Assembly: GCA_964606385.1 (NCBI GenBank)
Contig: CAZSFZ010000005.1
Span: forward strand, 40,650 to 104,649
Origin: an uncultured bacterium
GTDB lineage: Bacteria > Omnitrophota > Omnitrophia > Omnitrophales > Aquincolibacteriaceae
DNA: 64,000 nucleotides
Reading direction: 5' to 3'
A program made the translations under genes and the position numbers. This document shows positions 1 through 64,000 of this stretch, piece after piece. The notes under the pieces are model-generated. The model was not told where the DNA came from and made no database searches. It saw nothing but the letters and a program-made list of their open reading frames with translations. The number at the start of each line of letters is the position of its first letter. Positions within the stretch are counted from its first letter, which is position 1.

Positions 1-19
1 GGAAGAAAACCCCGTTTTT

Positions 20-3000
20 ATGAACATCGAAGAGTTTCGTCAGGCTTTGAGAACGCCGGGAGGTATCGCGGGTCTTAAGGCCAGGCTTGAGATCGCGGGC
101 ATGAGCGATTCCAAGACCGATGCGCTCCGTAAAGAACTGGAAGCCCTCAGGCAGATGCGAAGAGGGATCCACAGCAAACAATTCACCAGCGTGTGGGCGA
201 AGCTGGGCTATGACACCGGAGCTTTCCGCGCGAACGTGGGCATGAACATGAGGCTTTTCGGGGGCGATTACCGTGCGCGTCTCAAGGTCAACGAGTATGA
301 GCAGGAAAAGAAAGCAGACCAGATCGAAGAGCGTGAACAGGCGCTTTTGTTTGAAATGGAACGGAACCTCACGAGCCTCATCAGCACCGCGGAGCAAAAG
401 GATCTCGCGCGCCAAAGGCTGCAGGTCCTTATGAACGGGTGGGAAGAGAATCGGAGGAGCACGGCGCTTGGCCTTATCGGTGGTGATGCGGGTTTTGATG
501 ACGAGAGGAAACTTGTAGAGGCTTACCATGCCTTAAATGCCGTCGATCAGGCACACATGTGGAATTGGACGGATTTTAATCTGTTCCTTGTGAGGGGGAA
601 TATTAATCCAAGTATCCTGGGTGTTGCCGCCCAGGCTGCTGCCGGGACTGCCGAGATCACTCCCGTTCCGGCTCAGTCGAAGGCGAAAGTCGAGGTGCTG
701 ACGAAAGAAGATATCGGCCTTGATGCATTTCAATCGGACAGAAAGGTGATCGGGGAGACCGACAAGCGGGCTGAATTTCAACCCAATGCACGCGACCTGA
801 TGACGTCTCTTGGACTTGGCGTTTCCCTGTCTGCTGCAGAAGTTCAAAAATCAGAGGCTCTTTTCAAGGAGGCTGAAGAAGGACTGAAGGCCGCCAGGTC
901 CGGGCGCGATGCGGCTGCACGTAGGGTCCAGGAGCAGCAAAAGAAGGTGGATTCCCTTGCCAGGGAGCTTGAAAGTCTAAAAGTGTCTGAAAAAGCGAAA
1001 GCGGAGAAGAAAGACGGTTTTCTGAATTGGTTGTTAGGGCTTTTTGGCGTGGGGGAACAGTTTTCAGGGACTTTGAAGAGTGCTCTCATCGCAAAAGATC
1101 TTGAAAAGGCGGAACAGGAACTGGTGCGGCTCAAGGCCGATCTGGCGAAGGCTGAGCAGGATCGCCAGGAATGGGAAGTAAAGGCGCGGGAGGCGGACGG
1201 GCAGAGGAGGGCTTCGCTGTCCGCACAGGGTCTGGAAGAACTTATTGCTAAGATCCTAGGGGCTAATGTGGACAGCCATAACCTGGCGTCCACCCTTGGG
1301 AAAGAGGGCCTCCAACTGCGTTATCTCAATGCCTTGATCCAAGCGGCAAAATTTGACGGTGCGGAACGTATTTTGGAAAAGTTGCTCAACGGTCAAAAGC
1401 TTCAGGCATTCTGGGAGCAGGATGTGGGGGCTTCCTTTTTGGCGGATCCGGCGGCTACCGATGCCTTGCAGGAGATAAGGCTTGGGGCTGTCAAGTCCGA
1501 GGATCCCTCGAAAGATGTCAGCTTTTTGAGGTATGTCGGCTTTCTGGATTTTGTGGTGGCGCGGCATGTGGATTGGGCGCTTTTGAGTCCGGAGTTCCGC
1601 GCGAAGGCGAAGATCAATACACCTGCAGATGCGAACCGCTGGTTCCTCGAGCTTTTTGGGACCTTGGTTCAGGCTCGGGATCTTTTACAACAGCATTACC
1701 GTAATCTTCCCGATTCTGCGTTTCCCGCCGGTACGGATAAGGTCGCGATGGCAAAGTTGAAGCTCGGGATCCCGCTCGATATTAACGCTCCGGCCGAATT
1801 CGGTATGATCTGGGGGCTTGCATATGATGCCAAGCTTCGCGGGATCGATCTCGGGCGGGGTGAAGCGATCTTTAATGAAGAGATCACCGAGGAGAAGGAT
1901 TTTGACGGGGATAAAAAGCCGGATGTCACTGTGACGAGGAAGTATGAGGAGATCCTGAGGGAGAGTTTTCCGGATTACTCGCTTAACAAGCGTTGGCGCG
2001 CCGTACAGGATCGCCGTATCAATAGCGACGAGCGCCGCTATGGCATGGAAGAGGCCTGGGAATTCCGTGCGATCGTTCACGGAAAGTTTGCGCCGGACGG
2101 CAGCGTGACGCTTAACCAGATCGATCAGGATCAGACGGTAGAACAGGCGAGGACCCTCGCGGTGCAGGCGGCCCTCCGTCAATCGGGAGTCCGGAAGGAA
2201 CATTGGGGCAAGGTCGCTTATGCGGTCGGGATGATGAAGACCCTGATGGATACGAATATTCCCGCACCTATGGAAGGGTTTGAAGCGCTTGCCCGGCTGA
2301 GACAGATCGCCGCTGACGTGGCTGCTGTGCAATCCAAAAAATCCGGCGGGGCAGTGCTGACCCCGGTAGAGGAAAAAATACTGGCAGATGCTGCTGAAAA
2401 GGAAAAAGTCGCTATGCGCATTCTTGTTCAGGATAAGTTCGTGCAGTCTTCCGGAGCTTTTGCCGCGCGCGAATCCCTGACGCTGCTGCTCAAGAACGTG
2501 GGGACCCTGAGCCCGTCGGATAAAACCGCATACTACGATCTTATTGAGACCTCCATGGTCGACGCCAAGGATGGTATCGAGTTGGGCCGTGCGATGGGCC
2601 TTTTGAATACCCTGCTCCATGGTTCCGGTTTTGAAAGCTCGGAGGAGCGTGCGGCGTGGATCAAAATGGATCTATCGAAGCGCATCGAAAAAATGAAACA
2701 GCTTCTTGGGACCGCGTTCAACCTTAATAAGGTTATTAGCTATCCTATTGCGTCCGATGAAACAGGGGAACTGCTCGGACGGCTCCTTGCTATTGCCGGG
2801 GATCTTGATAAGGGGACGGATGCTTGGACGGAATTTTTCGATAAGGACGGAAATTTAGCCGGCACAGAGGAGAAGAACCAGGTCAAGATCGATCGTGCCC
2901 GTCGGCTTTCAACGAAACTGTTCCACACGATCCTGACGCCCGAGGGCCAGGCGGCTATTCTGAAATATGCGGCCGATGTGGATGAAATGAGTATCCATGA

Positions 3001-6000
3001 AAGTAAAAACAAACGCGGCAAAGAAGGTGACGTGGCGGCCATTGCCCGCGATCTCGCGCTCAATGACAGGCTGCAGACCTTGGATGACGTCAAAGAAGAA
3101 TTGAGTATTCGCACGCAAATATTCCAGGAGGCTCCGAAGCTTGGCGAAGATTTTAGGCTGCATGCCACCGAGCTGAACTTTTACTCCGACATGTTCCGTG
3201 AATTCAGGGATCTTTATACCCAGATGACCGTGCCGCAGTTGTTTGATCTCATCAAAGCGGCCATGAGTTCCCGGGGAGAGCTTTTGCAGACCACGATCCC
3301 GTCTTTAGAACAAAGGGTGAAGCCTGAGTTGCTAACGACGGACGATTACAAGGCGTTTCTTGAAAAGGCGCGCTATCTGTCCGGGCAGACCATGGATTTC
3401 AGCGCAGCCTTTCAGCTCGTGACGGACTTTTTCAACGATCAGAAAAGACGGGTTCCGGAAAAGAGGGCGGCATTCGAAGATGCGGCCTCCTGGATCGCGG
3501 AACAAGAAAAAATAAAAACGCTCTTGCAGGCAGGATACATGCTCACGCATTTTGATGAAGCGGGCGATCCCCTGCCTATGGAAGGCTCGGACATTTCTTC
3601 CTGGATTGATAATATCCGCCGGGGATTTTTTGGTGAGGACCAGATTGCTGCAGTGATGGATAACGTTCAGGTGCTTAAATACGATGGTGATATCGAGATC
3701 TTGAACAACGTGGCCAAGGGGAAATTCCTGCGCGCCTATGCGGGGCGCGTGCTTCTTGCCGGCGCCATGTCTGAAGCGGATGTTTCGAAGGTGCTGGACG
3801 CCATTTTCTCGAAGATCGACAGCCGCGGACGGTATGATTTTAAGGCGATCGAGGCGGAGATCCAGGCGCGGATCCAAAATCCGGAAGCAAGACAGAAGGT
3901 CCTTGAGGCCATGAACAAGTTCCCGGTCTTTAAGTATTGGGAAAAAATGGGGCTTGCCAGGGACGCAGTTAACCTGAAGCGTTCCCCGGAATGGATGCGT
4001 TTGTGGTTCGATTTTGTCGCCGTTTTGGAAGAAGCATCCCTGGTCGAAGCGAATAAAATGGTCGATACGGCCCAGTTGAGTTTTGCGGTTCGCCGTTCCT
4101 TGAAGGGGACGGTGACCGTTGATTCCATGAAGTCCTTTTTAATGGGCCCGGAGGATCCTTGGTATAAGAAACCCTTTAGCTGGGCTCAGAATAAGAGGCT
4201 TTTTAGACAAATGCGTTTCGTGGATGAGTATCATGATTTTGCATTTATGGATATGGGGCCTGCGATCAATGACTATCAGCGGTTGGTGGGGACCTGGAAT
4301 ATGGTTTTCAAACAGCTTCCGGGCACGGCCGAGGTCGATTTCGGGACCGAAATCTGGAATGCGATGGATAAGGATCCGGTTTTCTCACAGTGGAAGATTT
4401 CTGACCGTGAAGCCTTGCAGCGGCAGGCGATCGCTCACTTTCAGATGATCGATGCGTCGTTCGCGGATAAATATTACGCCGCTCTTGTGGGGAAGCGTAC
4501 TCAACTCACAGAAGCCGAGAATCAGGAAATATGGGGTAAGGTCCGGGCAGCCCAGGAGGCGGTCCGCGCTCAGATGAAACAGACGGTTATTGACTCGCTG
4601 ATTTCCCGGGCGAAAGGAGAGCCGGATCGCGCCGCTTTCCGGAAGGAGAGCCTCACGCTTAGTGCAGAGCTTTTAGGATTACGGGGTGCGGCAAAAGACG
4701 CATGGAAATCCCGGCGCGATTTTTATGATGAAAATCGCGCGTTCCCCGAAGGTAAAACGGAAAAAGAGATCGCGAGCGGACTTCAAACAATGTATACGGA
4801 ACTTCTTGCGAAGATCCCCGCCGGAGATCGAGGGTTCTATCCTAAAGAACTCGATAAATACACGCTGGAGGCTCTTGTAAAGGAGATGATCGTTTGGGGC
4901 TATACCATGAACGACGTCTTTTACCGGTTTGTTCAGTTGAATTATGAGGTCGAAGGGGCCTACCGCAAGGCGCTCAAGATCCCGGACTCGACCCGGTTGA
5001 CGCGTGTGCAATCGGGAGAGGTCAGTGCGTATACCGAAGAGCTTTTTAAGTCCGTGGGATTCCTGATTTCAGGCGCATATCCCGGTGAAGCAGAAGCTCT
5101 GAAAAGGGTCGGAAGGCCGCTCGACGGGATCATAACGACGGAGTTGGCGCGTTTTCAGGACCGGCTGGTGCTGAGGGATCAGTTGAAAGATCTTTTCACC
5201 AAGAAGTTCGGTAATACGACCCAGATCCATGAAAGTAAAACCGAAGTGGATAGAAAGGCCTATCTCTGGGCCACCAAGTTGCAGGAGCGAGTAAAAACCG
5301 TTAAAGATGTTGAGGTGTGGGTTACTCAGGCCCAGGCTTTGATGACGACCGCGCCGCAGCTCTCCGTCAGTGAAGCATTAGCCCTGATGGATACTTGGAT
5401 CGACCTAGGCATCGCGGATGCACCGTCTACAGAGAAAGTCTGGGATGATGCTCAGATGAAGTCTGAGTGGGATACTTACCGGACCGGCCTTGTTGCTTAT
5501 GCGCAAGGTCCGGGTTATGAAAAAGCATGGCGTAACTTCTGGCTGTATGATCCGGCCACGCAGGTGATGCGTGATTTCAATTCCCCTGAATTCCAGGCGC
5601 TGGTCAATGCCAGGATCGCTCAGCGTAAAATATCGCCGGTCCAGCTTAAAGCCTTGATCGACCAGGTGATGAAGACCGATGCCCTGATCCGTAAGATCAT
5701 GCGCCAGCAAGACGAAAAAAGCATCTCCGACAAAACACGTCTCATCGAGGGGATCCGTTCCATTTCCATCGTGGACCTTCTGTTCTACTACGACGCCATT
5801 TCGAACCCCGGTGAAAAGATCGATTTTATAGACATTGCGGCAGAGACGTCCGGGCGGAGGGACGAAATGCTCCCGCAGATGCAGGCTTGGCAGAAAATGG
5901 TCCAGGACGCCATAAGTTCCGCGAAGAAATTCGAGCTCGAGGAGGGGATGCTTCCGGAAAAGTTCGATCTAACAGAGTTTACTACGCCCAAGGCGCCGGC

Positions 6001-9000
6001 GCCGGTTGAGGGTAAATTCCAGCAATGGCGCAACGAATTCGACTGGAAGTTCAAACAAATGTTGCGGGGGACGCTGGACCTCGAGAAGCATGGTTGGGTC
6101 AATATCGCCATCATATCGGCGATCGCAGGCGCATTGCTTTTTATCGTCAGCTTGCTTCGCGACATTGCACGAAAAACAGTTTTGAAAAAAATAGGGCATG
6201 GAAAAATATATGACAATGATTTAAAAAGCCCGCAAAGTCAGCAGGGTTTTGACTGGGGATATCGCTTTTACGCCGCATTTATTTTTGCCGCGACCACGGG
6301 GATCATGGGGGTCTTTGCCTCGGTCAAGAATCTTGATGTTTTCTGGAGTCCGGCGTTTGTTTTCACGATCGCGGCTAATTTCTATCTCATTTATCACATC
6401 GTTAATATCTTCTTTCAGTATTTTGTCGGGAATCTCGGCGCCCGGCCGGTTTATCCGATGAAACCTTCCGGAGGAAGCCAGCCACTCCTTTCCGGAGAGA
6501 GTGATGAGCTTCAAGCCAAGGTTCTCGTGAGGCTGCTTCAAAAATTAGCGGCTGCTTCTCCAGACGCCCGTCCTCTTATTGGTGATCAAGTAGAAGCTTC
6601 CATTACACGTGTATTGAAGCAAAGGACGGGAGAATATCCGGCCACGGCCGATATCGTACCGTCCATTGTAGGTCAGTTAGCGGCTGCTCCCGACACGGAG
6701 GTTGCTGTCCGGGATTGGCTCGACAGCCTTCCCGCTGCTCGGTCAGAAACTAGAGCGGAGTCTCAGCCGAGATCCCAGATGCGGTTGACGGATGTGCAGG
6801 AAAAACAATTCCAGAAGGCAATGGATGGTGCGCAGGATAAATGGTGGTATAACTTTTTTCCAGATGGTGGTGAAAAGCGCAGAATTGATGCAATGCAAGC
6901 CTTAGCCGAGTTCAAAGACTCGAGAGCTATTCCCACATTAATTAAGATTTGGGAGAGCTCATTATCAGGTGGAAATGCTGATTCTTTCTTAGAGCGTGCT
7001 ATTCGAAACAGTGCGCAGCGCGCACTCAAGACATTTGAGTCGCATGAGTTTGTTCCCGAGCTTATTGATGCTTTAAATAATGCAACGGATTCTGGCATGC
7101 GTTATGTTTTTAGAATCTTTTCCACGCTTAAAGATCCGAGGACTTTCCCAGTCCTTCTCAATGCCTTAAAAGATGCTCGCCTCAGTTATCGGTTAAGTGC
7201 CGTTAGAGCTTTGACCGAGATGAGCGATGCCCAATTCGTTCCCGAGCTAATGACTGTTTTAAATGATGATAGCCCTGAGGTCTGCGTGCTTGCCGCTGGA
7301 GCCATTTTAAAATTTAACGATCCCCAAACCTTTCCGAAGTTAGTTGACGCTTTGGTCAGGGTTTTGGAAAGGTTGCCTCGTGGTGGTGAACATACAACGG
7401 CAGGTGATGATGCTATGAAACTCTTGGGTGAGTTAAAAGACCCTCGGGCAATTCCGGCATTGTCTCAGTTCGAAAGACGCCATGGACATGCTCAGTGGAC
7501 ATCATTGCGGGTTTGGTCCGATGCCTTAGAATCAATCAAAAAAGGCACTCAGGAACGTTCCGAACTCCGTTCCGAGGAAGATGAAGCTCGGGAAGATGCG
7601 GAACTTGAATTTCGCGAAGCCGCGGCACGAGGGAAGTGGAAAACCATGCCGCCGATGCCGCCGGTGGGGCAGATCCAGGCGTTACAAGAACTGCTTCGTC
7701 CGGACCGGGATGATCTCGGGGAAATGCAGGCCTGGATCGGACATCTCGTCCGGGTGCTTGAAGAGACGCCGCCTTCCTTAAAGCTTTTCCTTTTTGCTCG
7801 TGATTGGGACAGCCCCACGTCCAAAGAAGAGGGGATGACGGCGAAGGAGTTTATGCTTGCCGCAATGCGCAATGCCAAAACGGTCGACGGGCGAAGGGTT
7901 GATCTTTTGAAAGAATTTGGGGACCGTGTCGTGGTCTTCACCCGGAGCGGGTCGTTTGAAAAGCCTTATGATTACCAGGCCATTATGCGGTGGCTGAAGA
8001 CCGGGAAGCATACGCTGGAAGGTCGCATTAGCGAAGATATTGCGGATCCTGCTAAGCGTGCAGCTTTTGAGCATAAGTGGGGCGCTGATAAGGAGTGGGA
8101 TAAGTGGGAAGGGCATAATGCCCGGAAAGCCCTTGAACCGGTGCCTAGCAATGAGCCTGAGTTGGATGAACAAGGCCTTCCCAGAAAAGATGAAAAAGGC
8201 AATATCGTTTATAAACCTACATTGGATGAGAATGGTAATGTCGTGTATCCGCTTGAGCGCATTCCGCTGATCAACGGTGTGCTGGACAACAGGACTGGTG
8301 AGGAGATATCTCTCGATGCTGATCCGAAGAAATGGCCTCCCTTGGTTCAATCGCTACGAAATACGGAGCTCGGGAAATCCTCGGTAGAACACCTTCTCGT
8401 TTTTGATGCTGAGATCGGCATGACAGGGGAAGACGTGTTCTGGACGTTCGCAAAGATGAACGATCCGCGCAACAAACGTCACGGGATGTTCGAACCCCGC
8501 CAGATCGTCCGCAACGAAGCGGAAACAGTCCAAACTTTCAATGAGGCCACTGCCGGTGGTTCTCTCTGGTTCACGCATGGCGCCCTCAGCCGGTTCTTTA
8601 ACAGGATCCGCGCGTTCGGCAAGTTCGGGATCAAAGTAAACAAGTACTACGACGACATTATGGAGCCGACGGTCGATGACCCGTACGGTCCGTATATCGG
8701 GGCGTCGGTCAGAGCCAGCGATATGATCTTGCATCCCACGGCTTTCAAGCTCACTAAATTCTTTATTTTTATCGTTGTTCCCGTCGCGGTCACTTTATGC
8801 GTGAATGCGGTGATCGGATTGGGCGTCTTCCTGGCGGCATTCTCACTCCTGCCGAGGTTTTTTGCGAAGTGGCCGCACGTAAAAGGCTCGGGGACTTCCC
8901 GAGCGCTTTTGAGTCATGACGAATGGGAAGCGGTTTTTACGCCGGTAGCGCTGATGAACGACATTGTCATGGAGGATGACGCGAAGCCGAAGCCGATCAA

Positions 9001-12000
9001 CTGGCTTGAGCGTTTGTATCGCTGGATCGGAACTTTTGATGCCAACAGTATCCTTGCGAGGGCCCGTAACGCCCATATTTTCCGCCAGTCGAGTCGCGTG
9101 TTCAATAACGTGATCATTCGCGGGTTATTCGCGACCGCGATCTGGCTGGTCGTGATCCTTGTCGGGGGAGCTGAGACGTCGGTACCGGGTCTGGGTGGGG
9201 TTGCGCGGCCGTTGCTCGGGGAACTGTTGTATGCCGGCACGATGATCGCGCTATTGCATACCAAGATCACCGGACCGCTGATGAACTATTTAAAGAAGCT
9301 CGGATGGGGTTGGGGCTCCGTTGTCGCGGTCATCATGGGCGCGGCTATTTGGAAATTCCAATTGGACGCTCTCTTCTTTATGGTCGCGTTGTCAGGGCTA
9401 GTCGCATTGGTCGCTATCTTTCTGCCCCACGGGTGGGGTACGAACCTCTATTTCCACATAGGGGAAAGGGAGCTTTCCGGAACTGTAAGACTGAAAGGCG
9501 ACATTAAGCAAACCCGTCTGAAAACGGCGCTTTCCGCTCCTCTCCAGATGGGCGACATCGTTAATCAGGGCGGGGAGGAGACGGTTGCTTCGACCGGTTT
9601 TCTTCTGAATTACCTGGATTATTCGGTTCGTTACATTCGAAAGGCTTTTTCGAGCGTTTTTGCCATGCTTAAGACCAAGCGGGTCACGGCACTTGCACAG
9701 CCCAAGATCCCGAAAGAAACCATTTTTGATGCTATTCGAGCACTTCGCGTGACCGTGACCATTGGACTAGTCCTCCTTTTTGGAATGTGGGGGGCGGGGT
9801 GGATGCCGGATGCCGGGCTCGGAGCTTTACAGGTAGGGTTCTGGGGGCAGTTGGGGATCGCTTTGTTTTATTCCCTCGTTTTCCTCGGAAATTATGTGCA
9901 TATTTTTCAAAAATGGATCGCTACTAAAATTAATTTGGCCAAGGCAAAGGAAAACCTTGAAAAGGAAAAAATCAAAGAAAAAGAAATGGAAGTGATTGCG
10001 GCGAGAAATGCAACCGCTAATGGGACCACCCTTGAAGAGGAAAAGATAAAATTACGGAAAGCAGGGATGGGAGCGAATCTAAGCAGGTCCGCGGATTTTC
10101 AGGCTGAGATTGATGATGCGAAGCATGCTTCACGTCTGAACAAGAAGGATATTTTAAGGACGCTCTTTCATCCGATCGCTTTGCTGGCCGCAGTATACTT
10201 GGCACCGTATTATGGCCCGCTGCTCGATCAGCACCTCTTGGGACGTGCGCTCCCGATCCATCTGGCTTTGATCGGAGGGCCTTTCATCGCCTTCTTTCTC
10301 GGATTCGAATTCCACAAAACGAAGTTGTTGAAATATTTTGCCGAGAAATCCAGGCCTATCGCGACGCTCATCGGATCAATAACATGGGCAGGTACTTTCT
10401 GGTACTACGTGGCCATGGAACGTTTGCCGTGGCTTGGTGCGCTCTACCATAATGCGTTAGGTTGGCTCGGGATTATGTCCACGACGAGTTCCGCCGAAGG
10501 GTTTGTGATCAGCGGAACCGGACTTGGCGCGATGCTGGGTACAAATCCCGTCTTTGTCCTTCTTCATATTTTCGTGTTTGTGGGGGTCTCTCTCCTGGTG
10601 GTTATCGGTGCCGGTCTGGGAATCTACCATTATGTAGAAAGCCTTTTAACGAAAAACATCAAAAACACAGAAATTGGGGTTTTGAAAAAAGCTCTTAAAG
10701 ATTGGAAGAAGTACAATGAAAAAATGGCCGAACGAAAAGCTGCCTCGCAGGCTCAGTCACCTGACGCGCGGTCTGAGATGAGGAATGCGGTGTTGACGGA
10801 TCTCACCAAGATCATGGCGCGGCAGGATGCGCTGCCGGAAAAAGCGGATCTCATCATGGTGTTCGGGAGCGGGGATCTGCGCGTGGCGGCGGAGGTGGCG
10901 GAGATGTACAAGGCCTATGCCGCGAAGGGTGTGTCGCTGAAGGTCCTGGTTGCCGGAAAAGGCGACAAGACCGAGAAGCCTGAAGCCGAACTTTATAAGA
11001 ATGAGATGGTGGCCCGCGGTGTCCCGGCTGAAGCGGTGCTGATTGAACCGACCTCCATGAATATGAAGGAAAACGCTGAGTTTACGCAGAAGGTCCTGGT
11101 TGTTGAAAAGGAAAAATCGGGATTCGATCCTCAGGATATTATTTTTGTTCACGCACCGTTCCATGTTTTAAGAGGCGCGGATGCCGCAGTCAAGGTTTTT
11201 GGAACAAAGATCAAGGCCATCCACGCGGCGTATGTACCGACTGCGACTGAGTTACAGGACGCCAAAGTCATCGCCACGCTTGAAAAACAGGCGCCCAGGG
11301 TTGCCGAGATGCCGTCGATCGCCGAATCCGCAGCCATTAAGGCAAAACTCGACGAATATAAGGCGCTTACGGCACCCTCAGCTGTGCCACCCGCCCGCTC
11401 CGAGTTGCGTACGCCGGAGCAGGAGGCGTTGGTCCAGCCGGTGCGTATGATGACGGATGCGATGCTCGAAATGGTCACGACGGAAACTCTCGCAAATAAA
11501 TTCCGGGAGTTCATGCGCGCGGACATCCTTTTGACGCTCGCTCCCGAAAACAAGATGCTTTTCTACTCCGCGGGACCGGCGACCGGAAAAGGCGCCGTGC
11601 TTGGGGCCTCCTTCCTCGCCGAAGATGGGGAAATCGCGGCTCCGTATCAGGACCTTGTTCAAAAATTTGTCCTGGGCCACCAACGGGATTTCAGGCCCGG
11701 CGATAAGGAGAAAGACGGCCGGCATTATCATTTCCGGTCTCAGAGAGGCTATTGGGCTTCGAAATATGCCGCGCTTAAAGATGCGGGGTATTTCGAGATC
11801 CGAATGATCAACAACCAGGAGCAGATGCTGCCGATCAGGACTTTCACCGACTATGATGTTCCAGTCGAGCACGTTCAGAATGCCGGCCTGATCAATCCGC
11901 AGGATGTTGTGGTCAGCTACGAGATCCCGGAAGGACAGCGCATGAGGACGGAGCTAGTCGTTGAACGTCCTGGAGAAGGGCGTGTGACGCTACGCGATAT

Positions 12001-15000
12001 TATTATTCCCGCGGACAAGCAGGGGACATTCTTGCCGGAAGACGAAGTTGTCAATGTGTCGGGCTCTACGGTCACCGTGAACCGGCGCATCATAGGACTC
12101 AATGAGATGCTTGCCGCCAACCGTTTTACGGTTTTTGAAGGCGGTTACGATTGGTTCCGCTGGATCCAGGAAAATCATCCCGGCGCCTTGACCCTTTTCC
12201 TCTCACCGTTCGAGGAAGCGGATTTTGAAAAACGCTCCAAGAATATGGCGTGGATCCTCAGCGCGAAAGATTCGGCAGGAAGAAAACTGTTCCAGACCCC
12301 TCTCGATGTGTACCTGGCTTTTGAAGCAATTGACATGTTGGTGGAAGGAAAAGATCTAGGAGCTTTTGGGAAGATTGCGCCGAGAGGGGAGCTTGACATC
12401 ACCGGTCAGACCGATCTTCAGGAAACTGTGGTGAGGATTGTCCAACATTTGCGGTCGGGCGCTTACCCGGTCCAAGAGGCCAATGAGAGCGTCATTTTGG
12501 GTTCCCGTTTTATACAGGACCTCAATAATGTCATGGGCAATTTCGGCGCGCCTCAGATCGCTGCAAAGGATTACATGCTGGCTCGTGCGCTTGCCAATGA
12601 ATTGCAGCATCGGACCATGAGCCGCAAGGGAGCTGAACCGCAGCCTTTCTATGTATCCAATAAGCAGTCTAATGCTTATGAAAGGATTTTAGAGGGGATC
12701 TTCCAGATCATGACGCGCCACAACTATGGCGCGGGGAATGTTCTTCCGAACGCGCGGATTGCCGATGAGCAGCAGCGCAAAGAGGCGTTGGCGAAACTTG
12801 GCGACAAATTTGCGCGCCGGCTCTTTGAGCACACCATTGCGGGTATCCGCCGTTCCGAACTCCGCGAAGATGAAACGCCGGTCACCGTTTCGCGGTCTGA
12901 AGTGCGATCTGCGGAGGAGGTCATCCGGCATGTCAAGGAAATGCCCGCTGCAGATTTTGATGCTTTGAAGGTGCCGGAATTGGTTGAGTTGACCCGCGCG
13001 ATGATCCGTACGGGAGCTTTTAAACATTTCCCGGGTCTCGAAGAAAAAATGATGGTTTTTTCGGCCGGACCCGGAACGGGGAAAGGTACGCTTCTCAAAG
13101 TTACTTTTAAAGTTGAAGCGGCGGATCTTGAGAAAGATCCGACTGCCAGGGCGCCTTTCGAAGACTTAGTTGATCGGTTTGTGCTTTACCATTCTCGTGC
13201 TGCGCGCATTGATGTAGAGACTGGTTTGTCGGAAAAAGACGGGGAAGATTATCACTTCCGGAACAACACGGATTATCAGTTCGAAGTTCAACCGGAAAAT
13301 GTGAAGAAAGGTACCTATTTAAGAAGTTTGGCCGCCCAAGGACTGCCGCTGGAGATACAAGAGATTAACCGTCAGGCCCAAGGCATGGCGGTCAATGATT
13401 TTCCGGATGGAGAACCCGGGGTAGTCGTTGCAGATGTCGGCGGAACGGGTCTGTCTCAGTTAAAGACCGGAGATCTCGTGATTGACTTTGACCGAAGGCA
13501 GGGGTTGCTTCGAGTCATGCACCAGGAGAACGAAAGAACGGAAGTCTTGGGGATCTCTATCCCGAGGGACAAAAAAGGTCTTTTTCTCCCTGGAGATCGT
13601 ATCGAGGGTGTGCACGGGACAACGGTGACCGTGAAACGTTCGATCCGTGGCATTACGGGACTTTTTTCAGGTGACCGGCTTGGATTTCTGGAGGGGGGCT
13701 ACGAGTGGTTCCGGTACCTGAAAGATCAGTACCCGAAGATTTGGACATGCTTTCTTGCGCCATTGTCCCCGGCAGAACTTCAACAGCGAATTTATAATGA
13801 AGCCGCTATCGATTCAGCTTTTAAAGATCCCGAGGCGAACGCGTTGGCGCACCATATCATGTTTGCCCGCATGGCTGAATTGAACCGCGAAATAGATCTT
13901 CGCCTTCAGACAGAGATGGAAATGATCCGGGCCGAAGTGGCGAAAGGAGAAAATGGAAAATATGGCTCTATGGATCCTGTGCTTCTTAATAATTCGAAAC
14001 TTATTAAGTCCCCTCGCTTTAAGCGGGAACTCGATTCTCTGCTGCAAAAATACAACATGCCGCCTGTTAGCGTGGAGAGGCTGAAACAGGCCGAGGCGCT
14101 TGCATATGAGATCCAGCGCAGGCTTATCACTCGTGACCCCATACAACCCTTTTTGGATGGGGCGGACAAACCGACGGATCGTCTTAATCGTGTTCTGACG
14201 GGGATCTTCCAAAATTTCACGAGTGAGCAGTATAGCCAGACTGTTGTCAACCGATTCGGATATACAAGGGAGCAAAGAAAGGCAAATCTTGCGCAACTAT
14301 CAGATGAATTCATGGACGGCTATTTGAGGCATGTGCTGGCCGCTGTGCGTCGCTCCGAAGTGCGTGTCCAAACGGTTTCGGACCTTCTGGATGTGGTGGG
14401 TGAGGATGACCAGGCGACGGGGCAGCAGGTGGAGCGGAACGTGGCCCATGAAACGGGTGTCCGTCATCGCGCTGCGGTGCTTTTCGCCTTCAACCGGAAA
14501 GGGGAACTGCTGATCCAGAAGCGGGGTATGGAGAAGGACGTTTTCCCGGATACGTGGACATTCTCGGCAAGCGGTCATGTGGATGCCGGAATGAGCTACG
14601 CCAAAACGATCTTGAAAGAAGCTCCCGAGGAAATGGGTATGTCGCTCGATCCGCAGAGGCTGAATGTCATCGGGGCTACGGGGATGCCGTGGTCGTCCCT
14701 GAAGCAGTACGCTTATACTTTTTCGACTGATGACGTTGCTAAAACCCAGGAGGCGATCGAAAAGGCCCATGAAAGATTAGTCCGTGACGGAGTGCTGCCC
14801 GCCCGGCTTGAATTTGATAATCTTCTTTGGAGAGTTTGGCCGGATCCCGCCAAGGGGAAGGTGACGGTATTCTTGTATAAGTTGAGCTCGAAGCTGGACA
14901 CGGCTTTGGATGCGGCCCGCGACAAAGTAAGTCCCGTGCTGAGAGAAATGGTCGGGGAGTATGAACAGCGGACCATCATGAACCGGGATAACCGGACCCA

Positions 15001-17764
15001 TTACGCGTACCGCTTGAACGAACAGGAAGAGGAATTCCTCGCAAAACGTGCCGAGGAGATCCGCCGGAAGGCCGGGGCCGAGCCGTCCGCCGAGGTGACC
15101 GACCTGAAGTTCGCTTCCCTTGAAGATATCCGGCAGCAGTTCCGTCAGCATCCGACGCTCTTTGTCGAGGACATGCTGATCCTCTTCGACCCGCAGTTGA
15201 ATCGGGACCTGGAGGTCACGGAAGACCTTCTTCGCGAAAGCAAGGTCCAGGAAAAGATTCCGGCTGTGGCGGGTCTGAGCCAGAACGTGCGGGAGGTCAA
15301 GCAGCGGCTCCAGAGGTCGCTTGAGGATCCGAGAGAGGATTTCGACGCGGTCGTGCTGGTCGTGAACCCGGCGTTTACGGGTGTGGTGCGCGAGGCCTTG
15401 GAGGGATTGAAGGGGATCGCGTATAACCCCGCGCTCAGGATCGCGGTCGTGGAAGAAGAGCCCGCGGGGAGCATTACGGATTCATTGGTCGGTGCCGACA
15501 TAGCATTGCGTCAAATGTTCGGAGAAAACTACGCGTCGCAAGTGGCCGATAAGAAGGTCGCGATCATCACGATGTCCGGTTTCGGAGCGCGGATGCCGAC
15601 CGATTTCGGTAAAGGGCTCTTGTCCTTGCCGGGCGGACGGACATACCTGGAACAAATACTGCGACAGCGTTTCTTCTTCCTGGACAAGAACTTCCGCGGG
15701 TTGATGGTCCTTTCGATCGATGGCATCAAGATCCCTCAGTTCATGCCTGAGATGGGCAAGGCCGGTATCCAGGTCATCGGATTGCCGATGGCCCGGACGG
15801 ATGAGAACGTCGGAGAACTGGGGCTTTTCGTCGTGAGCGATCCGTTCCGTCCCGGTGCGCAACCCATCCAATATGCTTTTGAAAAGTTACCGCGCTCTCA
15901 ACGGGATGATTATGCCGCCCGGCAGTTGATCCCGGGCCGGTACGTCAATGTATCGCAGGCGGATTATCCTCTTTCCTGGGAAGCTTATACATGGCTGCTG
16001 GAACAGGTGCGGGCGATGCAGCAAACGCTTGAAACGAAATATCGGGCCGAAGGGAAGAGCTATCGCGACGATAATGTGGCTTACAACTGGGCCGAGCATT
16101 TGTTCGAGCTGGCGTTTTTGCCGGAAGACCTGGTTCCGGACTATCTGGAGCGCTCGGTGGAGCGTTCGGGTCCCATGGACAAGGATGTTTTTGATCAGTT
16201 CCTGCGCATCGCGCGCGAGGCGAGGCAGCGTTTCGGTATGGAATTCGTCAACGTGGGGACCGATTCCGTTTACCATAACACGAACCGTCCCGATCAATAC
16301 CGCGATTTTCTGATCTCGCTCCTGTCGAACGCGGCCGTGCGGGACATGTTCGATCTTGTGGAGCGCCAAGGAAAGCTGGTCGATCTGCAGGCGGAGCAGG
16401 TCAGTCCGTCCGTGTTCAGCTCTCCGATCGAGAGCGGCGTGCTGGTCTCCAAAAGTATCATTGACCTCGGCGTGCAGATGAAAAAAGGAAGCGTTGTTTT
16501 CAATAGCGCGCTGGTGGCGGGTACCAAGATCGACACGCAGGGAGCCGTCATCAACAGCGTGGGGCGCTTCATCGTGCCGCGCGGGGCGATCGTGGACTCC
16601 GTGATCGCTCCTGCGGAAGGTCTGGAAGTGCTGCCGGATAGCTACACGCGGGGGTATTTTGTCAAAAGGCCGGACGGAAAGATCGAGCAGATCCTCGTGT
16701 CGCTCCCGGTGAAGATCCTGGTTACAAGCGGGCAGGCGGCTGATCTAAAGGTGACGGATGTGAAGAGCGCCTTGGATGGTAAACGCTTGAGCCGTTTCGA
16801 GATCTTCCCTCGAGCGGAGCATTTGGCGAATAGGATCCCGTCCTTGGCTGAAGAATCCCCGGAAAAATATTCATTGGATGAGATCCGCAAAGATCTCGAT
16901 CGTGACATGGCTTGGCAGTTCCGTCGGCAGTTGGTCCAGGCCGCCCAAGATCAATCGATGACCGCCTTCCGCCTTGCGGAGAACATGAAAGCTTCTCTTG
17001 CTCAAAAAGGCATGGTCGAAATGAAGCGTTCGGAATTGCGGGAAACGGAAGCGGAAGTCCTCCCGGCAGAAACCGGCGATATTCAGGCAAAAACGGAAGC
17101 TGCCCTCGTGGAATCGCGCGATGATGAGATCGCCGAGGCGATCCAGGCGGCCGTGAAGGAATCTGCGGCGATGCGTCAGGAGATCAGGCTGCAGACCGAA
17201 GTTTTGAGTCAGGATGCGATGCGTGCCGAGGTGCGGATGACCGCGAAAATCATTGAGATGATGAAAGACCTGGGCTTGCAGTCTTACGGCGATCAGACGC
17301 GCTTTGTGGTGCCTTTTGACCAGGATCTCATCCAGAGTCTGATCAAGAATAACCCGAAGGCCAAGATCGTGATCGTGACGAAGTCGTTGGAGGAGAAAGC
17401 GACGGCCGAAGAGCGTACGGCGGGATTCACGGAAGCCACGGGTGTTGTGTTCGATTACGTAGTGAGCAGGAACTTCCAGCTCGATGTCCGTAATATTGCC
17501 GCCGACCAGGCGAAGGAACTGGGTCTCGAGGTCGTCTCCGGTCAACGGAACCGCAGCGTTCTCTTGGTCCGTAAGATCGCGGATGCCGCCATGACGGCCG
17601 AGAAGATCAACCGGGCTTATGCTCTGGTAGGCCAGATGTTCGGTATTGTCGCGATCGTGGGCTTCCAACCCGATGTGTCCGTCGATTTCGCGACCGATCA
17701 CTCGATCGCCGACATCCTGCAATCCGAGATCAGCGCCCAGCAGGCGATCGGCAAGTCCGCATAA
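20..17764 (+). CDS. Giant multidomain membrane-associated protein (5914 aa); the 5' end may extend beyond the window, since the frame is open from nt 2. Modules: N-terminal charged/coiled-coil region; 3 TM helices (~6098-6430); HEAT/PBS-lyase-like repeats (~6790-7500); 12+ TM helix block (~8740-10640); DUF218/YdcF-like (~10850-11230); two tandem ~500-aa modules (~11396-14365); Nudix-like (~14430-14890); sugar-nucleotidyltransferase-like plus left-handed beta-helix (~15550-16620)
   Basis: A single stop-free frame of 17.7 kb in the standard code, which cannot arise by chance at this GC content. Motifs read directly from the sequence: DPRAIPAL/DSRAIPTL HEAT-like repeats; LIMVFGSGDLRV...IFVHAPFHVLRG (DUF218-like); GHVDAGMSYAKTILKEAPEEMGM (degenerate Nudix box); ITMSGFGARMPTDFGKGLLSLPGG (NTP-transferase-like G-x-G-x-R) followed by hexapeptide-repeat segment VVFNSALVAGTKIDTQGAVINSVGRFIVPRGAIVDSV; many hydrophobic 20-23 aa segments. 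RSE[LV]R motifs at 7556, 11396, 12851, 12893, 14351 and 17027. Confidence 0.85.
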   Translation: MNIEEFRQALRTPGGIAGLKARLEIAGMSDSKTDALRKELEALRQMRRGIHSKQFTSVWAKLGYDTGAFRANVGMNMRLFGGDYRARLKVNEYEQEKKADQIEEREQALLFEMERNLTSLISTAEQKDLARQRLQVLMNGWEENRRSTALGLIGGDAGFDDERKLVEAYHALNAVDQAHMWNWTDFNLFLVRGNINPSILGVAAQAAAGTAEITPVPAQSKAKVEVLTKEDIGLDAFQSDRKVIGETDKRAEFQPNARDLMTSLGLGVSLSAAEVQKSEALFKEAEEGLKAARSGRDAAARRVQEQQKKVDSLARELESLKVSEKAKAEKKDGFLNWLLGLFGVGEQFSGTLKSALIAKDLEKAEQELVRLKADLAKAEQDRQEWEVKAREADGQRRASLSAQGLEELIAKILGANVDSHNLASTLGKEGLQLRYLNALIQAAKFDGAERILEKLLNGQKLQAFWEQDVGASFLADPAATDALQEIRLGAVKSEDPSKDVSFLRYVGFLDFVVARHVDWALLSPEFRAKAKINTPADANRWFLELFGTLVQARDLLQQHYRNLPDSAFPAGTDKVAMAKLKLGIPLDINAPAEFGMIWGLAYDAKLRGIDLGRGEAIFNEEITEEKDFDGDKKPDVTVTRKYEEILRESFPDYSLNKRWRAVQDRRINSDERRYGMEEAWEFRAIVHGKFAPDGSVTLNQIDQDQTVEQARTLAVQAALRQSGVRKEHWGKVAYAVGMMKTLMDTNIPAPMEGFEALARLRQIAADVAAVQSKKSGGAVLTPVEEKILADAAEKEKVAMRILVQDKFVQSSGAFAARESLTLLLKNVGTLSPSDKTAYYDLIETSMVDAKDGIELGRAMGLLNTLLHGSGFESSEERAAWIKMDLSKRIEKMKQLLGTAFNLNKVISYPIASDETGELLGRLLAIAGDLDKGTDAWTEFFDKDGNLAGTEEKNQVKIDRARRLSTKLFHTILTPEGQAAILKYAADVDEMSIHESKNKRGKEGDVAAIARDLALNDRLQTLDDVKEELSIRTQIFQEAPKLGEDFRLHATELNFYSDMFREFRDLYTQMTVPQLFDLIKAAMSSRGELLQTTIPSLEQRVKPELLTTDDYKAFLEKARYLSGQTMDFSAAFQLVTDFFNDQKRRVPEKRAAFEDAASWIAEQEKIKTLLQAGYMLTHFDEAGDPLPMEGSDISSWIDNIRRGFFGEDQIAAVMDNVQVLKYDGDIEILNNVAKGKFLRAYAGRVLLAGAMSEADVSKVLDAIFSKIDSRGRYDFKAIEAEIQARIQNPEARQKVLEAMNKFPVFKYWEKMGLARDAVNLKRSPEWMRLWFDFVAVLEEASLVEANKMVDTAQLSFAVRRSLKGTVTVDSMKSFLMGPEDPWYKKPFSWAQNKRLFRQMRFVDEYHDFAFMDMGPAINDYQRLVGTWNMVFKQLPGTAEVDFGTEIWNAMDKDPVFSQWKISDREALQRQAIAHFQMIDASFADKYYAALVGKRTQLTEAENQEIWGKVRAAQEAVRAQMKQTVIDSLISRAKGEPDRAAFRKESLTLSAELLGLRGAAKDAWKSRRDFYDENRAFPEGKTEKEIASGLQTMYTELLAKIPAGDRGFYPKELDKYTLEALVKEMIVWGYTMNDVFYRFVQLNYEVEGAYRKALKIPDSTRLTRVQSGEVSAYTEELFKSVGFLISGAYPGEAEALKRVGRPLDGIITTELARFQDRLVLRDQLKDLFTKKFGNTTQIHESKTEVDRKAYLWATKLQERVKTVKDVEVWVTQAQALMTTAPQLSVSEALALMDTWIDLGIADAPSTEKVWDDAQMKSEWDTYRTGLVAYAQGPGYEKAWRNFWLYDPATQVMRDFNSPEFQALVNARIAQRKISPVQLKALIDQVMKTDALIRKIMRQQDEKSISDKTRLIEGIRSISIVDLLFYYDAISNPGEKIDFIDIAAETSGRRDEMLPQMQAWQKMVQDAISSAKKFELEEGMLPEKFDLTEFTTPKAPAPVEGKFQQWRNEFDWKFKQMLRGTLDLEKHGWVNIAIISAIAGALLFIVSLLRDIARKTVLKKIGHGKIYDNDLKSPQSQQGFDWGYRFYAAFIFAATTGIMGVFASVKNLDVFWSPAFVFTIAANFYLIYHIVNIFFQYFVGNLGARPVYPMKPSGGSQPLLSGESDELQAKVLVRLLQKLAAASPDARPLIGDQVEASITRVLKQRTGEYPATADIVPSIVGQLAAAPDTEVAVRDWLDSLPAARSETRAESQPRSQMRLTDVQEKQFQKAMDGAQDKWWYNFFPDGGEKRRIDAMQALAEFKDSRAIPTLIKIWESSLSGGNADSFLERAIRNSAQRALKTFESHEFVPELIDALNNATDSGMRYVFRIFSTLKDPRTFPVLLNALKDARLSYRLSAVRALTEMSDAQFVPELMTVLNDDSPEVCVLAAGAILKFNDPQTFPKLVDALVRVLERLPRGGEHTTAGDDAMKLLGELKDPRAIPALSQFERRHGHAQWTSLRVWSDALESIKKGTQERSELRSEEDEAREDAELEFREAAARGKWKTMPPMPPVGQIQALQELLRPDRDDLGEMQAWIGHLVRVLEETPPSLKLFLFARDWDSPTSKEEGMTAKEFMLAAMRNAKTVDGRRVDLLKEFGDRVVVFTRSGSFEKPYDYQAIMRWLKTGKHTLEGRISEDIADPAKRAAFEHKWGADKEWDKWEGHNARKALEPVPSNEPELDEQGLPRKDEKGNIVYKPTLDENGNVVYPLERIPLINGVLDNRTGEEISLDADPKKWPPLVQSLRNTELGKSSVEHLLVFDAEIGMTGEDVFWTFAKMNDPRNKRHGMFEPRQIVRNEAETVQTFNEATAGGSLWFTHGALSRFFNRIRAFGKFGIKVNKYYDDIMEPTVDDPYGPYIGASVRASDMILHPTAFKLTKFFIFIVVPVAVTLCVNAVIGLGVFLAAFSLLPRFFAKWPHVKGSGTSRALLSHDEWEAVFTPVALMNDIVMEDDAKPKPINWLERLYRWIGTFDANSILARARNAHIFRQSSRVFNNVIIRGLFATAIWLVVILVGGAETSVPGLGGVARPLLGELLYAGTMIALLHTKITGPLMNYLKKLGWGWGSVVAVIMGAAIWKFQLDALFFMVALSGLVALVAIFLPHGWGTNLYFHIGERELSGTVRLKGDIKQTRLKTALSAPLQMGDIVNQGGEETVASTGFLLNYLDYSVRYIRKAFSSVFAMLKTKRVTALAQPKIPKETIFDAIRALRVTVTIGLVLLFGMWGAGWMPDAGLGALQVGFWGQLGIALFYSLVFLGNYVHIFQKWIATKINLAKAKENLEKEKIKEKEMEVIAARNATANGTTLEEEKIKLRKAGMGANLSRSADFQAEIDDAKHASRLNKKDILRTLFHPIALLAAVYLAPYYGPLLDQHLLGRALPIHLALIGGPFIAFFLGFEFHKTKLLKYFAEKSRPIATLIGSITWAGTFWYYVAMERLPWLGALYHNALGWLGIMSTTSSAEGFVISGTGLGAMLGTNPVFVLLHIFVFVGVSLLVVIGAGLGIYHYVESLLTKNIKNTEIGVLKKALKDWKKYNEKMAERKAASQAQSPDARSEMRNAVLTDLTKIMARQDALPEKADLIMVFGSGDLRVAAEVAEMYKAYAAKGVSLKVLVAGKGDKTEKPEAELYKNEMVARGVPAEAVLIEPTSMNMKENAEFTQKVLVVEKEKSGFDPQDIIFVHAPFHVLRGADAAVKVFGTKIKAIHAAYVPTATELQDAKVIATLEKQAPRVAEMPSIAESAAIKAKLDEYKALTAPSAVPPARSELRTPEQEALVQPVRMMTDAMLEMVTTETLANKFREFMRADILLTLAPENKMLFYSAGPATGKGAVLGASFLAEDGEIAAPYQDLVQKFVLGHQRDFRPGDKEKDGRHYHFRSQRGYWASKYAALKDAGYFEIRMINNQEQMLPIRTFTDYDVPVEHVQNAGLINPQDVVVSYEIPEGQRMRTELVVERPGEGRVTLRDIIIPADKQGTFLPEDEVVNVSGSTVTVNRRIIGLNEMLAANRFTVFEGGYDWFRWIQENHPGALTLFLSPFEEADFEKRSKNMAWILSAKDSAGRKLFQTPLDVYLAFEAIDMLVEGKDLGAFGKIAPRGELDITGQTDLQETVVRIVQHLRSGAYPVQEANESVILGSRFIQDLNNVMGNFGAPQIAAKDYMLARALANELQHRTMSRKGAEPQPFYVSNKQSNAYERILEGIFQIMTRHNYGAGNVLPNARIADEQQRKEALAKLGDKFARRLFEHTIAGIRRSELREDETPVTVSRSEVRSAEEVIRHVKEMPAADFDALKVPELVELTRAMIRTGAFKHFPGLEEKMMVFSAGPGTGKGTLLKVTFKVEAADLEKDPTARAPFEDLVDRFVLYHSRAARIDVETGLSEKDGEDYHFRNNTDYQFEVQPENVKKGTYLRSLAAQGLPLEIQEINRQAQGMAVNDFPDGEPGVVVADVGGTGLSQLKTGDLVIDFDRRQGLLRVMHQENERTEVLGISIPRDKKGLFLPGDRIEGVHGTTVTVKRSIRGITGLFSGDRLGFLEGGYEWFRYLKDQYPKIWTCFLAPLSPAELQQRIYNEAAIDSAFKDPEANALAHHIMFARMAELNREIDLRLQTEMEMIRAEVAKGENGKYGSMDPVLLNNSKLIKSPRFKRELDSLLQKYNMPPVSVERLKQAEALAYEIQRRLITRDPIQPFLDGADKPTDRLNRVLTGIFQNFTSEQYSQTVVNRFGYTREQRKANLAQLSDEFMDGYLRHVLAAVRRSEVRVQTVSDLLDVVGEDDQATGQQVERNVAHETGVRHRAAVLFAFNRKGELLIQKRGMEKDVFPDTWTFSASGHVDAGMSYAKTILKEAPEEMGMSLDPQRLNVIGATGMPWSSLKQYAYTFSTDDVAKTQEAIEKAHERLVRDGVLPARLEFDNLLWRVWPDPAKGKVTVFLYKLSSKLDTALDAARDKVSPVLREMVGEYEQRTIMNRDNRTHYAYRLNEQEEEFLAKRAEEIRRKAGAEPSAEVTDLKFASLEDIRQQFRQHPTLFVEDMLILFDPQLNRDLEVTEDLLRESKVQEKIPAVAGLSQNVREVKQRLQRSLEDPREDFDAVVLVVNPAFTGVVREALEGLKGIAYNPALRIAVVEEEPAGSITDSLVGADIALRQMFGENYASQVADKKVAIITMSGFGARMPTDFGKGLLSLPGGRTYLEQILRQRFFFLDKNFRGLMVLSIDGIKIPQFMPEMGKAGIQVIGLPMARTDENVGELGLFVVSDPFRPGAQPIQYAFEKLPRSQRDDYAARQLIPGRYVNVSQADYPLSWEAYTWLLEQVRAMQQTLETKYRAEGKSYRDDNVAYNWAEHLFELAFLPEDLVPDYLERSVERSGPMDKDVFDQFLRIAREARQRFGMEFVNVGTDSVYHNTNRPDQYRDFLISLLSNAAVRDMFDLVERQGKLVDLQAEQVSPSVFSSPIESGVLVSKSIIDLGVQMKKGSVVFNSALVAGTKIDTQGAVINSVGRFIVPRGAIVDSVIAPAEGLEVLPDSYTRGYFVKRPDGKIEQILVSLPVKILVTSGQAADLKVTDVKSALDGKRLSRFEIFPRAEHLANRIPSLAEESPEKYSLDEIRKDLDRDMAWQFRRQLVQAAQDQSMTAFRLAENMKASLAQKGMVEMKRSELRETEAEVLPAETGDIQAKTEAALVESRDDEIAEAIQAAVKESAAMRQEIRLQTEVLSQDAMRAEVRMTAKIIEMMKDLGLQSYGDQTRFVVPFDQDLIQSLIKNNPKAKIVIVTKSLEEKATAEERTAGFTEATGVVFDYVVSRNFQLDVRNIAADQAKELGLEVVSGQRNRSVLLVRKIADAAMTAEKINRAYALVGQMFGIVAIVGFQPDVSVDFATDHSIADILQSEISAQQAIGKSA
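11396..14365 (+). repeat. Intragenic tandem duplication of a ~1.47-kb (~490 aa) module inside giant ORF 1 (copy A ~11396-12865, copy B ~12893-14365); copies are diverged at the DNA level but clearly homologous at the protein level
   Basis: Both copies share the ordered motifs M(L/V)F(Y/F)SAGPxTGKG, DLV(Q/D)(K/R)FVL(G/Y)H, (K/D)GxxYHFR, GxTVTV(N/K)R, (F/L)EGGY(D/E)WFR(W/Y), QPF...GIFQ, and both end in (I/V)RRSE(L/V)R. Confidence 0.7.
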
Positions 17765-17787
17765 CACAAGCCTCACTATGGCTTGTC

Positions 17788-17857
17788 GTGGAACGGGGAA
17801 CGCAGAACGGTAAACGATGCTTTAGACGTTCCGCGTTTCCCGTTTCCCGTTACCCGG
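17788..17857. repeat. Inverted-repeat element made of tandem GGNAACG-type heptamers (4 units per arm, 10-nt loop), 24 nt after the stop of giant ORF 1; likely intrinsic terminator or REP-like element
   Basis: Forward arm GTGGAACG GGGAACG CAGAACG GTAAACG, loop ATGCTTTAGA, reverse arm CGTTCCG CGTTTCC CGTTTCC CGTTACC CGG; the arms are reverse complements unit by unit. Confidence 0.6.
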
Positions 17858-17862
17858 CCTTT

Positions 17863-17871
17863 TGCTATACT
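17863..17871 (+). promoter_or_regulatory. Extended -10 element TGcTATACT ending 7 nt before the nadE ATG; implies a leaderless or near-leaderless nadE transcript
   Basis: TGCTATACT at 17863-17871; nadE ATG at 17879 with no Shine-Dalgarno sequence in between. The same 9-mer recurs at 20094-20102 and 24615-24623 upstream of other genes. Confidence 0.4.
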
Positions 17872-17878
17872 TCCACTC

Positions 17879-19549
17879 ATGAAAACTCCCTTGAAGATCG
17901 CCATCGCGCAAATGAATCCGACCGTGGGGGACTATGAGTCCAATACGGCGCGGATCCTGCGGTGGATCGATCTTGCCGAGCGGCAGGGCGCGGATCTGAT
18001 CGTTTTTCCCGAAGCCGCGCTTTGCGGTTATCCCGTCTGGGACCTGGCCAATAAAAAGCAATTCCTCGCGGAAGGGATGAAGAGTCTTGGCCGTATCGCG
18101 GCTTCAACCAAGCGAAAAAAGATCGCGGCTGTTGTGGGCTTTATTGCTCCGTGCAAACTGCACGGCAAACGGACCACGGGGAACTCGCATAACGCCTTGG
18201 CCTGGGTCGAAAAGGGGAAGGTCCGGACGGTCTATCACAAACAGCTTCTGCCCACCTATGATGTCTTCCTCGAGGAGATCTTCTTCCGCCCCGGAACTGA
18301 TACCAAAGTCATTCCGTTCAAGGGCCATAAGATAGGCCTTACGGTCTGCGAGGATATCTGGGACGAGAAGTATGAGGTGAAGCCGCTCGCTGCTCTTGCG
18401 AAAAAGAAAGTAGATCTTGTGATCAATATTTCCGCCTCGCCCTATTACCGCGGTGTCGCCGCTTCTCGTGAGAAACTTTTGAAAGGCCATGTGCAGCGTT
18501 ACGGTTTCCCGATCCTTTATGTGAATCAGGTAGGGGGGCAGGATGATCTTCTCTTCGACGGGCAGAGCATGTTTGTGGGTGAAAACGGCAAGATCCTTTT
18601 CAGGGCTCCCGCGTTCAAAGAAGATCTCTTCTTTTTCGATCCGACCCAGATCCGACCCCGGAGGTCGGATGGGCCGTTTCGACCTCCGGGGTCGGATCCG
18701 GTTAGCGAGCTGTATCAAGGGCTTGTCATGGGAGTGCAGGATTATTTTCGCAAGAACGGTTTCAAGAAGGCCGTGATAGGGTTAAGCGGCGGCATTGATT
18801 CGGCGCTTGTGGCCGCGATCGCGGTGGATGCCTTGGGAAAAGAGGCTGTCAAGGGCGTGACGATGCCCGGGCCGTTCTCATCGGAGGGGAGCTGGAAGGA
18901 TTCGGCGGAGCTTGCGAAAGCGCTTGGGATCGAGTTTGAGGTGTGGCCGATTAAGGAAATGTACCGGACGTTTCTTAAACAACCGCCTCGGGGAACGGGG
19001 AACGGGGAACGCAAACTTACATTAGCAATGGAAAATCTCCAGGCACGTCTCCGCGGGATGGAGCTTATGTATATTTCCAATGATGAAAACCGGCTTGTTC
19101 TGACGACCGGGAATAAGTCCGAGCTCGCGATGGGATACTGCACGCTGTACGGCGATATGGCGGGCGGCCTGGCCGTGATCGGGGATGTGTATAAGACCGA
19201 GGTCTACCGCTTGGCGCGATACAGGAATTCCATTCGCAAAGCAATCCCGGAATCCACGCTGACCAAGGCGCCTTCCGCAGAACTCCGGCCGAACCAAAAG
19301 GACCAGGATTCGCTGCCCTCGTATGAGGTGCTTGATGAGATCCTCGGGCTTTATATCGAAAAGAACCTGAGCCGCGACGAGATTGTCCGTAAGGTTCGCA
19401 AGAGGATCCCTGAGGCGGTCGTGGCCGATGTGGTTCGCAAGGTCGATCATAATGAGTACAAACGCCGCCAGACGCCGCCCATCCTGCGTGTGACCGAAAA
19501 GGCGTGGTTTGGCCGCCGCATGCCGATCACGAACCGATTTGCCGGATAG
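17879..19549 (+). CDS. nadE: Glutamine-dependent NAD+ synthetase (N-terminal nitrilase/CN-hydrolase domain plus C-terminal NAD synthetase domain)
   Basis: KIAIAQMNPTVGDYESN...LIVFPEAALCGYP (CN-hydrolase) and GLSGGIDSALVAAIA (SGGxDS PP-loop) ...GNKSELAMGYCTLYGD. The start is taken at the internal ATG 17879 (MKTPLKIAIAQ) rather than the ORF-track start 17783, which overlaps the upstream repeat element. Confidence 0.9.
   Translation: MKTPLKIAIAQMNPTVGDYESNTARILRWIDLAERQGADLIVFPEAALCGYPVWDLANKKQFLAEGMKSLGRIAASTKRKKIAAVVGFIAPCKLHGKRTTGNSHNALAWVEKGKVRTVYHKQLLPTYDVFLEEIFFRPGTDTKVIPFKGHKIGLTVCEDIWDEKYEVKPLAALAKKKVDLVINISASPYYRGVAASREKLLKGHVQRYGFPILYVNQVGGQDDLLFDGQSMFVGENGKILFRAPAFKEDLFFFDPTQIRPRRSDGPFRPPGSDPVSELYQGLVMGVQDYFRKNGFKKAVIGLSGGIDSALVAAIAVDALGKEAVKGVTMPGPFSSEGSWKDSAELAKALGIEFEVWPIKEMYRTFLKQPPRGTGNGERKLTLAMENLQARLRGMELMYISNDENRLVLTTGNKSELAMGYCTLYGDMAGGLAVIGDVYKTEVYRLARYRNSIRKAIPESTLTKAPSAELRPNQKDQDSLPSYEVLDEILGLYIEKNLSRDEIVRKVRKRIPEAVVADVVRKVDHNEYKRRQTPPILRVTEKAWFGRRMPITNRFAG
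18649..18698. repeat. Perfect 19-bp inverted repeat (GATCCGACCCCGGAGGTCG / CGACCTCCGGGGTCGGATC) with a 12-nt loop, lying in-frame inside the nadE inter-domain linker; preceded by a direct repeat of GATCCGACCC
   Basis: Arms 18649-18667 and 18680-18698 are exact reverse complements. The element translates as RPRRSDGPFRPPGSDP without disrupting the frame. Confidence 0.8.
18989..19011 (+). repeat. Three tandem CGGGGAACG heptamer units inside the nadE coding sequence (encoding GTGNGE); the same unit family as the intergenic inverted-repeat elements
   Basis: cggggaacggggaacggggaacg, read directly from the sequence. Confidence 0.6.
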
Positions 19550-19583
19550 CAAATCGGAGCCCACGGCCGACAGACTGCAGCAA

Positions 19584-20063
19584 ATGAACAGCCTACAAAA
19601 AACACCGGTCAAAACAAAGGCCGGGATTTTTATGCTTGAGTTCAGCCCGAAGGGGCTTTATGCGGTCCGTTTTCCGTCTAAGATGCCTGATTCCACCCCA
19701 CCTGCGAGGTGGGGTGGGTTCGGGAAGAAGCGATTGAAGCTCGATTTGACGGGCTACACACCATTCCAACGCAGGGTGTACGCGGCGCTTCGAAAAGTCC
19801 CTGCGGGAAAGACCATTACCTATGGGGAACTCGCCAAGCGGGCGGGATATCCGGGGGCAGCCCGCGCGGTCGGGAGCGCGATGCGCAAGAACCGGCTTCC
19901 GATCGTGATCCCATGTCACCGGGTCATTCAAGGAGACGGAAGCTTGGGAGCCTATTCGGCGGGAGTGAAGTGGAAAAGGTTTTTGCTCGAGTGTGAGAAA
20001 GTATTGGCGTGTCAGAGTGTCAACGTATCAAAGTGTTATAACGATAGGGCCATGACACGCTGA
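19584..20063 (+). CDS. ogt: Methylated-DNA--protein-cysteine S-methyltransferase (Ogt/MGMT)
   Basis: The active-site motif PCHRVI and a helix-turn-helix DNA-binding region (TYGELAKRAGYPGAARAVGSAMRKN) are present. Start is uncertain: ATG 19584 or ATG 19632. The ORF-track start 19509 would overlap nadE. Confidence 0.8.
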   Translation: MNSLQKTPVKTKAGIFMLEFSPKGLYAVRFPSKMPDSTPPARWGGFGKKRLKLDLTGYTPFQRRVYAALRKVPAGKTITYGELAKRAGYPGAARAVGSAMRKNRLPIVIPCHRVIQGDGSLGAYSAGVKWKRFLLECEKVLACQSVNVSKCYNDRAMTR

Positions 20064-20093
20064 TACTTTGATACCCTGAAACTTTATTTTTTG

Positions 20094-20102
20094 TGCTATA
20101 CT
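20094..20102 (+). promoter_or_regulatory. Extended -10 element TGcTATACT upstream of rsfS-argS
   Basis: The identical 9-mer TGCTATACT is found upstream of nadE and tal-pgi; it lies ~50 nt upstream of the rsfS TTG start. Confidence 0.35.
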
Positions 20103-20152
20103 CCTCAAAATTCGATACAGTATTTCATCCGTTTTAGGGAGGAATTTGATAC

Positions 20153-20485
20153 TTGCAGCCTAAAAAGATCGCGGAGTTGTTGCGGACGCTTGCGGAGGAC
20201 AAAAAGGCCGAAGATCCGGTCCTTCTTGACATTTCCAAGCATTCCAGCCTGGCCCATTATTTCTTTGTCTGTCATGGGAATAGCGACCGTCATGTGAAGA
20301 CGATCGCCATGCACCTGGCGGATGAAATGAAACATCGCAAGATGCCGGCTTACCATATCGAAGGCCTGGTCGAGGGGAAATGGGTCCTCCTCGATTTCGG
20401 GCCGGTCATCGCCCATATTTTTTACCACGAAACCCGGCAATTCTATGGTCTCGAACGCCTGTGGGGCGAAGCGAAGAAGGTCTAA
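20153..20485 (+). CDS. rsfS: Ribosomal silencing factor RsfS (iojap family), with a TTG start
   Basis: Iojap-like sequence ...DPVLLDISKHSSLAHYFFVCHGNSDRHVKTIA...WVLLDFGPVIAHIF; RBS AGGGAGG 11 nt upstream of TTG. Confidence 0.8.
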   Translation: MQPKKIAELLRTLAEDKKAEDPVLLDISKHSSLAHYFFVCHGNSDRHVKTIAMHLADEMKHRKMPAYHIEGLVEGKWVLLDFGPVIAHIFYHETRQFYGLERLWGEAKKV

Positions 20486-20488
20486 AAG

Positions 20489-20554
20489 CCGGGTAACGGG
20501 TAACGGGTAACGCCGAACGCTTTCGTTGATCGTTTCCCGTTCACCGTTCCCCGC
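20489..20554. repeat. Heptamer inverted-repeat element (GGGTAACG x3 + CCGAACG / CGTTTCC CGTTCAC CGTTCCC), 4 nt after the rsfS stop; likely terminator or REP-like
   Basis: The arms are reverse complements built of GGNAACG units with an ~11-nt loop; same family as 17788-17857 and 46888-46970. Confidence 0.6.
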
Positions 20555-20566
20555 TGAAACCATCCT

Positions 20567-22228
20567 ATGAAAAGTAAAATCGAATCCATTGTTGATGAAG
20601 CTGTAAAAGACTATTGCAGGACGCAGAATACCGCCGTACCGGATGGTTTCAGCTACGACCTCCATCCCCCCAAAGACAGCCAGCACGGGGATCTCGCCTG
20701 TAACGTCGCGTTCAAGCTTGCCAAGGTGACGCGCCAAAAGCCCGCTGAGATCGCCGCGGCATTCATCAAGCTGCTTGCAGAAAAAAACGCCAAGGATTCC
20801 CCGGTCGAAAAGACAGAGCTCGCCGGCGGTGGTTTCATCAATTTCTATCTCAAAAAAGAGGACCTGGGTGCGGTGCTCCTGGAGATCCATAAACAGGACA
20901 AGCATTACGGCAGTTCGGATTTCGGGAAAGGGAAGAAGGTCATTCTGGAATTCGTGAGCGCGAATCCCACGGGTCCGCTCACGATCGCGCACGGGCGTCA
21001 GGCCGCGGTCGGGGATTGCCTCGGGCGTATCCTGAAGTTCACCGGGCACGGGGTCCACGCGGAATATTACCTGAACGACGCGGGCCGCCAGATGCGGATG
21101 CTCGCACAAAGCGTCTGGGCGCGTTACAACGAGCTTCTTGGCATGGAAATGGCGTTCCCGGAGGACGGCTACCAGGGCGACTATATCCGGGATATCGCGC
21201 GCGATATCATCGAAAAGGAAAAGAAGGACTCGCTCCTCAAAGAAACCGAAGAAAAAGCGGTGGAGTATTGCGGCCATTACGCGGTGAAATACCTGATGGG
21301 AACGATCGAGTCGGATCTCGCCAAGATGCGGGTCCATTTTGACCAGTATTTCAGCGAGAAATCGCTTTACGCGAAGAACGCCGTCGAGCACGCGCTCAAG
21401 GTGCTGAAAGACAAAGGGTATCTCTTTGAAAGCGAGGGGGCTCTCTGGTTCCGCTCGACCGATCTCGGTGACGATAAGGACCGCGTGGTCAAAAAATCCA
21501 CGGGGGAATACACCTACCTCGCGCCGGATATTGCGTACCACCTTTCCAAGTATGAGCGTGGCTACAATGTGCTCGTGAACTTCTGGGGACCGGACCACCA
21601 CGGGTATATCCCGCGCCTCAAAGCGGCTTGCCGGGTGCTCGGCTACCCACCGGAAGCGATCCATATCGGGATCGTCCAGCTCACCACGCTTTTCCGCAAA
21701 GGCCAGCCGGTACGCATGTCGACGCGGGCGGGGGAATTTGTGACCCTGCGTGAACTTTATGAAGAGGTCGGCGTCGACGCGACGCGGTTTTTCTTCGTGA
21801 TGCGCCGGCAGGAGAGCCATCTGGATTTCGATCTCGATCTCGCGAAAGAACAGTCCCAGGAAAATCCCGTGTATTACCTTCAGTATGCCCACGCGCGCAT
21901 CGCGAGCCTTGTGAAGTTCGCGGATCAGCCCGTCACGACGAAAGTGGACTTGAAGCTTCTGGTTGAACCCGAAGAAGCGGAACTCATCGGCTGTCTCTCG
22001 CAATTCTCCGATTATTGTATTCAGGCAAGCCGTTCGACCGAGCCATACCGCCTAGCGGATTATCTGCGCCAGGTGGCCGCGTGTTTCCACAAGTTCTACA
22101 GCCATCACCGCGTGGTCACCGAAAACAAGGAGCTCACCAAGGCCCGGCTGCTTCTGGCCGACGCAACCCGCATCGTGCTCCGGAATGGCCTGGAACTTCT
22201 CGGCATCTCCCAACCGGAATCCATGTAA
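20567..22228 (+). CDS. argS: Arginine--tRNA ligase
   Basis: SANPTGPLTIAHGRQAAVGD (HIGH-region equivalent) and RMSTRAGEFVTL (KMSKS-like), with overall class I ArgS layout. Confidence 0.92.
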   Translation: MKSKIESIVDEAVKDYCRTQNTAVPDGFSYDLHPPKDSQHGDLACNVAFKLAKVTRQKPAEIAAAFIKLLAEKNAKDSPVEKTELAGGGFINFYLKKEDLGAVLLEIHKQDKHYGSSDFGKGKKVILEFVSANPTGPLTIAHGRQAAVGDCLGRILKFTGHGVHAEYYLNDAGRQMRMLAQSVWARYNELLGMEMAFPEDGYQGDYIRDIARDIIEKEKKDSLLKETEEKAVEYCGHYAVKYLMGTIESDLAKMRVHFDQYFSEKSLYAKNAVEHALKVLKDKGYLFESEGALWFRSTDLGDDKDRVVKKSTGEYTYLAPDIAYHLSKYERGYNVLVNFWGPDHHGYIPRLKAACRVLGYPPEAIHIGIVQLTTLFRKGQPVRMSTRAGEFVTLRELYEEVGVDATRFFFVMRRQESHLDFDLDLAKEQSQENPVYYLQYAHARIASLVKFADQPVTTKVDLKLLVEPEEAELIGCLSQFSDYCIQASRSTEPYRLADYLRQVAACFHKFYSHHRVVTENKELTKARLLLADATRIVLRNGLELLGISQPESM

Positions 22229-22232
22229 TTGC

Positions 22233-22360
22233 AAACCCGAAATCCTAAACTCGAAACCCGAAACAAATCCAAATGCTTCAATAATAAAAACGTTTTTTTT
22301 GAGTTTTGAACTTTGCTTGTTTGAGTTTGTTTCGAATTTCGGATTTAGAGTTTCGGGTTT
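22233..22360. repeat. AT-rich ~130-bp imperfect inverted repeat (35-nt arms with ~6 mismatches, reiterated CCCGAAA units) and a nested AAAAACGTTTTTTTT palindrome; bidirectional terminator or MITE-like element between argS and miaA
   Basis: Left arm AAACCCGAAATCCTAAACTCGAAACCCGAAACAAA (22233-22267); right arm TTTGTTTCGAATTTCGGATTTAGAGTTTCGGGTTT (22326-22360); the centre is AT-rich with a T8 run. Confidence 0.55.
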
Positions 22361-22391
22361 AAGATGAGCCAGTGAGGCCAAAGTTAAAAAG

Positions 22392-23492
22392 ATGCAACGA
22401 ACGATGAAAAGCAGGCCTTTGGTGCTGTTTATCGTGGGTCCCACAGCCATCGGGAAGTCGGCGCTTGCCGTAGCTCTGGCCAAGAAACTCGATGGCGAAA
22501 TCCTTTCCGCGGATTCCATGCTTGTTTATCAGGGGATGGATATCGGGACCGCGAAACCCACCCCCAAAGAACGGGGCGGCATTCCGCATCACGGGATCGA
22601 CCTTATTCCTCCCACAAAAAGCTTCTCGGTTTTTGCTTACCGCCAATACGCCCTCAAGGCGGTCCGGGGGATCGTTAAAAGGGGCAAAATCCCTATTGTG
22701 GCGGGGGGGACCGGCTTTTACATTAGGGCCCTTTTAGAGGGGCTTTCTCCTCTACCCGGCACGAATGCCCAGATCAGGGGTAAACTCGAGCGGGAGGCCC
22801 AGGAAAAGGGCTTGCCGGCCCTCTATAGGAGGCTCCTAAAGATCGACCCCTCCCGGGCTAGGGCGATTGGCCCCCATAACCAAAGGCGTATTATCCGGGC
22901 CCTGGAGATCTACCTGACCTCGGGAAAGAAGCCCTCCCGGGCGGACCGGAAAACACCGGGTCTCCGGCAGTTGGGTTACAGGCCGATCGTGATCGGGATC
23001 CACCGCGACCGGGAAGCGCTATACGGGAAGATCAACCGGCGGGTGGATGCGATGTTCCGAAAAGGCCTTGTGCGCGAAGTGAAACGGCTCGGGCGGAAGA
23101 AATTGTCTCAAACCTCGCTTCAGGGGGTAGGATATAAAGAAATTCTAGAATGGCTTCGGGATTGTCATTGCGAGAAGCGAAGCGACGCCTGGCTTTCACC
23201 AAATCTGATATCAGAAGCCAGTGCTGTACTTGCCTCCTTTAGAAAAAGAACAGAGGGCAAGTACGAAGCAATCTTAAAGACAAGATCGCCGCGTCGCCTC
23301 AAAGAGGCTCCTCGCGATGACAAGAGTTTGACGGAAGTCAAAGACAGGATCAAACAGGCGACGCGTCATTTCGCCAAACGGCAGTGGACCTGGTTCAAAC
23401 GGGAGCAGGGCATCCGCTGGGTTTGGTGGCCGGAAGGCGCGAATCTTCAAAGCGTTCGTGATCTTGTTCTGAAAAAGATAAAGAGGCCTTAG
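22392..23492 (+). CDS. miaA: tRNA dimethylallyltransferase, with a ~60-aa C-terminal insertion/extension
   Basis: GPTAIGKSALAVALAKKLDGEILSADSMLVYQGMDIGTAKPT P-loop plus DMAPP-binding region; ...ATRHFAKRQWTWFK near the C-terminus. Confidence 0.9.
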   Translation: MQRTMKSRPLVLFIVGPTAIGKSALAVALAKKLDGEILSADSMLVYQGMDIGTAKPTPKERGGIPHHGIDLIPPTKSFSVFAYRQYALKAVRGIVKRGKIPIVAGGTGFYIRALLEGLSPLPGTNAQIRGKLEREAQEKGLPALYRRLLKIDPSRARAIGPHNQRRIIRALEIYLTSGKKPSRADRKTPGLRQLGYRPIVIGIHRDREALYGKINRRVDAMFRKGLVREVKRLGRKKLSQTSLQGVGYKEILEWLRDCHCEKRSDAWLSPNLISEASAVLASFRKRTEGKYEAILKTRSPRRLKEAPRDDKSLTEVKDRIKQATRHFAKRQWTWFKREQGIRWVWWPEGANLQSVRDLVLKKIKRP

Positions 23493-23493
23493 T

Positions 23494-24597
23494 ATGCCGC
23501 GCGATAAAGTTTGTCTTGTGATCATCAAAAATTACGGGAAAGACGACGCGGACCCGCGTGAGGTGCTCGAGGAAATGATCGAGCTCACCGAATCGGCGAA
23601 CGGGATCGTGGTCGCGAATCTTGCGGGGAATGTTCCGCACCCGAGCCCCAGCCATTTTATTCGCGGCGGAAAGATCGCCGAGATCCGGGAGGAGATCGCA
23701 AGATCCGGGGCGAATGTCCTGATCTTCAGTGTGGATCTCACGCCGGTCCAGGCCAGGAATCTCGAAGCGGAATGCGGGGTGCGGATCGTGGACCGCACGG
23801 GACTGATCCTCGATATCTTTGCCCGGCGCGCAGTCTCAAGCGACGGGAAACTCCAGGTCGAGCTCGCGCAGATGCAATATCTTTTACCGCGGCTTCTGGG
23901 GCTGGGCGTGGTCCTCTCGCGTCTTGGGGGCGGCATCGGGACCCGCGGGCCCGGTGAACAAATGAAGGAAGTCGACCGCCGCAAGATCCAGAGGCGTATC
24001 GAATCCATCAAAGAACAGCTCGAGAAACTCCGGACGCACCGGGCCCAGATCCGAAAAGGGCGCCGGCAAAAGGGGCTCCCGCAGGTCGCGATCGTGGGTT
24101 ATACGAACGCCGGGAAATCCACACTCCTGAATGCTCTGACCGGGGCCGACGCGTATGTTGAAGACAAGTTGTTCGCCACGCTCGATTCGAAGACGCGTGT
24201 CTACGAGGACGGCCAAGGGTCTGGAATTCTTTTCACAGACACCGTCGGTTTTATTCGGAACCTGCCGCACGGGCTCGTGAAGGCCTTCCACGCGACGCTG
24301 GAGGAAGTGCTCGAGGCGGACCTGATCCTTATCGTGATCGACGCGGCCAGCGAGCACGCCGTTCATCACAAGAGTGTGGTTGATGAAGTGCTGAAAGAGA
24401 TCGGAGCGGAAGCGAACCCGAAACTTCTCGCTTTGAACAAGACGGACCTTTTGACGGGACCGGAAAAGAACCGGATCCAGGATGTTTTTCCCGAGGCGGT
24501 GCTGATCTCAGCTGCCCAGAAACAGGGGTTTGAGGAACTGATCGTGAGGATCCGTCAGTCCATTCAGGCCGGGCAGGAATTCAAAAAGGCGGTGTAG
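23494..24597 (+). CDS. hflX: GTPase HflX
   Basis: HflX N-terminal domain followed by a GTPase domain (VAIVGYTNAGKSTLLNALTG, DTVGFI, NKTD). The start is 1 nt after the miaA stop. Confidence 0.9.
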   Translation: MPRDKVCLVIIKNYGKDDADPREVLEEMIELTESANGIVVANLAGNVPHPSPSHFIRGGKIAEIREEIARSGANVLIFSVDLTPVQARNLEAECGVRIVDRTGLILDIFARRAVSSDGKLQVELAQMQYLLPRLLGLGVVLSRLGGGIGTRGPGEQMKEVDRRKIQRRIESIKEQLEKLRTHRAQIRKGRRQKGLPQVAIVGYTNAGKSTLLNALTGADAYVEDKLFATLDSKTRVYEDGQGSGILFTDTVGFIRNLPHGLVKAFHATLEEVLEADLILIVIDAASEHAVHHKSVVDEVLKEIGAEANPKLLALNKTDLLTGPEKNRIQDVFPEAVLISAAQKQGFEELIVRIRQSIQAGQEFKKAV

Positions 24598-24614
24598 CCG
24601 AGGGCATGGGGCTA

Positions 24615-24623
24615 TGCTATACT
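24615..24623 (+). promoter_or_regulatory. Extended -10 element TGcTATACT ~60 nt upstream of tal-pgi
   Basis: Third copy of TGCTATACT; an RBS-like GGAAAGGGAA precedes the ATG at 24683. Confidence 0.35.
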
Positions 24624-24682
24624 TTCCGCGTTTTTCCTCCCAGATTTTCTAAAAATTCATAAGCCGAAATGGAAAGGGAATC

Positions 24683-27556
24683 ATGGATACTGCGACGAAA
24701 CAATTGCCGAGCATCGAACTCTATAAAGCCGGTCAGGGACCGTGGCTCGACACGATCAGCCGCAAACTTTTAAGGTCCGGAACGCTCAAGGCCTATATCG
24801 AAGAAAGCGGCCTGCTCGGAGTGACGTCGAATCCTTCTATTTTCCAGCAATCGATCAGCCACGGGGAGGGTTACGAGCAGGATATCCAGAAGATGGTGAA
24901 GCGCGGCGCGAGCACGGTGGAGATCTATGACGCGCTGACGATCAGCGATATCCGCGAAGCGTGCGATCTTTTCCTGCCGGTGTTCCAGAAGACCTGCGGC
25001 GAACACGGTTTTGTGAGCCTTGAAGTCCTGCCGAACCTCGCGTTTAACGAAGAAGCGACGGTCGGAGAAGCGCGCCGTCTTTACCGGCTCGTGAACCGTC
25101 CGAACGTGATGATCAAAGTTCCCGCGACCGCGCAAGGGGTTGCCGCGGTCCGCCGTTTGATCGGGGAAGGCATCAACGTTAACGTGACGCTCATTTTCTC
25201 CCAGAAAAATTACCGTGATGTCGCGAACGCCTATTTGGAAGGACTCGAGGCGCTCGCAAAAAAAGGCGGCGATCTTGGCAAAGTGCATTCGGTGGCGAGC
25301 GTATTTGTCAGCCGCATCGACACGGATATCGATAAACAGCTCGACGCGAAGATCGCGACGGAAACCGAGAATTCCCGGCGGATGCTTCTGACGGACCTGA
25401 AAGGGAAGTCGGCGGTCGCGAATTCCAAAATGGTCTACCTGGCTTTTAAGGAAATTTTCGGGACGAACCGTTTCCAGAAACTCAAGAACCAGGGCGCCTA
25501 TGTGCAAAAGCCGCTCTGGGCGAGCACCAGCTGCAAGAACCCATCCTATCCCGATCTGATCTATGTGGAGACGCTTGTCGGAAAAGATACCGTGAACACG
25601 CTGCCGCAGGCCACATGGGAAGCGCTTCTCGCGCATGGCGAGATCCGGCCGGGAACGGTGGAAGAGGATATCCAGGATTCCCAGGCGGTCATTGCCGAGC
25701 TCAAGAATATCGGGATCGATATCCATGCCGTTTGCGACCGCCTGCAAAAGGACGGCGTTAAAGCTTTCGTTCAATCCTTTGAATCCCTCATGACAACCCT
25801 CGAAAAGAAAAGAGAATTTTCCATGGCCGCTCCCGTGAAGACGAATTTTTTGCTCCCTCAAAACCTTGAAAAGACCTTTTCGGACACCTTGAATCAGCTC
25901 GCGAAAAAAGATGTCCACGCCCGCTGGCTCGCGAAAGATCCGACGCTTTGGTCAAACGACGCCGCTCATCAGAAGGTGATCCTGAACCGCCTGGGGTGGG
26001 TGGAGAACTGCGAGAAGATCCGCGGCCAGCTTTATGAGATCGATGAGCTCCAGCAAAAACTTTTCAGCGCGAAAGTCCGCGACATCGTGTTGCTGGGTAT
26101 GGGCGGATCAAGCCTCGCGGCCGAAGTGCTGTCGCTCATTCTGAAGAAACCTTCCCAGAAAGTGAAGGGCGCCCTCAAGGGCATCCGTTTCCATCTGCTC
26201 GATACGACGGATCCGGCGAGTATCCTGAAGGTTGAAAAAGCCGTCCGTTATCCTTCCACCCTGTTCATCGTGGGCAGCAAGTCCGGTTCCACGATCGAGA
26301 CGCGGTCCCAGTACCAGTATTTCTTCGATCGCGTGAAAAAGTTCTACAAGAACGATGAAAATAAGGCCGCGGAGCGATTTGTGATCATCACAGATCATGG
26401 TTCGCCGCTTGAGACGCTCGGCTGCAGCAAAACCTTCGGCGGGCTTTTTCTGAACCCTCAGGACATCGGGGGCCGGTATTCCGCGCTCTCTTTCTTCGGG
26501 CTTGTGCCTGCGGCGCTTCTGGGGATCGATATCCGCCAGATCCTGGCCGACGCGCAGCGTTTTCTTGACGCGATGCGCTCCACCAAGGATATCGCCAAGA
26601 ACGAAGGGATCGCGCTGGGGGTCCTTTTAGGCGCGTTGGCCGTCAAAGGGAAGGATAAATTAACTTTTTGGACTTCACCCGAGCTTGCGTCGTTCGCGGA
26701 TTGGGCGGAGCAATTGATTGCCGAAAGTACCGGGAAAGAAGGAAAAGGGATCACCCCGGTGGCGGGGGAACCTCCAGTCGGTCTTGAACGGTACGGCAGC
26801 GACCGCGTCTTCGTCATGCTCCGTTTTAAAGGGGAGAACGAAAAGCTTTGGACGAAACGTATCAAGGACCTCAAAGCGAAGGGTTTTCCGGTCCTGGATT
26901 TTGTCTGGAGCGACGGCATGAACGTGGGCGGGGAGTTCCTCCGCTGGGAAGTTGCCACGAGTTTCGCGAGTGTGGTGCTCAAAGTGAACCCTTTTGATGA
27001 ACCGAACGTGACGGAATCCAAGAACATTACGAGCCGGCTCCTGGAAGATGTGAAGAAGAAAAAGGCGTTGCCCAAACCCGGAAAACTTCTTACGGCGAAG
27101 GGTGCCGTCCTGACCCCGGGGGATAAGAAAATTCTTGAGGCGTTTTTCTCGAAGCGTCCGAAACATGGTTTTGTGTCGCTTCTGGCGTATGTGGACCGTT
27201 CGCCCGCGACGAAAAAAGTTCTTCAGGGGTTGCAGAGGTCCATGGCCGCGGTGTTGAAAGTCCCGGTGCTGTCCGGATTCGGCCCCCGTTATCTGCATTC
27301 CATCGGCCAGCTTTATAAAGGCGGGCCGAAGCAGGGGATCTTTGTCGAGTTTTTTGTGAAGGACGGCAAGGACGTGAAGATCCCGGGCGAGGTTTACGGG
27401 TTCAGCCAGCTCAAGCAGGCCCAGGCGATGGGGGACTATGAGGCGATCTCGAGTAAAGGGCTTCCGATCCTCGGGGTGGATCTCGGGTCCAATCTTGCTT
27501 CCGGGTTCGCTTCTTTCCAGAAAAAGATGGTTTGTTTTCTTAAGGGCCGCAGCTGA
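24683..27556 (+). CDS. Bifunctional transaldolase / glucose-6-phosphate isomerase fusion
   Basis: N-terminal transaldolase motifs (LGVTSNPSIF, active-site Lys region KVPAT) and C-terminal PGI motifs (LLGMGGSSLAAEV, ...GGRYSALS). Confidence 0.85.
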   Translation: MDTATKQLPSIELYKAGQGPWLDTISRKLLRSGTLKAYIEESGLLGVTSNPSIFQQSISHGEGYEQDIQKMVKRGASTVEIYDALTISDIREACDLFLPVFQKTCGEHGFVSLEVLPNLAFNEEATVGEARRLYRLVNRPNVMIKVPATAQGVAAVRRLIGEGINVNVTLIFSQKNYRDVANAYLEGLEALAKKGGDLGKVHSVASVFVSRIDTDIDKQLDAKIATETENSRRMLLTDLKGKSAVANSKMVYLAFKEIFGTNRFQKLKNQGAYVQKPLWASTSCKNPSYPDLIYVETLVGKDTVNTLPQATWEALLAHGEIRPGTVEEDIQDSQAVIAELKNIGIDIHAVCDRLQKDGVKAFVQSFESLMTTLEKKREFSMAAPVKTNFLLPQNLEKTFSDTLNQLAKKDVHARWLAKDPTLWSNDAAHQKVILNRLGWVENCEKIRGQLYEIDELQQKLFSAKVRDIVLLGMGGSSLAAEVLSLILKKPSQKVKGALKGIRFHLLDTTDPASILKVEKAVRYPSTLFIVGSKSGSTIETRSQYQYFFDRVKKFYKNDENKAAERFVIITDHGSPLETLGCSKTFGGLFLNPQDIGGRYSALSFFGLVPAALLGIDIRQILADAQRFLDAMRSTKDIAKNEGIALGVLLGALAVKGKDKLTFWTSPELASFADWAEQLIAESTGKEGKGITPVAGEPPVGLERYGSDRVFVMLRFKGENEKLWTKRIKDLKAKGFPVLDFVWSDGMNVGGEFLRWEVATSFASVVLKVNPFDEPNVTESKNITSRLLEDVKKKKALPKPGKLLTAKGAVLTPGDKKILEAFFSKRPKHGFVSLLAYVDRSPATKKVLQGLQRSMAAVLKVPVLSGFGPRYLHSIGQLYKGGPKQGIFVEFFVKDGKDVKIPGEVYGFSQLKQAQAMGDYEAISSKGLPILGVDLGSNLASGFASFQKKMVCFLKGRS

Positions 27557-27616
27557 AATTTGTCCTAAAGACCTTGGGATTTTTGGCGTAAATCTTTATC
27601 AATAAGGATTCCAGCG

Positions 27617-28429
27617 GTGTTACCACAAGCCATATTCCATAGATCGTTGAACAGGTATCTTGGGACGGTTTTTACTCTCCTGATCGGGGCGGGCTTTCTC
27701 TCGGGTTGCGCATCGTCATCCGCCGTCCGTCCTGCTTCCTATGTGCCGCCGCGTTCGACGTCCGCGATCACGACCATGCTTCCGGCGCCTGGCGGTGTTC
27801 CGCGCAATATTTATCATGAGGTCGGCCCGTCGGAGACTTTGTGGCGTATTTCGACGATCTACAGCGTGGATATGGCGACGATCATGCGGGTGAACAACCT
27901 CAAGGATCCGACCCAGATCAAGAACGGCATGAAGCTTCTGATCCCCAACACGCGGGGGCCCCGGCCCAATATTCCTCTTTATCCTACGACGCGCTGGACC
28001 CATATCGTGATCCATCATACGGTCACCGACCAGGGAAGCGCTTATACGATCAACGGGCTTCATCAGCAGCGCGGCTGGGAGAACGGCATGGGGTATCATT
28101 TCCTGATCGATAACGGAACCCGCGGCAAAGCCCTCGGGCAGATCGAAGTGGGGCCCCGATGGATCAAGCAAATGGACGGCGCCCACACGAAGGCGGGGGA
28201 CTATAACCAGAAAGGTATCGGTATCGCCGTTGTGGGAGATTACAGTCAGTCCGGATTGCCGGACAAGATGTTTGATAATCTTGTTTTTCTCACCGTCACG
28301 CTTCAAAAATTTTACAATATCCCTGATCAGAATGTGGTAGGTCATCGGAACGTCCCCGGCGCCGCGACGGAATGCCCCGGGAAATTCTTTCCTTGGAGCG
28401 AATTTAAACGCCGTCTTGCCCAGTACTGA
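27617..28429 (+). CDS. N-acetylmuramoyl-L-alanine amidase (amidase_2/AmpD-PGRP type) with a LysM domain and a lipoprotein signal; GTG start
   Basis: Lipobox LSGC; LysM YHEVGPSETLWRISTIYSVDMATIMRVNNL; amidase_2 WTHIVIHHT...GYHFLIDNG...AHT...GIGIAVVGDY...CPG. Confidence 0.85.
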   Translation: MLPQAIFHRSLNRYLGTVFTLLIGAGFLSGCASSSAVRPASYVPPRSTSAITTMLPAPGGVPRNIYHEVGPSETLWRISTIYSVDMATIMRVNNLKDPTQIKNGMKLLIPNTRGPRPNIPLYPTTRWTHIVIHHTVTDQGSAYTINGLHQQRGWENGMGYHFLIDNGTRGKALGQIEVGPRWIKQMDGAHTKAGDYNQKGIGIAVVGDYSQSGLPDKMFDNLVFLTVTLQKFYNIPDQNVVGHRNVPGAATECPGKFFPWSEFKRRLAQY

Positions 28430-28454
28430 TCCCTCCCCGATTCTCACGCAAGAT

Positions 28455-28482
28455 TTGACAAATTTCCGGAATCTGTTACATT
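28455..28482 (+). promoter_or_regulatory. Sigma70-like promoter: perfect -35 TTGACA, 16-nt spacer, extended -10 TGtTACATT
   Basis: TTGACA at 28455-28460; TG at 28474-28475; TACATT at 28477-28482. It sits ~30 nt upstream of the small ORF at 28512 and ~210 nt upstream of the intrinsic terminator at 28692. Confidence 0.45.
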
Positions 28483-28511
28483 CCCCTTGTAAGCCATCAG
28501 TCAGGAAAGCT

Positions 28512-28658
28512 ATGAAAAAGCGTAACCTCATTAAAAACCATGGCCTGAAATACCCCATGACGATTGTCATGGCGCAGGCGTGGTTTCTGTCCACGAAGTG
28601 CCGCCATACGGTTCGCGGCCGTGGGCTTTTGAGGGACGTTCGGGAGGATCTAGCGTAA
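28512..28658 (+). CDS. Hypothetical basic 48-aa small protein, or alternatively a non-coding RNA transcribed from the upstream promoter
   Basis: ATG with GGAAAG 5 nt upstream; MKKRNLIKNHGLKYPMTIVMAQAWFLSTKCRHTVRGRGLLRDVREDLA. The unit is bracketed by a promoter and a strong terminator. Confidence 0.3.
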   Translation: MKKRNLIKNHGLKYPMTIVMAQAWFLSTKCRHTVRGRGLLRDVREDLA

Positions 28659-28691
28659 GGCAGTAGCAGGATAAACCGGAATCATTCAAAA

Positions 28692-28727
28692 GCCCATGAT
28701 CGCAATAGCGGTCATGGGCTTTTTTTT
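28692..28727 (+). terminator. Rho-independent terminator (12-bp stem GCCCATGATCGC/GCGGTCATGGGC, AATA loop, T8 tail)
   Basis: Hairpin plus U-run read directly. The ORF-track ORF starting at 28696 merely translates this hairpin. Confidence 0.8.
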
Positions 28728-28914
28728 CGCCCGCGCTGGTTTTTTGCGCGGGACGAATCCGCCGGATTTTTGGCGGAGCATTGCCCGATTTCGTATGTTG
28801 CGAAAACGGGATAGTAAGAAAGATCCGCCACAAGGCTTTGGCGGATTTAACTCGCACAGTAGCTTGCGTTCACGATGTTCCGCAAGTTGCGTGCTCATAA
28901 AAGGAGGAGTGAAC

Positions 28915-29130
28915 ATGAGTACAGCCACTAACTCAACCAGCATCTCAAGATCCAGACGTCGAACACGGGATCCCGTGAAGTTGACGGCCTTGATCTACCT
29001 GAGGGAGGCGTTGATCGCGGAGCGGTACGAGAATTGCGCCGACTTCATCGCGATCGCGAAAGAATTCGGAGCCCTGGATGCAGAGATACGCGTCTTACTC
29101 GAAGATCCTCGAAGACACCCGAGTTCGTAA
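28915..29130 (+). CDS. Hypothetical small protein (71 aa)
   Basis: Strong RBS AAAGGAGGAG 5 nt upstream of ATG 28915; MSTATNSTSISRSRRRTRDPVKLTALIYLREALIAERYENCADFIAIAKEFGALDAEIRVLLEDPRRHPSS. Confidence 0.6.
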   Translation: MSTATNSTSISRSRRRTRDPVKLTALIYLREALIAERYENCADFIAIAKEFGALDAEIRVLLEDPRRHPSS

Positions 29131-29392
29131 GCGTGAGGCGGTAGCGACCCTGGTCACCGACAGGAGGGGTGTGCCCAGTTTTTTAAATACCAATCACCAA
29201 GGGACAAGAACCAAGCGGACCACGGGAAGAATTCGGATGTGGTTTTGGAGCTCGAATGTCGCTTGGAAATTGGATCTTGGGATTTTGCCGCCGGGAGGGG
29301 TGTATTCGCAGGAAATTTTTTTTAAAAAATGCGTGAAACGATTCAAGATTTCATCATTTTGTCCGTTAAATATAGCAACAAAGGGGGACACA

Positions 29393-29605
29393 ATGATCAA
29401 CAACATGGTTTTATCGCGTGAGATTGAATGGATCGGTTACGAACATAAGCGCAACATGCTTCAGGTTGAATTCATTGTGGGTTCCATTTACCAGTACGAG
29501 AACGTCCCCGAGACCGTTTATCAGGAATTCCTCACGGCGCCATCCTACGGCCGCTATTTTGAGTCCAATATCAAGAATAAATACCACGTCCGTAAGGTCC
29601 GCTAG
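29393..29605 (+). CDS. KTSC-domain small protein (70 aa)
   Basis: RBS AAGGGGGA upstream of ATG 29393; EWIGYEHKRNMLQVEFIVGSIYQYENVPETVYQEFLTAPSYGRYFESNIKNKYHVRKV matches the KTSC domain pattern (GY...L.V.F..G..Y.Y..VP...Y..L..A.S.G.YF...IK..Y). Confidence 0.65.
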   Translation: MINNMVLSREIEWIGYEHKRNMLQVEFIVGSIYQYENVPETVYQEFLTAPSYGRYFESNIKNKYHVRKVR

Positions 29606-29666
29606 ATCGTTTGTTTTTAGCTCTATTTTGTTGAATCCCTAGCCGATTTTCGTTAGTCTTTCCGCC

Positions 29667-31241
29667 ATGACCCAATCCAATCCCAAGCCCCGGGAGCAAT
29701 GGGGCACTCGTTTCGGACTTATCATGGCCATGGCCGCCAATGCCGTGGGTCTCGGCAACTTCCTCCGGTTTCCCGTCCAATGCGCCAATAACGGCGGCGG
29801 TGCTTTCATGATCCCGTACTTTGTGGCGTTCATCCTTCTCGGGATCCCGCTTTTATGGATCGAGTGGGGGATCGGCCGCTTCGGCGGGAAGTACGGTCAC
29901 GGCACCACGCCGGGCATGTTCCACTACCTTTGGAAACATCCTCTCGCGAAGTATATCGGGGCCATTGGCCTCATGATCCCGTTCGCCCTGGTGATCTATT
30001 ACAACTACATCGTGTCGTGGACACTAGGGTACAGCGTTTTTTCCTTCATCGGGAAGTACGGCGGCATCACGAACTTTCAGGGGATGGCGGATTTTCTGGC
30101 AGCTTACCAGGGAAAGGTCTCCAACCAGTATTTCCCGAGCATCGCGACCGCGTTCCTTTTTTTCTGCATTACCCATTTCTGCATGATCTGGATCATTTCG
30201 CACGGCGTTTCCAAGGGGATCGAGCGGCTCGCCAAGACCGCAATGCCTCTGATCTTTATCTTTGGGATCATCCTGGTGGTCCGGGTGCTTTTTCTGGGGA
30301 CGCCGGACCCCGCGTCGCCGGACAACAATATCGCGAACGGCTTCGGGTTTATCTGGAATCCTGATTTCAGCATGCTGAAACAGAGCAAAGTATGGCTTGC
30401 GGCAACGGGGCAGATCTTCTTCACTTTGAGTGTCGGTTTTGGCGCGATCCAGACCTACGCGAGTTATTTAAAGCCCAAGGACGATGTGGTTCTTTCGGGG
30501 CTTGCCACCGCCTCCACGAATGAATTTTGCGAGGTCATTTTGGGCGGGTCGATCGCGATCCCCGTGATGGTGGCTTTTTTCGGTTTGGCACAGACCCAGG
30601 CGATCGCGGCCGGCGGCGCGTTTGACCTCGGATTTTTTGCGATGCCCGTGATCTTTCAGAAAATGGCCTTCGGCAGTATCTTCGGGACGATCTGGTTCTT
30701 CCTGCTTTTTTTGGCTGGCGTGACCTCGTCGGTCGCGATGGCGCAGCCGATGATGGCCTTCCTTCAGGAGGAGTTCAAGATGACGCGCAAGGGGGCGGCC
30801 TGGATCGTCGGGACGATGACTTTTTTCTTTACGCTTCCCATCATCTTTTTCCTGAAGCACGGGTTTTTGAATGAGATCGATTTCTGGATCGGGACGTTCG
30901 GGCTCGTGGTGTTCGCGATCATCGAAGTGGTGCTTTTTATCTGGGTGTTTGGCTCCGAGAACGCCTGGAAAGAGATCAACTCCGGGGCCGATCTCCGGCT
31001 TCCCAAATTTGTTCTGCCGATCATGAAATATGTGACGCTGGCTTATTTGGTGGTCCTCATGGTGTTCTGGTTTATTCAGGACGGATGGGGAGTGCTCACC
31101 ATGAAGGGTGTTCCGCAAGCGGATTACCCTTATGTCTGGTTCGCCCGGTTCATGTTGATCGGGATCGGGGTGTGCATGGTTTTTCTGGTCCGACTTGCCT
31201 GGCAACGGCGCCATATCATCCAGCAGAGGATCCCCGAATGA
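29667..31241 (+). CDS. Sodium-dependent transporter, neurotransmitter:sodium symporter (SNF/NSS) family
   Basis: NAVGLGNFLRFPVQCANNGGGAFMIPYFVAFILLGIPLLWIEWGIGR (NSS TM1 signature); ~12 TM helices. Confidence 0.9.
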   Translation: MTQSNPKPREQWGTRFGLIMAMAANAVGLGNFLRFPVQCANNGGGAFMIPYFVAFILLGIPLLWIEWGIGRFGGKYGHGTTPGMFHYLWKHPLAKYIGAIGLMIPFALVIYYNYIVSWTLGYSVFSFIGKYGGITNFQGMADFLAAYQGKVSNQYFPSIATAFLFFCITHFCMIWIISHGVSKGIERLAKTAMPLIFIFGIILVVRVLFLGTPDPASPDNNIANGFGFIWNPDFSMLKQSKVWLAATGQIFFTLSVGFGAIQTYASYLKPKDDVVLSGLATASTNEFCEVILGGSIAIPVMVAFFGLAQTQAIAAGGAFDLGFFAMPVIFQKMAFGSIFGTIWFFLLFLAGVTSSVAMAQPMMAFLQEEFKMTRKGAAWIVGTMTFFFTLPIIFFLKHGFLNEIDFWIGTFGLVVFAIIEVVLFIWVFGSENAWKEINSGADLRLPKFVLPIMKYVTLAYLVVLMVFWFIQDGWGVLTMKGVPQADYPYVWFARFMLIGIGVCMVFLVRLAWQRRHIIQQRIPE

Positions 31242-31333
31242 AGACCGGCGGTTGGATATTCCTCGCACTAAGTTGGGCCTTTATTCTTGTCATGATGATC
31301 ACGTCGTTTGCCCGAGTTCTCCGAAATAAATAA
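31238..31333 (+). CDS. Putative 31-aa single-TM protein, translationally coupled (ATGA overlap) to the SNF transporter
   Basis: MKTGGWIFLALSWAFILVMMITSFARVLRNK; its start overlaps the transporter stop codon. Confidence 0.4.
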   Translation: MKTGGWIFLALSWAFILVMMITSFARVLRNK

Positions 31334-31339
31334 GTTTTT

Positions 31340-31636
31340 CCACTTTTCGCTGAGTCTAGCCTCCTAGGTTGATCCCTCGATTTAAACCCTATTGGGAATT
31401 TTTGACTTTTTGATATAGCAATAAATATCATTCATAGCTAATTATAGCAATTTATAACCAATATTAATCAAATATATCCTTTTAAACCCTTGTAATAACT
31501 ATATTCAAATGGCATATTTTTAGTAGAGATAAAACACGGAGCAAATTGAATGGAATATCGCATTAACAAATAAGTTAGCTCGCGTCAGAAATTGAACTAA
31601 ACGCTAACTTCGGGAATGGAATAAGGGACATAAAAC
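31340..31636 (+). promoter_or_regulatory. Strongly AT-rich ~300-bp island upstream of giant ORF 2; probable promoter/regulatory region containing direct repeats (ATAGCAATAAATA / ATAGCAATTTATA / ATAGCTAATTATA)
   Basis: Base composition contrasts sharply with the ~58% GC flanks. Repeated ATAGC(A/T)AT motifs lie ~190-230 nt upstream of the ATG at 31637. Confidence 0.5.
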
Positions 31637-34600
31637 ATGTTTAAAAAAAGTGGCCAAACCCATCGAAGAGGATCAAGAGCCATTGCTCTTGGCGTGGCGT
31701 TTGTGTTCACTCTGACCAGCATCACCTGGTCCACGCCGACTCTGGCTGCACCTTCGGATGTCTCCCTTGCCCCTGCCATGCCGATTGAGAAACTTTCCAT
31801 TCCAGCTGAGATGGGCTCTATAAGTAAAACTTATCGTGGATCGGGAGACGTGGCCCCGCACGACCGCATGGTCGTGCTCATCCAGGACGCGCATGCGGTG
31901 GTGGACGCCCAGGAAAACATCTCGAAGATCCTGGGGCATCTCGGTAAGGCCTACGGCATACGTCTCACAGCGCTTGAAGGCGCCAAGGGCCGGCTCGAAC
32001 CCATTCTCTTCAGGGCGTTCCCGGATCCGATCGTGAAACGAAATATTCTTGCCGGTTACGAGAACCGGGCTGAGCTTTCGGGGCCGGAGATGGCTTCAGT
32101 ATTCCAGGAAGAAGCTGCTGATTTCCGGGGGATGGAAGATTGGGCCCTGTATGAGCAGAACTATTTCGCGTATCTCCGGGGCCAGGAGAAAAAAGAAGCC
32201 CTTCTTAAAAAATGGAGCGGCTTCAAGGAAAAGCGCGACAAGGAACGCGCCAAGGTCTATGACGAAAAACTCAACGAATTCCAGGAAGCCCGGGAAAATT
32301 TTCTCGCGGAAAGATCTTCATTGCTTGACCTCTTGGTGTATCTGTCGAACTTTAAGCCGCTTTTTAGTTCCGGGGACTACAAGGAGCTTCCGGGTCTGAT
32401 CGATTCGATGGGATATGAAAAGGCCGGGAAATCCGAGGCTCTTGTCCCGATGGTGCGGAAGATCGCGGATGAATTCAAGGTGAAATACCTTCGCAGCCTT
32501 GGCGTCAAGACCGAGATGAATTTTTATAACCGCTATCAGGCTTTCATGACCGGACAGATCACGGCAGGCCAGATGCTTCAGTATCTCGTTCAGGTGGGCC
32601 GCGAACACGGGAAGAACATCAAGCTGACGCCGGCCCTCAAGAAACTGCTCGGACACGCGGAGCTCCTTTCCGAGATCCGCGGGAGCACCCTCTATGAAGA
32701 ATTGCAGCGCTTTCTGCCGGTGGTGGAGGCCAGTCTTCTCAAGACCCCGGAACAGAGAAAAATGGCGGATGTTTACGGGAAGCTTTTTCTCCTCCGGGAA
32801 CTGATCGAACTTGAGCTCACGCACGAAGCTTTGGAGAAATACCAAAAAGAACCCGACGCCTACCTGGACCTTTTGGGAGACCCGCAATTCAGGAAAGACC
32901 TTGTTCCCGCGTTGGAATTTTACCGTGCAGCGTTAGAGCGCGATCAGGCATTTCTTGCCAAGATCAACGCGATGATGGCGGATTCGAAACAAAACAACGC
33001 GGCGGTGGTCGCGGGCGGTTTTCATACGAACGGGATCGAACGTCTTCTGAAAAATAAGGGGATCTCCTACGCGGTCGTGACCCCGAAGATCGCCTCGCTG
33101 GCCGGTATCGAGAATTACGCCAAGGTCATGAAGGGGGACATTTCTTTCAAGGACGATCTCAAGACCACTTATTTCGACGCGCTGATGCGGCATGCGTCCA
33201 AAGCATTGATCGAGGCATTACCGATCCCGGACCGTGTCAGGACTTTAAAGACCTGGCGGGACAATCTGATCCGCGAACTCGCCAAGCAGGGCCGCATTAC
33301 GGAGGCGGGAAAATACCTGCCGTATATCGACGGGATCCTCCAAACCATGCCGGAAATGGTCAGCGCTGTGGGACCCGTGCGAACGAAGGAAGAAACGCTT
33401 GACCTTATCCGCAAAGAACTCGAGCGGTTCAAAAAAGATTCCCTGGAGCGGATCTGGAAGACCTTTGAGTTTCAACTGGGTGTCTTCACCGACGGTCTCA
33501 AGCAGCTGATCGCGAAGAAAGATCTGAATGAGAGCTCCGTTTCATTACTGCTTAATCGTGCCAGTCAGACCAAGCCGCAATTCGTGAGCTGGGTGCAGTG
33601 TCTTGATGGGGAGATAGGAGTGCTTGGCCAATCTGTTCCCATGGTTCCGGACACCTCCAATATTTTCGCGACCCGGCCGCAGATTCTCGATGAGCTCGGC
33701 CGTATTGCGCAGGGAACCCCGCTAGGGATCGCAGGTCCCGCCATAGCTGCGACAGCAGCACAGTTATCCAAAATCGGAATGGCAACAGAAGAGGCTGTCC
33801 GGAGCGGAGAGATCGGAACCCCGGAGCCTTCAGTAACCGGTCCGGCAGTGGAGGGGATCGTGGATCAATTGGCCGCGGGGGCGGACAAGCGTGTCGTGGC
33901 CGCGCAGCTCGCAAACGAGATGAACTCGCAACTGCCCGGGCGTATCGCTCCCACGTCCGATCTTCGCTCGGAGGCCCGGTCTGAATTACGGGCGGAATTG
34001 GAAAAGAGGCTTGGTGCGATGCGCTCCTTTGGGCGGAATGAAAGATTTGCCGGAGCCACGGTTAGGATTTATCTGGAGAAGAAGGGGGAATTCTACGAAT
34101 GGGTCGTGAAGGCGAGTGATGCGAATATTTTTCATTTTGTGATGCGCGAGAACCTTGCCGGAGAATTGGTGGGCTATTACCAGCGTTTTGAAGTGGACAG
34201 ACAAAGTAGGTCTGAGACGGCCCAAGGTGACATTCATACCGTAGGGGAATCCAAGGCCTTCGGGAACCACCATTTTTTTGCCGGGAAGCGCGATCAGAGT
34301 ATGGATCCGCTTCATTTCTCGGTTCGTCCGGGCAAGGACGCGAAGGGAGCTTTCGTCAATATCGAGGTCGAAAGCAAGGAAAAAGGCGTCGAAGTCCGGT
34401 GGGATGGATCGATGGAAAAGGTTCCGGAGAAGGTTCTCGAAGCCAAAAAGGAAGAAGTGCCGCATGATGACACCCCGACGGCTGAAACGGTTGAAACTCT
34501 AGAACCCGAAGAGAGCGTGACCAACCGGGAAGCCTTTGGCCCTGAGCAGTACACGCTTGCCGGCATAACACGGTCGCCCCGGACCATTTCGGTGGATGTC

Positions 34601-37600
34601 CCGGCGTTCCGCTTCAGGAACGGCCGGATCGAGCAGAACCCGGATTACCACAATCCGGCGCTTGAAGGCGATGAGTCTTTTTCCGAGATCGTGAGAGCGC
34701 TTGAAAAAGAGCTCAGCGGTTTGTCGCAGCAAGATCAAGCGGTTCTGACGCAGGCAGCCAACGGATGGATCTTGGGAGATGACGCGGTTTCGGATTGGAT
34801 CACTCACGCGGTTCATCTTTTGAACGAGCGGGATTATACGAAGCGGGATCTGGGACTGCGGGATTTTATAAGGCAATATTTGAAAGATTCCCTGCGTTAT
34901 CTGCGTGCCTCCGGGCAGGAACAGGCGCGGTTTGCGGAAGAACTTGCCAAACATTACAGGTATTTTTCCCGAACGCAGCTCCTTCGGGAAAAACCGCAGA
35001 GCAAATTTTCGGTTCTTCATGGCAGCGATCTGAGCCGATTGCGCATTGCCCCTGAAGGGGATTCGAGATCGTTGAGCCCCCATGTGATGACGATCGAGCC
35101 CATCGTCTACCAGTTCAACAAAGGCAGACGTTTCCGGGGGGAGGAGATACCGCCCGAGAAGTTGGTGTTCGCCAAGTGGAAGGGAAGGACCTTTCTTTTT
35201 TATACTTCGCGGACGCATGCCGTTGCGGGAGTGACCCAGCACACATGGAGGCACGCGGAAGCTTATTTTGGATTAAGGGGCGGTTGGCTCGTAAAACATA
35301 TGGGCGAAAGTTATCCGGAGAACATGGATGATCTTCCTCCGCAAATAGGGCAATTGCTGGATGAGATCATTTACTCGCCTGACGTTCGTACGCTTCAGAG
35401 TTCTGAGGCCTTCGTGAAACGCGCGGATGAACTGGGCCTGCTCAATTTTACGGATTGGAACGAACTCGCGACTATTTTTGAGGCAAGGTCGGCGGATGAT
35501 CTCAAACGGACCATGGGGAAGGTGCGGGGTGCGGGACTTGTTGACAAATTATCGGGCATGAAAGTAAACCCTCAGATTTTGCAAGCTCGGGATTACATGC
35601 TTGAACAGTTCAACAATCCTGATGCGGACGATGAATCTCCCACGCAGAATTTTGAAGAACCGGAAACCGAGACCTGGGATACTCCCACCCGCTCCGAGGT
35701 CCGGGATGCTCTTTCGTCTGAACAAAACATTGCCGGCAGTGTTGAGCGTATCGGTCAAGCCCTGTTAAAGGTGGCCCCGAAAAACCTTGCGGGGGTTGAT
35801 ATTGCGGAAGCTGCCGTGGCGGTTCAAGCGTTCCGGTCCGATATGGGCGGGAATGTCAAAGTGGTTTTTCAACCTGACCGTACTGCTGAAAATCCTCGCC
35901 CCAAGAAGGTGATGCTGAGTGACGGCGAAGGGGAGATTATTTTACTTCGCAGCCAGGATCTTCTCGACATGATCGACCTACGGTATGTGGGTCGGGAAAT
36001 GAATATCAAGGAAAACATAAGAGAAGAGGATATCCCCGCTTTCAAGCGTCCCGAAGTAGCGGAGATCCACCAGGAACTCAAGCTCTTCCTTTCCACGCTA
36101 ACGAGGAACCGGTTCCTTGAAATGGTGAGAAATATTTCAGGAGATAGCTCCCTGCAATGGGAGGATCTGGGCGGGGACGTTTCCTTGGATGCGTACATGG
36201 CGGGTTCGAATAAGCATGTTTTTAAGGTGACGTTGACGAGATCAGCCGGAGATGCCCTGAGCTTTGCGGTCGCCACCAAAATAGGCCGCACAGACGCTTC
36301 GATCGCTCAAACCGAAATCAACGAGATGGAAGTGCTGAATGACAGGCCCGAGCAGGTGACGCCGCGATTTGGAGGGGCGCGGCATACAAAAGGCCGCCGC
36401 TGGTATGTTGAGGAGTTCATTGAAGGAAAGACCGTAAGGGACTTGGAGAAGGAAAATCGGGTCACGGAGGATGTGCGTCGTGGTGTGATCTCGGCCCTGC
36501 TGTCGGTTTCGATGGGGCTTAAAGGCAAAATGCCGCGCGATATGCACAGCAATAATTTTGTCGTCCGCCAAAGCGATGGGCGCGTCATTATGGTGGATAT
36601 CGGCGTAAACCGGTTCAATGTGCTCGACCAAATTGATAATGCGATCCAGAAGGAAACGCAGGCGCATCACCGGATCGCCAGTCTTGCTGTGATCCTGGCG
36701 CAGTATGGATATGTGGAGGGTTCTCCGGAGCAGAATGATTTTATTTTCGACACTCTCATGAACGATGAGGACCTCCCGCCCGGAGAGGGAAAAAGATGGG
36801 TCGAAGGCGTTTATCAGAATTTGGCAGGCAGGGACGTCTCCGAAATTGCGGACTTTTTGCATAACCGGAAATGGCTGAATCACTTCCGCAGTATTTTTGA
36901 ATCCCGAGGGTATGGCGAGTATCCCACCGAAGAACAATCGAAAAGCGCATTGCGGTCTGTAGCTTCCATGCTGCAAACAAGCATTACCCGGTACGCGGAA
37001 GAGCGAGGAATGAAATCAGGCCAGCCCTCTGTTTCTTTGATTCCTTCCGTCGGGGAACGCTCAACCCGCTCTGAGGTCCGAACGGGATCCGACGGAGCAG
37101 ACGCGTCCATCCCGGGGAATGTCCGGACCCAGGCGCTGGCGGAGATCGGTGGGGTGATGATAAGCGCCCGTTCTTTGGCGGATATGGTTCCGTTTGTCCA
37201 GGATGCGATCCGGGTTGCTGTAGCCGGGAACAACTACCAAGGTTTGGAAGAATTTTCAGAGATCTTGACAGTTATGGTTCCTGCTTTAGACGGGCAGGAT
37301 CATGTTTTTATCGTGGCTCCGCGATTTCCGACAAAAGAAAACAAAGTCGGAACATTTCATCAGGAACTTGTCGAAAAGGCCGGATTGGGATCCAGAAAAA
37401 AGGAAATGATCCGGGCCTCCCTTGATTTTGCCCCAATGGGAGTCCTCGAGGAGATTTATCTTATTCCGAGTATTTCAGGATTGCGTGTGGGCGATGACGG
37501 AACGGTCGATGCTTCCTCTAAACTGCCCGAGCTGAAACAGTTCGGATCATTTCTTTTCGATGTTTTTTCCGGGATGGGATACACGCCGCAGGATCTGGAT

Positions 37601-40600
37601 AAGATCAAGTTGACTCTGGATAGTTCTGTACAGGACGCCTTGGGCGGGCGTGAGATCCGTTTGTCTCAGCTAGCGGAGGTGAGTGCCGAAGACGCTTCTC
37701 GTTCCGAATTGCGGCTGCGGGACATGTACGGCTATTTGATGAATAAAGTGCTGATGCCCGCGGTGCTGGCTGTGTGGCTGGCGTTGCCTTCGTTCGCGAC
37801 AGCTCAGCCTAACCAACCTTACAGCGCGCGTTTCGATCCTGCAATGGGCATGGAAGCCGGCGCTGAAAATCTTTACTCCGGTTATCGGGCGCTGAATGAA
37901 TTTGCGATCGATCCTGTGACCGGGAGCATTCCTTACCTTGAGAATAACCCGTTGGGCAGGTTCGTGAAATTGTTTGCTGTGGACCGTATAAGCGCTGACT
38001 TTTTCTGGGTGGCCCAGCATGAATTTTTCGGTCACGGGGCGCAGTCGCGCGAGGTCGGGGATTATGGATCTTCGTATCGTATGAATTTTGAGACACCGAG
38101 GCTGGAGTATTTCAACGGCTATAGGATCTTCGGTTGGTGGTCGGGGGCTGCGTCGCGAGGCGACCGGGAATATTCGACGGACGAATCTCTCGAAACTATT
38201 GCCGGCGGCATGGAAAGCACACAGGTCATGTCAGACTGGATCCGCTGGAACATGTTCCGTTACGGCGCAACGGCACAGGACGCGGTTCTTTATTATGTCT
38301 CAAAACTCGATCTGACGGATTACATTGAGACGACGCCCAGCCCGGCTTCTCGCGCGGGATTGATCGTGAAGGGTGGCGGTAACAGCGATGTGGATGCCTA
38401 TGGTGAAGAGATGACCGCGAAGTACGGGGAGGATGCGGATCTTTGGAGCGATATGGAGCGGGCCGCGCTTTGGAATGCGCTGGATCCCACGATTTGGATC
38501 TCGGCTTTCCGCCAGCTGGATTATGTAGCGCGGGGAACCCGGGAATTCCGGTTGCCCCGGATCCTGCCCTATACTGGAGCCAATCTGACGCCGCTGGGCC
38601 CCGAATATTATTTGGGAGCTCATTTTACGGCTGCGGAGCTTTACTATGACGTATATGGTAGAAAAGGCGTTGGGCCTGCGGGCGAATTTTATGGGGCGGG
38701 TCTTCGTGTTGGAGATATTGATCTGGGGAACGGCTACTCACTTGGGATGAACCTCGATGCGTGGGACCAGGAACGATTCGGCTTTGCGGTGAGGACAACT
38801 GTAAGCAAAAGTTTGAGTGATCGATTCAGGATCAGCGCTGGCGCCGATTATAAAACAGAAGGTTATCTGAAAGGGCGTCAAAGCGATGAGGGAGTCTCTG
38901 GCTTTATCAGTGTTCAAGGGGCTTTGTCGCGTCCGGAGGTTCGCTCGACCTCTGGCCGCTCGGAATTGCGCGAAGGAGAGGTAAGCGTCAAGGCTGGATT
39001 ATTTGATGCCGTGATCCAATTGAATGAAGCGGTTAAATATCTCATTATGCCCGCTAGCATGCTGGCGGGATTCTATTTGTGGAAAAGCTCGCTGCTCTTG
39101 CTCGCCAAAGCCTCCCTATTGCCTGAAGGAACGCTCATGATCGTGGCCAGTTTCACCACAGCATTTCTCGGTGTTGTATTAGGTGCTAATGCGATGCTTC
39201 GACTGCTGTTTAATCCGGAGAGGACCACGATCTATCGGGGCATTCATGGGAGCGCGGATACCATTCTTGATGTTCTCAGACGCGGTGACATTGTTGAAGC
39301 GCCCAAACCAAGTGACGAGATCGCCTGGAGCGAAGTGATAGGGCATTTTGGAGGCAAACCCAGCTCCTCTCTCAAATCCATGACGCCACAAAAACGATGG
39401 GCTGAATATTACACGCTATTTTCCGCTTACGGGCAGAAGGATGTTTCGCGGGGCGAAAGATTTCTTAATGCGTTCAAAGAAATCTTTGCCAGAAAATTCA
39501 TGAAAGATCAGCGTATTAAGATCGTCACGACCCCCGAGGAGGGCGCGCAACTGCTTTCGGAGTTGCAGGAGCAGGGCGGAATTAACGGAGAAATAGGCTT
39601 GCTTGAAACGGTGCCGGGCGTGCCCAACGCGCAAAGCCGTATGCTTTACTGGAATCCGTTCGGTGGACATATCGAAATTGCGCTTGCTTACGGTGTGACG
39701 CCGAAAGAGATCTCGACGGTGGAGATCTTTATCCCGCGCGAAGGTAACGAGCATCTCGGTTTAGAAGCCTTATCCGAAAGAGCGGCTGGGAGTGTTCGTT
39801 CCGAGTTGCGGGGAATGATTTCACGCATGACGCTGGGATTAACGATGGCGGCGATCCTGTCGTTCTCGGCGCTTTCGGCGGAAGGTGCGCAGAAGCGTGA
39901 CGCGAAGACGAGTCAGATACAGACGGAACTTGTTTCGATGGGATATTTGCAAGACAGCGATGTCCAAGGGAACTATGGGTTCTACGGACCTAAAACGAAA
40001 GCGGCGGTTACGCGGCTTCAGACCGATCTAAAAAAGACTGGCCATTATAAGGGGCCGATCGATGGCGACTATGGCCCCGGGACTGATCGGGCGCTCAGAG
40101 CTTGGCAGCAAGCTCAGGGAACCGCTCCGGCCGTGCCGGAGGCGGCTGTGCCTGTCGAAGGGGATCAGGATGTTATCGATGCTCTTGAAGATCTCAGGGG
40201 CCTTCGGCGTGATGCTCCCGAACATATATTTAATCTGCTGTTAGACAGCGGTCAAAGGCGTCTTTCATTTGACGCGAAATCAGAGCTTGTTTCACAAATG
40301 AGTTTTCAAGAGGTCTTGGAAAAAGTTTCGGTTCGCTCCGGGCTTGCGGCATCTGAATTTGAAAGGATCGCGCAGAAATATGATGTCCCGGTTGAATCCC
40401 TGATCGCCCGCGGCTTTAAAGAGAATCCCAAATTTGATCCGTTGGTCAGCGGGCCGGACGGAAGGGATATCGGATTATTCCAGGTAAGGATCGACACGGT
40501 TCGGGACGGGAGGTTTTTCCCGCTGCTCAAGGATCTTGCCGTTCAGGAGGGGTTGCTCAAAGGGGCCGAAGCGAAAGCAAGTTCGCGTTCGATCACGGAT

Positions 40601-43600
40601 GCCAAGCTGAAACAGATCCTCAAAGATTCTTCCATCAATGCGGAAATGAGTATCATGATCCACAAGACTTATTCTCAAGAAGTGGCAAGGCTGAAAACTG
40701 TTACCGTCACGGGAGCCGCCGGGATCGGAAGCCAAGCCCTTGAAGTTTATTTGTCGGGGGATTATTTAGAAAAAGGGCAGGCTGCTTATAACATCGGGGT
40801 CGGGAATTTCCAGAAGATCGTGAATACCGTTTCGGTCTCGGGGATTTCGGGATTGCCGGCCTCACTGGCAAAAGTCGCCCGGCGCGGGCAGGCTTACGCA
40901 GCGGAAATAGAGGGATTCCAGGAAGTTCTGGAGGCTACCAACAATGTCCCTTCGACCGGCCAAGATCTTTTAGCCATGAATACCCGTGGCCGCTCCGAGG
41001 TGAGGACTGTGGATCAAAGTGAAATTGCAGAACGTGTCGCGGCGAAGCATCCGTCGTCCAGCCGGTTTTCGAAAGAACCGATCTTGGGTTTTGAGATCAT
41101 GAGCGTGGATTGGAAAAATATTCCCAAGGCGATTCGGGACCGGCTTGGGAAAGTGGATCAAACCTACAAGGAGGGAGTCGAAAAAGTTCTCGCGGCGAAT
41201 ATCGGGGGATTCATTGCGCTTCAGATGAAAGGGGACCAGCCGGATTTTTATATCGTTAGCCCCCGGGTGGCGCAGGGGAAATACCAGAAAACCGTGATCG
41301 GTTATGAGGGGTATGACAAACTGGTCCGGGCGATGAAAGCGGGTGTGGTCGAGATGATCCGCATGTCGGATCTCGGCTATTCAAAAGACGAATCCGTTTC
41401 CATTCAAGTGGATTGGGGGAGCGGTCCCGAGAAGCAGACGAAGCCCGCGGGTCAGGATGCCTATCTCGCCCATGACGGGAAACAGTGGTACATGCTGAAT
41501 GTCAACGTCGAGGGGCTTCCCATCAGTTATGTTCCCGTTTCAGCGTCCGGATCTGCGGCGAATCGTGTCGATCTGATGATCAAAGGACTGATCGATGTGA
41601 TCGCGCGCCGGCAGAATTTGTCCGATGAAGACCGGAAAAAAGTTGAGATGATTGCGGAACTTGCCAAAACGGCGCATTCGGGCCAGAAACGGAAGAACGG
41701 GGATCCGTATTTCCGGCATCCGCTCGAAATGGCGTGGTACATGATGACGCGATTCGGTAATTATTCGCCGGTTGAGTTTCAAGTCAATCTTCTGCATGAC
41801 ACTCGCGAGGACCAGGCCGAATTTTATGAAGCGATCAAAGCGATCCTGGATGATATGTTCGCGCAGTTGGAAAAACTGGGAGATTCCGCCCAAACCGAAC
41901 AGGATCGCAGGAATTACAACTTGATCCGACTTGGCGTGAGGCTTTTAACGAAGATCGTGCCTGAGGAGGTCCGGGGCGCGGATGGGACTGTCAAATGGCA
42001 AATTACCCACAAGGATGTGAACGGAAAGGATGTTACGAGGACTTTTGATAGCGAGGCCGATGCCGATGCGGCCGGACAGATCCAATACTACACGCAAATG
42101 TTGAATCCGCACCGCTATTTCAGAAAAGAGATCATTGCCGCGGGGATTTCCGAGGATGAGGCCGCGCGGATCCGCGGTCGGTACGCGGATTATGACGATG
42201 CCTTTATTCGCGGGATCCAGCAAGCCAAATTAAGTGACAGGATCGTTAACACACGGGACCTGATGAACCTTTTCAACCCGCAAGTCGAGCAGACCGATTC
42301 GATCCGGAAATTTCCCGCGCGGATGATCGGTAAAACGCTGGATTGGATGATCCCGAATCTGGTTGAAGCGGAAAATGCCGGGCAAGGGCTGCATCCCGAT
42401 GATCGCCGGATGTTCTATGAGGGATTTGTGGGGATCCTTGTGGATTACGCCAATCTTGATACGGGATTAAATCCCATGGTCAAGCCGCTGAAAGACGCCG
42501 CCCTCGCGACGCTCCGGGATCCCCGCTTGCAAGTCGGTATTGAGATCGCGGGAATGCGCCGGGAGGTCGACGAGGCGATACAACATCGTTCCGAAGTCCG
42601 TGCGGGAGAGGTTCAGCCGCTCCGGCTGAACGAGCAAAAAGAGAATGAGTTTTATGAGAGGTGGGGAGAGTCATTAAAGAAGAGCGGCCATCGTTCACCT
42701 CAAGCCCTTATCAATATTGCGCAACATATCCGCGAAAGCCGGCAGGTCGTAAGCTATGCGGATTTTCTTGGGCAAATGAAGGGGATGCAGCCGAAGCTGG
42801 CAGCGGCCTTGGGGACCACGGGATCTTATGCGGTTGTTTGGGATGAGCCGGCGGAAGGCGAGGCGGATCACATGAAATTGCACAAATCCCGCCGCTGGGC
42901 GTGGTCGCTTATCCGTGATGGCTTGCGCGCGCCGTCAGCCGAGATCTATGGGAACGAGCTCGGTAAGGCTCGCGGCGTCTCAACATTTGTGATCGCGGAT
43001 GACGCGAGTTATAGCGGAACTCAGATCCGGGAAACGATTGAAAGGATCTCAAAGGCGAATCCGAGGGCTCAAATCACTATAGCTGTTCCCTACATGACAA
43101 GCCGGGCCGAACGCGTGATACGGTCCCGGAGAGGGCTTCCGGAGGGCGTTTCCATTAGAGTTCTGGAACATGAGACCATGCCGACGCTTTCTGAGATTCT
43201 CACGAAGTCCGAACGCGACCTTTTTGCCGATAACCGTACTGCATTCGGGACGGTGACGATCGATGGGAAATCCTACGATGTGCTGCTGACGGCCGTGACG
43301 CTCTTCGATCATAAGGTCGCTGATTCTTGGTCGGTTTATCAGCGTCTCGCACAATTCTATGATCCAGTGACGCCGCCCTACAAGAATGAGCGGAGCGCGT
43401 ATTATCAGGAAGAATCAGGAACGCTTGCTGCCGAAGAAGTTCCGGTGCGGGCGGAGGTGCTAGAGCCTGAATTTTATAAAACAGAGACAAAGTTCCAGCT
43501 TGTGGATTCGAGCGCGCGACCGGGGGAACCGGAAGCCCAAAAGGTTCCCACGCTGCGAGCGTTTGAAGTGTTTAATCTGGATCTGACCACAGAGGAACAG

Positions 43601-46600
43601 CGGAATGTTGTAGAACGGATCCAGAACGGACAAGCCCCGAATGTGATGCTCTTGACCCGTGAGGCGTTGCTTAGCAAAGGAGCGTTCACGGCGGATACAA
43701 AAGCGGGAATTTTCCCTGCGGAGCTGAGGGGAACGGAGTTGGCATTGGGGGATAACGGAAAAGCTTTGTTCCAGACCTTGTATGTGAATCTTTTGGATCC
43801 GAGGCTGCAGGGTGAAGGAAATATCCGTGTCAGCGTCGCCGGTTTGTTCCGAATTAGAGTTGACCGGGCCGATATCACGGGATTTTCAGAACCTCTTTAC
43901 CTGGTGATTCTCAATAAAAATCGTCGGACTCCCGAAGGCCTTTTGACCGTTGGAGCGATCGGCGGAGCTTATCAAACCCAAGGTGTGGCGGCGCCGCAGG
44001 ATATACGCGGACTTATAGAAAAACCGGATTCCGAAGCTTTCCTGCAATGGTTCGTGACGGGACAGGGGCGGGAAACCAACCCTTTGAGAGAATTTGAAGA
44101 AGAGGTCCTTGGCGCAGCCGGCGACCAGGTAAATCTTTTTGACGAGCTTCCCACAGCCCTTCGTAATTTCAAGACCCGTTCGGAAGCACGGGAGCAAATG
44201 GTAGACATGGATGTAGGTAAAACATACGCGATGACGCTTGGCTCGAATGGCGTATGGGAAAAGAAAGAAGTCGGGGCGGATGTATGGCCCAAGAATGCGG
44301 AAGATATCAAGCCGGGCCGTATGGGGATGATCGATCTGACCGCGGCAGGTCATCGGCCGATCGGTTTTGAACTGAATTTTTGCAGCGCGTTGGTTCTTTT
44401 TACCCCGACCGCAGTCTATTATGCCCATTCGTTTTTTGAGAATCTGAATAATCTGCACGATACCAACCGGTTGATCCGAAATCAGTTTTACGGCCGCGAA
44501 CAGCAAGTCACCGCGATGTTAGGATGGGGGACGGATTATCAGCGGATGCCGGCTGAGAAACAGGAGAAGCTTGTGTCGCAGCAAAAGGCCTTTGGCGACA
44601 TTCTGTCCGAAGGATTTAATACATTATCCCTGGAGCCCGGTGAAAATATCATCCTAAAAGTCGCTTTTGATCCCAAAACACAGACGCTCTATGCGCGGCA
44701 GGAAAAACCGGTGGGCCGTTCTGAAGCGAGAGAAGAGGATGCAACCTCGAGCGTTCTCCGGGTCAAAGGGGACAAAATACCGATCCTGGTGCGTGATTTT
44801 ATCGGAACGCAGATCAAATCGGGCACGAGTGCCCTTGAGATGGGCATCGGGTCGGGGGCCTTGACACGCGATCTCGCCGAAGGGGCCTCCCGATTGAAGG
44901 ACGTTCAATTCGTTGGCGTGGATATCAATCCGGAAGCGGTGCAGATGTCCCGGTCGCTGCTCGGCAAATACAGGAATGTGCGCGTCTTGGAAAGTGATCT
45001 CTTCTCAGCCTTCACAAAGGGAGAAAAATTCGATGTGATTTTCTGGAATCCTCCCTGGTCCTCCCAGGGCGAGGCCGGCACGCTGGCGCTCGCAAAATCC
45101 GATCCCGGCTTCGAGACTCTTAGCCGCTTCTTTAAAGAAGCACCCATGTTTTTGAAGCCTGGGGGAAAAGTGTTCCTGATCATGCCTGTCGAGGCCATGG
45201 AGGAGATCTGGGAGGATGCCTCCGCGAAGTTCGAGATCGATAGAAAAGGCTGGGAGAAAACCAAGAATTCCAACATTGGAATTTTTGAGTTGAAACCTAG
45301 GGCGCTTGAGCAAGTTCAGGCGTCGGATGCCGTGATTTCATCGGATTCCGATTGGCGGGAGGTTTTTCAGGACAATAGTCGTCCGTTATTTGTGGAAGTT
45401 GGCGTGGGAGACGGCAAGAAAAGCATGTTGGTCGCTGAAAGCCGTCCGGACGCGAATTTCATCTTGATTGAACCGGAGGCAAGCGCTTTCCAAAAATTGC
45501 AGCAGACGGTTCGTGATTCGGGATTAACTAATATCCGGATCGTACGGGGTCAGGACGGCGACCTGTTTGATCTTCAAAAGGGAAGCGGCTTTATCGACCT
45601 GATCTATTGCGTGGCGCCGTTCGTGAACACGCCGTGGCCTTATTTCTTTTCCGAAGGTCCGAAGGCGCCCACATACCAGCGTGCATTGAGCTTATTGAAA
45701 AGCCGCGGGGAGATACTGGTCATGCCCGATGAAACGCTTGCTGGCGAGTGGTACGACCATTTTGAAGGGCAATACCCGAATGCCGAGATCGTGCCGCAAA
45801 GCCGTGTTTTCCCGGGATTGAATGCCGCCCTGGAACGCTATCATCAACAAGTGCTCGATTTTAAATATAGCGACCCTATTGTGATCACACGGCGCTCAGA
45901 GAATCGCGCAGTTTCAGGTTTTTGGTCTTCTGTGGAGTCGAAAGATATTGTCGCGGAAGCTCGGGACAAGGGGCCGGACGCGGCACGTGCGATGTTTGAA
46001 CGATCAGGCCGCACGGAATTGGGAAAGATTGGTGATGCTTACGATGCGGGAAGTACGGATTTGATGTCGGTTTTGAGAGATGCGCCGTCAATGTCCGCGG
46101 CGCTTCCCGAGGCAGTCGCGCAGCTATCCGGCCGTATGGGGAATGATGCCAATTTGTTCAACTGGCCCGCCCTGCAAGCCGGCCTTGAGAATATCCTGAT
46201 GCCGACGGCGATGGCGCTCGAAACCGTGAACGCGGATGTGGCGAATATTGTTCCCGCCCAGATGAAGCTTCTCATCGATACGTTGGCAAATATCAAAGGA
46301 TCGCTCACGATCGGTCTGGACCTCGGAACGGGGAAGGATGCGGAGATCGGCAGCGCGGTTTTGGAACAGCTTATCAAAGCGATCGGCGAGCGCAGCGGCA
46401 TCGTCAATGAACTTGCCGTGAGCGGTAAGCTGCCCGGGCCGGCGCGTCAAACCCTGAAATCAAGGGGTATCAATGACCGGCCGATCCGGCCGAACCAGTC
46501 CTTTATTCCGATCAATGCGCAGGATGCTGTTCCGCTGGTCATGAGTTCGAGCGCGGCGAACGGTGTGATCCATCAAGTATTCTATCCGATCGTCGGCGAT

Positions 46601-46882
46601 CGAGGAGCCGTGACCGATACGCTTGTGAACGATTACGCGAATCTCCTGGAAGTGGTGGCGGCGATCCACTGTGCGGATATCATTTCACGTCAGCCCAATT
46701 TGCTGAAGCAGCCCGAGCTTTTGAAAGCCGAACTTCTTAAGACGCTTTTCCGTCAGGAGCAGGGCGCTGTTGAGAACCTGATCCAGGTGCGCGCGGGAGG
46801 ACGCGGATTTACGGTCTCGAGCGCGGCGGTGAAGGTCTATCTCGAGATGATGGCGAAGCAGTCGGTCGAGAAGGCAGCGTAA
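31637..46882 (+). CDS. Giant secreted/membrane multidomain protein (5081 aa). N-terminal signal/TM; kinase-like (~36120-36650); internal signal-like segment (37739-37808) followed by HEFFGH metallopeptidase motif (38018-38035); TM pair (~39040-39210); second internal signal-like segment (39815-39890) followed by PG_binding_1 domain (~39900-40110) and SLT-like region; SpoT-type HD domain (~41650-41830); PRTase-like motif (~42985-43025); HemK-like methyltransferase (~44790-45290, NPPW); TrmB-like methyltransferase (~45370-45600)
   Basis: 15.2-kb stop-free frame. Motifs read: AIALGVAFVFTLTSITWSTPTLAAPS; KVTLTRSAGD...EEFIEG...PRDMHSNNFVV...MVDIG (kinase-like); AQHEFFGHG; YGFYGPKTKAAVTRLQ...DGDYGPGTDRALRAWQ; AHSGQKRKNGDPYFRHPLEMA...LLHDTRED; FVIADDASYSGTQI; LEMGIGSGALT...FDVIFWNPPW; LFVEVGVGDGKKSMLVAESRPDANFILIEPE. 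Ten RSE[VLA]R motifs mark the boundaries. Confidence 0.85.
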   Translation: MFKKSGQTHRRGSRAIALGVAFVFTLTSITWSTPTLAAPSDVSLAPAMPIEKLSIPAEMGSISKTYRGSGDVAPHDRMVVLIQDAHAVVDAQENISKILGHLGKAYGIRLTALEGAKGRLEPILFRAFPDPIVKRNILAGYENRAELSGPEMASVFQEEAADFRGMEDWALYEQNYFAYLRGQEKKEALLKKWSGFKEKRDKERAKVYDEKLNEFQEARENFLAERSSLLDLLVYLSNFKPLFSSGDYKELPGLIDSMGYEKAGKSEALVPMVRKIADEFKVKYLRSLGVKTEMNFYNRYQAFMTGQITAGQMLQYLVQVGREHGKNIKLTPALKKLLGHAELLSEIRGSTLYEELQRFLPVVEASLLKTPEQRKMADVYGKLFLLRELIELELTHEALEKYQKEPDAYLDLLGDPQFRKDLVPALEFYRAALERDQAFLAKINAMMADSKQNNAAVVAGGFHTNGIERLLKNKGISYAVVTPKIASLAGIENYAKVMKGDISFKDDLKTTYFDALMRHASKALIEALPIPDRVRTLKTWRDNLIRELAKQGRITEAGKYLPYIDGILQTMPEMVSAVGPVRTKEETLDLIRKELERFKKDSLERIWKTFEFQLGVFTDGLKQLIAKKDLNESSVSLLLNRASQTKPQFVSWVQCLDGEIGVLGQSVPMVPDTSNIFATRPQILDELGRIAQGTPLGIAGPAIAATAAQLSKIGMATEEAVRSGEIGTPEPSVTGPAVEGIVDQLAAGADKRVVAAQLANEMNSQLPGRIAPTSDLRSEARSELRAELEKRLGAMRSFGRNERFAGATVRIYLEKKGEFYEWVVKASDANIFHFVMRENLAGELVGYYQRFEVDRQSRSETAQGDIHTVGESKAFGNHHFFAGKRDQSMDPLHFSVRPGKDAKGAFVNIEVESKEKGVEVRWDGSMEKVPEKVLEAKKEEVPHDDTPTAETVETLEPEESVTNREAFGPEQYTLAGITRSPRTISVDVPAFRFRNGRIEQNPDYHNPALEGDESFSEIVRALEKELSGLSQQDQAVLTQAANGWILGDDAVSDWITHAVHLLNERDYTKRDLGLRDFIRQYLKDSLRYLRASGQEQARFAEELAKHYRYFSRTQLLREKPQSKFSVLHGSDLSRLRIAPEGDSRSLSPHVMTIEPIVYQFNKGRRFRGEEIPPEKLVFAKWKGRTFLFYTSRTHAVAGVTQHTWRHAEAYFGLRGGWLVKHMGESYPENMDDLPPQIGQLLDEIIYSPDVRTLQSSEAFVKRADELGLLNFTDWNELATIFEARSADDLKRTMGKVRGAGLVDKLSGMKVNPQILQARDYMLEQFNNPDADDESPTQNFEEPETETWDTPTRSEVRDALSSEQNIAGSVERIGQALLKVAPKNLAGVDIAEAAVAVQAFRSDMGGNVKVVFQPDRTAENPRPKKVMLSDGEGEIILLRSQDLLDMIDLRYVGREMNIKENIREEDIPAFKRPEVAEIHQELKLFLSTLTRNRFLEMVRNISGDSSLQWEDLGGDVSLDAYMAGSNKHVFKVTLTRSAGDALSFAVATKIGRTDASIAQTEINEMEVLNDRPEQVTPRFGGARHTKGRRWYVEEFIEGKTVRDLEKENRVTEDVRRGVISALLSVSMGLKGKMPRDMHSNNFVVRQSDGRVIMVDIGVNRFNVLDQIDNAIQKETQAHHRIASLAVILAQYGYVEGSPEQNDFIFDTLMNDEDLPPGEGKRWVEGVYQNLAGRDVSEIADFLHNRKWLNHFRSIFESRGYGEYPTEEQSKSALRSVASMLQTSITRYAEERGMKSGQPSVSLIPSVGERSTRSEVRTGSDGADASIPGNVRTQALAEIGGVMISARSLADMVPFVQDAIRVAVAGNNYQGLEEFSEILTVMVPALDGQDHVFIVAPRFPTKENKVGTFHQELVEKAGLGSRKKEMIRASLDFAPMGVLEEIYLIPSISGLRVGDDGTVDASSKLPELKQFGSFLFDVFSGMGYTPQDLDKIKLTLDSSVQDALGGREIRLSQLAEVSAEDASRSELRLRDMYGYLMNKVLMPAVLAVWLALPSFATAQPNQPYSARFDPAMGMEAGAENLYSGYRALNEFAIDPVTGSIPYLENNPLGRFVKLFAVDRISADFFWVAQHEFFGHGAQSREVGDYGSSYRMNFETPRLEYFNGYRIFGWWSGAASRGDREYSTDESLETIAGGMESTQVMSDWIRWNMFRYGATAQDAVLYYVSKLDLTDYIETTPSPASRAGLIVKGGGNSDVDAYGEEMTAKYGEDADLWSDMERAALWNALDPTIWISAFRQLDYVARGTREFRLPRILPYTGANLTPLGPEYYLGAHFTAAELYYDVYGRKGVGPAGEFYGAGLRVGDIDLGNGYSLGMNLDAWDQERFGFAVRTTVSKSLSDRFRISAGADYKTEGYLKGRQSDEGVSGFISVQGALSRPEVRSTSGRSELREGEVSVKAGLFDAVIQLNEAVKYLIMPASMLAGFYLWKSSLLLLAKASLLPEGTLMIVASFTTAFLGVVLGANAMLRLLFNPERTTIYRGIHGSADTILDVLRRGDIVEAPKPSDEIAWSEVIGHFGGKPSSSLKSMTPQKRWAEYYTLFSAYGQKDVSRGERFLNAFKEIFARKFMKDQRIKIVTTPEEGAQLLSELQEQGGINGEIGLLETVPGVPNAQSRMLYWNPFGGHIEIALAYGVTPKEISTVEIFIPREGNEHLGLEALSERAAGSVRSELRGMISRMTLGLTMAAILSFSALSAEGAQKRDAKTSQIQTELVSMGYLQDSDVQGNYGFYGPKTKAAVTRLQTDLKKTGHYKGPIDGDYGPGTDRALRAWQQAQGTAPAVPEAAVPVEGDQDVIDALEDLRGLRRDAPEHIFNLLLDSGQRRLSFDAKSELVSQMSFQEVLEKVSVRSGLAASEFERIAQKYDVPVESLIARGFKENPKFDPLVSGPDGRDIGLFQVRIDTVRDGRFFPLLKDLAVQEGLLKGAEAKASSRSITDAKLKQILKDSSINAEMSIMIHKTYSQEVARLKTVTVTGAAGIGSQALEVYLSGDYLEKGQAAYNIGVGNFQKIVNTVSVSGISGLPASLAKVARRGQAYAAEIEGFQEVLEATNNVPSTGQDLLAMNTRGRSEVRTVDQSEIAERVAAKHPSSSRFSKEPILGFEIMSVDWKNIPKAIRDRLGKVDQTYKEGVEKVLAANIGGFIALQMKGDQPDFYIVSPRVAQGKYQKTVIGYEGYDKLVRAMKAGVVEMIRMSDLGYSKDESVSIQVDWGSGPEKQTKPAGQDAYLAHDGKQWYMLNVNVEGLPISYVPVSASGSAANRVDLMIKGLIDVIARRQNLSDEDRKKVEMIAELAKTAHSGQKRKNGDPYFRHPLEMAWYMMTRFGNYSPVEFQVNLLHDTREDQAEFYEAIKAILDDMFAQLEKLGDSAQTEQDRRNYNLIRLGVRLLTKIVPEEVRGADGTVKWQITHKDVNGKDVTRTFDSEADADAAGQIQYYTQMLNPHRYFRKEIIAAGISEDEAARIRGRYADYDDAFIRGIQQAKLSDRIVNTRDLMNLFNPQVEQTDSIRKFPARMIGKTLDWMIPNLVEAENAGQGLHPDDRRMFYEGFVGILVDYANLDTGLNPMVKPLKDAALATLRDPRLQVGIEIAGMRREVDEAIQHRSEVRAGEVQPLRLNEQKENEFYERWGESLKKSGHRSPQALINIAQHIRESRQVVSYADFLGQMKGMQPKLAAALGTTGSYAVVWDEPAEGEADHMKLHKSRRWAWSLIRDGLRAPSAEIYGNELGKARGVSTFVIADDASYSGTQIRETIERISKANPRAQITIAVPYMTSRAERVIRSRRGLPEGVSIRVLEHETMPTLSEILTKSERDLFADNRTAFGTVTIDGKSYDVLLTAVTLFDHKVADSWSVYQRLAQFYDPVTPPYKNERSAYYQEESGTLAAEEVPVRAEVLEPEFYKTETKFQLVDSSARPGEPEAQKVPTLRAFEVFNLDLTTEEQRNVVERIQNGQAPNVMLLTREALLSKGAFTADTKAGIFPAELRGTELALGDNGKALFQTLYVNLLDPRLQGEGNIRVSVAGLFRIRVDRADITGFSEPLYLVILNKNRRTPEGLLTVGAIGGAYQTQGVAAPQDIRGLIEKPDSEAFLQWFVTGQGRETNPLREFEEEVLGAAGDQVNLFDELPTALRNFKTRSEAREQMVDMDVGKTYAMTLGSNGVWEKKEVGADVWPKNAEDIKPGRMGMIDLTAAGHRPIGFELNFCSALVLFTPTAVYYAHSFFENLNNLHDTNRLIRNQFYGREQQVTAMLGWGTDYQRMPAEKQEKLVSQQKAFGDILSEGFNTLSLEPGENIILKVAFDPKTQTLYARQEKPVGRSEAREEDATSSVLRVKGDKIPILVRDFIGTQIKSGTSALEMGIGSGALTRDLAEGASRLKDVQFVGVDINPEAVQMSRSLLGKYRNVRVLESDLFSAFTKGEKFDVIFWNPPWSSQGEAGTLALAKSDPGFETLSRFFKEAPMFLKPGGKVFLIMPVEAMEEIWEDASAKFEIDRKGWEKTKNSNIGIFELKPRALEQVQASDAVISSDSDWREVFQDNSRPLFVEVGVGDGKKSMLVAESRPDANFILIEPEASAFQKLQQTVRDSGLTNIRIVRGQDGDLFDLQKGSGFIDLIYCVAPFVNTPWPYFFSEGPKAPTYQRALSLLKSRGEILVMPDETLAGEWYDHFEGQYPNAEIVPQSRVFPGLNAALERYHQQVLDFKYSDPIVITRRSENRAVSGFWSSVESKDIVAEARDKGPDAARAMFERSGRTELGKIGDAYDAGSTDLMSVLRDAPSMSAALPEAVAQLSGRMGNDANLFNWPALQAGLENILMPTAMALETVNADVANIVPAQMKLLIDTLANIKGSLTIGLDLGTGKDAEIGSAVLEQLIKAIGERSGIVNELAVSGKLPGPARQTLKSRGINDRPIRPNQSFIPINAQDAVPLVMSSSAANGVIHQVFYPIVGDRGAVTDTLVNDYANLLEVVAAIHCADIISRQPNLLKQPELLKAELLKTLFRQEQGAVENLIQVRAGGRGFTVSSAAVKVYLEMMAKQSVEKAA

Positions 46883-46887
46883 GGCCA

Positions 46888-46970
46888 CGTAGAACGCGGC
46901 CGGGAAACGTGGAACGGTTAACGTTAAAGCAGTCGTGCGTTCAGCGTTTCCCGTTCACCGTTCCCCGCGG
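46888..46970. repeat. Heptamer inverted-repeat element between the convergent giant ORF 2 and the minus-strand transporter; likely bidirectional terminator
   Basis: CGTAGAACG..GGGAAACG TGGAACG GTTAACG / CGTTCAG CGTTTCC CGTTCAC CGTTCCC; it starts 6 nt after the giant ORF 2 stop and ends 4 nt before the stop of the minus-strand gene. Confidence 0.6.
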
Positions 46971-46973
46971 TTC

Positions 46974-48218
46974 TCAGCGAAAGAATATCAGCGTAAGGAT
47001 CAGGAAAAGCGGTAGCAGGACCGCTCCCGACCACAAAACATATCCGAAAAAGCTCGGCATCTTCCAGCCCCGGTGCTGAGCGATCGAGCGCACCATGAAA
47101 TTCGGAGCGTTTCCGATGTAGGTCATCGCTCCGAAAAAAACAGCTCCCACGCTGATCGCGACCAGTAGCGCTTCCGGAATGTTTAGATGAGGCCCCGCGA
47201 GTTTCAATCCCTGGGCAAGCGAAACGAAGGTTAGATAAGTCGGCGCGTTATCGAGGAAGGATGAAAACGCTCCGGTGGCCCAGAAGAACTGCCAGGGAGC
47301 CGTGACACCCAATTCGCCGCCGCGGAGGTAAAGGATCTCAAGGGCGGGTTCCATGGTAATGAAAATGCCGAGAAAGAGGATCGCGACCTCCAGAATGGGA
47401 TAAAAATTGAAACCGTTCGCGTGGTGATAGGTCTTGGGGGTGATCCTGAGCGACAACAGAGCGGCCGCGACCATGACGATCTCCCGGGCGGGCTGGGGGA
47501 CCCAGATCGTGGATGCGATGATCATGGCGAGACATCCGAGGTTCCGCAATCCCTTGATGTGAACAGGAATATCCGAGCGTGCTTCTTTCTGGAGACGTTT
47601 GGTTTCATGATCGAAAGCCCTGTGGTCGATCACGTAGAAAAGAACCAGGAGGATGCCCGTCGCGAGGAGCCAGAAAGGGAAAAGTTTGAGGGTCCAGAAA
47701 AAGGGAACGCCCAATAAAAATCCCAGGAAAAGGGGCGGATCTCCGAGTGGCGTCAGAAGCCCGCCGATATTGCTGACGAGCATGATAAAAAAGATCGGGA
47801 TGTGAATATGGTGTTTGCGGTACTGGTTCGCGAAAAGAAGGGGGCGGATCAGGACCATGCTGGCGCCCGTGGTTCCGATGAAATTGGCAAGTACTGCGCC
47901 CAGAGCGAGCATCAGGGTATTCGCCAGGGGCGTGCTGACGAGATCTCCCGTAATGCAGATGCCGCCTGAGATGATGAAAAGGGAGCCAAGAAGAATGACG
48001 AAGGATAGATAATGCTCCAGGCCTGACAAAAGAAGGTAAGAATTATTGACGAGGCATAAATAGACGACCGGGATCGAAAAGAAAGCGGCCACCCACGCTT
48101 GGTTCTTCAGGGAATGCCAGAATTTCGGAGCGGCAAGCGGCAGGATCGCGATCGAGAGAAGAAGACCGATAAAAGGGGTGGTCATCCAGAATTCCGGCAG
48201 CCATTCGTGATGGTTCAT
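46974..48218 (-). CDS. Polytopic membrane transporter, ion-transporter (ArsB/NhaD-like) superfamily, putative Na+/H+ antiporter
   Basis: ~12 TM helices with paired re-entrant-loop-like motifs (TPLGDPPLFLGF and IGNAPNFMV). The family assignment is by pattern recall only. Confidence 0.7.
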   Translation of the reverse strand: MNHHEWLPEFWMTTPFIGLLLSIAILPLAAPKFWHSLKNQAWVAAFFSIPVVYLCLVNNSYLLLSGLEHYLSFVILLGSLFIISGGICITGDLVSTPLANTLMLALGAVLANFIGTTGASMVLIRPLLFANQYRKHHIHIPIFFIMLVSNIGGLLTPLGDPPLFLGFLLGVPFFWTLKLFPFWLLATGILLVLFYVIDHRAFDHETKRLQKEARSDIPVHIKGLRNLGCLAMIIASTIWVPQPAREIVMVAAALLSLRITPKTYHHANGFNFYPILEVAILFLGIFITMEPALEILYLRGGELGVTAPWQFFWATGAFSSFLDNAPTYLTFVSLAQGLKLAGPHLNIPEALLVAISVGAVFFGAMTYIGNAPNFMVRSIAQHRGWKMPSFFGYVLWSGAVLLPLFLILTLIFFR

Positions 48219-48219
48219 A

Positions 48220-48615
48220 TCAGCCCGGACGTTTCTCGATCATCAGATAGGATTCGAAATGGACCTTCCAGTCCAGGATGACGCGGATATGGAGCAGGCC
48301 GTCTTCCTTGATCTCGAGTTCCGGCGGGAAGGCGTGTTTGTGCCAACGAAAAAGAACGCTCGAGGTGACGGGTTCGATATCCATCGGGGGAGTTTTCAGG
48401 ATCCGACCGTCTTCCGTGGAATATTCGATCACTTCTTTATGGAACATCTTGTCCTTGCGCCAGCAAGTGACGGCATAGAGTTTGTCGAAGCGATAAGGGA
48501 AGGCCGTCACATGAAGATTGCTCCGGACGACGTTCGCGGTGTAAGAATCCTGTTCGCCCGGTTCGAAATCCCTGCAGACCATGAATTGTAGGAGGCGGAT
48601 CTTGTCGTGGGACAT
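48220..48615 (-). CDS. Hypothetical protein (131 aa), adjacent (1-nt gap) to the downstream transporter gene
   Basis: Only sizeable minus-strand ORF in this gap; its operon-like adjacency to the transporter supports it. No motif recognised. Confidence 0.5.
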   Translation of the reverse strand: MSHDKIRLLQFMVCRDFEPGEQDSYTANVVRSNLHVTAFPYRFDKLYAVTCWRKDKMFHKEVIEYSTEDGRILKTPPMDIEPVTSSVLFRWHKHAFPPELEIKEDGLLHIRVILDWKVHFESYLMIEKRPG

Positions 48616-48670
48616 GGAGGAATATTAATCAATGAGGCCTGATAATGCAAGGATTGAACAGGCCCCGGGG

Positions 48671-48748
48671 GATGTGGAACGGGTAACTTAGATCGTGACA
48701 GTTGGTTTTCTCTTACCCTATGCTGCATTCCACGTTTGGCGTTTCCCG
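48671..48748. repeat. Weaker copy of the heptamer inverted-repeat family (GTGGAACG GGTAAC ... CACGTTTGG CGTTTCCCG) in the divergent intergenic region
   Basis: GTGGAACGGGTAA at 48674-48686 pairs with TTACCC/TTCCAC around 48714-48732, with a wider loop than the other copies. Confidence 0.35.
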
Positions 48749-49007
48749 ATCCCGTATTTTCCCTTGAAAATCGCGTCTTAAAATCATACAATGCAGGCTA
48801 CAAGTCGCAGGGGTTGGTGAGGGCCCGTCAGAGGCCTTCGAACGACTTAGAAGCCTTTCAAAGTACCCCCGTTCCATGCCTCATACTTGGAATATCCGGT
48901 GGATACGCAGTAGAAAGAAGTAGGCGCTCCGTGTGTTTTGATACGGGTTCTTTTTCTGCCCGCTTTGCATTGACATTATAAACCTCGAACCGATAAGGAA
49001 TTATAAA

Positions 49008-52000
49008 ATGGCCGAACAAACCCTCGAAAAATCCGAAGCAAAATCCACCGGTAAAAAATTCGTTACGATGGATGGCGGCGAAGCCGTCGCCCACGTAGCG
49101 TTCCGCATCAACGAATGTATCGCGATCTATCCCATTACGCCTTCCTCCACCATGGGGGAATGGGCGGATGAATGGGCCGCCCAGGGCAGGAAGAATATCT
49201 GGGGGACCGTTCCGTCGGTTTCCGAGCTCCAGAGCGAAGCGGGCGCGGCGGGTGCCGTGCACGGCGCGCTTCAGCGCGGCGCTTTGACGACGACTTTTAC
49301 CGCGTCGCAGGGTCTTCTTCTCATGATCCCGAATATGTATAAGATCGCCGGCGAACTCACCGCGACCGTGATGCATGTCTCCGCTCGTTCTCTCGCGTGC
49401 CAGGCGCTCTCGATCTTCGGCGACCATTCGGATGTCATGTCGGTGCGTCAGACCGGTTACGCGCTTCTGGCTTCGAACTCAGTCCAGGAAGCGATGGATT
49501 TCGCGCTTATCTCACAAGCGGCCAGCCTTGAGTCCCGTATTCCTTTCCTTCATTTCTTTGACGGTTTCCGGACCTCCCACGAAGTTCAAAAGATATGCGT
49601 TGTTTCCGATGACCAGATCCGCAGCATGATCGATATGAACCGGGTCTTGGAACATCGTGCCCGCGCGCTTTCCCCGGACAATCCCGTGCTTCGCGGCACC
49701 GCGCAGAACCCGGACGTTTATTTCCAGGGCCGTGAGACGGTGAACAAGTTCTATACCGCCTGTCCCGATATCGTCCAGAAGACGATGGATAAATTCGCAA
49801 GCATCACCGGCCGGAAATACCAGTTGTTCGAATATTTCGGAGCCAAGGACGCCGATCAGGTCATCGTGATCATGGGTTCGGGCGTCGAAGTGGTCACCGA
49901 GACCGTCAAAGCGCTGAACGCCAAGGGCGCGAAATTCGGCTGCCTGAAGGTTTCTTTGTACCGTCCTTTCGATGTGAAACGTTTCATGAGCCTCATCCCG
50001 CAGACGGTCAAGAACCTGATCGTGTTGGACCGCACCAAAGAACCGGGGTCGCTCGGCGAGCCTCTTTATATGGATGTGGCCACCGCACTCCAGGAAGCCG
50101 CGCAGAACGGCTGGGCCAAGTTCAATCAGACGCCTAAGGTCTATGGCGGCCGTTACGGTCTTTCCTCAAAGGAATTCACACCCGCGATGGTGAAAGGTAT
50201 TTTCGACGCCTTTGCGGCCGGGAAAGGGAAACACGGGTTCACGATCGGTATTACCGACGATGTGACGAACCTGAGCCTTGATTATGACTCGGAATTTTCG
50301 ATTGAGTCCGATTCCACCAAGCGCGCGCTTTTCTACGGCTTGGGCGCGGACGGTACGGTGGGCGCGAACAAGAACTCCATCAAGATCATTGGGGAAAATA
50401 CGGAAAACTACGGTCAGGGGTATTTCGTCTACGATTCCAAAAAGTCCGGCGCGATCACGGTGTCGCATCTCCGCTTCGGGCCCGAGCCTATCCGCTCTCC
50501 GTATCTCATCAGTAAGGCTCATTTTGTGGCGTGTCATCAGACCGTATTCCTCGAAAAATACGATATGCTTCGCAATGTCATGCCGGGCGGAACTTTTCTC
50601 CTGAACGCTCCCTGGGGCGCCGAAGAAGTGTGGCCGAATATTCCCGTCGAAGTCCAGAAGCAGATCATCGAGAAAAAACTGAAATTGTTCGTGATCGATG
50701 CTTACAAGGTCGCGGCCGACAGCGGCATGGGGATGAGGATCAACACGATCATGCAGGTCTGCTTTTTCGCGATCTCCGGCGTGCTGCCGCGCGAGCAGGC
50801 GATCGAAGAGATCAAGAAATCGATCAAGAAGACGTATGGCAAGAAGGGCGATGAGGTCGTTCAGCAGAATCTCAAGGCCGTGGATATGACGCTCGCGCAT
50901 CTCCATGAAGTGAAAGTGCCCGCGACAGCCGATAGCAAGCTTAAACGGCTTGCTCCTGTGACTGAGAATGCCCCGGAGTTCGTGAAAAATGTTCTTGGCC
51001 TTATTGTTCAGGGCCGCGGCGACGAACTTCCCGTGAGCGCGATGCCGGTCGACGGCACCTTTCCAACTGCAACGACCCAGTACGAAAAGCGCAATATCGC
51101 GCTGGAGATCCCGGTGTGGGAGCAAGACATTTGTATCCAGTGCGGTAAGTGTAATTTTGTGTGTCCGCATGCCGTGATCCGCATGAAGGTTTATGACCCG
51201 AAGCATCTTGAAGGCGCTCCGGAAGGATTTAAATCCGCGGATGCCAAGATGCCGGATTTTAAAGGACAGAAGTTCACGATCCAGATCGCGCCCGAGGATT
51301 GCACCGGTTGCGGCCTTTGCGTGGATACGTGTCCGGCGAAGAGCAAAACGGATCCCAAGAAAAAAGCCATCAATATGGCGCCTCAGATGCCGCTTCGCTG
51401 CGTCGAGGCTCCCAAGTGGGAGTTCTTCCTCAATATTCCGGAATATGACCGCCGGAAGTTGAAAACGACGATGATCAATCAGCAGCAAGCAATGCGTCCG
51501 CTCTTTGAATTCTCCGGGGCTTGCGCCGGTTGCGGCGAAACGCCTTACGTTAAGATCGTGTCCCAGCTTTTCGGGGACCGGGCCGTGATCGCCAATGCTA
51601 CCGGTTGTTCTTCCATTTACGGAGGCAACCTGCCGACGACGCCATGGGCCCAGGACGCGAACGGCCGTGGTCCGGCGTGGTCGAATTCACTTTTTGAGGA
51701 TTGCGCCGAATTCGGATTCGGTTTCCGGATGGCGATCGATAAGCAGAAAGAATATGCCTCGGAACTTCTCGTGAAGCTTCAAGACAAGATCGGCGCGGAC
51801 CTCGTGCAGGGGCTTTTAAAGGCTTCGCAGCAGACCGAAGCCGAGATCTACGATCAACGCGAACGCGTCGCCGAGCTCAAAAAGAAACTTGCGACGCTTG
51901 GTAATGACGCGGATGTTAAGGACCTTCTTAGCATTGCGGATACGCTTGTGAAAAAGAGCGTCTGGTTGTTTGGCGGCGACGGTTGGGCTTACGATATCGG

Positions 52001-52631
52001 GTTCGGCGGCCTGGATCATGTGCTCGCTTCGGGCAAGAACGTGAATGCCTTCGTGCTTGATACGGAGGTTTATTCCAACACGGGCGGTCAGGCTTCAAAA
52101 TCCACCCCGCGCGCCGCGACGGCAAAGTTTGCGATGGGTGGAAAAGCCGGCGGCAAGAAAGACCTCGGCATGATCGCTATGTCTTACGGGAATATCTATG
52201 TTGCGACGATCGCGATGGGGGCGAACGATCAGCAGGCCCTGAAGGCGATCCAGGAGGCCGAGTCCTATGACGGCCCATCGCTTATCATCGCGTACAGCCA
52301 TTGCATCGCGCACGGCATCAATATGATCAACGGGCTTCAGGATCAAAAGGCCGCGGTGGCGTCCGGTCAATGGATCCTTTACCGATTCGATCCGCGCCGT
52401 ACCGAAAAGGGGGAGAATCCGCTTGTGCTGGATTCTAAGGCGCCCACGATCCCGCTTGAGCAGTACCTCAAGATGGAGAACCGTTTCAAGATGATCATGA
52501 AGAGCAATCCCGAAGAAGCCAAGAAGCTTTTCGAGATCGCGCAAAAAGAAGTCACGGCGCGGTGGAAGCGTTTCGAGTATTTGGCGCAGGCGAAACCTTC
52601 GATCGAAGCCCCCAACCCGACGACCGTTTAA
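49008..52631 (+). CDS. nifJ: Pyruvate:ferredoxin (flavodoxin) oxidoreductase, single-chain PFOR
   Basis: Two 4Fe-4S ferredoxin motifs (CIQCGKCNFVCPHA; CTGCGLCVDTCPA), TPP-binding GGDGWAYDIGFGGLDHV, ~1200 aa. Confidence 0.95.
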   Translation: MAEQTLEKSEAKSTGKKFVTMDGGEAVAHVAFRINECIAIYPITPSSTMGEWADEWAAQGRKNIWGTVPSVSELQSEAGAAGAVHGALQRGALTTTFTASQGLLLMIPNMYKIAGELTATVMHVSARSLACQALSIFGDHSDVMSVRQTGYALLASNSVQEAMDFALISQAASLESRIPFLHFFDGFRTSHEVQKICVVSDDQIRSMIDMNRVLEHRARALSPDNPVLRGTAQNPDVYFQGRETVNKFYTACPDIVQKTMDKFASITGRKYQLFEYFGAKDADQVIVIMGSGVEVVTETVKALNAKGAKFGCLKVSLYRPFDVKRFMSLIPQTVKNLIVLDRTKEPGSLGEPLYMDVATALQEAAQNGWAKFNQTPKVYGGRYGLSSKEFTPAMVKGIFDAFAAGKGKHGFTIGITDDVTNLSLDYDSEFSIESDSTKRALFYGLGADGTVGANKNSIKIIGENTENYGQGYFVYDSKKSGAITVSHLRFGPEPIRSPYLISKAHFVACHQTVFLEKYDMLRNVMPGGTFLLNAPWGAEEVWPNIPVEVQKQIIEKKLKLFVIDAYKVAADSGMGMRINTIMQVCFFAISGVLPREQAIEEIKKSIKKTYGKKGDEVVQQNLKAVDMTLAHLHEVKVPATADSKLKRLAPVTENAPEFVKNVLGLIVQGRGDELPVSAMPVDGTFPTATTQYEKRNIALEIPVWEQDICIQCGKCNFVCPHAVIRMKVYDPKHLEGAPEGFKSADAKMPDFKGQKFTIQIAPEDCTGCGLCVDTCPAKSKTDPKKKAINMAPQMPLRCVEAPKWEFFLNIPEYDRRKLKTTMINQQQAMRPLFEFSGACAGCGETPYVKIVSQLFGDRAVIANATGCSSIYGGNLPTTPWAQDANGRGPAWSNSLFEDCAEFGFGFRMAIDKQKEYASELLVKLQDKIGADLVQGLLKASQQTEAEIYDQRERVAELKKKLATLGNDADVKDLLSIADTLVKKSVWLFGGDGWAYDIGFGGLDHVLASGKNVNAFVLDTEVYSNTGGQASKSTPRAATAKFAMGGKAGGKKDLGMIAMSYGNIYVATIAMGANDQQALKAIQEAESYDGPSLIIAYSHCIAHGINMINGLQDQKAAVASGQWILYRFDPRRTEKGENPLVLDSKAPTIPLEQYLKMENRFKMIMKSNPEEAKKLFEIAQKEVTARWKRFEYLAQAKPSIEAPNPTTV

Positions 52632-52642
52632 GGAGAAAAAGT

Positions 52643-54781
52643 ATGAGCGCAGAGGCTGTGGTGACATCCAAGAAGAAAGATCTGAAGGCCCTTTTTGAAC
52701 CGAAGGTCATCGCGGTGGTCGGAGCCTCCCGGCGTACCGAGGCGGTAGGCTACGCCATTCTTAAAAACCTTTTGCAGACCGGGTATAAAGGCAAGATCTA
52801 TCCGGTGAACCCCAAAGCGGCGGATATCCTGGGTGTGAAATGCATCCCGACCGTGGCGGAGATCCCTGAAGAGATCGATATGGCGGTCTTTATCATTCCC
52901 GGGGCTTCCGTTCCTGCGGAGCTGGAGGCTTGCGCGAAAAAAGGCGCGCGCGCCGCGATCGTTATTTCGGCTGGTTTCCGGGAGATCGGGGGCGAAGGGG
53001 TCAAGCTCGAACAGGAGATCAAACGTATTTCCGATCAATACGGCATCGCCGTGTTGGGTCCCAATTGTCTCGGGCTTATCAACAATGACCCGAACTTTTC
53101 CGTCAATGCGAGTTTTGCCGGAACGATCCCCAAGAACGGGAACATCGCTTTCATTTCTCAGAGCGGGGCATTGGGGACGGCGCTTTTGGATTATGCTCAC
53201 GGCGAAAATGTCGGCTTTTCGAAATTTGTGAGCCTTGGGAATAAAGTGGATGTCACGGAGCTCGAGATCCTTCAATACCTGAAAGACGATCCGAATACCG
53301 ATGTGATCATGATGTACCTTGAGGACATCGGAAAAGGCCAGGAATTCATTGAGATCGCCCGCGAGATCACGGGAGATATCGCCAAGACTAAACCGATCCT
53401 TGTACTCAAGTCGGGCCGTACGGCACAAGGCGCCAAAGCTGCGAGTTCTCATACGGGCTCCCTGATGGGGGCCGACGAGGTTTATGACGCCGTATTCACT
53501 CAATCGGGTGTCATGCGCGTGGATTCCGCGCAGGAAATGTTCGATCTCGCGATCGTGTTCGCGAATCAGCCCCTCATGAAGGGGAACCGCGTTGCGATCG
53601 TGACGAATGCCGGAGGGCCGGGCATTATGGCGACGGATGCCTGCGTCAAGTTCGGACTTCAGATGGCCGAGATGAGCCCGGTGACGGTCGCCAAGCTCAA
53701 GGAAAAACTTCCGCCCACCTCAAATTTCTCCAATCCGATCGATGTGATCGGGGATGCCCAGCACGATCGCTACGAACACGCGCTGCGCTGCGTGATCGCG
53801 GAACCCAATGTGGACGGTGTGTTGGTTCTTCTCACGCCTCAGGCGATGACAGAGGCGGAGGCAACGGCAAAAATTATTGTGGATGTTGATAAAGAATCGG
53901 ACAAAACGATCGTGACTTGCTTCATGGGGCATTCGGATGTCGAGGCGGGTGTGAAAGTCCTCAAAGAGCACATGATCCCTCATTGTTCTTTCCCGGAGGA
54001 TTCGGCGCGGACGCTGGCCGCGATGAACCGGTACCAGCAGTGGCTTCACCGATCCCGGACCGGCGTGAAGCATTATCCCGTGGACCGCCAGGCTGCGGAT
54101 GTTGTTATTATGAGAGCGCAGAAGGAAAAGCAAAAGTTCCTTCCGATCAATCAGTCGATGGAGATTTTTAGCGCTTACAAGTTTCCGGTGATCCCTTGGG
54201 CGTTTGTCCGTACGGCCGAAGATGCCTGGGAGCAGGCGGTGAAGATCGGTTTTCCGGTCGTGATGAAAGTTGTTTCCCAGCAGATCATCCACAAAGTCGA
54301 CGTGGGCGGCGTGCGTCTTAATTTGAACAACGCGGATGATGTTCAGCATGCGTTCAAGGACATCATGGCGGTGGGCGAACGGCTCCGGGCCAAGATCGAC
54401 GGTGTTTTCATGCAGCGTATGGCCCCTAAAGGCAGGGAAGTTATCCTCGGGATGAAGCGGGATCCCCATTTCGGTCCGATCCTGATGTTCGGGCTCGGCG
54501 GCATCTATGTGGAAGCCTTAAAGGACGTCACGTTCCGCGTGGCTCCGATCCGTGAGCTGAGCGCTTATGACATGCTGCGCAACATCCGCGCTTTCAAGCT
54601 TCTCGAAGGCGTGCGCGGCGAACCGCCGGCGGACCTTGAAGCGATCGCGGACTGTCTCAAACGGCTTTCCCAGCTTTCCTGTGACCATCCCGACATCGAC
54701 GAGATCGATATCAATCCCTTGATGGTGTATGGCGAAGGCAAGGGTGCCGGCGTGATTGATGCCCGCATCATTTTAAAATAA
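52643..54781 (+). CDS. Acetyl-CoA synthetase (ADP-forming), fused alpha/beta; acetate--CoA ligase
   Basis: CoA-binding KVIAVVGASRRTEAVGYAI, succinyl-CoA-synthetase-like ligase-CoA domain, C-terminal ATP-grasp; RBS AGGAGA 6 nt upstream of ATG 52643, 11 nt after the PFOR stop. Confidence 0.88.
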   Translation: MSAEAVVTSKKKDLKALFEPKVIAVVGASRRTEAVGYAILKNLLQTGYKGKIYPVNPKAADILGVKCIPTVAEIPEEIDMAVFIIPGASVPAELEACAKKGARAAIVISAGFREIGGEGVKLEQEIKRISDQYGIAVLGPNCLGLINNDPNFSVNASFAGTIPKNGNIAFISQSGALGTALLDYAHGENVGFSKFVSLGNKVDVTELEILQYLKDDPNTDVIMMYLEDIGKGQEFIEIAREITGDIAKTKPILVLKSGRTAQGAKAASSHTGSLMGADEVYDAVFTQSGVMRVDSAQEMFDLAIVFANQPLMKGNRVAIVTNAGGPGIMATDACVKFGLQMAEMSPVTVAKLKEKLPPTSNFSNPIDVIGDAQHDRYEHALRCVIAEPNVDGVLVLLTPQAMTEAEATAKIIVDVDKESDKTIVTCFMGHSDVEAGVKVLKEHMIPHCSFPEDSARTLAAMNRYQQWLHRSRTGVKHYPVDRQAADVVIMRAQKEKQKFLPINQSMEIFSAYKFPVIPWAFVRTAEDAWEQAVKIGFPVVMKVVSQQIIHKVDVGGVRLNLNNADDVQHAFKDIMAVGERLRAKIDGVFMQRMAPKGREVILGMKRDPHFGPILMFGLGGIYVEALKDVTFRVAPIRELSAYDMLRNIRAFKLLEGVRGEPPADLEAIADCLKRLSQLSCDHPDIDEIDINPLMVYGEGKGAGVIDARIILK

Positions 54782-54840
54782 AGTAGTTATCGGGAGTCGG
54801 GTACTCGCGTGCTATGATGGATGTGGAATAGAGGTGGTTT

Positions 54841-55566
54841 ATGACCGAGATCCATAAGCTGACGTCATTCATTGACAGTCTTCACTACCGGGAACAAACC
54901 GGTCCCCAGATCAATCCCCAAAGAGGTTGTTTCCCCTTCATCACGATATCACGCCAGGCCGGTGCCGGGGGGAACGCCCTCGCGGCCGCTCTCGAACAAA
55001 AGATCCAGAAACTCCAGACGGAACCTCTCTTTCGCGGATGGCAGGTGTACGGCCATCAATTATGCGAAATCGTCGCGCAAGATCCCAAGCTCCGGGACCT
55101 TGTCGATTCCCTGAGGCGCATCGAATATCATTCCCAGGCCGAAGATATGATCGCGCAGCTCATTCACGGCGGCTCCTCGCAGGATCTTGTCGTCAAAAAG
55201 ATGTTCCATCTGATAAGGACTTTCGCGATCCACGGAAAGGTAATCTTCGTCGGCCGGGGATCGACCCATTTGACCCAGGATCTGCCGCTCGGGATCCATG
55301 TGAGGCTCGAGGCGTCCATGGAATCAAGGATCAAGCGCATGATGGCGGATTTCGGCCCGGACGAAAAGAAGGTGCGGCAGGTCATCGAAGAAAAGGACAA
55401 GGCGAAGGCCGTTCTCGTAAAGACTTTCTTCAATAAGGACGTCGGCAATCCTCTTTTGTACGATGTCCAGTGGAATACGGACCGCGTTTCGATCGACGAG
55501 ATCGCCAAGATCCTGATCGAGATGATCCGCGACAAGGCCGCACTGAACAACCCAAAAAGCTTTTGA
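54841..55566 (+). CDS. Cytidylate kinase-like family protein
   Basis: FPFITISRQAGAGGNALAAALEQK, matching the N-terminal motif of the cytidylate-kinase-like family. Confidence 0.7.
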   Translation: MTEIHKLTSFIDSLHYREQTGPQINPQRGCFPFITISRQAGAGGNALAAALEQKIQKLQTEPLFRGWQVYGHQLCEIVAQDPKLRDLVDSLRRIEYHSQAEDMIAQLIHGGSSQDLVVKKMFHLIRTFAIHGKVIFVGRGSTHLTQDLPLGIHVRLEASMESRIKRMMADFGPDEKKVRQVIEEKDKAKAVLVKTFFNKDVGNPLLYDVQWNTDRVSIDEIAKILIEMIRDKAALNNPKSF

Positions 55567-55579
55567 AGGAATGTTTAGT

Positions 55580-55650
55580 GCGGCACTCGCTTTCAATAAA
55601 ATTTTTATGAGAGCCAGTGCCGCCGGAGTTTATTAGCGTCGTTTTTTTAT
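55580..55650 (+). terminator. Possible terminator: 11/12-bp hairpin (GCGGCACTCGCT ... AGCCAGTGCCGC) with a downstream T-run
   Basis: The hairpin is 14 nt after the stop; the T7 run is ~18 nt downstream of the stem, so this is atypical. Confidence 0.3.
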
Positions 55651-55982
55651 TTTCAAGTATTTTTTTCGAAAAAAAATATCTCCGACCGTTCCCTCGCTAA
55701 AAAAATCTGATTATTTTTCTTGAAACTTTTTTCTGATGCGAATATCATCCTCGCTGTTTGAAATAAATCCTTGTGGGGCGGCATCCATTAAAATTTTTCA
55801 GAGGTTCGGGATTCATAAGCAACCCGCAAAACAAAGTTCGCTTCAGAGTTCTAGCAGCATTCAATATGGTTCATAACGAGAGTTCATGATTCACCGCTTG
55901 TACTAGATATGGGGCAGGGCCAAAAAAAACTACAATATATGGCCTTGTAGCCGATAACTAGGAGGCGAATAAGGGAGATCCT
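55651..55982 (+). promoter_or_regulatory. AT-rich leader/promoter region of nrdD with an A/T palindrome (ATTTTTTTTCGAAAAAAAAT) and two NrdR-box-like sequences (CAATATATGG at ~55936; CAATATGG at ~55860)
   Basis: Composition shift; palindromes read directly; partial resemblance to the NrdR box core (C-w-A-t-A-T-a-T-w-G). Confidence 0.35.
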
Positions 55983-58043
55983 ATGGCTGATATGTTCCTT
56001 TCCAAGAAGATCACCAGCATCCGCAAACGCGATGGTTCCATCGTTCCGTTCGATGGCGCCAAGATCTATAACGCGATCGTGAAGGCGGGGCAGGCGACGG
56101 GGGAATATGACGGCGCGGAAGCCCAGATCTTAACCTTAGAAGTTGTAAAAGTTATTGATAACCGTTACTCTCCGGGATTCCTCGATATCGAAAAGATCCA
56201 GGATATCGTGGAGCAGGTCCTCATCTCCTCGAATCATCTCAAAACCGCCCGCGCGTACATCGTCTACCGCGAACAGCACAAGAAGTTGCGCCGTGATAAG
56301 AAGACGGTAGTCGACGTTACCTCGTCCGTGAACGAATACCTTTATAAGCTCGATTGGCGCGTGAACGCGAACGCCAATCAGGGTTATTCCCTCGGCGGCA
56401 TGATCCTCAATATATCCGGCAAGGTGATCGCGAACTATTGGCTCTCTCATGTCTATCCCGAAGAAGTCGCGAACGCCCATCGCCACGGGGATGTCCATAT
56501 CCACGATCTGGACATGCTCTCGGGTTATTGCGCGGGGTGGTCTCTCAAAACGCTCATCCGCGAAGGTTTCAACGGGGTTCCCGACAAAGTGGAATCGGCT
56601 CCCCCGAAACATCTGAGCTCCGCGGTCGGGCAAATGGTGAATTTTCTCGGTACGCTACAGAACGAATGGGCAGGCGCGCAGGCGTTCTCTTCTTTCGATA
56701 CCTATCTTGCGCCGTTCATCCGGATCGACAAGCTTCCGTATGAAGAGGTGAAACAGAGCATTCAGGAATTCATCTATAACCTGAATGTTCCTTCCCGCTG
56801 GGGGACGCAGACGCCTTTCACGAACGTGACCTTTGACTGGACCTGCCCGGAGGACCTCAAGAACGAGCATCCGGTCATCGGCGGCAAGGAAGTGGATTTT
56901 GTGTACGGGGACCTGCAGGAAGAAATGGCCATGATCAACAAGGCTTATATCGAGGTCATGATGCGCGGCGACGCCAAGGGCCGCGTGTTCACGTTCCCGA
57001 TCCCGACCTACAACATTACGCCGGACTTTGACTGGGACCATCCCAACTGTGAGCCGCTTTTTGAGATGACCGCGAAGTACGGGTTGCCTTATTTTCAGAA
57101 CTTCCTCAATTCAGACCTCAAACCGAATCATGTCCGTTCCATGTGCTGCCGGCTTCAGCTCGATCTCCGCGAACTCCTGAAACGCGGGAACGGCCTTTTT
57201 GGTTCCGCGGAACAGACCGGTTCGCTCGGCGTCGTGACGCTCAATTGTGCCAGGATCGGTTATCTCTCTAAAGGGGACGAAAATGCTTTCTTTAACCGCA
57301 TCGATACGCTTCTCCAGATCGCGAAGACGAGCCTCGAGCTCAAACGCAAGATCATCCAGCGTCACATGGACGCCGGGCTTTTCCCGTATACCAAACGCTA
57401 TCTCGGGACGCTCCGTAATCATTTTTCAACGATCGGCGTGAACGGGATCAATGAATGCGTCCGCAATTTCACAAGCGGCAAGGAGAATATTACGACCCAG
57501 GCCGGCTATGAGTTCGCGCTCAAGATGCTCGATCATATCCGCGCGCGCATCGTCGCTTTTCAGGAGGAGACGGGTCATCTGTACAATCTTGAAGCGACGC
57601 CCGCGGAAGGCGCGACCTATCGTTTTGCCAGAGAGGACCTCAAGCGCTTTCCGGACATTCTCCATGCCGGGACCGCCGAGCGCCCCTACTACACGAATTC
57701 TTCCCAGCTGCCGGCGGGGTTCACGGACGATCCGTTCGAAGCTTTGGGGCGCCAGGAGGCCTTGCAGCGGCGCTATACCGGCGGGACGGTGCTGCATCTT
57801 TACATGGGGGAACGCGTTTCGAGTTCGGAGTCCTGCAAAAAGCTTGTGCGGCGGGCCCTGGAAGGCTACCGGATCCCTTATATCACGATCACGCCGACCT
57901 TTTCGATCTGTCCGACGCACGGTTATCTGGCCGGCGAACATGAATTCTGCACGAAGTGTGATCAGGAGCTTATCAATCAAAAAATGTTCCAGCCTGAGAC
58001 CGCGGGATCCGAGTCCGCCGCGGCCACGGAAATCAAGGTTTAA
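55983..58043 (+). CDS. nrdD: Anaerobic ribonucleoside-triphosphate reductase (class III) large protein, lacking the C-terminal glycyl-radical segment
   Basis: N-terminal ATP-cone (ITSIRKRDGSIVPFDGAKIYNAIVKAG), class III RNR core, C-terminal Cys cluster CPTHGYLAGEHEFCTKCD. It ends at TAA 58041-58043, in-frame with the next ORF. Confidence 0.9.
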   Translation: MADMFLSKKITSIRKRDGSIVPFDGAKIYNAIVKAGQATGEYDGAEAQILTLEVVKVIDNRYSPGFLDIEKIQDIVEQVLISSNHLKTARAYIVYREQHKKLRRDKKTVVDVTSSVNEYLYKLDWRVNANANQGYSLGGMILNISGKVIANYWLSHVYPEEVANAHRHGDVHIHDLDMLSGYCAGWSLKTLIREGFNGVPDKVESAPPKHLSSAVGQMVNFLGTLQNEWAGAQAFSSFDTYLAPFIRIDKLPYEEVKQSIQEFIYNLNVPSRWGTQTPFTNVTFDWTCPEDLKNEHPVIGGKEVDFVYGDLQEEMAMINKAYIEVMMRGDAKGRVFTFPIPTYNITPDFDWDHPNCEPLFEMTAKYGLPYFQNFLNSDLKPNHVRSMCCRLQLDLRELLKRGNGLFGSAEQTGSLGVVTLNCARIGYLSKGDENAFFNRIDTLLQIAKTSLELKRKIIQRHMDAGLFPYTKRYLGTLRNHFSTIGVNGINECVRNFTSGKENITTQAGYEFALKMLDHIRARIVAFQEETGHLYNLEATPAEGATYRFAREDLKRFPDILHAGTAERPYYTNSSQLPAGFTDDPFEALGRQEALQRRYTGGTVLHLYMGERVSSSESCKKLVRRALEGYRIPYITITPTFSICPTHGYLAGEHEFCTKCDQELINQKMFQPETAGSESAAATEIKV

Positions 58044-58058
58044 ACAGAGGAGGCAAGG

Positions 58059-58232
58059 ATGACCCAGGATCAAGTCGTTTTGAAAGACGAAGAACGGACG
58101 CGCTGCGAGGTCTGGACGCGCGTGATGGGGTATCATCGCCCGGTCGCCGGGTTCAATGTGGGGAAAAAAGGCGAATTTTATGAACGGAAATATTTCGCCG
58201 AGCCCAAAGAAGCCGGGTGCGGTTGTTCCTAG
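58059..58232 (+). CDS. Stand-alone NrdD C-terminal glycyl-radical domain (57 aa)
   Basis: RCEVWTRVMGYHRPVAGFNVGKKGEFYERKYF matches the class III RNR glycyl-radical motif (R-V-x-G-Y-x-R-P-V ... G-K ... E-R-K). RBS GAGGAGG 6 nt upstream. Same reading frame as nrdD, separated only by one TAA and 5 codons. Confidence 0.65.
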   Translation: MTQDQVVLKDEERTRCEVWTRVMGYHRPVAGFNVGKKGEFYERKYFAEPKEAGCGCS

Positions 58233-58265
58233 CACTGCATTTTAAAAAATAACGGTTTGCAGTGC
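58232..58265. repeat. 8-bp perfect palindrome pair GCACTGCA...TGCAGTGC with an AT-rich 18-nt loop, overlapping the stop of the glycyl-radical mini-ORF
   Basis: Read directly; possible attenuator or terminator between the mini-ORF and nrdG. Confidence 0.4.
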
Positions 58266-58290
58266 TTGTACCGTTAACCCATGAAATCTA

Positions 58291-59013
58291 ATGAAGAACG
58301 GTGCTGAAGCTCTGACCGATATCTGCGTCGCGGGCATCACGCCCTTTACGACGATAGATTTCCCCGGCCGTCTGGCCGGGGTTTTCTATCTCCAGGGGTG
58401 TCCGTGGCGGTGCCGTTACTGCTATAACGCCGAGTTCTGGCCATTACCTCCCGAAGGACAGCGCGTTCCCGCCGAGAAGATCCTCGAGTTCCTGGATTCC
58501 CGTAAAAATCATCTTGATGGCATTGTCTTTTCAGGTGGAGATCCTACGGTCCATGAGCGTCTTCCTGTCTGGATGAAAACCGTGAAAGACATGGGGTTTG
58601 AAATCGGTCTTCACACCGGCGGGATGTTTCCGGACCGTCTTGTCAACATCCTGCCGCTTTGCGATTGGGTCGGCCTCGATATCAAAGCTCCTTTCGATCG
58701 CTATGAAAAAGTGACGCAAATCGCTGGAAGCGGGGAGAAGGCCCATCGGAGCGCGGAACTTGTCCTTGCGAGCGGCGTATCCTATGAATTCCGCACGACT
58801 TTTCATCCCGCGTTGCTTTCTGAAGAAGATGTGCTCGCGATGGCCCAAAAGCTTGCCGGAATGGGATGTAAGCGTTATGCTCTTCAAATGTTCCGACCCG
58901 ATCATTGTGCTGATAAAGAGCTTCGCGAAAGTTCTGTCCCTGCGGCCGGCATTTCCGCGGCGCTTCGCCAGAACCTCAAAACTTATTTCTCGGAATTTCT
59001 TATTAGGGAATAA
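58291..59013 (+). CDS. nrdG: Anaerobic ribonucleotide reductase activating protein (radical SAM)
   Basis: GCPWRCRYCYN (CxxxCxxC radical-SAM cluster), directly downstream of nrdD. Confidence 0.88.
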   Translation: MKNGAEALTDICVAGITPFTTIDFPGRLAGVFYLQGCPWRCRYCYNAEFWPLPPEGQRVPAEKILEFLDSRKNHLDGIVFSGGDPTVHERLPVWMKTVKDMGFEIGLHTGGMFPDRLVNILPLCDWVGLDIKAPFDRYEKVTQIAGSGEKAHRSAELVLASGVSYEFRTTFHPALLSEEDVLAMAQKLAGMGCKRYALQMFRPDHCADKELRESSVPAAGISAALRQNLKTYFSEFLIRE

Positions 59014-59225
59014 CGAAGTTTTCGATGAGGAAGAGGATCGTTTGGCTCTGTTTCCAAGCCAGATATCATCAAAATGCCCACGCTGAAAGTTATCGTAAGC
59101 AAAGGTTTTCCGCATGCTTTTTATGCCGGGTTAGTTGCTCCTGAAAGATCCCCGAAGTTCCTAGAAGACCTTGTTGAATTAGTGTAGATTGTCAATAGAA
59201 ACGCCGTTATAAATAAAAATATTCG

Positions 59226-60608
59226 ATGCGGAGGGGTATGACCACTCAGACCGTAACGGTGAAGAAAGCGTCAAAGAAGAATTTTTTGAAGAGGCTGGAG
59301 GAACCTCTCAAAATCGTCGAGGCTTTTCTTATTTTTATTTTCCTCCCGATGCTTGTTTATATCCTCATGTGGACCTGGGGGATCCCTTTCCGTTTTGTTT
59401 ATTACATTTGCGTGACCATCTATGGCTTTACGGCGGTGATGACGATCTTTGAAGCGCTTCTCGCCGTTAAGAGAAAGTACGCATTCAGCAGAAAAAAACA
59501 GGAAATCCCCATCCGGCCGACCTTCACCGTTATTATTTCCGCATTTCTTCCGAACGAACAGAATATCATTTTGGGCGTTCTTGATCATTTTCTCAATAAA
59601 ATGGGGGAATACGAAGGGCAAATCATTCAAATCATTCTGTGTTATGACACGCCGCACGATCTTCCCGTGGAAGATGATCTGAGACGTCTTGCGGCTGCTT
59701 ATCCTAAGTTCATGCCCTACAAGGCGGGAGGAGGAGGAAAAGCTGCCAGCTTGAATAAGGCGATCAAGTTCGTCAAGGGAGCTATCACTGTTCTTTTTGA
59801 TGCGGATCATCTTCCCGAAAGCGAGGCTTTTGGCAAGGCTGCGCGTTGGCTCTATGGGGGGTACGATATTGTCCAGGGAAGAAACATTATCAGGAACGCC
59901 GCTGAGAATCCTTTGACCGCCATGATCGCGGTTGAATTTGAGACAATCTACTCGATAGGCCATGTGGCCAAATCCCTTATCTGTGATACGGCCATTTTCG
60001 GTGGTTCCAATGGATATTTTCTGACGAGCTCGCTCAAGCAATATCATTTCGACCCTAATCAAATGACCGAAGATATCGATCTTTCGGTCCGGACCCTCTT
60101 GGATGGAGGACGGATCCTTCATGACCGGAGTCTTATTGCAAGCGAACTTGCACCGACGACCTGGAAAAGTCTCTGGCTCCAAAGAAAACGATGGTGCAAT
60201 GGATGGTTTCAGGTTATGTTGGCTCATCAGTGGAATGTTTGGTGGAGCAAGAATTTGAGACTCTCCCAAAAACTCTACTGGACCTATTTGCTTCTCTGGG
60301 CGCAGGCCATTTACCCGATCGGGGGTTTTCAGGTCTATGCCCTGATCCTTGCCTGGTGGATCGTGACGGGAAGATTTGATCTCGGTTTTGATTGGTATAT
60401 TCTCCTCACGCTTGTTCTTACGGTGATTTCGGGTCCCATCCAGATCTATTGCGCTTATTTGCGGCAGGCAAAGAAAATGCCGGCGTTCTATTTTGTTAAA
60501 TATGGCTTCTTCAATATCTACTACTCATTTTTCAAGATGCTTGTGGGCCTTGTGGGGATGAGGGATTGCATCGCGCATGAAAAAAAATGGGTTGTTACGA
60601 GCCGATGA
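59226..60608 (+). CDS. Membrane-embedded family 2 glycosyltransferase (processive, cellulose/chitin-synthase-like)
   Basis: DAD (VLFDADH) motif, then QRKRWCNGW (QxxRW), with TM helices on both sides. Confidence 0.8.
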   Translation: MRRGMTTQTVTVKKASKKNFLKRLEEPLKIVEAFLIFIFLPMLVYILMWTWGIPFRFVYYICVTIYGFTAVMTIFEALLAVKRKYAFSRKKQEIPIRPTFTVIISAFLPNEQNIILGVLDHFLNKMGEYEGQIIQIILCYDTPHDLPVEDDLRRLAAAYPKFMPYKAGGGGKAASLNKAIKFVKGAITVLFDADHLPESEAFGKAARWLYGGYDIVQGRNIIRNAAENPLTAMIAVEFETIYSIGHVAKSLICDTAIFGGSNGYFLTSSLKQYHFDPNQMTEDIDLSVRTLLDGGRILHDRSLIASELAPTTWKSLWLQRKRWCNGWFQVMLAHQWNVWWSKNLRLSQKLYWTYLLLWAQAIYPIGGFQVYALILAWWIVTGRFDLGFDWYILLTLVLTVISGPIQIYCAYLRQAKKMPAFYFVKYGFFNIYYSFFKMLVGLVGMRDCIAHEKKWVVTSR

Positions 60609-63600
60609 ACTTCGGCTCAGATAGGGGGACAACACATAAGCCCGTGTTGCTGAAAATACTTTGTCTTGTTTTGTATATAGGACTGTCATTCTTGGCTCCG
60701 GAAAGCATCTTGGGTGTCGAAAAAGATAAAGCCTCAGAAGCTTCCATCGAGCAGATGACCTCCGAAGCCGATATGCATCTGTGGAAGAATGATTTCCAAA
60801 CCGCCATCGAAATTTATGACAAGATCCTTGCGATTGATCCACCGAATTTTATAGCCGCCGCCCACAAGGCTTTGGCCTATTCCCGGAGCGGAGAATACGG
60901 CAAGGCGCTTGCCTTGTATGACAAACTTCTTGTCGCCCATCCTGCGTACACGGATCTTTTGTTGGACAAGGCGAACACTTTGAGATGGTCGGGTGATCTG
61001 GAGAAGGCAGAGCTTGCCTATTGGCGTGCCTACGACAAGAACTCCAATTATATACCGGTACTGCAGGCGTTGGGCGATCTTTTAAATTTAAGGGGAAAAC
61101 ATCGTGAGGCCACCGAGGTCTTCAGTGAGGCTATCAAGATCGACAGCACGAAGCACGATCTGTGGATCGGCCGCGCTTGGGCCTGGCGGTGGCTTGAAAA
61201 TTATCAAAAATCAGGCGAGGATCTGGCGCAGGCTCTTGCCCTTGATCCGAAAAATAAGTCAGCTTTTGAGCTCTCGGAACAATTAAAAGCATCGGCCACT
61301 GCGCAATATTCCGACCGCCTTGCTAAGGCGGATGATCTTCTGGCGAAGGGCGATCTTCAGACCGCTCATCAGATCTATGATGAAATCCTCCAAAAGGATC
61401 CTGCGAATCGCGTTGCTTTGGTCCGAAAAGCCGCGGCATATGTCGGCGGGGGCGAATATGAAAAAGCGGTTGAAATTTTTGACCAGCTTCTCGTTGTCGA
61501 TCCGGATAATACGGAGGTGCTTTTAAATCGGGCGAATGCTTTGAGACGAAAAGGTGCTTTGGATGAGGCGGAAGCCGCTTACCGTGAAGCATTTGCCAAA
61601 CACTCCAAAGATCTGTCGATTCTGGAGGGATTAGCCGAGACCCTGAATTTGCGAGGAAAACATCGAGAAGCTGTTAATGTTTATGATCAGGGGCTTGCGA
61701 TTGACGTAAAACGGTCCAGTCTCTGGAGCGGCCGGGCTTGGGGGTGGCGGTGGCTTGATGATCTTCCCAAAGCGAACGAAGATCTTGCGAAAGCCTTTGA
61801 GCTTGATCCGAAAAATAAATCCGCGCTTGAGTTGAAATCCCATATCTTCGCCTCAGGGCGGGAGGAAGTTATTGACCGTATGGCATCCGAGGCTGACGCG
61901 CACTTATGGGTTAAAGATTTTACCGAGGCCTTACGGGAATATGATGAGATCCTCAAAAAAGCCCCGTCTAATTTCCGCGCTCTTTCACATAAAGCGTTGG
62001 CTTACTCCTGGAACGGCGAGTATGAAAAATCCATCGAAATCCTGAACCATCTCCTCGTTTCCGATCCGGATAATCCGGAATTGCTTTTGAATCGAGCGGA
62101 TGCTCTGAAACGAAAGGGAGCGGTGGACGCCGCAGAGGTTGCTTACCATGAAGCTTTCAGCAAACATCCCAAGGATCTATCCATTCTGGAGGGATTAGCC
62201 GAGATCCTGAACCTGAGGGGGAAAAATCAGGAAGCCGTTGAAATCTACGATCAAGGATTGGTGCTTGATGCGAAAAGGTCGAGCTTGTGGAGCGGCCGAG
62301 CTTGGGCCTGGCATTGGCTGGGCATCCACACAAAGGCCGGTCAGGATATTGAGAAAGCCTTGGAGTTGGATCCCAAAAATCAATCGGCGCTTGAACTTCA
62401 AGCACAACGCTCTGCGGCCGCTAAGCAGCAACACGAGGACCGCCTTGCGGCTGCCGATAACTTTTTGTGGAAGCGGGATATTGTTAAGGCCATTCAGTTC
62501 TATGATGAAGTTCTCGTTCATGACCCCGAAAATTTCAGGGCTTTGTCTCATAAGGCATTGGCTTATTCCTGGAACGGCGAATACGGAAAATCCATTGAGA
62601 TTTTTGACAAGCTTCTTGTCTCCGATCCGAATAACGGGGAATTGCTTTTGAATCGGGCCAACGCCTTAAGATGGAAGGGTGATTTGGAAAGAGCTGAAAA
62701 AGCCTACCGTGAAGCCGTCGTCAAACATCCGAAGGATCTGAATATTCTGGAAGGATTGGCTGAGACACTGAATTTGAGGGGCAAGCATCAAGAAGCCGTC
62801 GAGATCTACGATCAAGGTTTGGAGCTTGACGAAAAACGGTCCAGTTTTTGGAGCGGTCGGGCGTGGGCCTGGTACTGGCTGGGCATCAAAACCAAGGTTG
62901 CGGAGGATATCGGGCAGGCGCTCAAACTTGATCCCAAGAATCAATCAGCGATCGAGTTACAAAAACAAATTCCCATGCCCGATATCACTCAATATGAGAA
63001 TCCGCTGGCGGCCGCGGACGATTTTTTATGGAAGAATGATTACCTTTTCGCTCTTCGTTTGTATGATGCTATTCTCCAAAAAGATCCAAAAAATCTCAAA
63101 GCGAAGTCCAATAAGGCGTTGGCATGTGCCCGGAGCGGTGATTATGAAGAGGCCTTGCATCTCTATGATGAATTGCTGGCACAGCAGCCGGACGAGGTCG
63201 AACTGCTTTTAAACAAGGCGAACGTTCTTCGGTGGAAGAAGGATCTGGAAGCTGCGGAGAAGGTCTATTGGGAAGCATTCGATAAAGATCCCAAAAATAG
63301 CGAGGTTGCGGAAGGGCTTGCCCAAACACTGAACCTGCTTGGAAAACATGAGACGGCGCTCGAAGTATGTAACAAGGGATTGACGATTAAAAATAAAAGC
63401 GTTCTTTTGTGGCTGACTCGTGCTTGGGCATGGTATTGGATGGGGGAATTCGAGCGTTCGAAGCAAGATCTGGCAAGAGTTTTTCAGCTGGATGTCAACA
63501 ACCGCTCCGCTTTTGAACTGCAGGGAAAGATCCTCCGTTCCCGGACCGATGCCTTAATCGGAAGTGCGGATAAGGACCTTTGGACGAATGAGTTTGACGC

Positions 63601-64000
63601 AGCTATCAAGAAGTATGATGAGGCTCTGGCTCAGGAACCGGAAAATTTTCACGTCCTAAACTATAAAGCATTGGCTTATTCGCGGTCAGGCCGGCAAGCT
63701 CAGGCGATTGCGATTTATGACAAGCTTCTTGCGACTTACCCGGACAATCCCGAGCTGCTTTTGAACAAGGCCAATGCTCAAAAGTGGAATGGAGATATGC
63801 GAGCCGCCGAGGTCACTTACTGGAGGGCGCTTGAGAAACGCCCTGCCAATGTTGTGATCCGGGAGGAGCTTGCGGAAACGCTGAACCGACTCGGAAAACA
63901 CAAAGAAGCTATCGCCATGGCGGATGAAGGGTTAGCGATCGATCCCCAAAGTGTAAAACTGTGGTTGACCCGGGCTTGGGCGTGGAGGTGGTTGGGAGAG
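60605..64000 (+). CDS. TPR-repeat protein with N-terminal signal/TM, built from ~187-aa super-repeats; 3' end truncated by the window (>=1132 aa); start overlaps the GT2 stop (ATGA)
   Basis: My own translation of frame 2 from ATG 60605 runs stop-free to nt 64000. This ORF is absent from the ORF track, presumably because no stop lies within the window. Repeated blocks: D..LW..DF..A...YDEIL..DP.NF.AL.HKALAYS..GEY.K.IEI...LLV.DP.N.ELLLNRA.AL..KG....AE.AY.EA..KHPKDL.ILEGLAE.LNLRGKH.EAV.IYDQGL.LD.KRSS.WSGRAWAW.WLG. Confidence 0.8.
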   Translation, partial: MNFGSDRGTTHKPVLLKILCLVLYIGLSFLAPESILGVEKDKASEASIEQMTSEADMHLWKNDFQTAIEIYDKILAIDPPNFIAAAHKALAYSRSGEYGKALALYDKLLVAHPAYTDLLLDKANTLRWSGDLEKAELAYWRAYDKNSNYIPVLQALGDLLNLRGKHREATEVFSEAIKIDSTKHDLWIGRAWAWRWLENYQKSGEDLAQALALDPKNKSAFELSEQLKASATAQYSDRLAKADDLLAKGDLQTAHQIYDEILQKDPANRVALVRKAAAYVGGGEYEKAVEIFDQLLVVDPDNTEVLLNRANALRRKGALDEAEAAYREAFAKHSKDLSILEGLAETLNLRGKHREAVNVYDQGLAIDVKRSSLWSGRAWGWRWLDDLPKANEDLAKAFELDPKNKSALELKSHIFASGREEVIDRMASEADAHLWVKDFTEALREYDEILKKAPSNFRALSHKALAYSWNGEYEKSIEILNHLLVSDPDNPELLLNRADALKRKGAVDAAEVAYHEAFSKHPKDLSILEGLAEILNLRGKNQEAVEIYDQGLVLDAKRSSLWSGRAWAWHWLGIHTKAGQDIEKALELDPKNQSALELQAQRSAAAKQQHEDRLAAADNFLWKRDIVKAIQFYDEVLVHDPENFRALSHKALAYSWNGEYGKSIEIFDKLLVSDPNNGELLLNRANALRWKGDLERAEKAYREAVVKHPKDLNILEGLAETLNLRGKHQEAVEIYDQGLELDEKRSSFWSGRAWAWYWLGIKTKVAEDIGQALKLDPKNQSAIELQKQIPMPDITQYENPLAAADDFLWKNDYLFALRLYDAILQKDPKNLKAKSNKALACARSGDYEEALHLYDELLAQQPDEVELLLNKANVLRWKKDLEAAEKVYWEAFDKDPKNSEVAEGLAQTLNLLGKHETALEVCNKGLTIKNKSVLLWLTRAWAWYWMGEFERSKQDLARVFQLDVNNRSAFELQGKILRSRTDALIGSADKDLWTNEFDAAIKKYDEALAQEPENFHVLNYKALAYSRSGRQAQAIAIYDKLLATYPDNPELLLNKANAQKWNGDMRAAEVTYWRALEKRPANVVIREELAETLNRLGKHKEAIAMADEGLAIDPQSVKLWLTRAWAWRWLGE
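60772..64000 (+). repeat. Tandem ~561-bp (187-codon) repeats, at least 6 copies, inside the TPR gene
   Basis: Repeat starts at ~60772, 61334, 61895, 62456, 63017 and 63569 (periods 562/561/561/561/552 nt). The spurious alternative-frame and antisense ORFs in this region reflect this repetitiveness. Confidence 0.75.

What the first reader, a model, noticed from the sequence alone, without database searches (positions are those of the whole stretch)
31637..46882. 5081-aa mega-protein fusing unrelated enzyme and cell-wall modules, with internal signal peptides
One uninterrupted 15.2-kb ORF strings together modules that normally occur as separate proteins: a protein-kinase-like fold, an HExxH metallopeptidase motif, a PG_binding_1 domain with an SLT-like region, a SpoT-type HD domain, a PRTase-like motif, a HemK-like (NPPW) methyltransferase and a TrmB-like methyltransferase. 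These are separated by long regions of unknown function. The combination of ppGpp-hydrolase-like HD, two RNA/protein methyltransferase folds, a kinase and peptidoglycan-binding modules in one polypeptide is not an architecture I know. Giant genes of this type are reported for some uncultivated lineages such as Omnitrophota.
Basis: partly seen in the sequence, partly recalled or inferred. Interest (0 to 1): 0.85.

Follow-up and report, generated by a model that had tools for sequence, protein, structure and literature searches.

The report
Giant protein punctuated by RSExR separators
This 5081-residue Omnitrophota gene is a string of about ten protein-sized modules, each separated by the same five-residue motif (Arg-Ser-Glu-x-Arg) and framed by a conserved hydrolase-like head and a conserved tail. 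That layout suggests these giant bacterial proteins are cut into many separate proteins, and it offers candidate cut sites that earlier studies said they lacked.

Summary
The ORF (31637-46882, 5081 aa) is real and comes from Candidatus Omnitrophota. No HExxH motif exists; the site is HEFFGH. Multi-enzyme giants of Omnitrophota were described in a 2026 preprint.

The pentapeptide R-S-E-x-R occurs 12 times (0.1 expected) and sits at the module boundaries. The N-terminal 650 aa form a "head" found on thousands of Omnitrophota giants. Across 150 relatives there are 589 motifs against 12 expected. The motif is at chance in ORFs under 600 aa and 26-40x enriched in ORFs over 1000 aa. Homology blocks and indels between relatives break at the motif. 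A minority clade uses [GA][AS]SLG instead, and no protein uses both.

Best reading (about 0.5): a polyprotein cut at the motif, possibly by the TIKI-like head. Cleavage itself is not shown.

The parts
31637..46882 (+). Giant ORF 'G2', 5081 aa plus stop
31637..31750 (+). N-terminal signal peptide or anchor of the head (aa 1-38; basic n-region, hydrophobic core, TLA-AP)
   Evidence: Sequence. 112 of 127 complete heads have an N-terminal hydrophobic stretch. Helix 10-30 in the model.
31784..33586 (+). Conserved 'head' (aa ~50-650): TIKI/TraB/erythromycin-esterase-fold hydrolase-like domain split by a long helical insertion (aa ~170-450). Invariant D84, H86 (nt 31892-31894), E114 (nt 31976-31978) and H463 (nt 33023-33025).
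33965..33991 (+). Tandem separator motifs RSEAR-SELR (aa 777-785)
33992..35689 (+). Cassette 1 (aa 786-1351), no known domain. Homologous cassettes occur at other positions in P0005, P0014, P0016, P0069 and P0072.
35690..35704 (+). Separator RSEVR (aa 1352)
35705..37066 (+). Cassette 2 (aa 1357-1810), protein-kinase-like (HSNN 1637, DIG 1654)
37067..37081 (+). Separator RSEVR (aa 1811)
37082..37699 (+). Cassette 3 (aa 1816-2021), unknown. Absent from P0005 as a precise 'cassette plus one separator' indel.
37700..37714 (+). Separator RSELR (aa 2022)
37715..38956 (+). Cassette 4 (aa 2027-2440): its own Sec-type signal peptide directly after the separator (LRDMYGYLMNK-VLMPAVLAVWLALPSFATA-QP), HEFFGH (HExxxH, not HExxH) and a beta-rich C-terminal part
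   Evidence: no profile or PDB match
38957..38971 (+). Separator RSELR (aa 2441), preceded by a degenerate RPEVR
38972..39796 (+). Cassette 5 (aa 2446-2720): begins with hydrophobic TM-like helices, otherwise unknown
39797..39811 (+). Separator RSELR (aa 2721)
39812..40990 (+). Cassette 6 (aa 2726-3118): its own signal peptide (GMISRMTLGLTMAAILSFSALSA-EG), PG_binding_1, and lytic-transglycosylase-like short motifs (ES, GLFQ, AYNIG)
40991..41005 (+). Separator RSEVR (aa 3119)
41006..42586 (+). Cassette 7 (aa 3124-3650): an N-terminal ~180-aa domain also found tandemly repeated in P0001-P0003, plus a RelA/SpoT-type HD domain
42587..42601 (+). Separator RSEVR (aa 3651)
42602..44176 (+). Cassette 8 (aa 3656-4180): PRTase-CE-like (weak) plus SMODS-associated NUDIX
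44177..44191 (+). Separator RSEAR (aa 4181)
44192..44716 (+). Cassette 9 (aa 4186-4360), unknown
44717..44731 (+). Separator RSEAR (aa 4361)
44732..45892 (+). Cassette 10 (aa 4366-4752): HemK/PrmC-like (NPPW) plus TrmB-like methyltransferases. In P0005 these two are separated by a 28-aa linker carrying RSENR, which is precisely deleted here.
45893..45907 (+). Separator RSENR (aa 4753); the orthologous site in P0005 reads RAETR
45908..46879 (+). Conserved C-terminal 'tail' (aa 4758-5081). The last ~25 aa (nt 46805-46879) carry the family-wide C-terminal signature ending ...SVEKAA-COOH.
   Evidence: fold unassigned
2..17764 (+). Second giant ORF 'G1' (at least 5914 aa; the frame is open at the left edge of the window). 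It has 8 RSExR separators, motif-delimited HEAT, DUF218 and NUDIX cassettes, and the same kind of C-terminal ending (...AIGKSA).

Best explanation
G2 is a punctuated polyprotein of Candidatus Omnitrophota. It has a signal-peptide-bearing N-terminal head with a TIKI/TraB/erythromycin-esterase-type hydrolase fold, then about ten unrelated protein-sized cassettes, then a conserved tail ending in a C-terminal ...[AS]A signature. The cassettes include kinase-like, HD, PRTase/NUDIX and two methyltransferase modules, a peptidoglycan-binding module, and several unknowns. Every junction carries the pentapeptide R-S-E-(L/V/A/M)-R inside a short hydrophilic linker.

I propose that this pentapeptide is the recognition site of a site-specific endopeptidase that cuts the chain into separate proteins. 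The most economical candidate is the TIKI-type head itself, acting in cis or in trans on other giants of the same cell. Cassettes that start with their own Sec or Tat signal peptide would then be routed independently.

Shown here: the motif, its statistics, its position at cassette boundaries, the cassette shuffling, the head fold and its invariant catalytic-type residues, and the tail signature. Inferred: that cleavage occurs, which enzyme does it, where it happens (producer cytoplasm, envelope or a prey cell), and what the cassettes do.
For: (1) RSExR occurs 12 times in G2 and 8 times in G1, against about 0.1 expected for each (max 3 in 2000 shuffles). Of 29 hits in all six frames of the window, 20 lie in these two ORFs.

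(2) Family-wide, 150 head-bearing proteins carry 589 motifs against 12 expected, and none lies inside the head. An unbiased pattern scan picks RSExR as the top pattern in most of the sufficiently long loci among 80 independent genome loci.

(3) The motif is specific to long ORFs: observed/expected is 1.3-1.6 in ORFs under 600 aa and 26-40 in ORFs over 1000 aa.

(4) It is a linear motif with no flank information. It sits in a hydrophilic dip of about +/-10 aa. Median spacing is 344 aa, about the size of a typical protein.

(5) Cassette behaviour. Against the closest relative P0005, homology blocks break at the motifs, and whole 'cassette plus separator' units are present or absent. Family-wide, HSP starts lie within 10 aa of a motif 26.7% of the time against 4.8% at random, and HSP ends 19.6% against 4.1%. 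597 internal cassettes fall into 455 clusters, and recurrent ones occupy ordinal positions 1 to 16.

(6) The motif is conserved at orthologous junctions while the flanks diverge, and the R-x-E-x-R skeleton is kept (RSENR vs RAETR).

(7) Two mutually exclusive punctuation types exist: 88 giants use R[SATP]ExR, 15 use [GA][AS]SLG, none use both, and the second group's heads mostly cluster together (11 of 15 have a same-type nearest neighbour). That is what a co-evolving reader would produce.

(8) Classical N-terminal-type signal peptides begin directly after motifs (G2 aa 2027 and 2726; many family examples). Two are canonical twin-arginine signals deep inside giants, for example P0065 aa 4690 'SRRRFLAA'.

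(10) West-Roberts et al. already suspected post-translational cleavage of Omnitrophota giants but had no cleavage points.
Against: There is no direct evidence of cleavage: no proteomics and no N-termini. The head carries a Sec-type signal peptide and so may be extracytoplasmic, whereas internal signal peptides would need a cytoplasmic cut before export; the topology is unresolved. The TIKI superfamily also contains esterases and heme-binding proteins, and no sequence profile (Pfam, NCBIfam, PDB) recognises the head. Signal-peptide enrichment after the motif is modest (20 vs 11.5 +/- 3.4; 11 vs 5 in the 10-20 aa bin). Most cassettes have no signal peptide. Six long members have neither motif type, and several paralogues in some genomes show no clear punctuation. 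Codon-family biases at the motif (Arg1 CGY 78% vs 39%; Ser TCN 96% vs 69%; G at the wobble of codon 4) hint at an additional nucleotide-level or common-descent component. No dedicated protease or exporter is conserved next to the gene.
Confidence: 0.5

Rival explanations
1. It is a single uncleaved giant multi-enzyme membrane or surface protein, which is the current reading in the literature. On this view RSExR is a conserved inter-domain hinge or a docking or modification site, for example for a chaperone, a secretion motor or a kinase, and not a cut site.
For: The 2026 preprint models these proteins as single long membrane proteins. No cleavage has been shown. The N-terminal signal peptide and the C-terminal signature are each present once per ORF, as expected for one transported unit. 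The motif contains a Ser next to an acidic residue and could be a modification site (inference).
Against: Passive linkers do not keep a 16-bit pentapeptide with information-free flanks across thousands of divergent proteins. Two mutually exclusive motif types imply a specific reader. Sec and Tat signal peptides placed directly after motifs make little sense inside an uncleaved chain. Cytoplasm-type SAM- and nucleotide-dependent enzymes alternate with exported modules.
Confidence: 0.27
2. It is a secreted multi-effector toxin, analogous to MARTX. The whole chain would be exported using the head signal and/or the C-terminal signature, delivered to a prey or host cell, and cut at RSExR only there. 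That would release nucleotide-, RNA- and protein-modifying effectors. Cassettes with their own signal peptides would be re-exported by the victim's Sec/Tat machinery to attack its envelope. This is a sub-variant of the best explanation that differs in place and purpose.
For: Omnitrophota are described as host-dependent or predatory nanobacteria, and giant ORFs are linked to that lifestyle. The cargo resembles conflict-system domains: Sa_NUDIX, PRTase-CE, PD-T4-6-type kinase, mad2-type methyltransferase. The enzyme cassettes score far below the cut-offs for housekeeping equivalogs. The cargo is hyperdiverse and shuffled, as in polymorphic toxins. RRSP, a MARTX effector, shares the head's fold. 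A conserved C-terminal signature recalls C-terminal secretion signals (inference).
Against: There are no RTX repeats, no C80 cysteine protease domain, no recognisable translocation region and no adjacent secretion-system genes. Delivery is entirely hypothetical. Other giants carry many cassettes that look metabolic.
Confidence: 0.2
3. It is an operon in disguise. The cassettes would be translated separately from internal start codons at or near the motif, or after mRNA processing there, and the long ORF would be incidental.
For: Codon 4 of the motif is a start-type codon (ATG, GTG or TTG) in 99 of 240 cases against 66 expected. Some cassettes have Met shortly after the motif.
Against: 59% of motifs have no start-type codon, and the same wobble-G bias is seen in GCG, ACG and TCG. 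Shine-Dalgarno-like sequences upstream are depleted (7% vs 15%). Met is not enriched in the 10 aa after the motif (18.2% vs 18.1%). No Rfam family, ribozyme or intron is found. Keeping one frame free of stops for 15 kb, in thousands of genes, requires selection for read-through translation.
Confidence: 0.04
4. The motif is mainly a DNA-level signal for cassette exchange, that is, a recombination site comparable to integron attC sites. On this view the peptide is a by-product.
For: Indels between close relatives are precise 'cassette plus separator' or 'linker plus separator' units. The cassette order is shuffled. Codon-family biases exist at Arg1, Ser and the wobble of codon 4.
Against: Wobble positions carry only 0.26-0.28 bits. 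Both Arg codon families are used at position 5, and both Glu codons are at background frequency. So the conserved DNA is at most short interrupted stretches of 2-5 nt. Variants keep the peptide skeleton R-small-E-x-R. No recombinase is conserved nearby.
Confidence: 0.07
5. It is an assembly or frameshift artefact in which several genes were collapsed into one ORF.
For: The sequence is metagenome-derived, and no reads are available here.
Against: Thousands of independent assemblies, including a single-cell genome (Ca. Omnitrophus fodinae), give the same head-cassettes-tail architecture. The closest relative keeps frame, junctions and tail on a 171-kb contig. Composition is uniform across the ORF and its neighbours.
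Confidence: 0.01

Closest known systems
Omnitrophota giant ORFs, 'multi-enzyme metabolic cluster' class (Nielsen & Lui 2026 preprint, 10.64898/2026.06.07.730766; also West-Roberts et al. 2023 preprint; Seymour et al. 2023)
   Same: Same phylum. One ORF is tiled by many unrelated Pfam domains (methyltransferase, NUDIX, HD and others). It carries an N-terminal signal peptide and scattered TM segments, and its sequence is very diverse.
   Different: At 5 kAA it is half the 10 kAA threshold of that catalogue. Those papers treat the proteins as single chains and report no separator motif, no conserved head or tail and no cleavage points. [quoted passage not shown]
MARTX toxins (multifunctional autoprocessing RTX toxins)
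   Same: They are bacterial proteins of several thousand residues that carry an array of unrelated effector modules, which an in-built protease releases at short inter-module sites. The effector content is shuffled between strains. One MARTX effector (RRSP) has the same TIKI fold as the head. Cleavage by the cysteine protease domain after Leu is from my own knowledge.
   Different: No RTX repeats and no C80 cysteine protease domain are detected. The separator is a strict pentapeptide rather than a loose X-Leu site. The head has a Sec signal. Some cassettes have their own signal peptides. There are several paralogues per genome. Processing is not shown here.
Viral polyproteins (e.g. picornavirus 3C or potyvirus NIa sites)
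   Same: A single ORF yields mature products of protein size, separated by a short recurrent recognition sequence that is read by a protease encoded in the same ORF. This is a resemblance of pattern.
   Different: The context here is a cellular chromosome among housekeeping genes. The cargo is hyperdiverse and shuffled. The candidate protease has a TIKI fold, not a chymotrypsin-like or papain-like fold. Cleavage is unproven.
TIKI/TraB/PrgY/ChaN/erythromycin-esterase superfamily (applies to the head only)
   Different: No sequence-profile match. Asp replaces the first Glu of the 2His/2Glu set. A helical insertion of about 280 residues splits the core. The domain is fused to the front of giant cassette arrays.

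Membership tests
Omnitrophota multi-enzyme giant ORFs (class 1 of Nielsen & Lui 2026) | Encoded in an Omnitrophota genome | tested here: met
   Close homologues are named Candidatus Omnitrophota by NCBI. The record titles that name a taxon among the 80 best genome loci name Omnitrophota, except one labelled 'uncultured Planctomycetales'; many are titled only 'uncultured bacterium'.
Omnitrophota multi-enzyme giant ORFs (class 1 of Nielsen & Lui 2026) | Many distinct Pfam families tile one polypeptide and none dominates by copy number | tested here: met
   PG_binding_1, HD_4, PRTase-CE, Sa_NUDIX, Methyltransf_31/MTS and Methyltransf_4, each present once
Omnitrophota multi-enzyme giant ORFs (class 1 of Nielsen & Lui 2026) | Length of at least 10,000 aa (the catalogue threshold) | tested here: not met
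   5081 aa; same kind of protein, smaller size
TIKI/TraB/erythromycin-esterase superfamily (head) | Alpha/beta fold with a parallel beta-sheet core flanked by helices | tested here: met
TIKI/TraB/erythromycin-esterase superfamily (head) | 2His/2Glu catalytic set (His-Glu pair plus a second His), as defined in PMC6254334 | tested here: met
   H86, E114 (spacing 28, as in Bcr135 and RRSP) and H463 are invariant in 145 of 145-146 heads. The first acidic residue is Asp84 (141 D, 4 N) rather than Glu. Spatial clustering in the model was not inspected.
TIKI/TraB/erythromycin-esterase superfamily (head) | Significant match to a family profile (Pfam TraB/ChaN/Ere, NCBIfam, or PDB sequences) | tested here: not met
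   No hits
TIKI/TraB/erythromycin-esterase superfamily (head) | Hydrolase (peptidase or esterase) activity | not testable with these tools
   Needs biochemistry
MARTX toxins | N- and C-terminal glycine-rich RTX-type repeat regions | tested here: not met
   No repeat or RTX Pfam hits in any segment
MARTX toxins | Internal InsP6-activated cysteine protease domain (Peptidase C80) | tested here: not met
   No such Pfam hit
MARTX toxins | Effector array released by autoprocessing at inter-effector sites | tested here: inconclusive
   The array and the candidate sites are present. Processing was not testable.
Polyprotein (generic definition) | Short recurrent site at every junction between protein-sized units | tested here: met
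Polyprotein (generic definition) | Demonstrated proteolytic release of the units | not testable with these tools
   Needs proteomics or biochemistry
PrmC/HemK and TrmB housekeeping methyltransferases (cassette 10) | NPPW/NPPY motif and a class I methyltransferase fold | tested here: met
   NPPW at aa 4471; MTS 9.8e-13
PrmC/HemK and TrmB housekeeping methyltransferases (cassette 10) | Score above the NCBIfam equivalog cut-off | tested here: not met
   PrmC 64 bits vs cut-off 199; TrmB 45 bits vs cut-off 113. These are divergent paralogues, not the housekeeping enzymes.
   No HExxH anywhere in the protein; the site is HEFFGH. No peptidase profile match.

The most novel reading that the evidence does not exclude
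Omnitrophota express a substantial part of their accessory proteome as chromosomal polyproteins. Giant ORFs would be strings of independent proteins written with a fixed peptide 'comma' (R-S-E-x-R, or [GA][AS]SLG in another clade). A dedicated TIKI-fold endopeptidase encoded as the first unit of the same ORFs would read that comma, so that one translation event yields 10 or more separately targeted proteins. If so, this would be a gene-expression strategy known from viruses and, as far as I know, not described as a general strategy in cellular prokaryotes. It would also explain why giant genes there look like concatenated average proteins.
Probability: 0.35. Interest if true: 0.92.

Novelty: new variant of a known kind. 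Interest (0 to 1): 0.8.

Why it matters
Giant ORFs occupy a large share of Omnitrophota genomes; the two here cover 33 of 64 kb. Their function is openly described as poorly understood. The 2023 giant-gene study could not subdivide them because no cleavage points were known. The 2026 catalogue models them as single membrane proteins with up to hundreds of TM helices.

A sharply defined, family-wide separator motif gives an objective way to cut these proteins into units for structure prediction and annotation. It turns the question of whether giant proteins are processed into a direct proteomics test. It also nominates an unannotated, very large protein family (the TIKI-fold head, with thousands of 50%-identity clusters) as a candidate processing enzyme.

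If cleavage is confirmed, it would be a case of viral-style polyprotein expression in a cellular organism, and it would provide a new site-specific protease and recognition-site pair.

Tried and rejected
- Word-indexed homology searches with cassettes 7-9 and with the head gave only 4 hits each. The exhaustive representative search was needed.
- Pfam at permissive thresholds on the head, cassettes 1-5 and 9, the tail and sub-regions: nothing. NCBIfam on the head: nothing. A PDB sequence-profile search with the head alignment: nothing relevant.
- Tail: the AF2 model is poor (pLDDT 59) and Foldseek against PDB gave no meaningful match, so the fold is left unassigned.
- Literature search for RSELR/RSEVR returned only irrelevant software names. 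No paper in the library pairs 'polyprotein' with Omnitrophota.
- Conserved-neighbour analysis of 80 loci found only syntenic housekeeping genes (SNF transporter, Tal-Pgi, HflX and others) and no partner protease or exporter.
- Internal translation initiation was considered and rejected.
- A DNA repeat or recombination signal was considered unlikely.
- Ribozymes and introns: no Rfam hit.
- I first called G1 'headless', then withdrew that. Its frame is open at the window edge.
- Signal-peptide enrichment after the motif is real in individual examples but statistically modest. I therefore do not use it as a main argument.
Full report
OBSERVATION. Its GC content is like that of its neighbours. It sits among ordinary chromosomal genes: NadE, ArgS, MiaA, HflX, a Tal-Pgi fusion, an amidase and an SNF transporter upstream; a citrate transporter, PFOR and ADP-forming acetyl-CoA synthetase downstream. 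A second giant ORF (G1, 20..17764, at least 5914 aa) lies in the same window.

DOMAIN CLAIMS. Confirmed or supported:
- PG_binding_1 (8.8e-13).
- A RelA/SpoT-type HD (Pfam HD_4 3.7e-4; NCBIfam spoT_relA 2.2e-9).
- SMODS-associated NUDIX (4.2e-13) next to a weak PRTase-CE match (1.8e-4).
- A HemK/PrmC-like methyltransferase with NPPW (1e-17).
- A TrmB-like methyltransferase (about 1e-11).

All enzyme cassettes score far below the NCBIfam equivalog cut-offs, so they are divergent paralogues and not the housekeeping enzymes. The kinase-like fold has three independent weak-to-moderate hits on the same catalytic-loop stretch: Bud32 0.003, PAK4 0.002 and the PD-T4-6 defence kinase 9.5e-7.

The claimed HExxH motif does not exist. 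The site is HEFFGH (HExxxH), and no peptidase profile matches. The 'SLT-like region' rests only on short motifs (ES, GLFQ, AYNIG) with no profile support. Internal signal-peptide-like segments are real.

THE SEPARATOR MOTIF. Reading the translation showed a recurring pentapeptide at the joints between modules. R-S-E-x-R occurs 12 times in this ORF and 8 times in G1. Shuffles of the same sequences give about 0.1 (maximum 3). Of 29 occurrences in all six frames of the window, 20 fall in these two ORFs.

The codons vary. Wobble positions carry only 0.26-0.28 bits, both Glu codons are at background frequency, and both Arg codon families are used at position 5. Conservation is therefore essentially at the peptide level. 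The flanks carry almost no information: small residues at -1 and an acidic bias after the motif. The motif lies in a hydrophilic dip of about +/-10 residues. Median spacing is 344 aa (interquartile range 233-535), the size of ordinary proteins.

THE FAMILY. The first ~650 aa, used as the query in an exhaustive HMMER search of 1.84 billion cluster representatives, gave 7227 hits at E<=1e-3, 5069 at E<=1e-10 and 722 at E<=1e-30. In nearly all of the best 150 hits this 'head' sits at the extreme N-terminus, and most of those proteins are 2000-7700 aa long.
- The members that carry a source name are Candidatus Omnitrophota MAG proteins, each named after whichever single domain an annotator recognised.
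- A scan of one genome per GTDB species returned 117 loci. Among the best 80, every record title that names a taxon names Omnitrophota, apart from one 'uncultured Planctomycetales'; many titles say only 'uncultured bacterium'. The set includes the single-cell genome of Ca. Omnitrophus fodinae, with up to 5 paralogues per genome.
- In the 150 representatives there are 589 RSExR motifs against 12 expected, and none lies inside the head.
- In the genome loci, an unbiased scan for enriched 'abc-x-e' patterns picks RSExR as the top pattern in most of the sufficiently long ORFs. RAExR, RPExR and RTExR appear as variants, so the general form is R-[S/A/T/P]-E-x-R.
- The motif is at chance in ORFs of 100-600 aa (observed/expected 1.3-1.6) and 26-40x enriched in ORFs over 1000 aa.
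- P0004 (2139 aa, groundwater) has a homologous head and four RSE[LI]R sites but different cargo: RNA 3'-phosphate cyclase, guanylate kinase and HD.

CASSETTES. Against the closest relative (P0005, 5705 aa, head 86% identical, on a 171-kb contig), homology comes in blocks that break at the motifs: q758-1815, 2020-2445, 3112-3674 and 4351-5081. Cassettes 3, 5-6 and 8-9 of G2 are absent from P0005 or replaced there.
- Cassette 3 is a precise 'cassette plus one separator' indel.
- Between the HemK-like and TrmB-like methyltransferases, P0005 has a 28-aa linker carrying RSENR that is precisely missing in G2.
- At shared junctions the motif is kept while the flanks diverge, and the site before the tail reads RSENR in G2 and RAETR in P0005.
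- Family-wide, BLAST block starts lie within 10 aa of a motif in 26.7% of 531 HSPs (4.8% at random), and block ends in 19.6% (4.1%).
- 597 internal cassettes form 455 clusters (382 singletons). Recurrent cassette families occupy ordinal positions from 1 to 16.
- In G1, motif-delimited segments match whole stand-alone-type domains: HEAT repeats in 267 aa, DUF218 in 204 aa, and NUDIX.

TWO DIALECTS. Long members without RSExR carry a different sharply defined pentapeptide, [GA]-[AS]-S-L-G, again with information-free flanks. Of 109 long members, 88 use the first type, 15 use the second, none use both, and 6 use neither. Heads of the second type mostly cluster together: 11 of 15 have a same-type nearest neighbour. 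Mutually exclusive, clade-specific punctuation is what a co-evolving trans-acting reader would produce, although shared ancestry alone could also give this pattern.

HEAD. Pfam, NCBIfam and PDB sequence profiles do not recognise the head. An AlphaFold2 model built on a 20-sequence alignment (mean pLDDT 77, pTM 0.66) shows a beta/alpha core split by a long helical insertion.

The head has D84-x-H86, E114 exactly 28 residues later, and H463 in a GGFH motif. These are invariant in 145 of 145-146 heads; D84 is D in 141 and N in 4. The superfamily contains site-specific endopeptidases (TIKI, RRSP), but also esterases and a heme-binding protein. The fold therefore makes a protease plausible without proving it. 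112 of 127 complete heads start with a hydrophobic signal or anchor segment.

TAIL. The last ~320 aa align to the extreme C-terminus of several other giants. More generally, 114 of 152 family proteins end in a conserved ~25-residue signature: L at -15, A at -9, I/V at -5, ending [AS]-A-COOH. The rest are mostly contig-truncated fragments. G1 ends the same way (...AIGKSA). None of 14 ordinary genes in the window does. The tail model is poor (pLDDT 59) and has no meaningful fold match, so its role (secretion signal, degradation tag or other) is open.

SIGNAL PEPTIDES. In G2, classical signal peptides begin right after the separators at aa 2022 and 2721, and TM helices follow aa 2441. The family offers many textbook cases. 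These include two canonical twin-arginine signals deep inside giants: P0065 aa 4690 'RSEAR SEKLMSRRRFLAASVLGV...' and P0145 aa 664. Statistically the enrichment is modest (20 vs 11.5 +/- 3.4; 11 vs 5 in the 10-20 aa bin), because most cassettes have no signal.

RIVALS TESTED.
- Internal initiation. Met is not enriched after the motif (18.2% vs 18.1%). Start-type codons at position 4 are somewhat enriched (99 vs 66), but the same wobble-G bias affects GCG, ACG and TCG, 59% of sites have no start-type codon, and Shine-Dalgarno-like sequences are depleted upstream (7% vs 15%).
- RNA elements. No Rfam hit.
- DNA-level signal. Unlikely given the wobble variation. Unexplained codon-family biases remain, however (Arg1 CGY 78% vs 39%; Ser TCN 96% vs 69%). 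The Ser bias may simply reflect that TCN is one step from the tolerated Ala, Thr and Pro codons.
- Assembly artefact. Excluded by the many independent assemblies with the same architecture.
- Partner genes. None conserved nearby.

MECHANISM (inferred). I read G2 as a polyprotein: head, about ten cassettes and tail, with R-S-E-x-R as the recognition site of a site-specific endopeptidase. The TIKI-fold head is the most economical candidate.

The topology is a puzzle. If the head's signal peptide drives export of the chain, the SAM- and nucleotide-dependent cassettes would end up outside the cytoplasm. That fits a MARTX-like multi-effector reading, in which processing happens in a prey cell. If cleavage instead happens in the producer's cytoplasm, the internal Sec and Tat signals make immediate sense, but an exported head could not be the protease unless it acts before export. 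I cannot decide between these two readings.

The main alternative is an uncleaved giant in which the motif is a hinge, a docking site or a modification site.

COMPARISON AND NOVELTY. Multi-enzyme giants of Omnitrophota are already described, so the ORF as such is a smaller member of a known kind. The separator motif and its second dialect, the TIKI-fold head family and the C-terminal signature are not mentioned in the three Omnitrophota giant-gene papers I could read, nor anywhere else in the searchable library. Subscription-only literature was not searchable.

One of those papers states that missing cleavage points blocked further analysis. [quoted passage not shown] The system works most like MARTX toxins or viral polyproteins, but it fails the membership tests for MARTX: no RTX repeats and no C80 protease.

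Noticed in passing
window 2-17764 (+): A second giant ORF (G1, at least 5914 aa). Its frame is open at the left edge of the window, so its N-terminus, and possibly a head, lies outside. It has 8 RSExR separators (all after aa 2240), about 11 TM-like segments, motif-delimited HEAT, DUF218 and NUDIX cassettes, and the family's C-terminal ending ...AIGKSA. Together the two giants occupy 33 of the 64 kb.
   Followed up: partly
family proteins P0045, P0052, P0053, P0076, P0087, P0090 and others: A minority clade of head-bearing giants uses a different separator pentapeptide, [GA]-[AS]-S-L-G, at about 1 per 1000 aa (0.023 expected). It never occurs together with R[SATP]ExR in one protein.
   Followed up: partly
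240 motif instances in the window and in L005-L084: There are codon-family biases inside the separator: first Arg CGY 78% (background 39%), Ser TCN 96% (69%), and G favoured at the wobble of codon 4 whatever the amino acid. Glu and the last Arg are near background. Unexplained; possible causes are common descent of linkers carried with cassettes, codon-pair effects, or a weak nucleotide-level signal.
   Followed up: partly
window 46805-46879 and the C-termini of 114 of 152 family proteins: A conserved ~25-aa C-terminal signature ends in [AS]-A-COOH. It is reminiscent (from memory only) of ssrA-type ...LAA tags or of C-terminal secretion signals. It is absent from the 14 ordinary genes of the window.
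   Followed up: partly
P0065 aa 4690; P0145 aa 664: Canonical twin-arginine (Tat) signal peptides sit immediately after a separator, thousands of residues into a giant ORF.
   Followed up: partly
window 41006-41560 (aa ~3126-3308 of G2); P0001-P0003: An unannotated ~180-aa domain at the start of cassette 7 occurs as tandem duplicates in ordinary-sized proteins from metagenomes that start with hydrophobic, signal-like N-termini (about 40% identity). These proteins have no RSExR motif and no Pfam annotation.
   Followed up: no
L001/L002 1-1283 (groundwater contig carrying P0004): Another large gene (more than 2299 aa, cut by the contig end) lies upstream of the head-bearing P0004, separated from it by GlyQS, PPDK, a sigma-70 factor and a PRTase. 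Giants therefore tend to occur several per genome neighbourhood.
   Followed up: no
window 24683-27556 (+): A 957-aa transaldolase-phosphoglucose isomerase fusion. The same fused gene is conserved upstream of G2 orthologues in 8 loci.
   Followed up: no
window 29667-31241 (+): An SNF-family sodium symporter lies directly upstream of G2. It is the most conserved upstream neighbour (12 loci), which indicates a stable chromosomal position for this giant gene rather than a mobile-element context.
   Followed up: partly

Follow-up and report, generated by a model that had tools for sequence, protein, structure and literature searches.

Giant proteins of Candidatus Omnitrophota have been described as 'Archaeovorins' (West-Roberts et al. 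2023, bioRxiv 10.1101/2023.11.21.568195) and as 'multi-enzyme' long proteins (Nielsen and Lui 2026, bioRxiv 10.64898/2026.06.07.730766). The domains of Archaeovorins include methyltransferases, NUDIX hydrolases, glycosyl transferases/hydrolases, peptidases, N-terminal C39/S8 and SecA DEAD (bioRxiv 10.1101/2023.11.21.568195). Post-translational cleavage is suspected for the giants of this phylum (bioRxiv 10.1101/2023.11.21.568195; bioRxiv 10.64898/2026.06.07.730766), and their cleavage points are stated as not known (West-Roberts et al., bioRxiv 10.1101/2023.11.21.568195). Neither a boundary motif nor a TIKI-like leader is mentioned in West-Roberts et al. 2023 or in Nielsen and Lui 2026.

The window analysed here, 64,000 nucleotides long, derives from the chromosome of a Candidatus Omnitrophota bacterium; the nearest homologues, like all 80 related loci used for comparison, come from genome assemblies of Candidatus Omnitrophota. 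It encodes two giant ORFs, which lie on the plus strand, as do all features given below. ORF 1 (20..17764; 5914 aa) carries 8 copies of the pentapeptide RSExR, all from aa 2241 onwards, lacks the TIKI-like leader and has several transmembrane-like segments (aa 2027-2100 and 2914-3530). ORF 2 (31637..46882; 5081 aa) carries 12 RSExR copies and one RPEVR, and has a leader module at its start. Like the giants of both papers, these are membrane-associated multi-enzyme ORFs of the same phylum with much unannotated sequence, sharing with them methyltransferase, NUDIX and kinase-type domains, but they are smaller, the published proteins having >30,000 aa or at least 10,000 aa. Archaeovorins are delimited by an Omnitrophota host and a gene of >90 kb encoding >30,000 aa; the host agrees, and both ORFs fall below that size. 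Pfam scans across both ORFs detect methyltransferases, NUDIX, HD, PG_binding, DUF218 and HEAT. Methyltransferases and NUDIX belong to the Archaeovorin set; the same scans found no glycosyl transferase/hydrolase, C39 peptidase, S8 peptidase or SecA domain, and neither C80 nor any other protease family.

A recurrent pentapeptide in giant ORFs

RSE[VLA]R occurs 6 times in ORF 1 and 11 times in ORF 2, against an expectation of ~0.03 per ORF (2000 residue shuffles per protein; mean 0.03, maximum 1). If any fourth residue is allowed, the counts become 8 and 12, with ~0.1 expected for RSE.R. RSE.R far outranks every other gapped 5-mer in an unbiased k-mer survey, which found no other repeat, and RSE as a tripeptide is nearly confined to the motif, which accounts for 8 of its 9 instances in ORF 1 and 12 of 13 in ORF 2. 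One-off variants are near-absent in the window ORFs, and a six-frame scan found zero copies in the other genuine genes of the window. Every position that the first-pass annotation had given in the two ORFs was verified, and its account of ORF 1, with six canonical copies plus RSETR at 6740 and RSEMR at 10769, is complete; for ORF 2 it gave a total of 10, although the canonical copies that it located number 11, and it omitted RSENR at 45893.

The giant ORFs of the 80 related loci contain 285 RSExR in 210,226 residues, against 5.5 expected. Ordinary flanking ORFs contain ~15 in 282,046 aa, mostly within fragments of neighbouring giant genes. Enrichment, which had been proposed as a check, thus extends from both window ORFs to 80 other Omnitrophota loci, and similar motif-divided giant proteins are present in dozens of related species. 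In the genome JAUYMS, all 17 of 17 copies, distributed over three different giant ORFs, read RSELR by means of several Leu codons, and in CAYRBY the fourth residue is likewise uniform (9/9). Other lineages carry variants such as RTEMR (seven times in L045), RTELR (L035), RPExR, RAEKR and RQEMR, position 2 being Pro, Ala, Gln or Lys in some of them, and the general form of the motif is R-[S>T,P,A]-E-x-R. The motif flanks are not conserved. Between orthologues the four fixed residues are invariant while the flanks diverge, and they are maintained by selection on the amino acids. Taken together, the unconserved flanks, varied codons, genome-fixed fourth residue and lineage variants suggest a shared reader acting at the protein level. 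Some junctions carry double or triple copies. The motif is not found at every boundary: in many loci several hundred variable residues separate the leader from the first copy, and related giants sharing leader and modules lack any such motif (P0007, P0010, P0041 and others have the leader and no RSExR-like sequence).

Motifs at module boundaries

In ORF 2, the leader module (31637..33583; aa 1-649) is followed directly after its region by an overlapping double motif, RSEA-RSELR (33965..33991; RSEAR at 33965, RSELR at 33977; aa 777-785), and at this junction the syntenic orthologue P0002 (L002) has a ~330-aa insertion. RSEVR at 35690..35704 (aa 1352) starts a protein-kinase-fold module and is the exact onset of similarity to P0001; the module ends with RSEVR at 37067..37081 (aa 1811), where similarity to both P0001 and P0002 stops. 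The resemblance to P0001 is confined to this stretch, from RSEVR to RSE[VA]R. The next module (37082-37699) is missing from the orthologue, whose DNA homology restarts at the first base of RSELR at 37700..37714 (aa 2022), after which comes a signal-peptide-like segment, and stops at the last base of RSELR at 38957..38971 (aa 2441). The RPEVR variant (38930..38944; aa 2432) lies 9 residues ahead of the latter copy, and downstream of that copy the orthologue has unrelated modules instead. RSELR at 39797..39811 (aa 2721) precedes a signal-peptide-like segment and a PG_binding_1 module. Orthologue homology resumes at RSEVR at 40991..41005 (aa 3119), with which a module with a weak HD_4 match starts, and at the DNA level it stops inside RSEVR at 42587..42601 (aa 3651), the start of a PRTase-CE/Sa_NUDIX module. 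RSEAR at 44177..44191 (aa 4181) is followed by RSEAR at 44717..44731 (aa 4361), where orthologue homology resumes and a double methyltransferase module starts, and by RSENR at 45893..45907 (aa 4753), which has RAETR at the aligned place in the orthologue. Protein blocks shared with P0002 end 0-19 aa from a motif; most DNA blocks end within ~20 nt of motif codons, and two end exactly on a motif's first or last base.

ORF 1 is organized in the same way. RSETR (6740..6754; aa 2241) and RSELR (7556..7570; aa 2513) are followed by RSEMR (10769..10783; aa 3584), where a DUF218 module starts. Two paralogous modules occupy 11396..14365, each running from RSExR to RSExR. The former begins with RSELR at 11396..11410 (aa 3793), which is also the exact onset of similarity to P0165, and ends with RSELR at 12851..12865 (aa 4278), the first half of a double motif kept in P0165. 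The second copy starts with RSEVR at 12893..12907 (aa 4292) and ends with RSEVR at 14351..14365 (aa 4778), where a NUDIX module starts; the last motif is RSELR at 17027..17041 (aa 5670). As had been claimed, both copies of this duplicated module end in the motif: 11396-12865 and 12893-14365 align motif to motif (32% identity, E 2e-64). The modules of ORF 1 are bounded by motifs, and their order differs in P0167.

When loci are compared with one another, 31% of the block ends (similarity blocks of >=60% identity) lie <=3 aa from a motif (null 1.7%) and 72% lie <=25 aa from one (null 11%). Motifs precisely delimit the modules that are deleted, replaced, duplicated or moved to a new order. The placement of motifs at module boundaries, proposed in the first-pass annotation, is borne out by the breaks in homology with orthologues and paralogues, and the alignment of homologues that it recommended puts block ends at or close to motifs. 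Its suggestion that the motif is the signature of an assembly mechanism stands in so far as cassettes exchange exactly there, and finds no support as to a sequence-specific DNA mechanism.

What lies between motifs is protein-sized, with a median spacing of 359 aa. Wherever Pfam annotates an inter-motif segment, that segment contains a discrete domain or a pair of domains, and motifs never fall within a Pfam domain. The module at 37700..38971 shows full-length homology to secreted proteins that exist on their own and are ~390-470 aa long (P0017, P0018, P0031 and others) and retains its own signal-peptide-like N-terminus within the giant ORF. Protein-kinase-fold modules are frequent in these giant proteins. 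The AlphaFold model of the kinase-fold junction region, the only one modelled, gives pLDDT 81-96 for the domain and ~30 for both flanking motifs; the structural check proposed earlier thus places both motifs of this junction in low-confidence linkers on either side of a well-folded domain. The linkers that carry motifs are polar, Ala/Ser/Pro-rich upstream and Glu-rich downstream, with low predicted order.

Proposed cleavage and its rivals

We propose that RSExR is punctuation between modules that fold and are exchanged independently, and that it most likely serves a shared endopeptidase as its recognition site, a reading to which we give about an even chance. Such an enzyme would cut the giant polyproteins at the motif into module-sized products, with a cut favoured after the last Arg (P5 Arg, P4 small, P3 Glu, P2 aliphatic or small, P1 Arg). 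As the same short sequence closes every module, it also offers in-frame microhomology, which would explain why exchanged cassettes are joined exactly on the motif. The earlier view of an inter-module linker or signal is upheld by the boundary breaks, the enrichment in 80 loci, the codon control described below and the one modelled junction, and among the three options then raised, polyprotein cleavage is the best supported as a proposed mechanism. We know of no protease specificity that matches R-S-E-x-R; the closest site in form is I-E/D-G-R of factor Xa. The literature yielded no report of this motif, which offers the first specific candidates for cleavage points in these giants.

The protease could be the leader itself, acting in cis on ORF-2-type giants and in trans on ORF 1, or else a separate Arg-specific protease. 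The leader, which heads giant ORFs in 80 Omnitrophota loci, consists of a basic N-terminus, a hydrophobic signal/anchor segment (aa ~14-32) and an alpha/beta domain. Members of the TIKI/TraB/PrgY/EreA/ChaN superfamily have two His-containing motifs and a conserved Glu and Arg, and the residues invariant in 54 leaders, H86 (QDAH), E114 (LEGA), R435 and H463 (GGFHT), fit this pattern at the sequence level. In a model of moderate quality (pLDDT 63), the predicted fold resembles the TIKI/TraB/EreA/ChaN superfamily. This superfamily, whose alpha/beta fold is common to erythromycin esterases, ChaN, TraB and TIKI, also includes esterases and haem binders. Pfam matches to TraB_PrgY_gumN are sub-threshold, in 7 of 54 leaders (best E 0.003, under the 26.8-bit cut-off), as are those to Cofac_haem_bdg (ChaN), in 2 of 54, and profile searches of PDB sequences with the leader returned nothing relevant. 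The leader is a weak protease candidate for ORF-2-type giants. Leader and motif are not strictly coupled, since ORF 1 has the motif without the leader and some giants the leader without the motif. No conserved neighbouring protease gene was found beside the giant ORF loci.

It could also be argued that the motif is never cut and serves as a short linear motif for docking or modification, recognized by a common partner, a reading that we consider unlikely; examples would be Ser/Thr phosphorylation by the kinase-fold modules, or an export or assembly factor that handles modules singly. The unconserved flanks and the genome-fixed fourth residue speak for such a reader as they do for cleavage, and tandem copies at some junctions, which cleavage alone does not require, fit it too. 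Ser at position 2, or Thr in lineages such as L045 and L035, would suit a phospho-acceptor, and kinase-fold modules are frequent in these proteins, but Pro, Ala, Gln or Lys at this position (RPExR, RAEKR, RQEMR) is not phosphorylatable. An uncleaved site also leaves unexplained why modules contain complete N-terminal signal peptides and swap freely regardless of their neighbours. A passive structural element, in which the charged R/E/R would form a capping or salt-bridge unit with no specific reader, agrees with the polar, low-order linkers in which the motif sits. It is nevertheless improbable, as a spacer should tolerate K for R and D for E, whereas such one-off variants hardly occur in the window ORFs; moreover, related giants with the same leader and modules manage without the motif, and a concerted, genome-wide preference at position 4 is not expected of a spacer.

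Similarly doubtful is that the peptide is the by-product of a nucleotide joint, CGY TCY GAR NNN CGN, at which cassettes recombine. Orthologue DNA homology does break 0-20 nt from motif codons, and the overlapping RSEA-RSELR at 33965-33991 resembles a junction scar. Codon usage is also skewed: all 20 window copies encode Ser by TCN and the first Arg by CGN, and compared with non-motif RS dipeptides the first Arg is CGY in 79% vs 42% and Ser is TCN in 93% vs 62%. However, the other conserved Arg/Ser columns of the leader show a similar skew (CGY 77%, TCN 94%), which makes it a property of constrained sites and not a DNA-level signal. Third codon positions and the whole fourth codon vary freely between copies, genome-specific fourth residues are held through different codons, and the invariance of four residues amid diverging flanks requires selection on the peptide; a site-specific recombinase would need more than the ~10 nucleotides that are fixed. 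The earlier statement that conservation lies in the peptide and not in a DNA repeat agrees with both the codon variation and this control. Exchange aided by microhomology may nonetheless follow from the motif as a secondary effect.

Comparison with known modular proteins

MARTX toxins of Vibrio and relatives resemble these giants as very large bacterial proteins in which effector or enzyme modules unrelated to one another are strung together. Recombination between strains exchanges MARTX modules, and cleavage at short sites between the modules frees them; these sites are loose linkers containing Leu, and an internal cysteine protease cuts them. The motif described here, in contrast, is strict, with four of its five residues fixed, and cleavage is proposed from indirect evidence. 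One of the leader's structural neighbours is the MARTX effector RRSP. Pfam scans of both giant ORFs detect no Peptidase_C80 and no RTX/MARTX repeat regions, and these scans and the k-mer survey show no glycine-rich RTX-type repeats at the N- or C-terminus.

Viral polyproteins and eukaryotic multi-copy precursors carry many units per ORF, separated by a strict short site in flexible linkers with unconserved flanks. Picornavirus 3C sites, the dibasic sites of flavivirus NS3 and the KR sites that Kex2/furin cut in pro-hormones and in fungal repeat proteins are such processing sites, and they co-evolve with their protease. The giants described here share the single ORF with many functional units and the short, strict site within linkers whose flanks are not conserved, but they are encoded by the chromosome of a bacterial cell, and a genome has several genes of this kind. 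In polymorphic toxins, a short peptide marks the point of cassette swapping (VENN in CdiA, PxxxxDPxGL in Rhs), and the encoding DNA is thought to help recombination. A short conserved peptide at the swap point of variable cassettes is what links our motif to these toxins and to the polyvalent proteins of phages and conjugative elements; theirs, however, is a single demarcation before one C-terminal toxin, whereas here there are 8-14 copies per protein, and the modules they separate are mostly enzymes rather than recognisable toxins.

The RSExR pentapeptide in the giant ORFs and across Omnitrophota

The pentapeptide RSExR (regular expression RSE.R) recurs in both giant ORFs, ORF 1 (20..17764, plus strand, 5914 aa) and ORF 2 (31637..46882, plus strand, 5081 aa), and all the copies located by the first-pass annotation were confirmed at their positions. 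ORF 1 contains 8, namely six of the canonical form RSE[VLA]R, one RSETR and one RSEMR. ORF 2 contains 12: the canonical copies listed in that annotation are all real but number 11, not the 10 that it counted, and an RSENR at 45893 was missing from its list; the RPEVR noted at 38930 in ORF 2 is also present. Shuffling each protein 2000 times gave a mean of 0.03 copies and a maximum of one, and no other genuine gene of the window encodes RSE.R in a scan of all six frames. Within the two ORFs one-off variants are almost lacking, the tripeptide RSE without the full motif appears once per protein, and no flanking position is conserved among the copies, whose codon usage varies from one to another, as had been reported. 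BLAST comparison of ORF 1 with ORF 2, and of each with itself, returned no match at E<=1.

The window is bacterial chromosome. Between and after the giant ORFs lie genes for NAD synthase, ArgRS, MiaA, HflX, a transaldolase-PGI fusion, an amidase, SNF and CitMHS transporters, PFOR and ADP-forming acetyl-CoA synthetase, and the same neighbourhood flanks the ORF 2 orthologue (P0002) at locus L002 of a related genome. The nearest relatives of the giant ORFs belong to Candidatus Omnitrophota wherever their source is named. No tRNA or Rfam family was found in the window. The transaldolase-phosphoglucose isomerase fusion (24683-27556, 957 aa) has a counterpart kept in L002 (982 aa). Positions 28916-29131 hold an ORF of 71 aa with a good Shine-Dalgarno sequence (MSTATNSTSISRSRRRTRDPVKLTALIYLREALIAERYENCADF...), and its 3' end (29005-29131, 127 nt) shares 99% DNA identity with L002, against 78-90% for the adjoining genes; neither an RNA-structure signal (z -0.19) nor an Rfam match was found in this region.

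Word-indexed homologue searches returned 1-4 relatives each. Many large proteins were recovered when ORF 2 aa 1301-2500 served as query for an exhaustive search by HMMER, and RSE.R is the top gapped 5-mer in them. It occurs 11 times in the orthologue P0002 (5705 aa), 13 times in P0045 (7691 aa), 14 times in P0151 (6471 aa) and 5 times in P0102 (3231 aa). The leader of ORF 2 (its first ~650 aa, 31637-33583) was then used to scan one genome per GTDB species, yielding 80 loci, of which nearly all records that name an organism are Omnitrophota, several loci in one genome being common. The leader-bearing ORFs carry 285 RSE.R in 210,226 aa, against 5.5 expected by composition, compared with 15 in 282,046 aa of flanking ORFs (150-1499 aa), mostly within fragments of adjacent giant genes; eight additional flanking giant ORFs contribute 36 more. 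In the leader-bearing ORFs V (56) and L (55) are the commonest residues at position 4, ahead of M (47), A (37), S (31), T (25) and I (12). Consecutive copies lie a median of 359 aa apart (IQR 234-533), and the first copy stands at a median of aa 777, directly past the leader. RSExR is a real and strongly non-random motif, widespread in the phylum.

A giant ORF rich in RSExR (6-13 copies) and running off the fetched sequence often lies immediately upstream of the leader-type giant gene (L009 1-9252; L053 3-9671; L082 2-9679, minus strand; L083 1-8745), which suggests tandem arrays of giant genes. Some junctions hold 2-4 motif copies, 4-22 aa apart (L045 aa 1834-2371; L036 aa 704-744; window 33965-33991 and 12851-12907), and these could be redundant sites or recombination scars; the junction in L045 consists of exact 21-aa tandem repeats (SLDRTEMRPVTDV...). 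A lone RSEWR lies within the leader of L037 (aa 404), where all other leaders align LELSxEDW. This is a chance copy, so not every RSExR marks a boundary.

RSExR as a boundary mark between cassettes

Comparison of the giant proteins has shown that the motif marks boundaries between units that are gained, lost and replaced. P0001, a partial Omnitrophota protein, is 73% identical to ORF 2 precisely from RSEVR at aa 1352 to RSE[VA]R at aa 1811, and the modules adjoining this block are unrelated. ORF 2 and P0002 share collinear blocks of 77-92% identity, between which P0002 has a deletion of ORF 2 aa 1816-2021, unrelated modules substituted for aa 2446-3111 and 3675-4350, and an insertion of 330 aa past the leader, the block ends lying 0-19 aa from a motif. 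One DNA block shared with the orthologous locus runs from 37700, the first base of an RSELR, to 38970, the last base of the next, and most other DNA block ends lie within ~20 nt of motif codons. Over all loci, 68 distinct ends of blocks with >=60% identity past the leader were compared with shuffled motif positions: a motif is found no more than 3 aa from 31% of them (null 1.7%, maximum 7.4%), within 10 aa of 53% (null 4.9%) and within 25 aa of 72% (null 11%). These giant genes evolve by exchanging cassettes exactly at the motif.

The claim that RSExR bounds a duplicated module in ORF 1 also holds, as aa 3793-4282 and 4292-4782 are paralogous along the whole span between their motifs (32% identity, E 2e-64), a duplication visible only via the homologue P0165 and direct pairwise alignment. 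ORF 1 and P0165 become similar precisely from RSELR (aa 3793) onwards, and they share the double motif (4278/4292 in ORF 1); in another homologue, P0167, the DUF218 module and the module of the duplicated type occur in reversed order. Homologue alignment had been proposed as a check for conservation at junctions, and past aa 1000 it is found, 14 of 22 copies having an RSExR opposite them, to within 12 aa, in the aligned protein, and 18 of 22 an R[STPAQ]ExR. The position of the first post-leader junction is less fixed, with RSExR faced in 21/76 cases and the looser pattern in 27/76.

The units so delimited look like complete proteins. Each Pfam-matched segment between motifs contains one discrete domain or a pair of domains, and the motifs never fall inside a Pfam domain. 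Modules of ORF 1 match HEAT, DUF218 and NUDIX, those of ORF 2 match PG_binding_1, HD_4 (weakly), PRTase-CE (weakly) with Sa_NUDIX, and two methyltransferases, and those of other giants match His_Phos_1, APH and HATPase_c. Along its full length the module at 37700-38971 has homology to stand-alone proteins of ~390-470 aa; among those inspected, P0018 and P0031 have N-terminal signal peptides, and the matching hydrophobic segment is retained in ORF 2 right after RSELR. AlphaFold modelling, which covered the single junction region aa 1280-1900 of ORF 2, predicts a domain of pLDDT 81-96 (aa 1352-1815) with a protein-kinase-like fold. The two flanking motifs fall in low-confidence linkers of pLDDT ~30, one ~10 residues ahead of the first helix and the other ~20 residues beyond the last.

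The leader and candidate proteases

The N-terminus of the leader is basic and leads into a hydrophobic signal or anchor segment; the domain beyond that segment has the invariant residues H86, E114, R435 and H463. Large relatives of ORF 2 have kept the leader at their N-terminus, and it heads giant ORFs in the 80 loci from Omnitrophota, where one genome can hold as many as 5 paralogues. The leader is a previously unannotated family, for which a structure model built from 5 sequences suggests a TIKI/TraB/EreA-like domain; sequence and profile searches of the PDB returned coiled-coil noise alone, e.g. syntaxin. As this superfamily includes proteases (TIKI, RRSP) along with esterases and haem binders, the leader is a candidate protease or reader of the motif, and not an identified protease. 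Two findings speak against a leader that acts simply in cis: ORF 1 bears motifs without a leader, and some giants bear the leader without the motif. RSExR-like motifs are missing from more distant giants that share the leader and the kinase module. Among leader-bearing giants free of RSExR, no alternative punctuation was found in the distant ones, and the search brought up only the closer variants RTEMR, RPExR, RxEMR and RAEKR.

The HExxH motif is absent from both giant ORFs, and no neighbouring gene, whether for a protease or a secretion partner, is common to more than 11 of the 80 loci. In L004 (7987-8754) and L045 (7824-8576), the latter being the locus with the RTEMR variant, the leader-type giant gene directly follows a gene for a secreted S1/HtrA-like serine protease of ~250 aa, with GDSG and an Asp six residues ahead of the catalytic Ser. 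The neighbouring genes of these two loci are otherwise unlike, and the other 82 loci and the window lack this protease.

Reading of the motif and known systems

Of the 285 copies, 79% encode the first Arg by CGY and 93% encode Ser by TCN, compared with 42% and 62% in RS dipeptides outside the motif. Constraint at the nucleotide level was considered as the source of this skew and rejected: conserved Arg and Ser columns of the leader are equally skewed (CGY 77%, TCN 94%), so the skew is a property of strongly constrained sites. At conserved Arg/Ser positions of loci L005-L084 generally, CGY reaches 77-79% against a gene average of ~40% and TCN is also favoured, a pattern that fits codon selection where sites are constrained. 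No such CGY bias exists at the motif's last Arg (CGG 38%, AGR 28%). Copies within one gene are set apart by synonymous differences and have no flanking DNA in common, and yet the fourth residue can be uniform across a genome or locus: RSELR accounts for 17/17 copies in three different giant ORFs of the Omnitrophota genome JAUYMS and for 9/9 in two loci of another, CAYRBY, and RSESR for 9/9 in L081. Other lineages have RTEMR (seven times in L045, partly in recent 21-aa tandem repeats), RPExR (several loci), RxEMR (L068) or RAEKR (L019). Such concerted preferences at the amino-acid level point to a shared reader of the peptide.

The core of the first-pass reading, a boundary signal at the peptide level and not a DNA repeat, is borne out by the homology breaks, the recurrence of the enrichment in the 80 loci, the codon control and the low-confidence linkers of the one junction region modelled. 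It could still be argued that RSExR is primarily a DNA-level recombination joint, and microhomology at the motif probably does aid exact in-frame exchanges; the same codon control and amino-acid preferences speak against this explanation, which appears very improbable. For the function of the motif, which is inferred, a protease recognition site in a polyprotein is favoured, with chances that seem about even, because the site is short and strict amid linkers that are not conserved, each unit is a complete protein tolerating any neighbour, and specificity drifts in concert within genomes. If the chain were cut after the last Arg, P5-P1 would read R-small-E-aliphatic-R. The motif could alternatively be read without cleavage, for docking or modification, but position 2 takes S, T, P or A, which suits a subsite preference better than a phospho-acceptor, and this explanation is considered unlikely. 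That RSExR is a passive linker element, a view to which the low-pLDDT segments around it would be agreeable and its strictness less so, is given only a slim chance.

Building on the protease-site reading, a broader model can be put forward tentatively. A clade of Omnitrophota may encode batteries of enzymes and effectors as 'protein operons', i.e. chromosomally encoded polyproteins, 3,000 to >7,000 aa long, whose units would each end in R-S-E-x-R and be cut apart by a dedicated endopeptidase whose specificity co-evolves genome by genome (Leu-only, Ser-only, Thr variants), the pentapeptide serving also as the in-frame joint for cassette gain, loss and shuffling. If the model holds, cells would possess a polyprotein system that spans the genome and obeys one universal cleavage code, and polyprotein systems of that kind are so far known mainly from viruses. 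Should cleavage be confirmed, these would be cellular organisms of reduced genome that express genes by an unusual strategy.

Whether Omnitrophota giants act as single chains or as cut pieces is an explicit question in the field, which the motif makes directly testable. According to the main study of these proteins, the cleavage points are unknown, preventing their splitting for structure prediction (West-Roberts et al. 2023, bioRxiv 10.1101/2023.11.21.568195). A strict boundary motif provides concrete candidate cut points and a parsing rule that divides mostly unannotated giant ORFs into ~360-aa units for structure prediction and annotation, and the responsible protease might be traced through the way in which the fourth residue co-varies between genomes. 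Neither motif nor leader is mentioned in the Omnitrophota giant-protein literature searched, the top-ranked matches for the pentapeptides in this context do not mention them, and no literature combining Omnitrophota with 'polyprotein' was found; as far as the searchable literature goes, the motif seems not to have been reported.

ORF 1 and ORF 2 fall within the broad class of giant or long multi-enzyme proteins of Omnitrophota. Archaeovorins differ from them in a defining size well above that of either ORF and in C39, S8 and SecA domains that Pfam did not detect here. The two ORFs would be of the polyprotein or multi-effector type with inter-module signals. Their closest functional analogues are the MARTX toxins, none of whose defining domains is found by Pfam in the giant ORFs, viral polyproteins and Kex2/furin-type precursors, and RSExR can likewise be compared with the demarcation motifs of polymorphic toxins.

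Follow-up and report, generated by a model that had tools for sequence, protein, structure and literature searches.

The flavivirus ORF, that of a eukaryotic virus, is translated at the ER and yields both cytosolic and exported or membrane products. At its capsid–prM junction, a basic-residue site for a cytosolic protease, NS2B-NS3, lies just upstream of an internal signal sequence, with a signal-peptidase site beyond. The MARTX toxins of Vibrio (3,500–5,300 aa) carry exchangeable effector cassettes that are freed by cleavage of inter-domain linkers and whose content varies between close strains. Besides RTX repeats and a type I secretion signal, they contain a cysteine protease domain, activated by inositol phosphate, that cleaves after Leu; to our knowledge, MARTX cassettes include no Sec signals or membrane proteins.

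Polyvalent proteins, which occur on phages and conjugative elements, combine many unrelated enzymatic domains per polypeptide (methyltransferases, RelA/SpoT, NUDIX-type) and rely on zincin-like MPTase domains; cutting into units by a peptidase within the chain was proposed and the analogy with viral polyproteins drawn, with no conserved junction motif described and no occurrence of the term 'signal peptide' in the paper (Iyer et al. 2017, PMC5512222). The giant proteins studied in Omnitrophota are 10,000–147,000 aa long; their cleavage points were stated to be unknown, C39 or S8 peptidases were proposed and internal signal-peptide calls were treated as artefacts (West-Roberts et al. 2023, bioRxiv 10.1101/2023.11.21.568195; 2026 preprint, 10.64898/2026.06.07.730766). 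One published study of Omnitrophota dropped piecewise structure prediction for want of known cleavage points, and whether such ORFs give a single protein or many pieces is stated as an open question in the literature. Neither of the two giant-protein papers mentions the RSExR junction motif described below.

The stretch of DNA analysed here (the window; 64,000 nt from an uncultured Omnitrophota bacterium) carries two giant ORFs on the forward strand. ORF2 (31637–46882) encodes a polyprotein-like chain of 5,081 aa, in which translation and motif listing give 12 modules separated by RSExR. ORF1 (20–17764), which runs open to the window's 5' end and gives at least 5,914 aa, is likewise polyprotein-like. 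As at the capsid–prM junction, the motif in ORF2 precedes an internal signal with a predicted signal-peptidase site beyond; however, ORF2 is a chromosomal bacterial gene, its motif is R[SA]ExR, its cut sites are predicted and dozens of soluble enzymes are likewise set apart by this motif. Unlike MARTX toxins, the modules of ORF2 have no RTX repeats or cysteine protease domain (Pfam) and the neighbouring genes include none for type I secretion. Like polyvalent proteins, ORF2 combines several unrelated effector-type enzymatic domains in one polypeptide, including kinase, HD and methyltransferase domains (Pfam/NCBIfam), but it lies among housekeeping genes (NadE, ArgRS, MiaA, HflX, Tal-PGI, PFOR and NrdD), has no recognisable MPTase and is not on a phage, plasmid or conjugative element. 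With the Omnitrophota giants it shares the phylum, an N-terminal signal/anchor, a content of several enzyme types (methyltransferase, NUDIX, HEAT, kinases) and numerous stretches without annotation; it differs from the Archaeovorin/Dockerin-type giants in being shorter than 10,000 aa and in having no dockerin/TSP3, C39, S8 or SecA-like domain (Pfam). Since positions 37000–41000 had no match in phage or plasmid DNA collections and the neighbours are housekeeping genes, a mobile-element origin of ORF2 was rejected. An alternative genetic code or stop read-through was also rejected as the basis of the long ORFs, because these are open in the standard code across many independent assemblies.

A recurrent pentapeptide at module boundaries

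RSExR occurs 12 times in ORF2 and eight times in ORF1 (at nt 6740, 7556, 10769, 11396, 12851, 12893, 14351 and 17027, with a single RAEVR at nt 17222), against about one copy expected from background rates in ~11,000 residues. In the frame that carries both ORFs, all 20 copies fall inside them, and the other five frames together hold 10. Synonymous codons vary from copy to copy, indicating that the constraint is mainly at the protein level. The first junction of ORF2 is double (RSEARSELR, 33965–33991, aa 777–785) and is followed by RSEVR at 35690–35704 (aa 1352; kept at aa 1692 of P0002, an orthologue) and at 37067–37081 (aa 1811). Three RSELR junctions come next, at 37700–37714 (aa 2022–2026; kept at P0002 aa 2151), 38957–38971 (aa 2441–2445; kept at P0002 aa 2570) and 39797–39811 (aa 2721–2725); the first and third lie upstream of the two internal signal-like segments considered below. 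RSEVR at 40991–41005 (aa 3119) leads into a RelA/SpoT-type HD module and RSEVR at 42587–42601 (aa 3651) into a PRTase-CE and Sa_NUDIX module. The remaining junctions are RSEAR at 44177–44191 (aa 4181), RSEAR at 44717–44731 (aa 4361), ahead of a double methyltransferase module, and RSENR at 45893–45907 (aa 4753), ahead of the C-terminal module. Modules 0, 2, 4, 5, 6, 10 and 12 matched no Pfam or NCBIfam family. A sorting signal shared by the C-terminal modules of ORF1, ORF2 and P0155 was considered and rejected, BLAST similarity between them being absent.

Across 33 multi-module Omnitrophota ORFs (110,653 aa), RSExR is present in 196 copies where composition predicts 2.5. The copies are spaced at a median of 287 aa (IQR 187–417), and their flanks are linker-like, rich in S/T/P/A/G and E/G. 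The density in these 33 ORFs is 1.77 per 1,000 aa, versus 0.04 in the remaining ORFs of 80 loci, four further giant ORFs being set aside from the latter figure. The motif is restricted to giant ORFs, where it recurs at the boundaries of independently folding units and at the limits of complete proteins. Its fourth position is free within a hydrophobic or small class. The near-variants KSExR, RSExK, RTExR and RSDxR each occur in only 2–4 copies in the 33 ORFs (RAExR in 51), and this near-absence of K-for-R, T-for-S and D-for-E swaps argues for selection on the exact residues. Distant relatives that lack RSExR carry other short recurrent motifs (six copies of ARF[TNS]E and eight of G[AS]RL[SA]), as would be expected if a protease and its site co-evolve. 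A full-text literature search for RSELR, RSEVR and RSEAR returned unrelated matches only.

The homologues that were found are proteins from Omnitrophota MAGs. The orthologue P0002 (5,705 aa) is of like design, some cassettes being exchanged, and the blocks of homology between it and ORF2 start and stop at motifs; one block opens two residues before RSELR (37700; P0002 aa 2151) and closes at P0002 aa 2570. Modules of ORF2 also reappear in other ORFs in a different order, each directly after a motif. Cassettes have been shuffled at the motifs.

These breakpoints would also be seen if the motif acted chiefly at the DNA or RNA level, as microhomology for in-frame cassette exchange or as a small RNA structure, with the amino-acid pattern a by-product and no proteolysis. 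A strong codon bias inside the motif points the same way: R1 is CGY in 79% of cases (40% in the background), S2 is TCC in 51% (23%) and TCN in 94% (68%), and R5 is CGG in 46% (27%). However, every synonymous codon is still seen, the fourth codon varies freely inside its class, RSExR follows the coding frame, conservative replacements are almost absent and an Rfam search gave no match. We therefore regard a nucleotide-level origin as very improbable, while noting that the codon bias is unexplained by a purely protein-level site.

Targeting signals downstream of the motif

Hydropathy analysis of the 5,081 residues of ORF2 identified four membrane-like hydrophobic regions, one at the N-terminus (aa 15–31) and three internal; a fifth peak (aa 5003–5017, 1.76) contains charged residues and was left out. 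All three internal regions begin within 30 aa after an RSELR (p = 3.5e-4 given the 12 RSExR; 200,000 permutations). The earlier note had described RSELR followed by a methionine and a signal-like stretch twice in ORF2, and a TM pair after a third copy; translation and motif listing bore out the former at 37700 and 39797, and the latter corresponds to a hydrophobic pair downstream of 38957.

Sec signal peptides have a positive n-region, an uncharged h-region of ~7–18 residues and small residues at –3 and –1. After RSELR at 37700, the chain continues with LRDMYGYL and then MNKVLMPAVLAVWLALPSFATA|QP (37739–37810). By inspection and hydropathy, MNKVLMPAVLAVWLALPSFATA (37739–37804) has the features of an internal Sec-type signal peptide, with n-region MNK, h-region VLMPAVLAVWLALPSF and a predicted signal-peptidase site at ATA|QP. 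At the third RSELR (39797), a single G separates the motif from MISRMTLGLTMAAILSFSALSAEGA (39815–39889), a moderately hydrophobic, signal-peptide-like segment with n-region MISR, h-region MTLGLTMAAILSFSAL and a less clear c-region, in which LSA|EG is a possible site. Each segment comes over 2,000 residues into ORF2 and so is not at the translated N-terminus; they would be N-terminal only once the preceding RSELR is cleaved.

The first segment opens module 5 (37715–38956), a member of an uncharacterised HEFFGH (QHExFGHGxRxRE) family, with HEFFGH itself at 38018–38035. No Pfam or NCBIfam family matched this module and a word-indexed protein search with it returned nothing; homologues emerged only in an exhaustive HMMER scan, which gave 338 relatives, nearly all standalone (median 421 aa). 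About 72% of them start with a classical signal peptide in a crude hydropathy test. In an AF2 model (pLDDT 89.8), module 5 consists of a helical domain and a C-terminal eight-strand sheet resembling outer-membrane porins; the signal segment forms a helix followed by a low-confidence hinge, and the end of the module is disordered. The uncharacterised standalone proteins (P0003–P0151, ~420 aa) match module 5 end to end, from the signal peptide through QHExFGHGxRxRE and the helical domain to the C-terminal sheet: their N-terminal signal peptides align with the first segment down to the A|QP junction and the final beta-strand of module 5 is also where they terminate. Each is encoded by a gene of its own and has its signal peptide at the actual N-terminus, whereas in ORF2 and P0002 the whole unit lies ~2,000 residues inside a larger ORF, between two RSELR. 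Since the signal peptide and the C-terminal strand coincide with those of the standalone relatives, module 5 is, as judged from these alignments, a formerly independent exported protein fused in frame; its signal peptide is inherited. In a distant giant protein (P0011), a HEFFGH module is fused without signal peptide and without motif.

Module 6 (38972–39796) starts with a hydrophobic hairpin of two predicted TM helices (39035–39211, aa 2467–2525), 21 residues after RSELR at 38957. Module 7 (39812–40990), which the second segment opens, contains a PG_binding_1 domain (PF01471) at 40001–40123 (E 9e-13, 48.6 bits versus a cutoff of 23). Family-1 lytic transglycosylases have a catalytic Glu-Ser followed by GLMQ and AYNxG motifs, and the C-terminal part of module 7 resembles them by eye at the motif level, in the order ES...GLFQV...AYNIG. 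The SLT profile (PF01464) gave no Pfam match to module 7 even at E ≤ 10, and a PDB sequence search gave none. Of the earlier 'PG-binding/SLT-like' label, the first half thus stands and the second does not. No standalone homologue of module 7 was found beyond the PG_binding domain itself, for which a word-indexed protein search gave one match, and scans of genome and metagenome contigs with module 5 or module 7 singly returned nothing. The proposal that formerly independent secreted-protein genes were fused, for which standalone signal-bearing homologues had been named as the check, consequently holds for the first segment and found no counterpart for the second.

Among relatives of ORF2, L016 has a near-identical opening to the second segment (RSESR-GMISGTLKRTLMTLAVLGSLAVSEAVA), and in L007 and L013 weak homologues of the C-terminal part of module 7 follow RSELR without a signal peptide. 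N-terminal-type targeting signals stand directly after motifs, several without Met, for example at P0002 aa 3855 and L008 aa 1214; in P0002, RSELR-GQLLATLALVALTSMTGFAA|QV places a signal peptide directly after the motif with no usable Met. Tat signals have an S/T-R-R-x-F-L-K motif, a weakly hydrophobic h-region and an AxA site. L035 carries a Tat-like SSRRYFLG after aa 1087, and by eye SSRRYFLGLCLKSFAFASVAGLPSVVLA|QS fits a Tat signal, the Tat models in NCBIfam and Pfam being silent. In L031, two motifs enclose a full-length MarC membrane protein (profile positions 2–203 of 203). Six signal-bearing modules from relatives had no Pfam or NCBIfam match. Family-wide, 17 of 104 internal hydrophobic segments begin within 40 aa after a motif, against 7.3% expected (p 0.0013).

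RSELR was considered as a specific mark of exported modules. It precedes an export signal in 4/4 cases in P0002 and in 3/4 in ORF2 (0/8 for the other RSExR of ORF2), and family-wide in 7/38 versus 10/158 for other RSExR (p 0.026). The link being weak family-wide and absent in ORF1, it was not adopted.

The methionines that stand 1–8 residues after RSELR, ahead of both signal-like segments of ORF2, would suit internal initiation, as the earlier note had raised, so that the modules would be translated separately. Neither a Shine-Dalgarno-like sequence nor the 'ataagga' element of real genes precedes these codons, however, and in relatives the motif and the hydrophobic core of many comparable signals have no Met between them, which makes such initiation unlikely. 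A fusion of genes by assembly or annotation error is opposed by uninterrupted ORFs of like design in dozens of independent assemblies. We consider both explanations, even taken together, barely credible.

Proposed cleavage and the topology of the chain

The reading that we favour, by a modest degree and from sequence features, is that ORF2 encodes a bacterial polyprotein that would be cut at R[SA]ExR, each product then being targeted on its own. ORF2 and ORF1 would each comprise a leader domain followed by cassettes, every cassette a complete protein, linked by short flexible linkers bearing a strict R-[S/A]-E-[V/L/A/M]-R. Most probably, this motif is what a dedicated endopeptidase, acting on the cytoplasmic side, recognises, and after cutting every product would obey its own targeting information. 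The outer-membrane-like HEFFGH protein and the peptidoglycan-binding protein would be exported by Sec, since cutting would leave their signal peptides at a free N-terminus or close to one, and signal peptidase I would trim them; module 6 would insert via its N-terminal hairpin, and the kinase, HD, PRTase/NUDIX and methyltransferase modules would remain soluble. Separate release and export of the modules best explains the wider data, from which we infer cleavage, the position of the cut, the enzyme and export after cleavage.

Topology bears on this reading. The N-terminal anchor and both internal signals of ORF2 have positive charges on their N-side, and there is no TM segment between aa 32 and 2036. 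Under the positive-inside rule all three should be oriented N-in/C-out, and such orientations would be incompatible in one uncut chain. In an uncut ORF2, either the PG-binding domain would end up in the cytoplasm or the enzymes that depend on SAM and nucleotides would end up outside.

Nevertheless, ORF2 could be a single uncut giant membrane protein, its hydrophobic segments being TM anchors left from fusions and RSExR a conserved linker element with another role, for instance as a hinge, as a site of docking or modification, or as a topogenic cluster of charges. The published view of long Omnitrophota proteins as SP+TM or TM-only, with internal signal-peptide calls discarded as artefacts, agrees with this, and hydrophobic segments can serve as internal signal-anchors without a free N-terminus. 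In addition, 87 of the 104 hydrophobic segments of the family lie inside modules, a looser heuristic gives only weak enrichment of hydrophobic stretches after motifs (12.1% versus 9.2%, p 0.07) and no protease was found. But an uncut chain would need three N-in/C-out segments with no intervening TM, which is impossible, and would misplace either the PG-binding domain or the cytoplasmic-type enzymes. Moreover, modules correspond to entire standalone proteins, down to a cleavable signal peptide with an AXA site and a porin-like C-terminal end strand; a Tat-like signal and a whole MarC lie between motifs; and strictness over five residues is unusual for a passive linker. On balance, we regard the uncut chain as unlikely, though the most substantial of the alternatives.

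No protease gene is present in the window. HEFFGH, the only peptidase-like module of ORF2, is predicted to be an exported protein. The leader, module 0 (31637–33964), is a weak candidate for the processing protease; it has an N-terminal signal/anchor (aa 15–31, nt 31679–31729) and a conserved domain with the invariant residues IQDAH (31880–31894), E114, R435 and GGxH (GGFH at 33014–33025). This leader domain heads every ORF across 80 Omnitrophota loci, and a standalone homologue, P0155 (964 aa), has no RSExR. TraB/PrgY/Tiki/ChaN proteins consist of two half-domains, each with a strand and a His motif (GxxH), plus conserved Glu and Arg. Pfam gave TraB_PrgY_gumN in 7/52 leader-family members and Cofac_haem_bdg in 6/52, all below the gathering score and weak (best E 0.002–0.004; 0.074 for module 0 of ORF2 itself), and a PDB profile search and a Foldseek fold search with module 0 gave nothing significant. 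Module 0 may be a divergent hydrolase of the TraB/Tiki/ChaN type. From its N-terminal anchor, it is predicted to lie outside the cytoplasm, which sits awkwardly with a processing role in the cytoplasm.

Alternatively, ORF2 may be a multi-effector weapon of predatory or parasitic Omnitrophota, similar to MARTX or polyvalent proteins, that would be passed into a target cell and be cut in it; the signal-bearing modules would then reach the victim's periplasm through the Sec system of that cell and attack its wall from within. ORF2 has a conflict-effector-like content (PRTase-CE, Sa_NUDIX, RelA/SpoT-type HD, methyltransferases and a kinase), patatin phospholipases, a MafB19-type deaminase, APH kinases and phosphatases occur in related polyproteins, cassettes turn over fast between close relatives (ORF2 versus P0002), and the literature ties Omnitrophota giant genes to predation and cell-wall degradation. 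In the window, however, neither genes of a secretion system nor RTX repeats, a CPD or any further delivery domain were found, and the neighbours are housekeeping genes. Internal hydrophobic signals would also make it harder for the producer to export the chain intact; the HEFFGH family, widespread as standalone exported proteins, is not a typical toxin; and membrane or metabolic proteins of an ordinary kind (MarC, GT2, epimerase) make up some of the modules. We consider a role as a weapon improbable.

Consequences for Omnitrophota giant proteins

RSExR provides the first concrete, testable candidate cleavage points for Omnitrophota giant proteins: a strict motif, restricted to giant ORFs and lying at the limits of complete proteins, defines explicit predicted cut sites. 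A broader reading, to which we give slightly less than even weight, is that an Omnitrophota clade may express part of its proteome in the style of RNA viruses, from anchor-led chromosomal ORFs of dozens of unrelated complete proteins that a dedicated protease would cut at R[SA]ExR, the same junctions being breakpoints for in-frame cassette exchange; as part of this same reading, held at that same joint weight, such chains would contain soluble enzymes alongside proteins exported by Sec and possibly by Tat, as well as entire multi-pass membrane proteins. The 'giant proteins' of the phylum, at present taken for single proteins with up to 147 TM helices, would then be largely polyproteins, and lineage-specific motifs (RSExR, ARFTE, G[AS]RL[SA]) would serve as their cleavage maps.

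If the polyprotein reading is true, this would be the first cellular organism with virus-style polyproteins for a broad mixture of cytoplasmic, exported and membrane proteins. Current topology predictions that discard internal signal peptides would need revision, and module-by-module annotation of these ORFs would become feasible. A new protease–substrate system and a mechanism of in-frame gene shuffling would also be defined.

Junction motifs and hydrophobic regions in the two very long ORFs

Two very long ORFs, ORF1 (20–17764, + strand; at least 5,914 aa, its frame still open at the 5′ window edge) and ORF2 (31637–46882, 5,081 aa), are flanked and separated by ordinary housekeeping genes of a 64-kb chromosomal fragment, among them those for NAD synthase, ArgRS, MiaA, HflX, transaldolase-PGI, a LysM amidase, PFOR, acetyl-CoA synthetase and NrdDG. 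A DNA search of phage and plasmid collections with 37000–41000 returned no match. The ArgRS protein was also found on a metagenome contig, and relatives of the leader domain (the ORF2 N-terminus) come almost exclusively from Candidatus Omnitrophota MAGs, which places the source bacterium in the Omnitrophota, a phylum noted for giant genes.

The five-residue motif RSExR occurs 12 times in ORF2 and 8 times in ORF1, which also has one RAEVR. All 20 copies in the reading frame shared by ORF1 and ORF2 lie inside these two ORFs, and 10 more are spread over the remaining five frames. Translation and motif listing placed three RSELR motifs, and the segments behind them, exactly where the earlier note had reported them. 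A hydropathy scan detected four membrane-like hydrophobic regions in ORF2, one at the N-terminus and three internal (segment 1, 37739–37804; a hairpin, 39035–39211; segment 2, 39815–39889), and each of the internal regions begins within 30 residues after an RSELR. Random placement of 12 motifs yields the same arrangement in 3.5e-4 of trials. Taking ORF2 together with P0002, its orthologue, hydrophobic starts are found only behind RSELR (7 of 8 RSELR versus 0 of 15 other RSExR motifs). Family-wide, the RSELR-specific link is weak (p = 0.026), and it is missing from ORF1, where hydrophobic segments are not positioned behind motifs.

ORF1, a second polyprotein-like ORF, contains HEAT, DUF218 and NUDIX domains as well as a multi-TM block (aa 2908–3539). 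Two of its neighbouring motif-delimited modules, 485 and 486 aa long (aa 4278 and 4292–4778), have openings that are closely similar by eye, FSAGPATGKGAV and FSAGPGTGKGTL; a BLASTP self-comparison of ORF1 (E 1e-3) gave the self-match alone. A third long ORF (60581–64000, + strand; at least 1,140 aa, exiting the window at its 3′ end) has an N-terminal hydrophobic segment and TPR repeats in higher-order units of 561–564 nt, with zero RSExR. The 957-aa transaldolase–phosphoglucose isomerase ORF (24683–27556, + strand) likewise has no in-frame RSExR and, unlike the motif-joined modules, is an ordinary fusion.

The HEFFGH and PG_binding_1 modules of ORF2

The earlier note had read these parts of ORF2 as once independent genes for secreted proteins fused in frame, or as a polyprotein whose released modules are exported separately. 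For module 5, the HEFFGH module embedded between two RSELR motifs (37715–38956), word-indexed protein searches found nothing, while an exhaustive HMMER scan recovered 338 relatives. Nearly all of these are standalone proteins (median 421 aa), and a crude hydropathy test assigns a classical signal peptide to the N-terminus of ∼72%. These signal peptides align at the position of MNKVLMPAVLAVWLALPSFATA (segment 1), and several relatives have the same A|QP junction a few residues ahead of the conserved mature start, DPxxxMExGA. The standalone proteins stop at the last beta-strand of module 5, often with a terminal Phe. As judged from these alignments, segment 1 is a real, inherited signal peptide, and since both the signal peptides and the C-terminal ends match those of standalone relatives, module 5 is a complete exported protein. 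For this one module, a once independent secreted protein fused into the chain has been shown.

An AlphaFold model of module 5 (alignment of 61 sequences, pLDDT 89.8) has four parts: first the signal helix and a disordered hinge, then a helical domain in which the QHExFGHGxRxRE motif is invariant, and last a sheet of eight strands. For this sheet the closest solved structures are outer-membrane porins, as weak matches. The module is probably outer-membrane-associated; the family is without a Pfam or NCBIfam model. A distant giant of 5,200 aa (P0011, from ENA) has the same leader domain as ORF2 and a similarly placed HEFFGH module (aa 2090–2463), with neither a signal peptide ahead of it nor any RSExR; plain fusion is thus another form in which the module can occur.

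The proposal of fused secreted genes gained no support from module 7 (39812–40990), for which a search for standalone homologues found none. This module holds a solid PG_binding_1 domain, which fits a periplasmic location; the 'SLT-like' label it had been given found no support in any profile searched. Segment 2, at its start, is built like a signal peptide, with MISR leading into a moderately hydrophobic core of 18 residues that gives way to small ones, and a near-identical opening, RSESR-GMISGTLKRTLMTLAVLGSLAVSEAVA, is present in another Omnitrophota ORF. In other polyproteins, two weakly related modules begin behind RSELR with no signal peptide. The case for segment 2 as a signal peptide is less secure than that for segment 1.

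Modules and motifs across Omnitrophota loci

P0002, the 5,705-aa ORF2 orthologue on a 171-kb JGI metagenome contig, carries 11 RSExR motifs. Its homology to ORF2 comes in blocks of 77–92% identity that start and stop at motifs, with differing cassettes in between; since the two proteins differ by whole cassettes, in-frame cassette turnover appears to be fast. ORF2 modules 4, 6, 7, 9 and 10 are missing from P0002 or replaced, four other modules lie between its HEFFGH and HD modules, and an additional RSENR separates its two methyltransferase domains. Each of its four internal hydrophobic starts is behind one of its four RSELR motifs. ORF2 modules were also found again in other ORFs in changed order, each starting just behind a motif.

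A profile of the ORF2 N-terminal domain retrieved 80 loci. The 33 ORFs with at least two motifs contain 196 RSExR in 110,653 residues, compared with 2.5 expected, and 51 RAExR; the conservative variants KSExR, RSExK, RTExR and RSDxR occur only 2–4 times each. V, L, A or M is the fourth residue in 79%, and the flanks, with many S/T/P/A/G residues on the N-terminal side of the motif and many E/G/S residues on the C-terminal side, resemble those expected of flexible linkers. The median inter-motif distance is 287 aa. The motif is ∼45 times rarer in all other ORFs of the loci, excluding four further giant neighbouring ORFs with 3–13 copies each. Only about 20 of 131 modules matched Pfam, each a single family, among them patatin, APH kinase, MarC, GT2, deaminases, epimerase, phosphatases, methyltransferases, NUDIX, PRTase-CE and receiver domain. 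We conclude from these sequence comparisons that RSExR is a general, putative junction signal; we confirm the arrangement described in the earlier note and find it far outside the window as well.

RSExR-bearing giant ORFs lie directly upstream of leader-domain ORFs at L008 (1–3084 aa), L023 (1–1320), L035 (3–3223, 13 motifs) and L052 (1–2752); considering that such ORFs adjoin in several MAGs, polyprotein genes often seem to occur in tandem. At least four leader-domain ORFs are present in one MAG, JBAZER01. Two more distant ORFs with a leader domain as in ORF2, L045 (9686–19411) and L061 (2164–9666), have no RSExR. Other short motifs recur there in linker-like contexts, ARF[TNS]E in 6 copies and G[AS]RL[SA] in 8, the latter often paired ∼30 aa apart, and these may be lineage-specific junction sites. 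Motif replacement in distant relatives is the pattern to expect under co-evolution of a protease with its site.

Several modules resemble free-standing proteins. Module 0, the leader domain, has a motif-free standalone homologue of 964 aa with its own N-terminal anchor, and at L031 a complete MarC-family multi-pass membrane protein (aa 2641–2909; Pfam profile positions 2–203 of 203, E 6e-38) lies between two RSExR. At L035 (aa 1080–1140), a double motif, RSEMRKTRSEAR, precedes the module opening SSRRYFLGLCLKSFAFASVAGLPSVVLA|QS, in which SSRRYFLG, a weakly hydrophobic core and VLA|QS fit the twin-arginine consensus by eye; no Tat model or HMM fired on this segment. A 53-residue 'module' at L023 (aa 1566–1619) combines a signal-peptide-like stretch, EPLMRRHWVQLALGLVAAPAATIGEALA|QP, with ∼20 more residues, and may be a small secreted peptide derived from a polyprotein; 31 inter-motif distances family-wide are below 60 aa. 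Internal hydrophobic segments start within 40 residues after a motif in 17 of 104 cases family-wide, compared with 7.3% expected (p = 0.0013); a looser heuristic for hydrophobic stretches after motifs gave 12.1% versus 9.2% (p = 0.07). The majority of modules are soluble, and TM segments are in many cases internal to membrane modules. It follows that only a minority of module starts carry a targeting signal, which is what one would expect of modules that are ordinary proteins. The modules appear to behave as separate proteins.

Proposed module release and its relation to known systems

Proteolytic cleavage at R[SA]ExR, after which each product would be targeted independently, is the most economical explanation, and we propose module release by cleavage as the best-supported mechanism. 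An uncut ORF2 chain is disfavoured on two counts, both inferred from the hydropathy scan and the positive-inside rule. Positive charges lie on the N-side of the N-terminal anchor and of both internal signals, orientations that would be mutually incompatible in one chain; such a chain would also either keep the peptidoglycan-binding domain cytoplasmic or put the enzymes that depend on nucleotides and SAM on the outside of the cell. Alternatively, as the earlier note suggested, modules might be translated by internal initiation at Met codons after the motif. This is unlikely: the internal Met codons of ORF2 have no ribosome-binding element ahead of them, and several equivalent signals are Met-free or lack a usable Met, such as the P0002 opening RSELR-GQLLATLALVALTSMTGFAA|QV, which wholly lacks Met, and a module-opening signal peptide at L008. 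The interpretation in the earlier note is partly supported, with cleavage as the preferred route.

The leader domain, a weak candidate for the protease, has the invariant residues IQDAH, E, R and GGxH and gave sub-threshold matches to the TraB/PrgY and ChaN/Tiki models; structural comparison of this domain yielded nothing significant. Its predicted location outside the membrane argues against a role as a cytoplasmic protease.

Because codons differ among copies, the motif seems constrained mainly at the amino-acid level. Across all RSExR of the window and loci L004–L063, codons are nevertheless biased towards CGY-TCC-GAR-NTN-CGG: the first Arg is CGT or CGC in 79% (40% background), Ser is TCC in 51% versus 23% and TCN in 94% versus 68%, and the last Arg is CGG in 46% versus 27%. 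This bias points to an additional nucleotide- or translation-level constraint; its source could be selection for accuracy, a common origin of the linker copies, microhomology used in cassette exchange or a small stem in the RNA.

The order of basic protease site, hydrophobic signal and signal-peptidase site recalls the flavivirus capsid–prM junction, and exchangeable cassettes separated by cleavable linkers recall MARTX toxins and the polyvalent proteins of mobile elements. However, ORF2 has neither the RTX repeats and cysteine protease domain of MARTX nor the MPTase or mobile-element context of polyvalent proteins, and it belongs to none of these three groups. Nor does it contain any of the dockerin, C39, S8 and SecA domains of described Omnitrophota giants. 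Two studies of those giant genes (10.1101/2023.11.21.568195; 10.64898/2026.06.07.730766) either describe the points of cleavage as not known or treat signal-peptide calls inside the chain as artefacts and suppress them, and our literature search found no paper pairing 'Omnitrophota' with 'polyprotein'.

The patatin, deaminase, kinase and NUDIX-type content hints at products that act as weapons against prey rather than in the service of the cell itself. A bacterial chromosome is an unexpected place for a putative polyprotein with a conserved junction motif, and the finding bears directly on the question whether Omnitrophota giant genes encode single proteins or chains that are cut into many.
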